NCBI RefSeq assembly: GCF_009914755.1
Contig: NC_060926.1
DNA: 64,000 bases
From: the human T2T-CHM13v2.0 reference genome, Homo sapiens
Strand: one strand, 5' to 3'
Notes under the pieces: generated by a model
Seen by the model: only the letters and a program-made list of their open reading frames with translations
Told to the model about the DNA's origin: nothing
Database searches by the model: none
Part shown: piece by piece, positions 1 through 64,000 of the stretch
How positions within the stretch are numbered: the first letter of the stretch is position 1
Layout: each line of letters begins with the position of its first letter
Translations under genes and position numbers: made by a program

Positions 1-535
1 CTGGACTGGGATCTTTAAGTAAAATGAGGATAATTGAATCCTGGGGTGGCAGGGAACATGGGCTGTCCTTAATCACCAAAGATGAGGTGGGTGTGGTCAC
101 CACAGTGGAAAGCAGTGTCAAAGCAGCAGTCAGAATGGTTTGACTCACAGACACCCACGGCATTGTGTAGTCCATGGTATCCACAGGGAGAGCTAATGGG
201 CTGTACCAAAGTCTTAGTTGTTCTTTAAAAAATGAAGAATTCTAGGTCAACTGAATAAAAGACTAACTCAAATTAATGAAACACAGATCTAAAACCCTCA
301 ATCAATTCCCAGACTTGAGCCAGTTCACAGGCCCACAACCCCTTAAGTGAAGGGGAGGCTGGGTGATCTTGGGGAAGTACGCTGCTACGTTGCCAAAAAT
401 TTACATTGTTAATCTTTTTCCCAGTCTTCCCCAAAGGGACTTACAGCCTTCTGCCAGGATGACTGTGACTTAAAGAAAAGAAAATTCTCAGATATTTGGG
501 GAATTACTGGACACTGGCTCTCATTTGACACTATT
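1..535 (+). mobile_element. Degenerate ERVL-class (HERVL-like) internal fragment, gag/protease junction
   Basis: 501-521 gaattactggacactggctct reads ELLDTGS, a retroviral aspartic-protease active-site motif. Upstream 'aatcaattcccagacttgagccagttcacag...gaaggggaggctgggt' resembles HERVL internal sequence as I recall it. No intact ORF. Confidence 0.7.
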
Positions 536-536
536 A

Positions 537-640
537 TCACTATGTTGCCTAGGATGGATTCATGCTCCTGGGTTCAAGCAGTCCTCCTACCTCAGCCTCC
601 CAAAGTGCTGGGATTACAGACATGAGCCACTGTGGCCAGC
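537..640 (-). mobile_element. Alu left-monomer fragment (FLAM/AluJ-like)
   Basis: cactatgttgcctagg...cctcccaaagtgctgggattacagacatgagccactgtggccagc is the reverse complement of an Alu 5' part. Confidence 0.8.
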
Positions 641-724
641 AGAGCTTTGAAACTAGAACATGGAGGTCCAGTGGTAAAGATCTGACAAGTCTGGGAAGAG
701 ATTGGGCCAAGGCAATGTTGATGA

Positions 725-1354
<630 letters not shown>

Positions 1355-1840
1355 AATGTTGATGATTCTAAACAGCAGCCGTTAATGTGAAAACCATCCA
1401 ACTGGAAGCCCTGGCCTTGCCCAGAGGACACAGTCTGGGTGGTGGGCAGAGACTTCAGCTGCCTTCCAAGGCAAGCAGCTCCTTGCTGCCCGCTTGCTGG
1501 GGATTTTACTTACAGGGCAGAAGCTGGCAGGTGATTTGGGGGCAGGAATTGCTTCCTGGATGGTATAGGATGAACCACACTCCCCAGGAAGGCACTCATC
1601 CTGGTGGCCTAACAGAAGCAGCCCTCACCCCAAAAGGCAATGCTGCTCCACTAGTTTTATGGGGTGACTCCTTCCTGTAGGTTCCTTCCAGCTTTACCAG
1701 AAACACAGAACATCTTTCCTGACAGGGCATTGGTTTTGTTTTTGAACAGAGAGATCCTTCTTTTAAAAAGTTAGTTTTTTGTTTTCTTTTGTTTTGTTTT
1801 TTGTAATGGAATCAACCTAGGTCCTAAGCCTAGCAGGTTG

Positions 1841-2148
<308 letters not shown>

Positions 2149-2189
2149 CACAGGTTATTTTTGCTGATCTTCTCCCTCCTCCCACCCTC

Positions 2190-3067
2190 AAAGAAAATGT
2201 GGTACATCTACACCATGGACTACTACGCAACCCTGAAAAGGAACAAAATCACGGTTGTTTTTTTTTTTTTTTTTCTTTTTCTTTTTTTTTTTTTTTTTGC
2301 AGCAACATGGATGTAGCTGGAGGCCATTATCTTTTTTAATTATTTTTATTATTTTTTTTCTATTCTACTTTAAGTTCTGGGGTATATGTGCAGAATGTGC
2401 AGGATTGTTACATAGATATACATGTGCCATAGCGGTTTGCTGCACCCATCAACCCATCATCTACATTAGATATTTCTCATAATGCTGTCCCTTTCCCAGT
2501 CCCCCACCCCTGCAGTAGGCCCCAGTGTGTGATGTTCCCCTCTCTGGGTTGATGTGTTCTCATTGTTCACTTCCCACTTATGAGTGAGAACATGCACTGT
2601 TTGGTTTTCTGCTCCTGTGTCACTTTGCTGAACATGAGGGTTTCCAGCTTCATCCATGTCCCTGCAAAGGACATGAACTCATCTTTTTCATGGCTGCATA
2701 GTATTCCACAGTGTCTATGTGCTACATTTTCTTTATCCAGTCTATCACTGATGAGCATTTGGGTTGGTTCCACATCTTTGCTATTGTGAACAGTGTGGAG
2801 GCCATTATCTTAAGTAAATTAATAGAATGCTGCGTGTTCTCACTTATAAGTGGGAGCTAAATGTTGTGTATATGTAGACACAGAGAAGGGAACAGATATT
2901 GGGGTCTAGTTAGGGGGAGAGAGGAAGGTAGAAGGACAAGAGTTGAAAAAACCAACTGTGGGGTATTATGCTCACTACCTGGGTGATGGGATCACTCATA
3001 CCCCAGACCTCAGCATCACACATCGTACCCATGTAAGAAACCTGTACATGTACCTCCTGAATCCAAA
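2190..3067 (+). mobile_element. Old L1 (L1PB/L1MA-like) ORF2 end and 3' UTR, interrupted by an antisense L1PA
   Basis: aagaaaatgtggtacatctacaccatgg..., gcagcaacatggatgtagctggaggccattatc, then ttctcacttataagtgggagctaaa...ctcactacctgggtgatgggatc...cctgaatccaaa. Confidence 0.8.
2334..2795 (-). mobile_element. 5'-truncated L1PA 3' end
   Basis: Minus-strand ORF contains the L1 ORF2p C-terminus (DEFMSFAGTWMKLET...QEQKTKQCMFSLISGK). 16-bp TSD tggaggccattatctt at 2318-2333 and 2796-2811. Confidence 0.9.
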
Positions 3068-3163
3068 CTGCTCCACCATTTGCACCAGCAATTCCAAGAC
3101 TGGGCATCTACCCAAAGGAAAAGAAGTCATTCTACCAAAAAGACACATGCATGGTAAAGTTCC

Positions 3164-3449
3164 TTTTTTTTGTTTGTTTTTTGAGATGGAGTCTCACTCT
3201 ATTTCCCATGCTGGAGTGCAGTAGCAATCTCGGCTCACTGCAACCTCTGCCTCCAGGGTTCAAGTGATTCTCCTGCCTCAGCCTCTTGAGCAGCTGGGAT
3301 TACAGGCATGCGCCACCATGCCTGGCTAATTTTTGTATTTTTAGTAGAGACAGGGTTTCACCATATTGACCAGGCTGGTCTCGAACTCCTGACCTCAGGT
3401 GATCTGCCCACCTTGGCCCTCCAGAGTGCTGGGATTACAGTGCCTGGCC
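3164..3449 (-). mobile_element. AluS-like element with a short deletion near its 5' end
   Basis: Alu dimer ending gggattacagtgcctggcc. Confidence 0.9.
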
Positions 3450-3524
3450 CTGTAAGGTTCATCACAGCACGACTTACAATAGGAAAGTCATGGAATCAAC
3501 CTAGTTGCCCATCAGTGGGGTACC

Positions 3525-4312
3525 GGATAAAGCAAAAGTGGTTCTTCTACAGCATCGAATACTACACAGCCATGAAAAAGAATAAAATCATGTCCTTTGC
3601 GGCCACATGGATGTAGCTGGAGGACATTATGCTTAATGAATTAACACAAGAACAGAAAATCAAATACCACATGTTCTTGTCTGGATAAAGCAATTGTGGC
3701 CCTTCTACACCATGGAATACTACACAGCCACGAAAAAGAATAATGTCATGTCCTTTGCAGCCACATGGACACAGCTGAAGGACATTATGCTTAGTGAATT
3801 AATGCCAGGAACAGAAAATGAAATACTACATGTTCTCAACTGGATAAAGCAAATGTGGCCCTTCTACACCACGGAATACTACACAGTGATGAAAAAAATA
3901 AAATCATGTCTTTGCAGCCACATGGATGCAGCCAGAGGGCATTATGCTTAGTGAATCAATATGAGGAACAGAAAATCAAATACCACATGTTCTGCACTAG
4001 ATAAAGCAAATGTGGTCCTTCTGCATCATGGAATACTACACAGCCATGAACAAGAATAAAATCATGCCCTTTGCAGCAACGTGGATGAAGCTGAAGGGCA
4101 TTATGCTTAGTGAATTAATGCCAGAAACAGAAAATCAAATACCACATGTTCTCAATTAGATAAAGTAAATGTGGTCCTTCCGCATCATGGAATACTACAC
4201 AGCCATGAACAAGAATAAAATCATGCCCTTTGCAGTCACATGGATGAAGCTGAAGGGCACTATGCTTAGTGAATTAACGCCAGGAACAGAAAATAAAATA
4301 CCACATGTTTTT
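3525..4312 (+). repeat. Tandem repeat, 5 x ~158 bp, derived from the L1 ORF2 C-terminal coding segment
   Basis: Units start (g/a)gataaag(c/t)aa at 3525, 3683, 3842, 3999 and 4158. Confidence 0.92.
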
Positions 4313-4420
4313 GCTTATAGGTGGGAGCTAAACATTGCCTGCACCTGGACACAATGAAGGGGCACCACAGACCCTCAGGACTAATAGAGTAGGAAGCAGG
4401 GGCGGGGGTACAAGGGTTGA

Positions 4421-4910
<490 letters not shown>

Positions 4911-5676
4911 TGAATCATTAGTGCATATATAAATATACATTTTATTTTTAGTACACATTATATACCTCAGGAATGTACAATGCTCAGCGCCTGGGTGACG
5001 GGATTATTCATACCCCAAACCTCAGCATCGTACAATATCCCCAGGACACAAAGCTGCCCGTGGATCCCCTGAATCTATAATAATAATAATTAATAATAAT
5101 AATAATAATAAATAAAAAGTGACTTTGTCATTCGCAGGGAAATGTGAATGACATTCACTCTGCCTCTCAGGTCCTTGGATTCCCAAAGTTTGTTTTCCTC
5201 ACGCCCAGGGGACACTCAGAATGTCGTTTGCAGAACACGGGTTGTTTTTCTTAGAAACGCCTTGCAAAACAAAATAGGAAGCAAAATCTTTCTCACTCCT
5301 TCCACTCCATAATAGACAAAATAAAATGAGGGGGCAGGAATCCAGAGACTTTGACCACAGTTGGCAGATTTATTGTGGTACAGACATGAAGGCAAGCAGT
5401 GTTCTCTCTGATTCTACGAACTGTACAGCCCGGGCCAGGTGCCTTCTGCTTTCTGGATGGTGCAGGCGTGAGCTCCAAGCCCAAATTTCACTGGAGCTCC
5501 AAGAATCGAGCCTGGCCCAGGCACTCACTGCACGGGGGCCAAGCGTGAAACCAGTGATCGCTCCAGCAAGGTAACAGGACAGCTTGGTGATCCTTCTTGC
5601 CGGCCACAAAAGGTTATAGCCAGAATTCCACCGAATGTGGTCTTTCTGTGTCTCTCCCCAGATAGTGAAGCTGCAC

Positions 5677-6070
5677 AAACCTGGGGGTGGGGGGTGGGGG
5701 GTGCTGACCTCAGTGGGGTGTCCTGGAGAGGCAGGAACCAGGGTTTACAGGGTGCAGATCCTACTGAAGCAAATGGACGTGGCATCCGTGGGCAGAGCTG
5801 GCTGTGGCTGGCCTTCCAGCCTGGATGTCTCCCCCCCCCCGCCTGGGGTGTCACCAGATGCACCCAGAGACCCCTTCTAAACCTGGGGGGATGTGCTGAC
5901 CTCAGTGGGGTTTCCTGGAGAGGCAGGAAGCTGGGTTTCCAGGGTACATATCCTACTGAAGCAAATGGATGTGGCATCCTTGGGCAGAGCTGGCTGTGGC
6001 TGGCCTTCCAGCCTGGACGTCTCCCCCACTGCCTGGGGTGTCACCAAATGCACCCAGAGACCTCTCTTCT
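5677..6070 (+). repeat. Tandem duplication, 2 x ~195-200 bp, GC-rich
   Basis: aaacctggggg...gtgctgacctcagtgggg...gcacccagagacc starts at 5677 and again at 5879. Confidence 0.9.
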
Positions 6071-6164
6071 GAAAGCCCATTCATGGGAAGCCTCCAGGTC
6101 TCCTCAGCAGGCAGCATCACGTCTGATTTCACTGCGTTATCAGGTAATGCAGGCCTGTTCTACC

Positions 6165-6912
<748 letters not shown>

Positions 6913-6914
6913 CC

Positions 6915-7358
6915 AGTGTGTGAACTTTTATGTTTGTGTGTCTACATGATTATGTGAGTCTTTTTGTGACTGTGTTTCCATGAGTGTGTGACTGTATTTG
7001 TGTGTTTGTGTGTGCTTGTGTGATTCTGAGTGTGTCTATGAGTGTGTATGACATATGTGAGTGTCTGTGTGGGTGAGTAGCCATCCACGTGTTTATATGA
7101 GAGTGTTTTCATGATTCTGTTTATGAGTGACTTTGTATGTATACGTGTTTGTGTGCTTTGTGAGAATGTCAATGTGCATGTGCACCCACGTGTGCAAAAA
7201 ACCCACACATTTTTGTAATTGTGTTTGTGTGTGTGTCCCTGCATTTGTGTGAGTGTGCATGTCTTCGTGTGTCCATGTGTTTCTATGAGTGTGTTTTGTG
7301 ATTCTGTCTGTCTTTGTGTTGATGTGTGTTTGTGTAAGTGTGTGGTTGCATTTGTGTC
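6915..7358. repeat. Degenerate (TG)n tract
   Basis: TG-rich low-complexity sequence. Confidence 0.85.
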
Positions 7359-8850
7359 AGTGATTCTGGAGCAGGTGAGCTGATCACAAGTCTGAGCCGA
7401 GAATCCATGGAGCTCTTTTACAACAGAAGCCGGGACCCTGTGCAAATCCTTCTGAAATATCCCCGGTTTACAGAGCTCCTAGGGGTGGGGAAGAAAAATT
7501 CCCTGACTTTTCGGCCTCAGGGAAAGAGAGAGACACCCCGCTGGCCGTACACCTCTGCTGTTTCTCAGAAAACAGGTGGGGTATCACTCTTTCCCAAATG
7601 ACGGTGATTTTAAGAACGGTTCACCTTTTGAAGAGACGTTTCTGCCCTGGCGATCCATACATATTGAACCCAAATGAATATTTTTTAATTAAAAATTTTT
7701 ATATAAATATACATTGTGCATACTTTATATTAATATATTGATATAAATATATTTTATTAATATAAACATGATTTTTATAGTTCATATAAATAGTTATATA
7801 TAGTGTATATGTAAAATATACTTTTATTTGTGATACATAATTTTATAGATTAAATTTTATATACTAAGCAAAGTTATATGTGATATATACATGCCATATA
7901 ACATCATTTATATAATATATCTTTATGTAAATAAGTATATAATAAAATTGATCTTATATTTGTTAATACATAATTATGTATATATACTATGTAAAAATAA
8001 AATTATATATTGTATGTGCATAATATTTCTATAAATACACGCTTATGTGTGTATTTATACATGAATGCCTGTGTTTGTGTGAGTACTTCAGTGAGTGCGT
8101 GAATGTGTGTGTGTGCATGTGTGCCAGTGTTTGTGTGAGTGTAAGAGTGTTGTACATTTATACACACACATTTTGTCTTCTGGTTAATAACAAGATCTAT
8201 CTTTGATTTAGGATATGAAGAATTCTTATAAGCAACCCCCCACACAAAATTTGTATTTATTTTAAAATATTCTTAAAATATGGGTTCTTTTATTTTTGCA
8301 CAAACAGACAAGAGTGTTTTTTCTTTCCAAAACTTTTATTTCAAATTCTGACCCTGAGGAGCAGAAAAAGAAGAAAACATTGTGTAACCTTATATACATT
8401 AGAAACATAAGTAGTTACTAAATGCAATACAGATTTTGACAACATGCATTTAGGAAAAATGAGGAATTCAAACTCGTAGCTGCCTCAATATTGAACTTTC
8501 TAAAGTTTAATTTTTTTTAATTAAAAAATATTCATTTGGGTTCAATATGTATGGATCTCCAGGGCAGAAATGTCTCTCCAAAAAGTGAACCACTCTGAAA
8601 ATCACCGTCATTTGGGAAAGGGTGATGCCCCAGCTGTCTTCTGAAAAATAGCAGAGGCTTCCGGCCAGTGGGGTGTCTCTCTCTTTCCCTGAGGCCGAAA
8701 TGTCAGGGAATTTTTCTTCCCCACCCCTAGGAGCCCAGTAAATGGAGAATATTTCAGAAGGATTTGCACAGGGTCCCGGCTTCTGCTATTTATGAGCTCC
8801 ATGGATTCTTGGCTCAGGCTTGTGATCAGCTCACCTGCTCCAGAATCACT
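7359..8850. repeat. Inverted repeat, ~340-bp arms (7359-7695 and 8514-8850), ~820-bp spacer
   Basis: agtgattctggagcaggtgagctgatcacaag... is the reverse complement of ...cttgtgatcagctcacctgctccagaatcact. The + and - ORF translations share SDSGAGELITSLS...FPK. Confidence 0.93.
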
Positions 8851-9485
8851 TCCCATCTTAGCTTCTGGGCTAAGACACCTCAAAACCAGCAAAGGAAAGT
8901 CCTCACTGGTCAACGCGTCCATCCCAACTCCCCCATCTCCCCTTAGGGTGGGTTTGGGGTTCGGGACTGCTTTACTGTTCCTTTCAAAGCAGACTGGGAG
9001 GTAAGATTTTATTCTGCTTCCAGAGGTTCAGGATTTCTGCAGACGGTCAGCAACTCTTTGCATCCTACTGGTAAAAGTTTTATATACTTTGTATTTATAG
9101 AAATACGCATTGTGTATATTTTATATGAATAGATTGATATAAATTATTTTAGTAACTTAACCATATGACTTTTATATTTTTATATAAATAAAGTTATATG
9201 TAGTGTATATGTAAAATACTTTTATTTCTAATACATAATTTTATAGATTAAATTTAATATATTAAGCAAATACTTTTATTTCTAATACATAATTTTATAG
9301 ATTAAATTTAATATATTAAGCAAAAATATATGTAACATATATAACATATAACATCATTTCTATAATATATAACTTAATGTAAATAAGTATATAAAATTGA
9401 TATTATATTTGTTAATACATAATTATACATATATACTGTGTAAAAATAAAATTACATATTGTATATGCATAATTATATTTCTAAG
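7700..9485 (+). repeat. Direct duplication of an AT-rich block (7700-8035 and ~9095-9485)
   Basis: Shared strings tagtgtatatgtaaaata, atacataattttatagattaaattt, tatatttgttaatacataattat. The second copy has an internal 54-bp tandem duplication at 9217-9324. Confidence 0.85.
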
Positions 9486-9869
9486 TACAATTATATACTA
9501 TGTATAATTATGTATAAAATAATTGTATAATAAAAATATAATAAATTTTGAAACGTTATAAATTATACATAGTATTTTATTGTATTAAATTTAGAAATGT
9601 GTTATATGTAATAAAATTTTATTATAATAAATGTAGATTATATAAAATCTTATTTATAATAAATTACCTTATGTATAATTATGAGAAAATAATTACATAT
9701 CATTGTATTATAATAAATTTAGAGATGTTATACATTATTATATATAAAATTTCATTATATTAAATTTAGAAATATATGTAATAAAATGGTATTATGTTAA
9801 AATTTTTATGTAACATTTTATTATACATGTATAATTTTATATAATGTTTTATAATATATAGAATATAAG

Positions 9870-11535
<1,666 letters not shown>

Positions 11536-11969
11536 AGGCAGTCTCCGCAGGAAGCATGGTGCAGGTGGGATCTGGAGGTGACTCTGGGCTGCCAGAAGAC
11601 GCCCCACTGCTTTGCGGCAGACACAGGTGGAGAGGTCCTCTCTGTAGCTTCAGCATGGACAGTGTGTGTGTCTTGCTGTGGGAACACTTCTTTCTGCTTC
11701 CCTCTCCACTGTGACCCCATCACACTCACTGACCTGCCCTCCTCCTTCCTCTCGCTCTCCGGGGCCCCTGTGGAAAGAGGGTCTTCCCTCCGTGCAGCAG
11801 GAACCCCCAGGACCATCCCCATGCTCCTGGGTTCTGAACTTCAGGGACATATGATCCTACCTGACCGGGCACAGGCTCTGTTCACCCTCAGGAACCCCTG
11901 TCCTCCCAGGCCACCGTGGACTGGAGAACTGGCCTCCTGAAAATCCAGAGAGAACTTAGCACTCACAAC

Positions 11970-12254
11970 TTCTTTCTTTTTTTCTTTTTTCTTTGAGACT
12001 GGATCTTGCTCTTTTCCCCAGGCTGGAGTGCAATGGCATGATCTCAGCTCACTGCAACCTCCTCCTCCCAGGTTCAAGCAGTTCATCCCGCCTCTGTCTC
12101 CCGAGTATCTGGGATCACAGTCATCCACCCCCGCGGCCAACTAATTTCTGTATTTTTAGTAGAGACGGGGTTTCACCATGTTGGCCAGGCTGGTCTCGAA
12201 CTCTTGACCTCAAGTGATCCACCCGCCTCGGCCTCCCAAAGTACTGGGATGACA
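11970..12254 (-). mobile_element. AluS-like element, slightly 5'-truncated
   Basis: Alu dimer ending cccaaagtactgggatgaca. Confidence 0.88.
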
Positions 12255-12759
12255 TATATTAGCATGATGTATATTCTTCTATTCCTCCGGGGACTCACTG
12301 TCTTCTTGGGCAGTAAACCACTGTGCCCGGACTTCTCTGTCCACATCTGCACACATCTAAACCTCTGTAGATTCTGAATTGTTTTTCCTTTTGCACAGAA
12401 TGAGAGGAACTGAAGTCGGGAGGCCCAGCCCCAACACGGTCCCTGTGGCTCTGTGCTCAGGTGGTTTATGGCTGAGAAGGACTTGGGGGGTTGAGGGCTT
12501 CCTATCAGCCCAGGAGACATTACCTGGGTCTGGGAAGCCTGCTCTGCACTTGTGGGTCTCGAATTGTCTGTTGCATTTACCTGCCTCATTATTTTTTCTT
12601 CCTGTCTCTCTTCTTACATATTTCTTTCGAATTTGGAGCTTGTTTTTCTTAACTACAATCAACTTGAATCATTACTGCATATATAAATATAAATTTTATA
12701 TTGAGTAGACATTATATACTCAATCTACTACACATTCGAACACGGGCCATATCTAAGAT

Positions 12760-13357
12760 GAATATTTATATTTAATGTTTAAAACATGTTTACATTTCAT
12801 ATAGAAAAATATATTTATATTTAATATATATGTGTATATTTAATACAGGAAATATATATTTATATTTAACATATAAAAATATATGTTTATATTTAATATG
12901 GGAAATATATGTCTTTGTTTAATATACATAATACATGTTGATATTTAATATAGAAAATGTATAGTTATATTTACTATGCAAAATACATGTTTATATTTAA
13001 TATAGAAAATATGTTTATATTTAATGTACAGGATACATATTTACATTTAATATAGAAAATACATATTTATATTTAACATACACAGTATTTATATTTAATG
13101 TATAAAATATGTTTACATTTAATGTGCTGAATATATGCTTATATTTAATGTCTAAAATGTCTATATTTAATGTACTGTATACATTAAATGTACCAAATCT
13201 ATTCTTATATTTAATGTATAAAAGAAGTTTATATTTAACATATAAGATATGTTTACATTTAATGTATAAAATGTTTATGTTTGATGTATAAAAGATGTTT
13301 ATATTTAACGTATACAATTTATATTTAATGTACCAAATATATTATTATATTTAATGT
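12760..13357. repeat. AT-rich degenerate minisatellite, ~26-bp period
   Basis: Recurring ttta(t/c)atttaa(t/c)...aaaatat(a/g)t, roughly 20 copies, abutting the GC-rich satellite. Confidence 0.8.
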
Positions 13358-16300
13358 CCAAGCCAGCCAAGCCAGTCAGCCAAGCCAGCTAAGCCACCCA
13401 CCCAGCCAAGCCAGCCAAGTGAGCCAGCTAGCCAGCCAGCCAAGCCAGCCAAACCAGCCAAGCCAGCCAGCCAGCCAAGCCAGCCAAGCCTGCCAGCCAG
13501 CCAAGCCAGCCAAGCAAGCCAGCCAGCCAAGCCAGCCAGCCAGCCCAGGAGCCCCAGCCAGCCAGCCAATCCAAACAGCCAAGCCAGCCAAGCCAGCAAG
13601 CCAGCCAAGCAAGCCAAGCCTGCCAGCCAGCCAAGCCAGCCAAGCAAGCCAGCCAGCCAAGCCAGCCAGCCAGCCCAGGAGCCCCAGCCAGCCAGCCAAC
13701 CCAAACAGCCAAGCCAGCCAAGCCAGCCAGCCAGCCAAGCCAGCCAAGCCAGCCAGCCAGCCAAGCCAGCCAAGGCAGCCAAGCCAGCCAAGCCGGCCAG
13801 GCAGCCAAGCAAGCCAAGCCAGCCAGCCAGACAAGGCAGCCAAGCCAGCAGGCCAAGCGAGCCAAGCCAAGCCAGCCAAGCCAGCCAGTTAGCCAGCCAA
13901 GCCAGCCAAGCCAGCCAGCCAGCCAAGCCAGCCCAGCCAGCCAGCCAGCCAGCCGAGCCGGCCAAGCCAGACAGTGAGCCCAGCCAGCCCAGCCAGTCAG
14001 CCAGCCAAACCAGCCAGCCAGCCAAGCCGGCCAGCCACCCAGCAAAGCCAGCCAAGAGACCCAAGCCAGCCAGCAAAGCTGGCCAAACCAGCCAAGCCAG
14101 TCAGCCAAGCCAGCCAAGCCAGCCAAGCCGCCCAGCCAAGCCGCCCAGCCAGCCAAGCCAGCCAAGCCGCCCAGCTAACCAGGCCAGCCACCCAGCCAGT
14201 GAGCCAAGCCAGCCAAGCCAGCCAGGCAGCCAAGCCAGCCAAGCCAGCCAAGCCAGCCAGCCAGCCAGCCAAGCCAGGCATGCCAGCCAAGCCATCCAGT
14301 CAGCGACGCCAGCCGGCTAGCCAAGCCAGCCAAGCCACCCGGCCGGCCAAGCCAGCCAGCCAACACAGCCAAGCCAGCCAACCAGCCAAGACAGTCAGCT
14401 AGCCAAGCCAGCCAACCGGCCAGCCAGCCAAGCCGGCCGGCCTGCCAGCCAACCAAGCCAGCCAGACAGCCAAGGCAGCCAAGCCGGCCAGGCAGCCAAG
14501 CCAGCCAAGCCAAGGACCCAGCCAAGCCACCCAGCCAACCAAGACAGCCAAGCCAGCCAAACCAGCCTGCCAGCCAAGCCAGCCAAGCCATCCAGCCTGC
14601 CAAGCCAGCTGGCCAGCCAAGCTAGCCAATCCACTCACCCACTCAAGCCAGCCAAGTCACCCGGCCGGCCAAGCCAGCCAAGCCAGCCAGCCAGCCCAGA
14701 CAGCCAAGCCAGCCAGCCCAGACAGCCAAGCCAGCCAGCCAACCAAGCCAGCCAAGCCAGCCAAGCCACCCAGCCAGCCAAGCCAGCCAGCCAAACCAGC
14801 TGAGTCACCCAGCCAGCCAAGCCACCCAAGACAGCCAGCCAGCCAGCCAAGCCAGCCAAATAGCCAAGCCAGCCAAGCAAGCCATCAGCCAAGCCAGCCA
14901 AGCCTGCCAGCCAGCAGAGCCAGCCAACCAGCCAAGCCAGCCAGCCAGCCAAGCCAGCCAAGCCAGCCAGCCAGCCACTCAAGCCATCTAAGCAAACCAG
15001 CCAGCCAAGCCAGCCAAGCCACCGACCCAGCCAAGCCAGCCAACACACCCAGCCAGCCAAGCCAGCCAAGCCAGCCAAACCAGCCTGCCAGCCAAACCAG
15101 CCAAGCCATCCAGCCAGCCAAGCCAGTCAAGCCACCCAGCCAGCCAAGCCAGCCAAGCCACCCAGCCAGCCAAGCTGGCCAAGCCACTCAACCAGCCAAG
15201 CCAGCCAGCCACCCAAGCCAGCCAAGCCACTCAGCCAGCCAAGATGGCCAAGCCACCCAGTCAAGCCAGCTAAGCCAGCCAGGCAGCCAAGCCAGCCAAG
15301 TCAGCCAAGACCTCCAGCCAGCCAAGAAAGGCATGCCAGCCAAGACAGCCAGGCAGCCAAGCCAGCAAGCAAGCAAAGCCAGGCATGCCAGCCAAGCCAG
15401 CCAGGCAGCCAAGCCAGCCAAGCCAGCCAGCCAGCCAAGCCAGGCATGCCAGCCAAGCCATCCAGCCAGCCAAGCCAGCCGGCTAGCCAAGCCAGCCAAG
15501 CCACCCGGCCAGCCAAGCCAGCCAGCCAAGCCAGCCAAGCCAGCCAACCAGTCAAGCCAGTCAGCTAGCCAAGCCAGCCAAGCCACCCGGCCAGCCAAGC
15601 CAGCCAGCCAACCCAGTCAAGCCAGCCAACCAGCCAAGACATTCAGCTAGCCAAGCCAGCCAACCAGCCAGCCACTCAAGCTGGCCAACCTGCCAGCCAA
15701 CCAAGCCGGCCAGACAGCCAAGGCAGCCAAGCCGGCCAGGCAGCCAAGCCAGCCAAGCCACTGACCCAGCCAAGCCACTCAGCCAGCCAAGACAGCCAAG
15801 CCAGCCAAACCAGCCTGCCAGACAAGCCAGCCAAGCCAGCCAAGCCATCCAGCCTGCCAAGCCAGCTGGCCAGCCAAGCTAGACAATCCACTCACCCTCT
15901 CAAGCCAGCCAAGTCACCCGGCCAGCCAAGCCAGCCAAGCCAGCCAGCCAGCCCAGACAGCCAAGCCAGCCAGCCCAGAAAGCCAAGCCAGCCGGCCAGC
16001 CAAGCCAGCCAAGCCAGCCAAGCCAGCCAGCCAGCCAAGCCAGCCAAGCCACCCAGCCAGCCAAGCCAGCCAGCAAGCCAGCCAGACAGCCAAGCCAGCC
16101 AGCCACCCAGCCAGCCAGGCCAGCCAGTCACCCAGCCAGCCAAGCCAGCCAGCCATCCAGCCAGCCAGGTCAGCCTGCCACCCAGCCAGCCAAGACAGAC
16201 AAGCCAGCCAAGCCAGCCAGCCACCCAGCCAGCCAGGCCAGCCAGCCACCCAGCCAGCCCAGACAGCCAAGTCAGCCAGCCAGCCAAGGCAGCCAAGCCA

Positions 16301-17351
16301 GCCAACCAAACAAGAGAGCCAGCCAACCAAGCCAGCCAAGCCAGCCAGCTAGCCAAGCCACCCAGCCAGCCGGCCAGCCAAACCAGCCAAGCCACCCAGC
16401 CAGCCAAGCCAGCCAAGCCAATCAGCCAGCCAGGCAGACAGCCACCCAAGCCAGCCAAGCCAGCCAAGCCATCCAAGCCAGCCAGCCAGCCAGCCAGCCA
16501 AGCCAGCCAAGCCTCCCAGCCAGCCAAGCCAGCCAAGCCACCCAGCCAGCCAAGCCAGCCAAGCCACCTAGCCAGCCAGGCCCGCCAGCCAGCCAGCCAG
16601 CGAGCCAAGCCAGCCAAGCCTGCCAGCCTGCCAAGCCAGCCGGCCAGCCAAGCTACCCAATCCACTCAGCCACTCAAGCCAGCCAAGTCACCCGGCCATA
16701 TAAGCCAGCCAAGCCAGTCAGCCAGCCCAGACAGCCAAGCCAGCCAAGCCAGCCAAGCCAGCCAAGCCCGCCAACCAGCCAAGACAGGCATGCTAGCCAA
16801 GCCAGCCAGGCAGCCAAGCCAGCCAGGCAGCGAAGCCAGCCAAGCCAGCCAGCAAGCAAAGCCAGGCATGTCAGCCAAGCCAGCCAGGCAGCCAAGCCAG
16901 CCAAGCCAGCCAGCCAGCCAGGCCAGGCATACCAGCCAAGCCATCCAGCAAACTAAGCCAGCCGGCTAACCAAGCCAGCCAAGCCACCCAGCCAGCCAAG
17001 CCAGCCAGCCAAGCCAGCCAAGCCAGCCAAGCCAGCCAACCAGCCAAGCCAGCCAGCTAGCGAAGGTACCCAGCCAGCCAGCTAGCCAAACCAGCCAAGC
17101 CACCCAGCCAGCCAAGCCACCCAGCCAGCCAAGCCAGCCAAGCCAATCAGCCAGCCAGGCAGCCAGCCACCCAAGCCAGCCAAGCCAGCCAAGCCAGCCA
17201 AGCCAGCCAGCCAGCCAGCCGGCCAGCCAAGCCAGCCAAGCCTCCCAGCCAGCCAACCCAGCCAAGGCAGCCAGCCAGCCAAGCCAGCCAAGCCACCCAG
17301 CCATCCAAGCCAGCCAAGCCAGTCAGCCAGCCCAGACAGCCAAGCCAGCCA

Positions 17352-17384
<33 letters not shown>

Positions 17385-18760
17385 AGCCAGCCAGCCACCC
17401 AGCCAGCCAGCCAGCCAAGCCAGCCAGCCACCCAGCCAGCCAGGCCAGCCAGCCACCCAGCCAGCCAAGCCAGCCAGCCACCCAGCCAGCCAGGCCAGCC
17501 AGCCACCCAGCCAGCCAAGCCAGACAAGCCAGCCAAGCCAGCCAAGCCAGCCAGCCAGCCAGCCAGCCAAGCCAGCCAAGCCTCCCAGCCAGCCAAGCCT
17601 GCCAAGCCACCCAGCCAGCCAAGCCAGCCAAGCCAGTCAGCCAGCCCAGACAGCCAAGCCAGCCAAGCCAGCCAAGCCCGCCAACCAGCCAAGACAGGCA
17701 TGCTAGCCAAGCCAGCCAGGCAGCCAAGCCAGCCAGCAAGCAAAGCCAGGCATGCCAGCCAAGCCAGCCAACCAGCCAAGCCAGCCAGCTAGCCAAGCCA
17801 CCCAGCCAGCCAGCCAGCCAAACCAGCCAAGCCACCCAGCCAGCCAAGCCACCCAGCCAGCCAAGCCAGCCAAGCCAATCAGCCAGCCAGGCAGCCAGCC
17901 ACCCAGCCAGCCAAGCCAGCCAAGCCACCTAGCCAGCCAGGCCCGCCAGCCAGCCAGCCAGGCAGCCAAGCCAGCCAAGCCAGTCAAGCCCGCCAGCCAG
18001 CCAAGACAGGCATGCCAGCCAACCCAGCCAGGCAGCCAAGCCAGCCAAGCCAGCCAGCCAGCCAAGCCAGGCATGCCAGCCAAGCCATCCAGCTAGCTAA
18101 GCCAGCCAGCTAGCCAAGCCAGCCAAGCCACCCGGCCGGCAAAGCCAGCCAAGCCAGCCAACCAGCCAATCCAGCCAGCTAGCCAAGCCACCCAGCCAGC
18201 CAGCCAGCCAAACCAGCCAAGCCACCCAGCCAGCCAAGCCAGCCAAGACAGCCAGGCAGCCAGCCACCCAAGCCAGCCAAGCCAGCCAAGCCGGCCAAAC
18301 CAACCAACCAGCCAAGCCAGCCAGCCATCCAAGCCAGCCAAGACAGCCAGCCAGCCAAGCCAGTCAAGCCAGCCATACAGCCAAGCCAGCCAAGCCAGGC
18401 AAGCCACCCAGCCAGCCAAGCCATCTAGCCATCAAGCCAGTCAGGCCAGCCTGCCAGCCTGCCAAGCCGGCCACCCACCAAGCCAGCCAGCCATCCACGC
18501 CAGCCAAGCCAGTTAGCCAGCCAGCCAAGCCACCCAGCCAGCCAAGCCAGCCAAGCCACACAGCCAGCCAAGCCACCCAGCCAGCCAAGACAGCCAAGCC
18601 ACACAGCCAGCCAAGCCATCCAGCCAGCCAAGACAGCCAAGCCAGCCAAGCCATCCAGCCAGCCACACAAGCCAATCCAGCCAGCCAGCCAAGCAATCCA
18701 TGCCAGCCAAGCCATCCAGCCAGCCAAGCGAGGCGTCCGGCCAAGCCACCCCACCAGCCA

Positions 18761-18792
<32 letters not shown>

Positions 18793-18947
18793 CAGCCACC
18801 CAGCCAACTAAGCCAGCCAAGCCACCCAGCCAGGCATGCCAGCCAAGCCACCCAGCCAGCCAAGCCTGTCAGCCAGCAAACCAGCCAAGCCAGCCATGCC
18901 AGCCAGCCAGCCAAGCCATACAAGCCAGCCAGCCAGCCATGCCAGGA

Positions 18948-21723
<2,776 letters not shown>

Positions 21724-24700
21724 ACCAAGCCAGCCAAGCCAGCCAGCCAAGCCAGTCAAGCGACCCAGCCAGCCAGCCAGCCAGCTAAGCCACCCAACCA
21801 GCCAGCCTGCCAAGCCAGCCAAGCCAGCCAGCCAGCCAGCCAGCCAAGCCAGCCAAGTCAGCCAAGCCAGCTAGCCAGCCAAGCCAGCCAAGCCAGCCAG
21901 CCAGCCAGCCAGCAAAGCCACTCAGCCAGCCAGGCAGCCAAGCCAGCCAAGACAGCCAGCCAGCCAGCCAGCCAAGCCTGCCAAGCCAGCCAGCCAGCCA
22001 AGCCGGTGAAGCCACAAAGACAGCCAAGCCAGCCAAGACAGACAGCCAGCCAAGCCAGCCAAGCCAGCCAGCGAGCCAGTCAGCCAGACAGCCGGCAAGC
22101 CAAGCCACCCAACACAGCCAGCCAGCTAAGCCAGCGAAGGCAGCCAGCCAGCCAAGCCATCCAAGCCAGCCAGCCAGCCAAGCCAGCAAGCCAGCCAGTC
22201 AAGCCATCTAACCAGCCAGCCAGCCAGCCAGCCAGCCGGCCAGCCGAGCCAGACAGCCAGCGAAGCCAGCCAAGTCAGGGAGCCATCCAGCCAGGCAAGC
22301 CAGCCAAGCAAGCCAGCCAGCCAGCCAAGCCAGCCGAGCCAGTCAAGCTAGCCAGCCACCCAAGCCAGCCGAGCCAGTCAAGCTAGCCAGCCACCCAGCC
22401 AGCCAAGCCAGTAAAGCCTGCCAGCCAGCCAAGCCAGCCAAGCCAGGCAAGCCAGCCAGCCAGCCAAGCCAGGCAGCCAAGCCAGCCAAGCCAGCCAACC
22501 AGTCAAGCCAGTCAGCTAGCCAAGCCAGCCAAGCCACCCGGCCAGCCAAGCCAGCCAGCCAACCCAGTCAAGCCAGCCAACCAGCCAAGACATTCAGCTA
22601 GCCAAGCCGGCCAACCAGCCAGCCAGTCAAGCTGACCAGCCTGCCAGCCAACCAACCCGGCCAGACAGCCAAGGCAGCCAAGCCGGCCAGGCAGCCAAGC
22701 CAGCCAAGCCACTGACCCAGCCAAGCCACCCAGCCAGCCAAGCCAACAAGCCAGCCAAACCAGCCTGCCAGCCAAGCCAGCCAAGACATCCAGCCTGCCA
22801 AGCCAGCTGGCCAGCCAAGCTAGCCAATCCACTCACCCACTCAAGCCAGCCAAGTCACCCGGCCAGCCAAGCCAGCCAAGCCAGCCAGCCAGCCCAGACA
22901 GCCAAGCCAGCCAGCCTAGACAGCCAAGCCAGCCAGCCAGCCAAGCCAGCCGAGCCAGCCAAGCCACACAGCCAGCCAAGCCAGCCAGCAAGCCAGCCAG
23001 ACAGCCAAGCCAGCCAGCCACCCAGCCAGCCAGGCCAGCCAGCCACCCAGCCAGCCAAGCCAGCCAGCCATCCAGCCAGCCAGGCCAGCCTGCCACCCAG
23101 CCAGCCAAGACAGACAAGCCAGCCAAGCCAGCCAGCCACCCAGCAAGCCAGGCCAGCCAGCCACCCAGCCAGCCCAGACAGCCAAGTCAGCCAGCCAGCC
23201 AAGGCAGCCAAGCCAGCCAACCAAACAAGAGAGCCAGCCAACCAAGCCAGCCAAGCCAGCCAGCTAGCCAAGCCACCCAGCCAGCCGGCCAGCCAAACCA
23301 GCCAAGCCACCCAGCCAGCCAAGCCAGCCAAGCCAATCAGCCAGCCAGGCAGACAGCCACCCAAGCCAGCCAAGCCAGCCAAGCCATCCAAGCCAGCCAG
23401 CCAGCCAGCCAGCCAAGCCAGCCAAGCCTCCCAGCCAGCCAAGCCAGCCAAGCCACCCAGCCAGCCAAGCCAGCCAAGCCACCTAGCCAGCCAGGCCCGC
23501 CAGCCAGCCAGCCAGCGAGCCAAGCCAGCCAAGCCTGCCAGCCTGCCAAGCCAGCCGGCCAGCCAAGCTACCCAATCCACTCAGCCACTCAAGCCAGCCA
23601 AGTCACCCGGCCATATAAGCCAGCCAAGCCAGTCAGCCAGCCCAGACAGCCAAGCCAGCCAAGCCAGCCAAGCCAGCCAAGCCCGCCAACCAGCCAAGAC
23701 AGGCATGCTAGCCAAGCCAGCCAGGCAGCCAAGCCAGCCAGGCAGCGAAGCCAGCCAAGCCAGCCAGCAAGCAAAGCCAGGCATGTCAGCCAAGCCAGCC
23801 AGGCAGCCAAGCCAGCCAAGCCAGCCAGCCAGCCAGGCCAGGCATACCAGCCAAGCCATCCAGCCAACTAAGCCAGCCGGCTAACCAAGCCAGCCAAGCC
23901 ACCCAGCCAGCCAAGCCAGCCAGCCAAGCCAGCCAAGCCAGCCAAGCCAGCCAACCAGCCAAGCCAGCCAGCTAGCGAAGCTACCCAGCCAGCCAGCTAG
24001 CCAAACCAGCCAAGCCACCCAGCCAGCCAAGCCAGCCAAGCCACCCAGCCAGCCAAGCCAGCCAAGCCAATCAGCCAGCCAGGCAGCCAGCCACCCAAGC
24101 CAGCCAAGCCAGCCAAGCCAGCCAAGCCAGCCAGCCAGCCGGCCAGCCAAGCCAGCCAAGCCTCCCAGCCAGCCAACCCAGCCAAGGCAGCCAGCCAGCC
24201 AAGCCAGCCAAGCCACCCGGCCATCCAAGCCAGCCAAGCCAGTCAGCCAGCCCAGACAGCCAAGCCAGCCAAGCCAGCCAGCCAGCCAGCCAGCCAGCCA
24301 AGCCAGCCAGCCACCCAGCCAGCCAGCCAGCCAAGCCAGCCAGCCACCCAGCCAGCCAGGCCAGCCAGCCACCCAGCCAGCCAAGCCAGCCGGCCACCCA
24401 GCCAGCCAGCCAGCCAGCCAAGCCAGCCAGCCACCCAGCCAGCCAGCCAGCCAAGCCAGCCAGCCACCCAGCCAGCCAGGCCAGCCGGCCACCCAGCCAG
24501 CCAAGCCAGCCGGCCACCCAGCCAGCCAGGCCAGCCAGCCACCCAGCCAGCCAAGCCAGACAAGCCAGCCAAGCCAGCCAAGCCAGCCAGCCAGCCAGCC
24601 AGCCAAGCCAGCCAAGCCTCCCAGCCAGCCAAGCCTGCCAAGCCACCCAGCCAGCCAAGCCAGCCAAGCCAGTCAGCCAGCCCAGACAGCCAAGCCAGCC

Positions 24701-25796
24701 AAGCCAGCCAAGCCCGCCAACCAGCCAAGACAGGCATGCTAGCCAAGCCAGCCAGGCAGCCAAGCCAGCCAGCAAGCAAAGCCAGGCATGCCAGCCAAGC
24801 CAGCCAACCAGCCAAGCCAGCCAGCTAGCCAAGCCACCCAGCCAGCCAGCCAGCCAAACCAGCCAAGCCACCCAGCCAGCCAAGCCACCCAGCCAGCCAA
24901 GCCAGCCAAGCCAATCAGCCAGCCAGGCAGCCAGCCACCCAGCCAGCCAAGCCAGCCAAGCCACCTAGCCAGCCAGGCCCGCCAGCCAGCCAGCCAGGCA
25001 GCCAAGCCAGCCAAGCCAGTCAAGCCCGCCAGCCAGCCAAGACAGGCATGCCAGCCAACCCAGCCAGGCAGCCAAGCCAGCCAAGCCAGCCAGCCAGCCA
25101 AGCCAGGCATGCCAGCCAAGCCATCCAGCTAGCTAAGCCAGCCAGCTAGCCAAGCCAGCCAAGCCACCCGGCCGGCAAAGCCAGCCAAGCCAGCCAACCA
25201 GCCAAGCCAGCCAGCTAGCCAAGCCACCCAGCCAGCCAGCCAGCCAAACCAGCCAAGCCACCCAGCCAGCCAAGCCAGCCAAGACAGCCAGGCAGCCAGC
25301 CACCCAAGCCAGCCAAGCCAGCCAAGCCGGCCAAACCAACCAACCAGCCCAGCCAGCCAGCCATCCAAGCCAGCCAAGTCAGCCAGCCAGCCAAGCCAGT
25401 CAAGCCAGCCATACAGCCAAGCCAGCCAAGCCAGGCAAGCCACCCAGCCAGCCAAGCCATCTAGCCATCAAGCCAGTCAGGCCAGCCAGCCAGCCTGCCA
25501 AGCCGGCCACCCACCAAGCCAGCCAGCCATCCACGCCAGCCAAGCCAGTTAGCCAGCCAGCCAAGCCACCCAGCCAGCCAAGCCAGCCAAGCCACACAGC
25601 CAGCCAAGCCACCCAGCCAGCCAAGACAGCCAAGCCACACAGCCAGCCAAGCCATCCAGCCAGCCAAGACAGCCAAGCCAGCCAAGCCATCCAGCCAGCC
25701 ACACAAGCCAATCCAGCCAGCCAGCCAAGCAATCCATGCCAGCCAAGCCATCCAGCCAGCCAAGCGAGGCGTCCGGCCAAGCCACCCCACCAGCCA

Positions 25797-25828
<32 letters not shown>

Positions 25829-25983
25829 CAGCCACCCAGCCAACTAAGCCAGCCAAGCCACCCAGCCAGGCATGCCAGCCAAGCCACCCAGCCAGCCAAG
25901 CCTGTCAGCCAGCAAACCAGCCAAGCCAGCCATGCCAGCCAGCCAGCCAAGCCATACAAGCCAGCCAGCCAGCCATGCCAGGA

Positions 25984-28761
<2,778 letters not shown>

Positions 28762-31700
28762 ACCAAGCCAGCCAAGCCAGCCAGCCAAGCCAGTCAAGCG
28801 ACCCAGCCAGCCAGCCAGCCAGCTAAGCCACCCAACCAGCCAGCCTGCCAAGCCAGCCAAGCCAGCCAGCCAGCCAGCCAGCCAAGCCAGCCAAGTCAGC
28901 CAAGCCAGCTAGCCAGCCAAGCCAGCCAAGCCAGCCAGCCAGCCAGCCAGCAAAGCCACTCAGCCAGCCAGGCAGCCAAGCCAGCCAAGACAGCCAGCCA
29001 GCCAGCCAGCCAAGCCTGCCAAGCCAGCCAGCCAGCCAAGCCGGTGAAGCCACAAAGACAGCCAAGCCAGCCAAGACAGACAGCCAGCCAAGCCAGCCAA
29101 GCCAGCCAGCGAGCCAGTCAGCCAGACAGCCGGCAAGCCAAGCCACCCAACACAGCCAGCCAGCTAAGCCAGCGAAGGCAGCCAGCCAGCCAAGCCATCC
29201 AAGCCAGCCAGCCAGCCAAGCCAGCAAGCCAGCCAGTCAAGCCATCTAACCAGCCAGCCAGCCAGCCAGCCAGCCGGCCAGCCGAGCCAGACAGCCAGCG
29301 AAGCCAGCCAAGTCAGGGAGCCATCCAGCCAGGCAAGCCAGCCAAGCAAGCCAGCCAGCCAGCCAAGCCAGCCGAGCCAGTCAAGCTAGCCAGCCACCCA
29401 AGCCAGCCGAGCCAGTCAAGCTAGCCAGCCACCCAGCCAGCCAAGCCAGTAAAGCCTGCCAGCCAGCCAAGCCAGCCAAGCCAGGCAAGCCAGCCAGCCA
29501 GCCAAGCCAGGCAGCCAAGCCAGCCAAGCCAGCCAACCAGTCAAGCCAGTCAGCTAGCCAAGCCAGCCAAGCCACCCGGCCAGCCAAGCCAGCCAGCCAA
29601 CCCAGTCAAGCCAGCCAACCAGCCAAGACATTCAGCTAGCCAAGCCGGCCAACCAGCCAGCCAGTCAAGCTGACCAGCCTGCCAGCCAACCAACCCGGCC
29701 AGACAGCCAAGGCAGCCAAGCCGGCCAGGCAGCCAAGCCAGCCAAGCCACTGACCCAGCCAAGCCACCCAGCCAGCCAAGCCAACAAGCCAGCCAAACCA
29801 GCCTGCCAGCCAAGCCAGCCAAGACATCCAGCCTGCCAAGCCAGCTGGCCAGCCAAGCTAGCCAATCCACTCACCCACTCAAGCCAGCCAAGTCACCCGG
29901 CCAGCCAAGCCAGCCAAGCCAGCCAGCCAGCCCAGACAGCCAAGCCAGCCAGCCTAGACAGCCAAGCCAGCCAGCCAGCCAAGCCAGCCGAGCCAGCCAA
30001 GCCACACAGCCAGCCAAGCCAGCCAGCAAGCCAGCCAGACAGCCAAGCCAGCCAGCCACCCAGCCAGCCAGGCCAGCCAGCCACCCAGCCAGCCAAGCCA
30101 GCCAGCCATCCAGCCAGCCAGGCCAGCCTGCCACCCAGCCAGCCAAGACAGACAAGCCAGCCAAGCCAGCCAGCCACCCAGCAAGCCAGGCCAGCCAGCC
30201 ACCCAGCCAGCCCAGACAGCCAAGTCAGCCAGCCAGCCAAGGCAGCCAAGCCAGCCAACCAAACAAGAGAGCCAGCCAACCAAGCCAGCCAAGCCAGCCA
30301 GCTAGCCAAGCCACCCAGCCAGCCGGCCAGCCAAACCAGCCAAGCCACCCAGCCAGCCAAGCCAGCCAAGCCAATCAGCCAGCCAGGCAGACAGCCACCC
30401 AAGCCAGCCAAGCCAGCCAAGCCATCCAAGCCAGCCAGCCAGCCAGCCAGCCAAGCCATCCAAGCCAGCCAGCCAGCCAGCCAGCCAAGCCAGCCAAGCC
30501 TCCCAGCCAGCCAAGCCAGCCAAGCCACCCAGCCAGCCAAGCCAGCCAAGCCACCTAGCCAGCCAGGCCCGCCAGCCAGCCAGCCAGCGAGCCAAGCCAG
30601 CCAAGCCTGCCAGCCTGCCAAGCCAGCCGGCCAGCCAAGCTACCCAATCCACTCAGCCACTCAAGCCAGCCAAGTCACCCGGCCATATAAGCCAGCCAAG
30701 CCAGTCAGCCAGCCCAGACAGCCAAGCCAGCCAAGCCAGCCAAGCCAGCCAAGCCCGCCAACCAGCCAAGACAGGCATGCTAGCCAAGCCAGCCAGGCAG
30801 CCAAGCCAGCCAGGCAGCGAAGCCAGCCAAGCCAGCCAGCAAGCAAAGCCAGGCATGTCAGCCAAGCCAGCCAGGCAGCCAAGCCAGCCAAGCCAGCCAG
30901 CCAGCCAGGCCAGGCATACCAGCCAAGCCATCCAGCCAACTAAGCCAGCCGGCTAACCAAGCCAGCCAAGCCACCCAGCCAGCCAAGCCAGCCAGCCAAG
31001 CCAGCCAAGCCAGCCAAGCCAGCCAACCAGCCAAGCCAGCCAGCTAGCGAAGCTACCCAGCCAGCCAGCTAGCCAAACCAGCCAAGCCACCCAGCCAGCC
31101 AAGCCACCCAGCCAGCCAAGCCAGCCAAGCCAATCAGCCAGCCAGGCAGCCAGCCACCCAAGCCAGCCAAGCCAGCCAAGCCAGCCAAGCCAGCCAGCCA
31201 GCCGGCCAGCCAAGCCAGCCAAGCCTCCCAGCCAGCCAACCCAGCCAAGGCAGCCAGCCAGCCAAGCCAGCCAAGCCACCCGGCCATCCAAGCCAGCCAA
31301 GCCAGTCAGCCAGCCCAGACAGCCAAGCCAGCCAAGCCAGCCAGCCAGCCAGCCAGCCAGCCAAGCCAGCCAGCCACCCAGCCAGCCAGCCAGCCAAGCC
31401 AGCCAGCCACCCAGCCAGCCAGGCCAGCCAGCCACCCAGCCAGCCAAGCCAGCCAGCCACCCAGCCAGCCAGGCCAGCCAGCCACCCAGCCAGCCAAGCC
31501 AGACAAGCCAGCCAAGCCAGCCAAGCCAGCCAGCCAGCCAGCCAGCCAAGCCAGCCAAGCCTCCCAGCCAGCCAAGCCTGCCAAGCCACCCAGCCAGCCA
31601 AGCCAGTCAGCCAGCCCAGACAGCCAAGCCAGCCAAGCCAGCCAAGCCCGCCAACCAGCCAAGACAGGCATGCTAGCCAAGCCAGCCAGGCAGCCAAGCC

Positions 31701-32730
31701 AGCCAGCAAGCAAAGCCAGGCATGCCAGCCAAGCCAGCCAACCAGCCCAGCCAGCCAGCTAGCCAAGCCACCCAGCCAGCCAGCCAGCCAAACCAGCCAA
31801 GCCACCCAGCCAGCCAAGCCACCCAGCCAGCCAAGCCAGCCAAGCCAATCAGCCAGCCAGGCAGCCAGCCACCCAGCCAGCCAAGCCAGCCAAGCCACCT
31901 AGCCAGCCAGGCCCACCAGCCAGCCAGCCAGGCAGCCAAGCCAGCCAAGCCAGTCAAGCCCGACAGCCAGCCAAGACAGGCATGCCAGCCAACCCAGCCA
32001 GGCAGCCAAGCCAGCCAAGCCAGCCAGCCAGCCAAGCCAGGCATGCCAGCCAAGCCATCCAGCTAGCTAAGCCAGCCGGCTAGCCAAGCCAGCCAAGCCA
32101 CCCGGCCGGCAAAGCCAGCCAAGCCAGCCAACCAGCCAAGCCAGCCAGCTAGCCAAGCCACCCAGCCAGCCAGCCAGCCAAACCAGCCAAGCCACCCAGC
32201 CAGCCAAGCCAGCCAAGACAGCCAGGCAGCCAGCCACCCAAGCCAGCCAAGCCAGCCAAGCCGGCCAAACCAACCAACCAGCCAAGCCAGCCAGCCATCC
32301 AAGCCAGCCAAGACAGCCAGCCAGCCAAGCCAGTCAAGCCAGCCATACAGCCAAGCCAGCCAAGCCAGGCAAGCCACCCAGCCAGCCAAGCCATCTAGCC
32401 ATCAAGCCAGTCAGGCCAGCCAGCCAGCCTGCCAAGCCGGCCACCCACCAAGCCAGCCAGCCATCCACGCCAGCCAAGCCAGTTAGCCAGCCAGCCAAGC
32501 CACCCAGCCAGCCAAGCCAGCCAAGCCACACAGCCAGCCAAGCCACCCAGCCAGCCAAGACAGCCAAGCCACACAGCCAGCCAAGCCATCCAGCCAGCCA
32601 AGACAGCCAAGCCAGCCAAGCCATCCAGCCAGCCACACAAGCCAATCCAGCCAGCCAGCCAAGCAATCCATGCCAGCCAAGCCATCCAGCCAGCCAAGCG
32701 AGGCGTCCGGCCAAGCCACCCCACCAGCCA

Positions 32731-32762
<32 letters not shown>

Positions 32763-32917
32763 CAGCCACCCAGCCAACTAAGCCAGCCAAGCCACCCAGC
32801 CAGGCATGCCAGCCAAGCCACCCAGCCAGCCAAGCCTGTCAGCCAGCAAACCAGCCAAGCCAGCCATGCCAGCCAGCCAGCCAAGCCATACAAGCCAGCC
32901 AGCCAGCCATGCCAGGA

Positions 32918-35693
<2,776 letters not shown>

Positions 35694-38600
35694 ACCAAGC
35701 CAGCCAAGCCAGCCAGCCAAGCCAGTCAAGCGACCCAGCCAGCCAGCCAGCCAGCTAAGCCACCCAACCAGCCAGCCTGCCAAGCCAGCCAAGCCAGCCA
35801 GCCAGCCAGCCAGCCAAGCCAGCCAAGTCAGCCAAGCCAGCTAGCCAGCCAAGCCAGCCAAGCCAGCCAGCCAGCCAGCCAGCAAAGCCACTCAGCCAGC
35901 CAGGCAGCCAAGCCAGCCAAGACAGCCAGCCAGCCAGCCAGCCAAGCCTGCCAAGCCAGCCAGCCAGCCAAGCCGGTGAAGCCACAAAGACAGCCAAGCC
36001 AGCCAAGACAGACAGCCAGCCAAGCCAGCCAAGCCAGCCAGCGAGCCAGTCAGCCAGACAGCCGGCAAGCCAAGCCACCCAACACAGCCAGCCAGCTAAG
36101 CCAGCGAAGGCAGCCAGCCAGCCAAGCCATCCAAGCCAGCCAGCCAGCCAAGCCAGCAAGCCAGCCAGTCAAGCCATCTAACCAGCCAGCCAGCCAGCCA
36201 GCCAGCCGGCCAGCCGAGCCAGACAGCCAGCGAAGCCAGCCAAGTCAGGGAGCCATCCAGCCAGGCAAGCCAGCCAAGCAAGCCAGCCAGCCAGCCAAGC
36301 CAGCCGAGCCAGTCAAGCTAGCCAGCCACCCAAGCCAGCCGAGCCAGTCAAGCTAGCCAGCCACCCAGCCAGCCAAGCCAGTAAAGCCTGCCAGCCAGCC
36401 AAGCCAGCCAAGCCAGGCAAGCCAGCCAGCCAGCCAAGCCAGGCAGCCAAGCCAGCCAAGCCAGCCAACCAGTCAAGCCAGTCAGCTAGCCAAGCCAGCC
36501 AAGCCACCCGGCCAGCCAAGCCAGCCAGCCAACCCAGTCAAGCCAGCCAACCAGCCAAGACATTCAGCTAGCCAAGCCGGCCAACCAGCCAGCCAGTCAA
36601 GCTGACCAGCCTGCCAGCCAACCAACCCGGCCAGACAGCCAAGGCAGCCAAGCCGGCCAGGCAGCCAAGCCAGCCAAGCCACTGACCCAGCCAAGCCACC
36701 CAGCCAGCCAAGCCAACAAGCCAGCCAAACCAGCCTGCCAGCCAAGCCAGCCAAGACATCCAGCCTGCCAAGCCAGCTGGCCAGCCAAGCTAGCCAATCC
36801 ACTCACCCACTCAAGCCAGCCAAGTCACCCGGCCAGCCAAGCCAGCCAAGCCAGCCAGCCAGCCCAGACAGCCAAGCCAGCCAGCCTAGACAGCCAAGCC
36901 AGCCAGCCAGCCAAGCCAGCCGAGCCAGCCAAGCCACACAGCCAGCCAAGCCAGCCAGCAAGCCAGCCAGACAGCCAAGCCAGCCAGCCACCCAGCCAGC
37001 CAGGCCAGCCAGCCACCCAGCCAGCCAAGCCAGCCAGCCATCCAGCCAGCCAGGCCAGCCTGCCACCCAGCCAGCCAAGACAGACAAGCCAGCCAAGCCA
37101 GCCAGCCACCCAGCAAGCCAGGCCAGCCAGCCACCCAGCCAGCCCAGACAGCCAAGTCAGCCAGCCAGCCAAGGCAGCCAAGCCAGCCAACCAAACAAGA
37201 GAGCCAGCCAACCAAGCCAGCCAAGCCAGCCAGCTAGCCAAGCCACCCAGCCAGCCGGCCAGCCAAACCAGCCAAGCCACCCAGCCAGCCAAGCCAGCCA
37301 AGCCAATCAGCCAGCCAGGCAGACAGCCACCCAAGCCAGCCAAGCCAGCCAAGCCATCCAAGCCAGCCAGCCAGCCAGCCAGCCAAGCCAGCCAAGCCTC
37401 CCAGCCAGCCAAGCCAGCCAAGCCACCCAGCCAGCCAAGCCAGCCAAGCCACCTAGCCAGCCAGGCCCACCAGCCAGCCAGCCAGCGAGCCAAGCCAGCC
37501 AAGCCTGCCAGCCTGCCAAGCCAGCCGGCCAGCCAAGCTACCCAATCCACTCAGCCACTCAAGCCAGCCAAGTCACCCGGCCATATAAGCCAGCCAAGCC
37601 AGTCAGCCAGCCCAGACAGCCAAGCCAGCCAAGCCAGCCAAGCCAGCCAAGCCCGCCAACCAGCCAAGACAGGCATGCTAGCCAAGCCAGCCAGGCAGCC
37701 AAGCCAGCCAGGCAGCGAAGCCAGCCAAGCCAGCCAGCAAGCAAAGCCAGGCATGTCAGCCAAGCCAGCCAGGCAGCCAAGCCAGCCAAGCCAGCCAGCC
37801 AGCCAGGCCAGGCATACCAGCCAAGCCATCCAGCCAACTAAGCCAGCCGGCTAACCAAGCCAGCCAAGCCACCCAGCCAGCCAAGCCAGCCAGCCAAGCC
37901 AGCCAAGCCAGCCAAGCCAGCCAGCTAGCGAAGCTACCCAGCCAGCCAGCTAGCCAAACCAGCCAAGCCACCCAGCCAGCCAAGCCACCCAGCCAGCCAA
38001 GCCAGCCAAGCCAATCAGCCAGCCAGGCAGCCAGCCACCCAAGCCAGCCAAGCCAGCCAAGCCAGCCAAGCCAGCCAGCCAGCCGGCCAGCCAAGCCAGC
38101 CAAGCCTCCCAGCCAGCCAACCCAGCCAAGGCAGCCAGCCAGCCAAGCCAGCCAAGCCACCCGGCCATCCAAGCCAGCCAAGCCAGTCAGCCAGCCCAGA
38201 CAGCCAAGCCAGCCAAGCCAGCCAGCCAGCCAGCCAGCCTGCCAAGCCAGCCAGCCACCCAGCCAGCCAGCCAGCCAAGCCAGCCAGCCACCCAGCCAGC
38301 CAGGCCAGCCAGCCACCCAGCCAGCCAAGCCAGCCAGCCACCCAGCCAGCCAGGCCAGCCAGCCACCCAGCCAGCCAAGCCAGACAAGCCAGCCAAGCCA
38401 GCCAAGCCAGCCAGCCAGCCAGCCAGCCAAGCCAGCCAAGCCTCCCAGCCAGCCAAGCCTGCCAAGCCACCCAGCCAGCCAAGCCAGCCAAGCCAGTCAG
38501 CCAGCCCAGACAGCCAAGCCAGCCAAGCCAGCCAAGCCCGCCAACCAGCCAAGACAGGCATGCTAGCCAAGCCAGCCAGGCAGCCAAGCCAGCCAGCAAG

Positions 38601-39620
38601 CAAAGCCAGGCATGCCAGCCAAGCCAGCCAACCAGCCCAGCCAGCCAGCTAGCCAAGCCACCCAGCCAGCCAGCCAGCCAAACCAGCCAAGCCACCCAGC
38701 CAGCCAAGCCACCCAGCCAGCCAAGCCAGCCAAGCCAATCAGCCAGCCAGGCAGCCAGCCACCCAGCCAGCCAAGCCAGCCAAGCCACCTAGCCAGCCAG
38801 GCCCACCAGCCAGCCAGCCAGGCAGCCAAGCCAGCCAAGCCAGTCAAGCCCGACAGCCAGCCAAGACAGGCATGCCAGCCAACCCAGCCAGGCAGCCAAG
38901 CCAGCCAAGCCAGCCAGCCAGCCAAGCCAGGCATGCCAGCCAAGCCATCCAGCTAGCTAAGCCAGCCGGCTAGCCAAGCCAGCCAAGCCACCCGGCCGGC
39001 AAAGCCAGCCAAGCCAGCCAACCAGCCAAGCCAGCCAGCTAGCCAAGCCACCCAGCCAGCCAGCCAGCCAAACCAGCCAAGCCACCCAGCCAGCCAAGCC
39101 AGCCAAGACAGCCAGGCAGCCAGCCACCCAAGCCAGCCAAGCCAGCCAAGCCGGCCAAACCAACCAACCAGCCAAGCCAGCCAGCCATCCAAGCCAGCCA
39201 AGACAGCCAGCCAGCCAAGCCAGTCAAGCCAGCCATACAGCCAAGCCAGCCAAGCCAGGCAAGCCACCCAGCCAGCCAAGCCATCTAGCCATCAAGCCAG
39301 TCAGGCCAGCCAGCCAGCCTGCCAAGCCGGCCACCCACCAAGCCAGCCAGCCATCCACGCCAGCCAAGCCAGTTAGCCAGCCAGCCAAGCCACCCAGCCA
39401 GCCAAGCCAGCCAAGCCACACAGCCAGCCAAGCCACCCAGCCAGCCAAGACAGCCAAGCCACACAGCCAGCCAAGCCATCCAGCCAGCCAAGACAGCCAA
39501 GCCAGCCAAGCCATCCAGCCAGCCACACAAGCCAATCCAGCCAGCCAGCCAAGCAATCCATGCCAGCCAAGCCATCCAGCCAGCCAAGCGAGGCGTCCGG
39601 CCAAGCCACCCCACCAGCCA

Positions 39621-39652
<32 letters not shown>

Positions 39653-39807
39653 CAGCCACCCAGCCAACTAAGCCAGCCAAGCCACCCAGCCAGGCATGCC
39701 AGCCAAGCCACCCAGCCAGCCAAGCCTGTCAGCCAGCAAACCAGCCAAGCCAGCCATGCCAGCCAGCCAGCCAAGCCATACAAGCCAGCCAGCCAGCCAT
39801 GCCAGGA

Positions 39808-42584
<2,777 letters not shown>

Positions 42585-45500
42585 ACCAAGCCAGCCAAGC
42601 CAGCCAGCCAAGCCAGTCAAGCGACCCAGCCAGCCAGCCAGCCAGCTAAGCCACCCAACCAGCCAGCCTGCCAAGCCAGCCAAGCCAGCCAGCCAGCCAG
42701 CCAGCCAAGCCAGCCAAGTCAGCCAAGCCAGCTAGCCAGCCAAGCCAGCCAAGCCAGCCAGCCAGCCAGCCAGCAAAGCCACTCAGCCAGCCAGGCAGCC
42801 AAGCCAGCCAAGACAGCCAGCCAGCCAGCCAGCCAAGCCTGCCAAGCCAGCCAGCCAGCCAAGCCGGTGAAGCCACAAAGACAGCCAAGCCAGCCAAGAC
42901 AGACAGCCAGCCAAGCCAGCCAAGCCAGCCAGCGAGCCAGTCAGCCAGACAGCCGGCAAGCCAAGCCACCCAACACAGCCAGCCAGCTAAGCCAGCGAAG
43001 GCAGCCAGCCAGCCAAGCCATCCAAGCCAGCCAGCCAGCCAAGCCAGCAAGCCAGCCAGTCAAGCCATCTAACCAGCCAGCCAGCCAGCCAGCCAGCCGG
43101 CCAGCCGAGCCAGACAGCCAGCGAAGCCAGCCAAGTCAGGGAGCCATCCAGCCAGGCAAGCCAGCCAAGCAAGCCAGCCAGCCAGCCAAGCCAGCCGAGC
43201 CAGTCAAGCTAGCCAGCCACCCAAGCCAGCCGAGCCAGTCAAGCTAGCCAGCCACCCAGCCAGCCAAGCCAGTAAAGCCTGCCAGCCAGCCAAGCCAGCC
43301 AAGCCAGGCAAGCCAGCCAGCCAGCCAAGCCAGGCAGCCAAGCCAGCCAAGCCAGCCAACCAGTCAAGCCAGTCAGCTAGCCAAGCCAGCCAAGCCACCC
43401 GGCCAGCCAAGCCAGCCAGCCAACCCAGTCAAGCCAGCCAACCAGCCAAGACATTCAGCTAGCCAAGCCGGCCAACCAGCCAGCCAGTCAAGCTGACCAG
43501 CCTGCCAGCCAACCAACCCGGCCAGACAGCCAAGGCAGCCAAGCCGGCCAGGCAGCCAAGCCAGCCAAGCCACTGACCCAGCCAAGCCACCCAGCCAGCC
43601 AAGCCAACAAGCCAGCCAAACCAGCCTGCCAGCCAAGCCAGCCAAGACATCCAGCCTGCCAAGCCAGCTGGCCAGCCAAGCTAGCCAATCCACTCACCCA
43701 CTCAAGCCAGCCAAGTCACCCGGCCAGCCAAGCCAGCCAAGCCAGCCAGCCAGCCCAGACAGCCAAGCCAGCCAGCCTAGACAGCCAAGCCAGCCAGCCA
43801 GCCAAGCCAGCCGAGCCAGCCAAGCCACACAGCCAGCCAAGCCAGCCAGCAAGCCAGCCAGACAGCCAAGCCAGCCAGCCACCCAGCCAGCCAGGCCAGC
43901 CAGCCACCCAGCCAGCCAAGCCAGCCAGCCATCCAGCCAGCCAGGCCAGCCTGCCACCCAGCCAGCCAAGACAGACAAGCCAGCCAAGCCAGCCAGCCAC
44001 CCAGCAAGCCAGGCCAGCCAGCCACCCAGCCAGCCCAGACAGCCAAGTCAGCCAGCCAGCCAAGGCAGCCAAGCCAGCCAACCAAACAAGAGAGCCAGCC
44101 AACCAAGCCAGCCAAGCCAGCCAGCTAGCCAAGCCACCCAGCCAGCCGGCCAGCCAAACCAGCCAAGCCACCCAGCCAGCCAAGCCAGCCAAGCCAATCA
44201 GCCAGCCAGGCAGACAGCCACCCAAGCCAGCCAAGCCAGCCAAGCCATCCAAGCCAGCCAGCCAGCCAGCCAGCCAAGCCAGCCAAGCCTCCCAGCCAGC
44301 CAAGCCAGCCAAGCCACCCAGCCAGCCAAGCCAGCCAAGCCACCTAGCCAGCCAGGCCCGCCAGCCAGCCAGCCAGCGAGCCAAGCCAGCCAAGCCTGCC
44401 AGCCTGCCAAGCCAGCCGGCCAGCCAAGCTACCCAATCCACTCAGCCACTCAAGCCAGCCAAGTCACCCGGCCATATAAGCCAGCCAAGCCAGTCAGCCA
44501 GCCCAGACAGCCAAGCCAGCCAAGCCAGCCAAGCCAGCCAAGCCCGCCAACCAGCCAAGACAGGCATGCTAGCCAAGCCAGCCATGCAGCCAAGCCAGCC
44601 AGGCAGCGAAGCCAGCCAAGCCAGCCAGCAAGCAAAGCCAGGCATGTCAGCCAAGCCAGCCAGGCAGCCAAGCCAGCCAAGCCAGCCAGCCAGCCAGGCC
44701 AGGCATACCAGCCAAGCCATCCAGCCAACTAAGCCAGCCGGCTAACCAAGCCAGCCAAGCCACCCAGCCAGCCAAGCCAGCCAGCCAAGCCAGCCAAGCC
44801 AGCCAAGCCAGCCAACCAGCCAAGCCAGCCAGCTAGCGAAGCTACCCAGCCAGCCAGCTAGCCAAACCAGCCAAGCCACCCAGCCAGCCAAGCCACCCAG
44901 CCAGCCAAGCCAGCCAAGCCAATCAGCCAGCCAGGCAGCCAGCCACCCAAGCCAGCCAAGCCAGCCAAGCCAGCCAAGCCAGCCAGCCAGCCGGCCAGCC
45001 AAGCCAGCCAAGCCTCCCAGCCAGCCAACCCAGCCAAGGCAGCCAGCCAGCCAAGCCAGCCAAGCCACCCGGCCATCCAAGCCAGCCAAGCCAGTCAGCC
45101 AGCCCAGACAGCCAAGCCAGCCAAGCCAGCCAGCCAGCCAGCCAGCCAGCCAAGCCAGCCAGCCACCCAGCCAGCCAGCCAGCCAAGCCAGCCAGCCACC
45201 CAGCCAGCCAGGCCAGCCAGCCACCCAGCCAGCCAAGCCAGCCAGCCACCCAGCCAGCCAGGCCAGCCAGCCACCCAGCCAGCCAAGCCAGACAAGCCAG
45301 CCAAGCCAGCCAAGCCAGCCAGCCAGCCAGCCAGCCAAGCCAGCCAAGCCTCCCAGCCAGCCAAGCCTGCCAAGCCACCCAGCCAGCCAAGCCAGCCAAG
45401 CCAGTCAGCCAGCCCAGACAGCCAAGCCAGCCAAGCCAGCCAAGCCCGCCAACCAGCCAAGACAGGCATGCTAGCCAAGCCAGCCAGGCAGCCAAGCCAG

Positions 45501-46711
45501 CCAGCAAGCAAAGCCAGGCATGCCAGCCAAGCAAGCCAACCAGCCCAGCCAGCCAGCTAGCCAAGCCACCCAGCCAGCCAGCCAGCCAAACCAGCCAAGC
45601 CACCCAGCCAGCCAAGCCACCCAGCCAGCCAAGCCAGCCAAGCCAATCAGCCAGCCAGGCAGCCAGCCACCCAGCCAGCCAAGCCAGCCAAGCCACCTAG
45701 CCAGCCAGGCCCACCAGCCAGCCAGCCAGGCAGCCAAGCCAGCCAAGCCAGTCAAGCCCGCCAGCCAGCCAAGACAGGCATGCCAGCCAACCCAGCCAGG
45801 CAGCCAAGCCAGCCAAGCCAGCCAGCCAGCCAAGCCAGGCATGCCAGCCAAGCCATCCAGCTAGCTAAGCCAGCCGGCTAGCCAAGCCAGCCAAGCCACC
45901 CGGCCGGCAAAGCCAGCCAAGCCAGCCAACCAGCCAAGCCAGCCAGCTAGCCAAGCCACCCAGCCAGCCAGCCAGCCAAACCAGCCAAGCCACCCAGCCA
46001 GCCAAGCCAGCCAAGACAGCCAGGCAGCCAGCCACCCAAGCCAGCCAAGCCAGCCAAGCCGGCCAAACCAACCAACCAGCCAAGCCAGCCAGCCATCCAA
46101 GCCAGCCAAGACAGCCAGCCAGCCAAGCCAGTCAAGCCAGCCATACAGCCAAGCCAGCCAAGCCAGGCAAGCCACCCAGCCAGCCAAGCCATCTAGCCAT
46201 CAAGCCAGTCAGGCCAGCCAGCCAGCCTGCCAAGCCGGCCACCCACCAAGCCAGCCAGCCATCCACGCCAGCCAAGCCAGTTAGCCAGCCAGCCAAGCCA
46301 CCCAGCCAGCCAAGCCAGCCAAGCCACACAGCCAGCCAAGCCACCCAGCCAGCCAAGACAGCCAAGCCACACAGCCAGCCAAGCCATCCAGCCAGCCAAG
46401 ACAGCCAAGCCAGCCAAGCCATCCAGCCAGCCACGCAAGCCAATCCAGCCAGCCAGCCAAGCAATCCATGCCAGCCAAGCCATCCAGCCAGCCAAGCGAG
46501 GCGTCCGGCCAAGCCACCCCACCAGCCAAGCCAGCCAGCCGGCCAGCCAGCCAGCCCAGCCACCCAGCCAACTAAGCCAGCCAAGCCACCCAGCCAGGCA
46601 TGCCAGCCAAGCCACCCAGCCAGCCAAGCCTGTCAGCCAGCAAACCAGCCAAGCCAGCCATGCCAGCCAGCCAGCCAAGCCATACAAGCCAGCCAGCCAG
46701 CCATGCCAGGA

Positions 46712-49485
<2,774 letters not shown>

Positions 49486-52400
49486 ACCAAGCCAGCCAAG
49501 CCAGCCAGCCAAGCCAGTCAAGCGACCCAGCCAGCCAGCCAGCCAGCTAAGCCACCCAACCAGCCAGCCTGCCAAGCCAGCCAAGCCAGCCAGCCAGCCA
49601 GCCAGCCAAGCCAGCCAAGTCAGCCAAGCCAGCTAGCCAGCCAAGCCAGCCAAGCCAGCCAGCCAGCCAGCCAGCAAAGCCACTCAGCCAGCCAGGCAGC
49701 CAAGCCAGCCAAGACAGCCAGCCAGCCAGCCAGCCAAGCCTGCCAAGCCAGCCAGCCAGCCAAGCCGGTGAAGCCACAAAGACAGCCAAGCCAGCCAAGA
49801 CAGACAGCCAGCCAAGCCAGCCAAGCCAGCCAGCGAGCCAGTCAGCCAGACAGCCGGCAAGCCAAGCCACCCAACACAGCCAGCCAGCTAAGCCAGCGAA
49901 GGCAGCCAGCCAGCCAAGCCATCCAAGCCAGCCAGCCAGCCAAGCCAGCAAGCCAGCCAGTCAAGCCATCTAACCAGCCAGCCAGCCAGCCAGCCAGCCG
50001 GCCAGCCGAGCCAGACAGCCAGCGAAGCCAGCCAAGTCAGGGAGCCATCCAGCCAGGCAAGCCAGCCAAGCAAGCCAGCCAGCCAGCCAAGCCAGCCGAG
50101 CCAGTCAAGCTAGCCAGCCACCCAAGCCAGCCGAGCCAGTCAAGCTAGCCAGCCACCCAGCCAGCCAAGCCAGTAAAGCCTGCCAGCCAGCCAAGCCAGC
50201 CAAGCCAGGCAAGCCAGCCAGCCAGCCAAGCCAGGCAGCCAAGCCAGCCAAGCCAGCCAACCAGTCAAGCCAGTCAGCTAGCCAAGCCAGCCAAGCCACC
50301 CGGCCAGCCAAGCCAGCCAGCCAACCCAGTCAAGCCAGCCAACCAGCCAAGACATTCAGCTAGCCAAGCCGGCCAACCAGCCAGCCAGTCAAGCTGACCA
50401 GCCTGCCAGCCAACCAACCCGGCCAGACAGCCAAGGCAGCCAAGCCGGCCAGGCAGCCAAGCCAGCCAAGCCACTGACCCAGCCAAGCCACCCAGCCAGC
50501 CAAGCCAACAAGCCAGCCAAACCAGCCTGCCAGCCAAGCCAGCCAAGACATCCAGCCTGCCAAGCCAGCTGGCCAGCCAAGCTAGCCAATCCACTCACCC
50601 ACTCAAGCCAGCCAAGTCACCCGGCCAGCCAAGCCAGCCAAGCCAGCCAGCCAGCCCAGACAGCCAAGCCAGCCAGCCTAGACAGCCAAGCCAGCCAGCC
50701 AGCCAAGCCAGCCGAGCCAGCCAAGCCACACAGCCAGCCAAGCCAGCCAGCAAGCCAGCCAGACAGCCAAGCCAGCCAGCCACCCAGCCAGCCAGGCCAG
50801 CCAGCCACCCAGCCAGCCAAGCCAGCCAGCCATCCAGCCAGCCAGGCCAGCCTGCCACCCAGCCAGCCAAGACAGACAAGCCAGCCAAGCCAGCCAGCCA
50901 CCCAGCAAGCCAGGCCAGCCAGCCACCCAGCCAGCCCAGACAGCCAAGTCAGCCAGCCAGCCAAGGCAGCCAAGCCAGCCAACCAAACAAGAGAGCCAGC
51001 CAACCAAGCCAGCCAAGCCAGCCAGCTAGCCAAGCCACCCAGCCAGCCGGCCAGCCAAACCAGCCAAGCCACCCAGCCAGCCAAGCCAGCCAAGCCAATC
51101 AGCCAGCCAGGCAGACAGCCACCCAAGCCAGCCAAGCCAGCCAAGCCATCCAAGCCAGCCAGCCAGCCAGCCAGCCAAGCCAGCCAAGCCTCCCAGCCAG
51201 CCAAGCCAGCCAAGCCACCCAGCCAGCCAAGCCAGCCAAGCCACCTAGCCAGCCAGGCCCGCCAGCCAGCCAGCCAGCGAGCCAAGCCAGCCAAGCCTGC
51301 CAGCCTGCCAAGCCAGCCGGCCAGCCAAGCTACCCAATCCACTCAGCCACTCAAGCCAGCCAAGTCACCCGGCCATATAAGCCAGCCAAGCCAGTCAGCC
51401 AGCCCAGACAGCCAAGCCAGCCAAGCCAGCCAAGCCAGCCAAGCCCGCCAACCAGCCAAGACAGGCATGCTAGCCAAGCCAGCCAGGCAGCCAAGCCAGC
51501 CAGGCAGCGAAGCCAGCCAAGCCAGCCAGCAAGCAAAGCCAGGCATGTCAGCCAAGCCAGCCAGGCAGCCAAGCCAGCCAAACCAGCCAGCCAGCCAGGC
51601 CAGGCATACCAGCCAAGCCATCCAGCCAACTAAGCCAGCCGGCTAACCAAGCCAGCCAAGCCACCCAGCCAGCCAAGCCAGCCAGCCAAGCCAGCCAAGC
51701 CAGCCAAGCCAGCCAACCAGCCAAGCCAGCCAGCTAGCGAAGCTACCCAGCCAGCCAGCTAGCCAAACCAGCCAAGCCACCCAGCCAGCCAAGCCACCCA
51801 GCCAGCCAAGCCAGCCAAGCCAATCAGCCAGCCAGGCAGCCAGCCACCCAAGCCAGCCAAGCCAGCCAAGCCAGCCAAGCCAGCCAGCCAGCCGGCCAGC
51901 CAAGCCAGCCAAGCCTCCCAGCCAGCCAACCCAGCCAAGGCAGCCAGCCAGCCAAGCCAGCCAAGCCACCCGGCCATCCAAGCCAGCCAAGCCAGTCAGC
52001 CAGCCCAGACAGCCAAGCCAGCCAAGCCAGCCAGCCAGCCAGCCAGCCAGCCAAGCCAGCCAGCCACCCAGCCAGCCAGCCAGCCAAGCCAGCCAGCCAC
52101 CCAGCCAGCCAGGCCAGCCAGCCACCCAGCCAGCCAAGCCAGCCAGCCACCCAGCCAGCCAGGCCAGCCAGCCACCCAGCCAGCCAAGCCAGACAAGCCA
52201 GCCAAGCCAGCCAAGCCAGCCAGCCAGCCAGCCAGCCAAGCCAGCCAAGCCTCCCAGCCAGCCAAGCCTGCCAAGCCACCCAGCCAGCCAAGCCAGTCAG
52301 CCAGCCCAGACAGCCAAGCCAGCCAAGCCAGCCAAGCCCGCCAACCAGCCAAGACAGGCATGCTAGCCAAGCCAGCCAGGCAGCCAAGCCAGCCAGCAAG

Positions 52401-53466
52401 CAAAGCCAGGCATGCCAGCCAAGCCAGCCAACCAGCCCAGCCAGCCAGCTAGCCAAGCCACCCAGCCAGCCAGCCAGCCAAACCAGCCAAGCCACCCAGC
52501 CAGCCAAGCCACCCAGCCAGCCAAGCCAGCCAAGCCAATCAGCCAGCCAGGCAGCCAAGCCAGCCAAGCCAGCCAGCCAGCCAAGCCAGGCATGCCAGCC
52601 AAGCCATCCAGCTAGCTAAGCCAGCCGGCTAGCCAAGCCAGCCAAGCCACCCGGCCGGCAAAGCCAGCCAAGCCAGCCAACCAGCCAAGCCAGCCAGCTA
52701 GCCAAGCCACCCAGCCAGCCAGCCAGCCAAACCAGCCAAGCCACCCAGCCAGCCAAGCCAGCCAAGACAGCCAGGCAGCCAGCCACCCAAGCCAGCCAAG
52801 CCAGCCAAGCCGGCCAAACCAACCAACCAGCCAAGCCAGCCAGCCATCCAAGCCAGCCAAGACAGCCAGCCAGCCAAGCCAGTCAAGCCAGCCATACAGC
52901 CAAGCCAGCCAAGCCAGGCAAGCCACCCAGCCAGCCAAGCCATCTAGCCATCAAGCCAGTCAGGCCAGCCAGCCAGCCTGCCAAGCCGGCCACCCACCAA
53001 GCCAGCCAGCCATCCACGCCAGCCAAGCCAGTTAGCCAGCCAGCCAAGCCACCCAGCCAGCCAAGCCAGCCAAGCCACACAGCCAGCCAAGCCACCCAGC
53101 CAGCCAAGACAGCCAAGCCACACAGCCAGCCAAGCCATCCAGCCAGCCAAGACAGCCAAGCCAGCCAAGCCATCCAGCCAGCCACACAAGCCAATCCAGC
53201 CAGCCAGCCAAGCAATCCATGCCAGCCAAGCCATCCAGCCAGCCAAGCGAGGCGTCCGGCCAAGCCACCCCACCAGCCAAGCCAGCCAGCCGGCCAGCCA
53301 GCCAGCCAGCCCAGCCACCCAGCCAACTAAGCCAGCCAAGCCACCCAGCCAGGCATGCCAGCCAAGCCACCCAGCCAGCCAAGCCTGTCAGCCAGCAAAC
53401 CAGCCAAGCCAGCCATGCCAGCCAGCCAGCCAAGCCATACAAGCCAGCCAGCCAGCCATGCCAGGA

Positions 53467-56241
<2,775 letters not shown>

Positions 56242-59200
56242 ACCAAGCCAGCCAAGCCAGCCAGCCAAGCCAGTCAAGCGACCCAGCCAGCCAGCCAGCC
56301 AGCTAAGCCACCCAACCAGCCAGCCTGCCAAGCCAGCCAAGCCAGCCAGCCAGCCAGCCAGCCAAGCCAGCCAAGTCAGCCAAGCCAGCTAGCCAGCCAA
56401 GCCAGCCAAGCCAGCCAGCCAGCCAGCCAGCAAAGCCACTCAGCCAGCCAGGCAGCCAAGCCAGCCAAGACAGCCAGCCAGCCAGCCAGCCAAGCCTGCC
56501 AAGCCAGCCAGCCAGCCAAGCCGGTGAAGCCACAAAGACAGCCAAGCCAGCCAAGACAGACAGCCAGCCAAGCCAGCCAAGCCAGCCAGCGAGCCAGTCA
56601 GCCAGACAGCCGGCAAGCCAAGCCACCCAACACAGCCAGCCAGCTAAGCCAGCGAAGGCAGCCAGCCAGCCAAGCCATCCAAGCCAGCCAGCCAGCCAAG
56701 CCAGCAAGCCAGCCAGTCAAGCCATCTAACCAGCCAGCCAGCCAGCCAGCCAGCCGGCCAGCCGAGCCAGACAGCCAGCGAAGCCAGCCAAGTCAGGGAG
56801 CCATCCAGCCAGGCAAGCCAGCCAAGCAAGCCAGCCAGCCAGCCAAGCCAGCCGAGCCAGTCAAGCTAGCCAGCCACCCAAGCCAGCCGAGCCAGTCAAG
56901 CTAGCCAGCCACCCAGCCAGCCAAGCCAGTAAAGCCTGCCAGCCAGCCAAGCCAGCCAAGCCAGGCAAGCCAGCCAGCCAGCCAAGCCAGGCAGCCAAGC
57001 CAGCCAAGCCAGCCAACCAGTCAAGCCAGTCAGCTAGCCAAGCCAGCCAAGCCACCCGGCCAGCCAAGCCAGCCAGCCAACCCAGTCAAGCCAGCCAACC
57101 AGCCAAGACATTCAGCTAGCCAAGCCGGCCAACCAGCCAGCCAGTCAAGCTGACCAGCCTGCCAGCCAACCAACCCGGCCAGACAGCCAAGGCAGCCAAG
57201 CCGGCCAGGCAGCCAAGCCAGCCAAGCCACTGACCCAGCCAAGCCACCCAGCCAGCCAAGCCAACAAGCCAGCCAAACCAGCCTGCCAGCCAAGCCAGCC
57301 AAGACATCCAGCCTGCCAAGCCAGCTGGCCAGCCAAGCTAGCCAATCCACTCACCCACTCAAGCCAGCCAAGTCACCCGGCCAGCCAAGCCAGCCAAGCC
57401 AGCCAGCCAGCCCAGACAGCCAAGCCAGCCAGCCTAGACAGCCAAGCCAGCCAGCCAGCCAAGCCAGCCGAGCCAGCCAAGCCACACAGCCAGCCAAGCC
57501 AGCCAGCAAGCCAGCCAGACAGCCAAGCCAGCCAGCCACCCAGCCAGCCAGGCCAGCCAGCCACCCAGCCAGCCAAGCCAGCCAGCCATCCAGCCAGCCA
57601 GGCCAGCCTGCCACCCAGCCAGCCAAGACAGACAAGCCAGCCAAGCCAGCCAGCCACCCAGCAAGCCAGGCCAGCCAGCCACCCAGCCAGCCCAGACAGC
57701 CAAGTCAGCCAGCCAGCCAAGGCAGCCAAGCCAGCCAACCAAACAAGAGAGCCAGCCAACCAAGCCAGCCAAGCCAGCCAGCTAGCCAAGCCACCCAGCC
57801 AGCCGGCCAGCCAAACCAGCCAAGCCACCCAGCCAGCCAAGCCAGCCAAGCCAATCAGCCAGCCAGGCAGACAGCCACCCAAGCCAGCCAAGCCAGCCAA
57901 GCCATCCAAGCCAGCCAGCCAGCCAGCCAGCCAAGCCAGCCAAGCCTCCCAGCCAGCCAAGCCAGCCAAGCCACCCAGCCAGCCAAGCCAGCCAAGCCAC
58001 CTAGCCAGCCAGGCCCGCCAGCCAGCCAGCCAGCGAGCCAAGCCAGCCAAGCCTGCCAGCCTGCCAAGCCAGCCGGCCAGCCAAGCTACCCAATCCACTC
58101 AGCCACTCAAGCCAGCCAAGTCACCCGGCCATATAAGCCAGCCAAGCCAGTCAGCCAGCCCAGACAGCCAAGCCAGCCAAGCCAGCCAAGCCAGCCAAGC
58201 CCGCCAACCAGCCAAGACAGGCATGCTAGCCAAGCCAGCCAGGCAGCCAAGCCAGCCAGGCAGCGAAGCCAGCCAAGCCAGCCAGCAAGCAAAGCCAGGC
58301 ATGTCAGCCAAGCCAGCCAGGCAGCCAAGCCAGCCAAACCAGCCAGCCAGCCAGGCCAGGCATACCAGCCAAGCCATCCAGCCAACTAAGCCAGCCGGCT
58401 AACCAAGCCAGCCAAGCCACCCAGCCAGCCAAGCCAGCCAGCCAAGCCAGCCAAGCCAGCCAAGCCAGCCAGCTAGCGAAGCTACCCAGCCAGCCAGCTA
58501 GCCAAACCAGCCAAGCCACCCAGCCAGCCAAGCCACCCAGCCAGCCAAGCCAGCCAAGCCAATCAGCCAGCCAGGCAGCCAGCCACCCAAGCCAGCCAAG
58601 CCAGCCAAGCCAGCCAAGCCAGCCAGCCAGCCGGCCAGCCAAGCCAGCCAAGCCTCCCAGCCAGCCAACCCAGCCAAGGCAGCCAGCCAGCCAAGCCAGC
58701 CAGCCAGCCGGCCAGCCAAGCCAGCCAAGCCTCCCAGCTAGCCAACCCAGCCAAGGCAGCCAGCCAGCCAAGCCAGCCAAGCCACCCGGCCATCCAAGCC
58801 AGCCAAGCCAGTCAGCCAGCCCAGACAGCCAAGCCAGCCAAGCCAGCCAGCCAGCCAGCCAGCCAGCCAAGCCAGCCAGCCACCCAGCCAGCCAGCCAGC
58901 CAAGCCAGCCAGCTACCCAGCCAGCCAGGCCAGCCAGCCACCCAGCCAGCCAAGCCAGCCAGCCACCCAGCCAGCCAGGCCAGCCAGCCACCCAGCCAGC
59001 CAAGCCAGACAAGCCAGCCAAGCCAGCCAAGCCAGCCAGCCAGCCAGTCAGCCAAGCCAGCCAAGCCTCCCAGCCAGCCAAGCCTGCCAAGCCACCCAGC
59101 CAGCCAAGCCAGCCAAGCCAGTCAGCCAGCCCAGACAGCCAAGCCAGCCAAGCCAGCCAAGCCCGCCAACCAGCCAAGACAGGCATGCTAGCCAAGCCAG

Positions 59201-60213
59201 CCAGGCAGCCAAGCCAGCCAGCAAGCAAAGCCAGGCATGCCAGCCAAGCCAGCCAACCAGCCCAGCCAGCCAGCTAGCCAAGCCACCCAGCCAGCCAGCC
59301 AGCCAAACCAGCCAAGCCACCCAGCCAGCCAAGCCACCCAGCCAGCCAAGCCAGCCAAGCCAATCAGCCAGCCAGGCAGCCAGCCACCCAGCCAGCCAAG
59401 CCAGCCAAGCCACCTAGCCAGCCAGGCCCACCAGCCAGCCAGCCAGGCAGCCAAGCCAGCCAAGCCAGTCAAGCCCGCCAGCCAGCCAAGACAGGCATGC
59501 CAGCCAACCCAGCCAGGCAGCCAAGCCAGCCAAGCCAGCCAGCCAGCCAAGCCAGGCATGCCAGCCAAGCCATCCAGCTAGCTAAGCCAGCCGGCTAGCC
59601 AAGCCAGCCAAGCCACCCGGCCGGCAAAGCCAGCCAAGCCAGCCAACCAGCCAAGCCAGCCAGCTAGCCAAGCCACCCAGCCAGCCAGCCAGCCAAACCA
59701 GCCAAGCCACCCAGCCAGCCAAGCCAGCCAAGACAGCCAGGCAGCCAGCCACCCAAGCCAGCCAAGCCAGCCAAGCCGGCCAAACCAACCAACCAGCCAA
59801 GCCAGCCAGCCATCCAAGCCAGCCAAGACAGCCAGCCAGCCAAGCCAGTCAAGCCAGCCATACAGCCAAGCCAGCCAAGCCAGGCAAGCCACCCAGCCAG
59901 CCAAGCCATCTAGCCATCAAGCCAGTCAGGCCAGCCAGCCAGCCTGCCAAGCCGGCCACCCACCAAGCCAGCCAGCCATCCACGCCAGCCAAGCCAGTTA
60001 GCCAGCCAGCCAAGCCACCCAGCCAGCCAAGCCAGCCAAGCCACACAGCCAGCCAAGCCACCCAGCCAGCCAAGACAGCCAAGCCACACAGCCAGCCAAG
60101 CCATCCAGCCAGCCAAGACAGCCAAGCCAGCCAAGCCATCCAGCCAGCCACACAAGCCAATCCAGCCAGCCAGCCAAGCAATCCATGCCAGCCAAGCCAT
60201 CCAGCCAGCCAAG

Positions 60214-63200
60214 TCAGCCAAGCCAGCTAGCCAGCTAGCCAGCCAAGTCAGCCAAGCCAGCTAGCCAGCCAAGTCAGCCAAGCCAGCTAGCCAGCTAGCC
60301 AGCCAAGTCAGCCAAGCCAGCTAGCCAGCCAAGCCAGCCAGCCAGCCAAGCCAGCGAAGACACCCAGCCAGCCAAGCAAGCCAAGCCACCCAGCCAGCCA
60401 AGCCAGGCAAACAACCCAGCCAGCCAAGCCAGTCAAGCCAGCCAGCCAGCCAAGCCAGCCAAGCCACCCAGCCAGCCAAGCTGGCCAAGCCACTCAGTCA
60501 GCCAAGCCAGCCAGCCAGCCAAGCCGGCCAAGCCACTCAGCCAGCCAAGATGGCCAAGCCACCCAGTCAAGCCAGCTAAGCCAGCCAGGCAGCCAAGCCA
60601 GCGAAGACACCCAGCCAGCCAAGCAAGCCAAGCCACCCAGCCAGCCAAGCCTGCCAAGAGACCCAGCAACCCAAGCCAGCCAAGACACCCAGCCAGCCAA
60701 GCTAGCCAAGACACCCAGCCAGCGAAGCCAGCCAGCCAGCCAGCCAGCCAAGCCTGCCAAGCCACCCAGCCAGCCAAGCCAGGCAAACAACCCAGCCAGC
60801 CAAGCCAGTCAAGCCAGCCAGCCAGCCAAGCCGGCCAAGCCACCCAGCCAGCCAAGCTGGCCAAGCCACTCAGCCAGCCAAGCCAGCCAGCCAGCCAAAC
60901 CGGCCAAGCCACTCAGCCAGCCAAGATGGCCAAGCCACCCAGTCAAGCCAGCTAAGCCAGCCAGACAGCCAAGCCAGCCAAGCCAGCCAAGACCTCTAGC
61001 CAGCCAAGAAAGGCATGCCAGCCAAGCCAGCCAACCAGCCAGACAGCCCAGCCAGACAGCCAGCCCAGGCAGCCAAGAGACCCAAGCCAGCCAGCGAAGC
61101 TGGCCAACCCAGCCAAGCCAGTCAGCCAAGCCAGCCAAGCCGGCCACCCAGCCAAGCCAGCCAAGCCAGCCAACCAGCCAGACAGCACAGCCAGACAGCC
61201 AGCCCAAGCAGCCAAACCAGACAAGCCAGCCAGCCAAGCCAGCCAAGCCAGCCAAGCCAGCCAGCCAGCCAAGACAGCCAAGCCAGTCAAGCCAGGCAAG
61301 CCAGCGAGCCAGCCAAGCCAGTCAACCCAGCCAGCCAAGCCAGCCAAGGCAGCCAGCCAGCCAAGCCGGCCAAGCCAGACAGCCAAGCAAGCCATGGAAG
61401 CCAGACAGCCAGCCAGCCAAGCCAGTCAAGCCAGCCAGCCAGCCAAACCAGCCAAGCCAGCCAACCCAGCCAGCCAAGCCAGCCAAGCCAGCCAAGCCAG
61501 TCAGCCAGAAAAGCCAGCCAAGCCTGCCAGCCAGTCAAGCCAGCCAAGCCAGCCAGCCAGCCAAGCCAGCGAAGACACCCAGCCAGCCAAGCAAGCCAAG
61601 CCACCCAGCCAGCCAAGCAGCCTGCCAAGAGACCCAGCAACCCAAGCCAGCCAAGACACCCAGCCAGCCAAGCTAGCCAAGACACCCAGCCAGCGAAGCC
61701 AGCCAGCCAGCCAGCCAGCCAAGCCTGCCAAGCCACCCAGCCAGCCAAGCCAGGCAAACAACCCAGCCAGCCAAGCCAGCCAAGCCAGCCAAGCCAGCCA
61801 GCCACCCAGCCAGCCAAGCCAGCCAAGCCTCCCAGCCAGCCAAGCCAGCCAAGCCACCCAGCCAGCCAAGACAGCCAAGCCACACAGCCAGCCAAGCTGG
61901 CCAAGCCACTCAGCCAGCCAAGCCAGCCAGCCAGCCAAGCCGGCCAAGCCACTCAGCCAGCAGCCAAGCTGCCCAAGCCACTCAGCCAGCCAAGCCAGCC
62001 AGCCAGCCAAGCCGGCCAAGCCACTCAGCCAGCCAAGATGGCCAAGCCACCCAGTCAAGCCAGCCAAGCCAGCAAGCCAGCCAAGCCAGGCATGCCAGCC
62101 AAGCCATCCAGCCAGCTAAGCCAGCCGGCTAGCCAAGCCAGCCAAGCCACCCGGCCAGCCAAGCCAGCCAGCCAAGCCAGCCAAGCCAGCCAACCAGTCA
62201 AGCCAGTCAGCTAGCCAAGCCAGCCAAGCCACCCGGCCAGCCAAGCCAGCCAGCCAACCCAGCCAAACCAGCCAACCAGCCAAGACAGTCAGCTAGCCAA
62301 GCCAGCCAACCAGCCAGCCAGTCAAGCCGGCCAGCCTGCCAGCCAACCAAGCCGGCCAGACAGCCAAGGCAGCCAAGCCAGCCAAGCCACCGACCCAGCC
62401 AAGCCACCCAGCAAGCCAAGACAGCCAAGCCAGCCAAACCAGCCTGCCAGCCAAGCCAGCCAAGACATCCAGCCTGCCAAGCCAGCTGGCCAGCCAAGCT
62501 AGCCAATCCACTCACCCACTCAAGCCAGCCAAGTCACCCGGCCAGCCAAGCCAGCCAAGCCAGCCAGCCAGCCCAGACAGCCAAGCCAGCCAGCCCAGAC
62601 AGCCAAGCCAGCCAGCCAGCCAAGCCAGCCGAGCCAGCCAAGCCACACAGCCAGCCAAGCCACCCAGCCAGCCAAGACAGCCAGCAAGCCAGCCAGACAG
62701 CCAAGCCAGCCAGCCACCCAGCCAGCCAGGCCGGCCAGCCACCCAGCCAGCCAGGCCAGCCAGCCATCCAGCCAGCCAGGTCAGCCTGCCACCCAGCCAG
62801 CCAAGACAGACAAGCCAGCCAAGCCAGCCAGCCACCCAGCCAGCCAGGCCAGCCAGCCACGCAGTCAGCCCAGACAGCCAAGTCAGCCAGCCAGCCAAGG
62901 CAGCCAAGCCAGCCAACCAAACAAGAGAGCCAGCCAACCAAGCCAGCCAAGCCAGCCAGCTAGCCAAGCCACCCAGCCAGCCAGCCAGCCAAACCAGCCA
63001 AGCCACCCAGCCAGCCAAGCCAGCCAAGCCAATCAGCCAGCCAGGCAGACAGCCACCCAAGCCAGCCAAGCCAGCCAAGCCATCCAAGTCAGCCAGCCAG
63101 CCAGCCAGCCAAGCCAGCCAAGCCTCCCAGCCAGCCAAGCCAGCCAAGCCACCAAGCCAGCCAAGCCAGCCAAGCCACCTAGCCAGCCAGGCCCGCCAGC

Positions 63201-64000
63201 CAGCCAGCCAGCTAGCCAAGCCAGCCAAGCCAGCCACCCTGCCAAGCCAGCCGGCCAGCCAAGCTAGGCAATCCACTCAGCCACTCAAGCCAGCCAAGTC
63301 ACCCGACCATCCAAGCCAGCCAAGCCAGTCAGCCAGCCCAGACAGCCAAGCCAGCCAAGCCAGCCAAGCCAGCCAAGCCCGCCAACCAGCCAAGACAGGC
63401 ATGCTAGCCAAGCCAGCCAGGCAGCCAAGCCAGCCAGGCAGCCAAGCCAGCCAAGCCAGCCAGCAAGCAAAGCCAGGCATGTCAGCCAAGCCAGCCAGGC
63501 AGCCAAGCCAGCCAAGCCAGCCAGCCAGCCAAGCCAGGCATGCCAGCCAAGCCATCCAGCCAACTAAGCCAGCCGGCTAGCCAAGCCAGCCAAGCCACCC
63601 AGCCAGCCAAGCCAGCCAGCCAAGCCAGCCAAGCCAGACAAGCCAGCCAACCAGCCAAGCCAGCCAGCTAGCCAAGCTACCTAGCCAGCCAGCCAGCCAA
63701 ACCAGCCAAGCCACCCAGCCAGCCAAGCCACCCAGCCAGCCAAGCCAGCCAAGCCAATCAGCCAGCCAGGCAGCCAGCCACCCAAGCCAGCCAAGCCAGC
63801 CAAGCCAGCCAAGCCAGCCAGCCACCCAGCCAGCCAAGCCAGCCAAGCCTCCCAGCCAGCCAAGCCAGCCAAGCCACCCAGCCAGCCAAGCCAGCCAAGC
63901 CACCCGGCCATCCAAGCCAGCCAAGCCAGTCAGCCAGCCCAGACAGCCAAGCCAGCCAAGCCAGCCAAGCCTGCCAACCAGCCAAGAAAGGCATGCTAGC
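60214..64000. repeat. Distal, more diverged GCCA/GCCAA satellite without Alu blocks
   Basis: The unit pattern breaks at 60213/60214 (ccaag|tcagcc instead of ccaag|cgaggcgtcc). Shares landmarks with the proximal flank at ~14000-17100. Confidence 0.85.

What the first reader, a model, noticed from the sequence alone, without database searches (positions are those of the whole stretch)
15525..60213. Hierarchical Alu/GCCAGCCAA composite macrosatellite (~6.9-kb unit, six Alu blocks)
Seen: three repeat scales are nested. (i) 4/5-bp GCCA/GCCAA words; (ii) ~220-280-bp Alu monomers that differ visibly from each other; (iii) ~6.9-kb units that differ only by scattered SNVs and a few indels. Established: divergent monomers inside homogeneous multimers is the architecture of alpha-satellite higher-order repeats, and Alu-containing satellites exist (DYZ2/HSat1B carries an Alu fragment). 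Inference: this is a recently amplified, probably copy-number-variable macrosatellite built from a SINE array. A masker would report it only as about 66 separate Alus plus simple repeat. I do not recognise it as a named family but cannot exclude that it is annotated.
Basis: partly seen in the sequence, partly recalled or inferred. Interest (0 to 1): 0.85.

Follow-up and report, generated by a model that had tools for sequence, protein, structure and literature searches.

The report
Alu-plus-(CAGC)n composite tandem repeat
A real, young six-copy tandem repeat near the human chromosome 2 centromere, with each 6.9-kb unit made of ten tandem copies of one truncated Alu plus 4 kb of (CAGC)n simple sequence; it is a tidy example of how satellites arise, but of a kind already known.

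Summary
Window 18949-60213 holds six ~6.9-kb units, 99.80-99.97% alike over the five whole units compared. Each unit has a 2.77-kb Alu block and ~4.1 kb of degenerate GCCA/GCCAA, which is (CAGC)n.

The interpretation needs correcting in four ways.
- The "66 Alus" are not a SINE array. Each block is ten head-to-tail copies of one 5'-truncated Alu (80-90% alike, same start point) plus one true full-length Alu insertion.
- The simple repeat sits inside a monomer, at its CCAGCCTGG motif.
- The module "(CAGC)n - Alu block - (CAGC)n" is old. It lies in a pericentromeric segmental-duplication family on chr2, chr15 and chr22, with (CAGC)n alone on chr1 and chr16. A PAR1 relative of the flanks has neither part.
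- CHM13 has two more, older blocks just past the window, so the whole complex spans ~66 kb.

The spacers are chimeras of the right-hand and left-hand (CAGC)n tracts. This points to out-of-register exchange between those tracts as the amplifying step.

Large (CAGC)n arrays at 2p11.2 and 22q11 were already in print in 2008. Composite macrosatellites are a defined T2T category. I could not check whether this unit is in the T2T composite track. Copy-number variation is untested. Interest is modest.

The parts
12765..13357 (.). AT-rich 26-bp minisatellite. It is the left boundary of the complex and belongs to the duplicated left flank.
   Evidence: TRF finds period 26. The sequence switches to CCAAGCCAGCC at 13358. 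The same flank is found at 98% identity on chr2 and chr1, 95% on chr15, and 90% in PAR1.
13358..18948 (+). Left (CAGC)n tract of 5591 bp. From about 15485 onward it is homologous to the inter-block spacers, so it acts as a partial unit.
   Evidence: TRF gives periods 4, 17 and 26. Its right 2.5 kb is 99.0-99.6% identical to spacers S1 and S2. Homology falls to 93% by about tract position 2128.
18949..21720 (+). Alu block 1. It holds 10 truncated-Alu monomers and one full-length Alu insert at 19755-20049.
21721..25984 (+). Spacer 1, degenerate (CAGC)n, 4264 bp.
25985..28758 (+). Alu block 2. Monomer starts: M1 26014, M2 26240, M3 26462, M4 26735, M5 27258, M6 27531, M7 27812, M8 28082, M9 28351, M10 28580. 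The tail of the interrupted monomer M10 lies at 25985-26013. The full-length Alu insert is at 26791-27085.
   Evidence: Ten sub-threshold Metazoa_SRP matches on the + strand cover 8 of the 10 monomers, plus two over the insert and M4.
28759..32918 (+). Spacer 2, degenerate (CAGC)n, 4160 bp.
32919..35690 (+). Alu block 3, with the insert at 33725-34020.
35691..39808 (+). Spacer 3, 4118 bp.
39809..42581 (+). Alu block 4, with the insert at 40616-40911.
42582..46712 (+). Spacer 4, 4131 bp.
46713..49482 (+). Alu block 5, with the insert at 47518-47812.
49483..53467 (+). Spacer 5, 3985 bp.
53468..56238 (+). Alu block 6, with the insert at 54274-54568.
56239..60213 (+). Sixth spacer copy. This is the end of the young array.
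   Evidence: Positions 1-3975 of the tract after block 6 match spacers S1, S2 and S5 at 99-100% in pieces, with gaps between the pieces.
60214..64000 (+). (CAGC)n belonging to the older neighbouring pair of units. It continues past the window to block 7 at chr2:90896035.
   Evidence: Positions 3963-9796 of this tract are 99.9% identical to the spacer between blocks 7 and 8. Blocks 7 and 8 were located.

Best explanation
This is non-coding structural DNA: a young, locally amplified composite tandem repeat that grew in tiers from one Alu. Each step below is marked as shown or inferred.

1. Shown: a segment whose flanks are about 90% identical to a PAR1 segment was copied into pericentromeric duplications. 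Inferred: PAR1 represents the ancestral state. There the site holds 2.78 kb of other sequence ending in one + strand Alu with an (AAAG)n tail.
2. Shown: a 5'-truncated piece of an Alu, running from about GACCAGCCTGGCCAAC to the A-tail, became a head-to-tail minisatellite. It has 5 to about 30 monomers depending on the paralogue and 10 here. Five of the ten monomers carry a 48-bp duplication of the Alu 3' end.
3. Shown: a degenerate (CAGC)n = GCCA/GCCAA tract sits inside one monomer, between CCAGCCTGG and CGAGACTCC. Inferred: it grew out of that motif.
4. Shown: a full-length Alu retrotransposed into monomer 4 before the chr2 copies separated.
5. Shown: the module "(CAGC)n - Alu block - (CAGC)n" spread by segmental duplication.
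6. The spacer structure is shown; the mechanism is inferred from it. Here, out-of-register exchange between the kilobase-long (CAGC)n tracts right and left of a block duplicated "block + 4 kb". Further unequal exchange raised it to six units, now 99.8-100% alike.

No function is indicated. The likely consequences are copy-number change and a substrate for further ectopic exchange and duplication breakpoints.
For: UNITS AND JUNCTIONS
- See for unit boundaries, junction strings and monomer counts.

TANDEM ORIGIN OF THE MONOMERS (NOT RETROTRANSPOSITION)
- 10 of 10 monomers begin at the same column, 82, of an alignment with the full-length insert.
- They share GGAGGCCCAGGCAGGAGGATC and GCCAAGATTGCACCA against the insert's versions.
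- They are 79.8-89.7% identical to each other but 77.8-82.2% identical to the insert.
- 8 of the 10 monomers give sub-threshold SRP-RNA matches, all on the + strand. Two further matches lie over the insert and M4.

MONOMER NUMBER VARIES AMONG PARALOGUES
- 24 at chr2:87.41 Mb.
- About 30 at chr2:91.70 Mb.
- 10 at chr2:89.76 Mb, chr2:89.94 Mb and in blocks 7 and 8.
- 5 at chr22:17.24 Mb.

THE MODULE IS OLD
- (CAGC)n flanks the Alu block at every block-bearing paralogue fetched.
- The junction strings are conserved within 4 edits or fewer in 5 of 6 paralogues tested. The chr15 copy failed.

PAR1
- The flanks are collinear at about 90%. The 2.78 kb between them is replaced here by about 66 kb.
- PAR1 has no (CAGC)n and no monomer array. 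It has a + strand Alu directly before the (AAAG)n tail and the shared GCAAATGTACACTGCT.

THE SPACER IS A CHIMERA
- Its first ~350 bp match the start of the right-hand tract of the single-copy chr2:89.76 paralogue (94%).
- From about position 716 onward it matches the left-hand tract (93-99.6%).
- Its last 567 bp match that paralogue's left tract end at 98%.

KB-SCALE DUPLICATION IS A PROPERTY OF THE TRACT ITSELF
- A pure (CAGC)n array on chr1 has a 3855-bp super-period. Ungapped identity is 93.5% at that lag and 63% or less at the other lags tested. It has 0 Alu-monomer hits.

ARRAY PATTERN
- Edge units B1 and B6 keep the outgroup base at block alignment sites 1704 and/or 1909, while the inner units share derived bases.

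STRAND ASYMMETRY
- The G/T-rich strand folds to -20.5 kcal/mol (z = -3.4). The C-rich strand folds to -3.9 kcal/mol (z = +2.7), for 120 nt as DNA.
Against: - Only one assembly was seen. There was no read-level, population or ape evidence, so recency, human specificity and copy-number variation all rest on identity alone.
- Gene conversion could keep an older array homogeneous.
- That the (CAGC)n was born from the Alu motif is inferred from where it sits. The chr1 copies (3 loci) and the chr16 copy carry (CAGC)n without any Alu block, so the tract could be the older part.
- The PAR1 Alu is not measurably closer to the monomers than other Alus are. Its nhmmer score is 184, against 123-194 for unrelated Alus in the window.
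- Rooted trees leave the order of the three lineages unresolved, with 83-84% support. The lineages are blocks 1-6, blocks 7-8, and the chr2:89.76/89.94 copies.
- The exchange point in the spacer is bracketed only to positions 352-716.
- Alignments inside a degenerate simple repeat are not unique.
Confidence: 0.8

Rival explanations
1. The block is a cluster of about 11 independent Alu retrotranspositions (a true SINE array) that was later duplicated.
For: Every piece is Alu-derived and has an A-rich tail. One piece per block really is a full-length insertion lying in an A-rich target.
Against: - 10 of 10 monomers share one 5' truncation point, one orientation and derived substitutions.
- They abut head-to-tail with nothing between them.
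- Monomer number differs between paralogues (5, 10, 24, about 30) in the manner of a minisatellite.
Confidence: 0.03
2. The six-unit array is an assembly artefact, that is, over-expansion of a single block in T2T-CHM13.
For: The region is highly repetitive and pericentromeric. No reads were available to me.
Against: - The units are not identical. There are 13 variable alignment sites among the blocks.
- Spacer lengths run from 3985 to 4264 bp, with unit-specific indels.
- Variants follow a neighbour-similarity gradient.
Confidence: 0.04
3. The array is old and kept uniform by gene conversion or concerted evolution, rather than recently amplified.
For: - Blocks 7 and 8 next door are 1.3-1.4% diverged from blocks 1-6 (35-39 of about 2772 sites), so tandem copies have existed here for a long time.
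- Edge units retaining ancestral bases is also what homogenisation predicts.
Against: - Homogenisation would have to stop sharply at window 60213.
- The spacers, which are hard to convert in register, are as similar as the blocks (99.76-99.95%).
Confidence: 0.12
4. The (CAGC)n tract came first as a pericentromeric simple-sequence satellite, and the Alu minisatellite is a passenger that landed or grew inside it. In this reading the Alu is not the tract's source.
For: - chr1 (3 loci, 16-26 kb tracts) and chr16 carry the tract with no Alu block.
- On chr16 the tract is itself the edge of the duplicated segment.
Against: - The tract is bounded on both sides by the two halves of one Alu monomer: CCAGCCTGG before it and GACGAGACTCCATCTCAAAA after it.
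- The far right end of the whole complex abuts GCCAGCTGG plus the purine tail, where PAR1 has an Alu 3' end.
- Both repeat words (CCAGCC, GCCAA) pre-exist in the Alu at CCAGCCTGGCCAAC.
- The chr1 flanks are 98% identical to the flanks here, while the chr15 flanks, whose copy has the Alu block, are 95%. Loss on chr1 is therefore the simpler reading.
Confidence: 0.25
5. The array is a functional element, for example a regulatory or chromatin-organising macrosatellite of the DXZ4 or D4Z4 type, or a source of Alu-like RNA.
For: - RefSeq lists an "enhancer" at 13306-14075 on the left edge (hub annotation, not tested).
- Each monomer keeps an SRP-like fold signal, below threshold.
Against: - No gene is annotated here.
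- The monomers lack the Alu left arm, which carries the pol III A and B boxes (established knowledge).
- The stop-free frames of up to 461 codons are what a 3%-T strand gives by composition.
- Paralogues differ freely in monomer number, and chr1 lacks the block altogether.
Confidence: 0.05

Closest known systems
Large diverged (CAGC)n simple-sequence arrays at 2p11.2 and 22q11 (Warburton et al. 2008, BMC Genomics 9:533, PMC2588610; passages read)
   Same: The motif and the TRF periods (4, 9, 17, 26) are the same. The listed loci fit the paralogues found here at chr2:87.4 Mb and chr22:17.2 Mb. That paper also notes kb-scale higher-order repeats inside "simple sequence" arrays in general, as seen here on chr1.
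   Different: That paper lists them only as simple sequence. The passages found by my term search mention no embedded Alu minisatellite, no 6.9-kb unit and no link to a duplication family. Its table of arrays with units over 2 kb gave no 2p11 hit in that search.
T2T-CHM13 "composite" repeats (Hoyt et al., preprint 10.1101/2021.07.12.451456; passages read), especially 5SRNA_Comp
   Same: [quoted passage not shown] The history matches 5SRNA_Comp, where single modules were scattered by segmental duplication near centromeres and one copy was amplified locally to near-100% identity.
   Different: There are only 6 (+2) units here, against 128 for 5SRNA_Comp. No gene or RNA gene lies in the unit. Most of the unit is simple repeat. 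I could not check whether it is one of the 19 listed composites, or the source of that paper's "AluJb fragment" entry, because Table S2 was closed.
[quoted passage not shown]
   Same: It is a satellite whose kb-scale unit joins simple or low-complexity sequence to an Alu-derived part.
   Different: HSat1B is AT-rich with one Alu fragment per unit and lies almost entirely on the Y in very high copy. Here the simple part is GC-rich (CAGC)n, the Alu part is itself a 10-mer minisatellite, and the copy number is single-digit. No sequence comparison was possible because no HSat1B reference was at hand.
Alpha-satellite higher-order repeats
   Same: Monomers are 80-90% alike while multimers are over 99.8% alike. 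Edge units are more ancestral than central ones.
   Different: The monomers make up only about 40% of the unit. They are Alu-derived, 222-281 bp. There is no evidence of any centromere role. The homology that drives amplification appears to be the (CAGC)n tract, not the monomers.

Membership tests
Composite repeat in the sense of Hoyt et al. (T2T) | [quoted passage not shown] | tested here: met
   The unit holds an Alu-derived minisatellite, a full-length Alu insertion and a (CAGC)n tract. The definition is quoted.
Composite repeat in the sense of Hoyt et al. (T2T) | Units are arranged head-to-tail in a tandem array. | tested here: met
   Six units lie in register with periods of 6755-7036 bp. 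Two older units follow.
Composite repeat in the sense of Hoyt et al. (T2T) | Listed among the 19 curated composites or present in the CHM13 composite track. | not testable with these tools
The published version is not held. The main text names only some composites.
Macrosatellite / megasatellite (VNTR with kb-scale unit) | Unit of at least about 2 kb with high identity between units. | tested here: met
   The unit is 6.9 kb and units are 99.80-99.97% identical.
Macrosatellite / megasatellite (VNTR with kb-scale unit) | Copy number is polymorphic between individuals. | not testable with these tools
   Only one human assembly is held. No reads or pangenome were available.
Alu SINE insertions (retrotransposed copies) | Derived from 7SL/SRP RNA. 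| tested here: met
   There are 10 sub-threshold Metazoa_SRP matches on the + strand (24.7-58.1 bits, gathering score 70). The monomers align to the full-length insert.
Alu SINE insertions (retrotransposed copies) | Each copy is an independent insertion with its own truncation point, its own flanks and target-site duplications. | tested here: not met
   All 10 of 10 monomers share one start point and abut head-to-tail. Only the insert at 26791-27085 (and its copy in each other block) behaves as an insertion.
Diverged (CAGC)n simple-sequence arrays (Warburton 2008) | (CAGC)n-based sequence with TRF periods 4, 9, 17 and 26, in arrays over 10 kb at 2p11.2 / 22q11. | tested here: met
   About 44 kb of the 66-kb complex is this repeat. 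A 28-mer of it has 562 exact genomic matches, against 0 for the reversed control. No single uninterrupted tract here exceeds 10 kb; the longest is 9796 bp.
Alpha-satellite-type higher-order repeat | The whole unit is built from divergent monomers of one family. | tested here: not met
   About 60% of each unit is (CAGC)n, not monomers.

The most novel reading that the evidence does not exclude
This could be an uncatalogued, human-specific and copy-number-variable composite macrosatellite in which a single Alu gave rise to both a minisatellite and a (CAGC)n satellite. The kilobase-long (CAGC)n tracts would then act as recurrent substrates for unequal exchange and as junctions of the duplications that scattered the kappa-orphon segments over chr1, 2, 15, 16 and 22. 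That would make it a natural time series of satellite birth from a SINE.
Probability: 0.3. Interest if true: 0.5.

Novelty: new member of a known kind. Interest (0 to 1): 0.3.

Why it matters
The value is mainly as a clean worked example. One locus and its paralogues show successive stages:
- a single Alu in PAR1;
- Alu minisatellites of 5 to about 30 monomers;
- a (CAGC)n tract growing at an Alu motif;
- dispersal by segmental duplication;
- a very young kb-scale amplification whose spacer still shows the exchange point.

It also flags (CAGC)n tracts as likely hotspots for rearrangement next to the IGK locus. Practically, it marks about 66 kb where short-read mapping, variant calls and gene-finder open frames should not be trusted. 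It does not open a new class of element.

Tried and rejected
The published version is not held under its DOI or under a PMC id that I recalled. So the composite list could not be read.
- Nine literature searches were run. One search was a mistyped term, corrected. They found no description of this 6.9-kb unit. The only relevant item was Warburton 2008 on (CAGC)n.
- Gluncic and Paar 2012 (PMC3592446, passages read) concerns ordinary two-Alu tandems on chr7, not this array.
- Subfamily assignment (AluJ, S or Y) was not attempted.
- The idea that the PAR1 Alu is recognisably the founder by sequence was rejected. Its similarity score is no better than that of unrelated Alus. Only its position supports the idea.
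- The idea that blocks 1-6 are sister to the chr2:89.76/89.94 copies came from raw distances. It did not survive outgroup rooting, which gives a trichotomy with 83-84% support.
- The open frames of up to 461 codons and the sub-threshold mir-3135 and mir-1268 hits were dismissed as compositional or Alu-derived artefacts.
Those tracts were seen only at their ends.
Full report
WHAT IS THERE

The window is T2T-CHM13 chr2:90830001-90894000. Tandem Repeats Finder shows a regular alternation from 13358 to the end of the window. Long tracts with periods 4, 9, 17 and 26 (consensus AGCC / CCAAGCCAG) alternate with blocks holding Alu-like periods of 164-274 bp. Composition follows the same rhythm. The tracts are 64-70% G+C with AT skew of +0.77 to +0.91, so they have almost no T. 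The blocks are about 50% G+C.

Two exact junction strings each recur six times.
- They define six Alu blocks of 2770-2774 bp.
- They define five spacers of 3985-4264 bp.
- Periods are 7036, 6934, 6890, 6904 and 6755 bp.

The five whole units differ pairwise by 2-14 substitutions in about 6.8 kb (99.80-99.97%) and by 4-8 indel events. The six blocks differ by 0-5 substitutions, and blocks 2 and 3 are identical at every aligned base. The tract after block 6 matches the spacers for 3975 bp, which ends at 60213. The left tract begins to match the spacers at about 15485.

THE ALU BLOCKS ARE A MINISATELLITE, NOT A SINE CLUSTER

Each block holds ten monomers in 6 of 6 blocks, with spacings of 226, 222, 273, 523, 273, about 279, 270, 269 and 229 bp. 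I aligned them with the one full-length Alu that sits inside monomer 4.
- All ten monomers start at the same Alu position, column 82, at about GACCAGCCTGGCCAACATGG.
- All run to an A-rich tail and abut the next monomer directly.
- All share bases that the insert lacks.
- They are 79.8-89.7% identical to each other and 77.8-82.2% identical to the insert.
- Five monomers (M3, M5-M8) carry a 48-bp duplication of the Alu 3' end.

Rfam gives ten sub-threshold SRP-RNA matches, all on the + strand. They cover 8 of the 10 monomers, plus two over the insert and M4. This is independent support for Alu ancestry.

The insert is a genuine secondary retrotransposition into the A-rich linker of monomer 4. 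It lies at 26791-27085 in block 2, with the same 295-296 bp in every block.

WHERE THE SIMPLE REPEAT SITS

At the 3' end of every block the sequence reads ...GCACTCCAGCCTGG and then runs into CAAACCAAGCCAGCC... At the 5' end of every block the tract ends ...GCCATGCCAG and is followed by GACGAGACTCCATCTCAAAA. In an intact monomer these two halves are contiguous, as CCAGCCTGGGCAACAGAGCGAGACTCC. The tract is therefore an expansion inside monomer 10.

Both words of the repeat (CCAGCC, GCCAA) already exist in the Alu at CCAGCCTGGCCAAC. That the tract grew from this motif is an inference.

The tract is degenerate.
- 45% is exact GCCA or GCCAA words.
- Common variants include GCCACCCA.
- T makes up 2.9%.

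As single-stranded DNA its G/T-rich strand folds well (-20.5 kcal/mol, z = -3.4) and its C-rich strand does not (-3.9 kcal/mol, z = +2.7). This fits a slippage-prone sequence but proves nothing.

THE WIDER LOCUS AND ITS RELATIVES

Searching the same assembly with one block found two more blocks just beyond the window, at 98% identity (chr2:90896035 and chr2:90903825). It also found the following paralogues.
- Single blocks at chr2:89757804 (+) and chr2:89940838 (-), at 97%.
- Larger relatives at chr2:87.407-87.413 Mb (+) and chr2:91.699-91.707 Mb (-).
- Weaker ones at chr15:18.00 Mb and 19.56 Mb, and at chr22:17.24 Mb.

At every block-bearing paralogue fetched, (CAGC)n lies on both sides of the block. 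The two junction strings are kept within four edits or fewer in 5 of 6 paralogues tested. A monomer profile counts about 24 monomers at 87.41 Mb, about 30 at 91.70 Mb, 10 at 89.76 Mb and 89.94 Mb and in blocks 7 and 8, and 5 on chr22. The four chr2 loci and blocks 7 and 8 also carry the same insert.

The whole complex here runs from the AT-rich 26-bp minisatellite at 13357/13358 to a (GGAA)n tract at chr2:90909290. That is about 66 kb, with 8 blocks and about 44 kb of (CAGC)n.

Both flanks are duplicated segments.
- The left flank recurs at 98% on chr2 (3 loci) and chr1 (3 loci), and at 95% at a fourth chr2 locus (chr2:89.72 Mb) and on chr15 (2 loci). It recurs at 93% at chr22:22.66 Mb and at 90% in PAR1 of X and Y.
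- The right flank recurs on chr2, at chr16:34.78 Mb (89%) and in PAR1 (91%).

In PAR1 the two flanks are 2.78 kb apart. There is no (CAGC)n and no monomer array there. A single + strand Alu with an (AAAG)n tail lies directly before the shared right-flank sequence.

The chr1 copies carry 16-26 kb of pure (CAGC)n with no Alu block. On chr16 the tract starts abruptly against unrelated sequence, so the edge of the duplicated segment lies in the tract. A 28-mer of the tract has 562 exact matches in the genome, against none for its reversed control.

HOW THE 6.9-KB UNIT AROSE

I compared the spacer with the single-copy chr2:89.76 paralogue and with the tracts at this locus.
- Its first ~350 bp match the beginning of a right-hand tract (94%).
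- From about position 716 it matches the left-hand tract (93% rising to 99.6%).
- Its last 567 bp match the paralogue's left-tract end at 98%.

A spacer that is "start of right tract + end of left tract" is what an out-of-register exchange between the two tracts flanking one block would leave. The exchange point is bracketed to spacer positions 352-716.

The neighbouring pair, blocks 7 and 8, has a different period and a different spacer. Its spacer is 5024 bp and is 99.9% identical to the tract before block 7. So the same kind of event happened more than once.

A pure (CAGC)n array at chr1:143186501-143194500 has a 3855-bp super-period. Ungapped identity is 93.5% at that lag and 63% or less at the other lags tested. 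It has no Alu monomer. Kilobase-scale duplication is thus a habit of the tract, and the Alu block looks like a passenger.

Within blocks 1-6 the edge units keep the outgroup base at alignment sites 1704 and/or 1909, and the inner units share derived bases. This is the pattern expected from unequal exchange.

AGES (INFERENCE)

The measured distances are as follows.
- Blocks 1-6 differ from one another by 0-0.18%.
- Blocks 7 and 8 differ from each other by 0.25%.
- Blocks 1-6 differ from blocks 7-8 by 1.3-1.4%.
- Blocks 1-6 differ from the chr2:89.76/89.94 copies by about 1.0%.

Trees rooted with the 87.41 and 91.70 Mb copies leave the order of these three lineages unresolved. My yardstick is the roughly 1.2% human-chimpanzee divergence, which is recalled and not computed here. 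On that basis the first duplication is about as old as that split, and the six-unit amplification is far younger, perhaps a million years or less. This holds only if gene conversion has not erased differences. No ape or population data were available, so "human-specific" and "copy-number variable" remain untested.

COMPARISON WITH WHAT IS KNOWN

The simple repeat is in print. Warburton et al. 2008 list "CAGC" arrays of 25.7 kb at 2p11.2 and 10.2 kb at 22q11.1 with periods 4, 9, 17 and 26. They also remark on higher-order repeats inside "simple sequence" arrays (passages read).

Composite tandem units built of TEs and simple repeats are a defined T2T category. 5SRNA_Comp shows the same history of dispersal followed by local amplification (passages read). 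The same preprint mentions a new "AluJb fragment" repeat entry. That entry might be this monomer, but I could not check. HSat1B is another satellite that joins low-complexity sequence to an Alu fragment (passage read).

Nine literature searches found no description of this 6.9-kb unit. The one table that would settle whether T2T already lists it was closed.

VERDICT

It is best filed as a further member of the known class of composite macrosatellites, sitting in a known (CAGC)n-bearing pericentromeric duplication family. The "SINE array" reading is wrong in mechanism. Recency is supported by identity only. Variability and novelty of annotation remain open. No function is indicated.

Noticed in passing
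L030 (chr2-unlinked: chr1:143186501-143194500); 28-mer hits at chr1:142.33, 143.17-143.20 and 143.96-143.98 Mb: The pure (CAGC)n arrays on chr1 have no Alu block but show a 3855-bp higher-order period. Ungapped identity is 93.5% at that lag and 63% or less at the other lags tested. No Alu-monomer hits were found.
   Followed up: partly
L020 5500-9000 (chrX:685500-689000, PAR1; same on chrY): A PAR1 segment is about 90% identical to both flanks of the complex but has neither (CAGC)n nor the Alu minisatellite. Instead it holds 2.78 kb ending in one + strand Alu with an (AAAG)n tail. It may be the ancestral state.
   Followed up: partly
L025 4650-4700 (chr16:34776650-34776700): On chr16 the (CAGC)n tract begins abruptly against unrelated GC-rich sequence. 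The edge of the duplicated segment therefore lies inside the simple repeat.
   Followed up: no
L016 3231-9343 (chr2:87.407-87.413 Mb) and L017 1106-8651 (chr2:91.699-91.707 Mb, minus strand): These paralogous Alu minisatellites have about 24 and about 30 monomers, against 10 here. They carry the same full-length Alu insert in the fourth monomer.
   Followed up: partly
L028 and L026 (chr2:89725001-89735000 and 90006001-90016000): Both 10-kb samples are entirely (CAGC)n. Given the positions of the flank and the block, the tracts there could be about 33 kb and about 73 kb long.
   Followed up: partly
window 13306-14075: The RefSeq "enhancer" feature given by the hub straddles the junction between the AT-rich minisatellite and the start of the (CAGC)n tract. 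It was not evaluated.
   Followed up: no
window 3525-4309: A 159-bp unit is repeated about 5 times at 87% identity. The sequence looks LINE-1-derived, but that is from recall and was not tested.
   Followed up: no
window 10528-11071: A 276-bp unit is repeated twice (87% identity) in the duplicated left flank.
   Followed up: no
window 28729-32995, mainly + strand: Stop-free frames of up to 461 codons run through the (CAGC)n tract. This is a by-product of a strand with 3% T, and a gene finder could be misled by it.
   Followed up: yes
window 26135-28532, minus strand: Nine sub-threshold matches to the mir-3135 model lie on the minus strand (33.8-54.9 bits, gathering score 80). One sub-threshold match to mir-1268 (34 bits, gathering score 83) lies on the + strand at 26924-26975. 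All fall on the Alu monomers or the insert. I read these as Alu-derived models hitting Alu sequence, not as miRNA genes.
   Followed up: no
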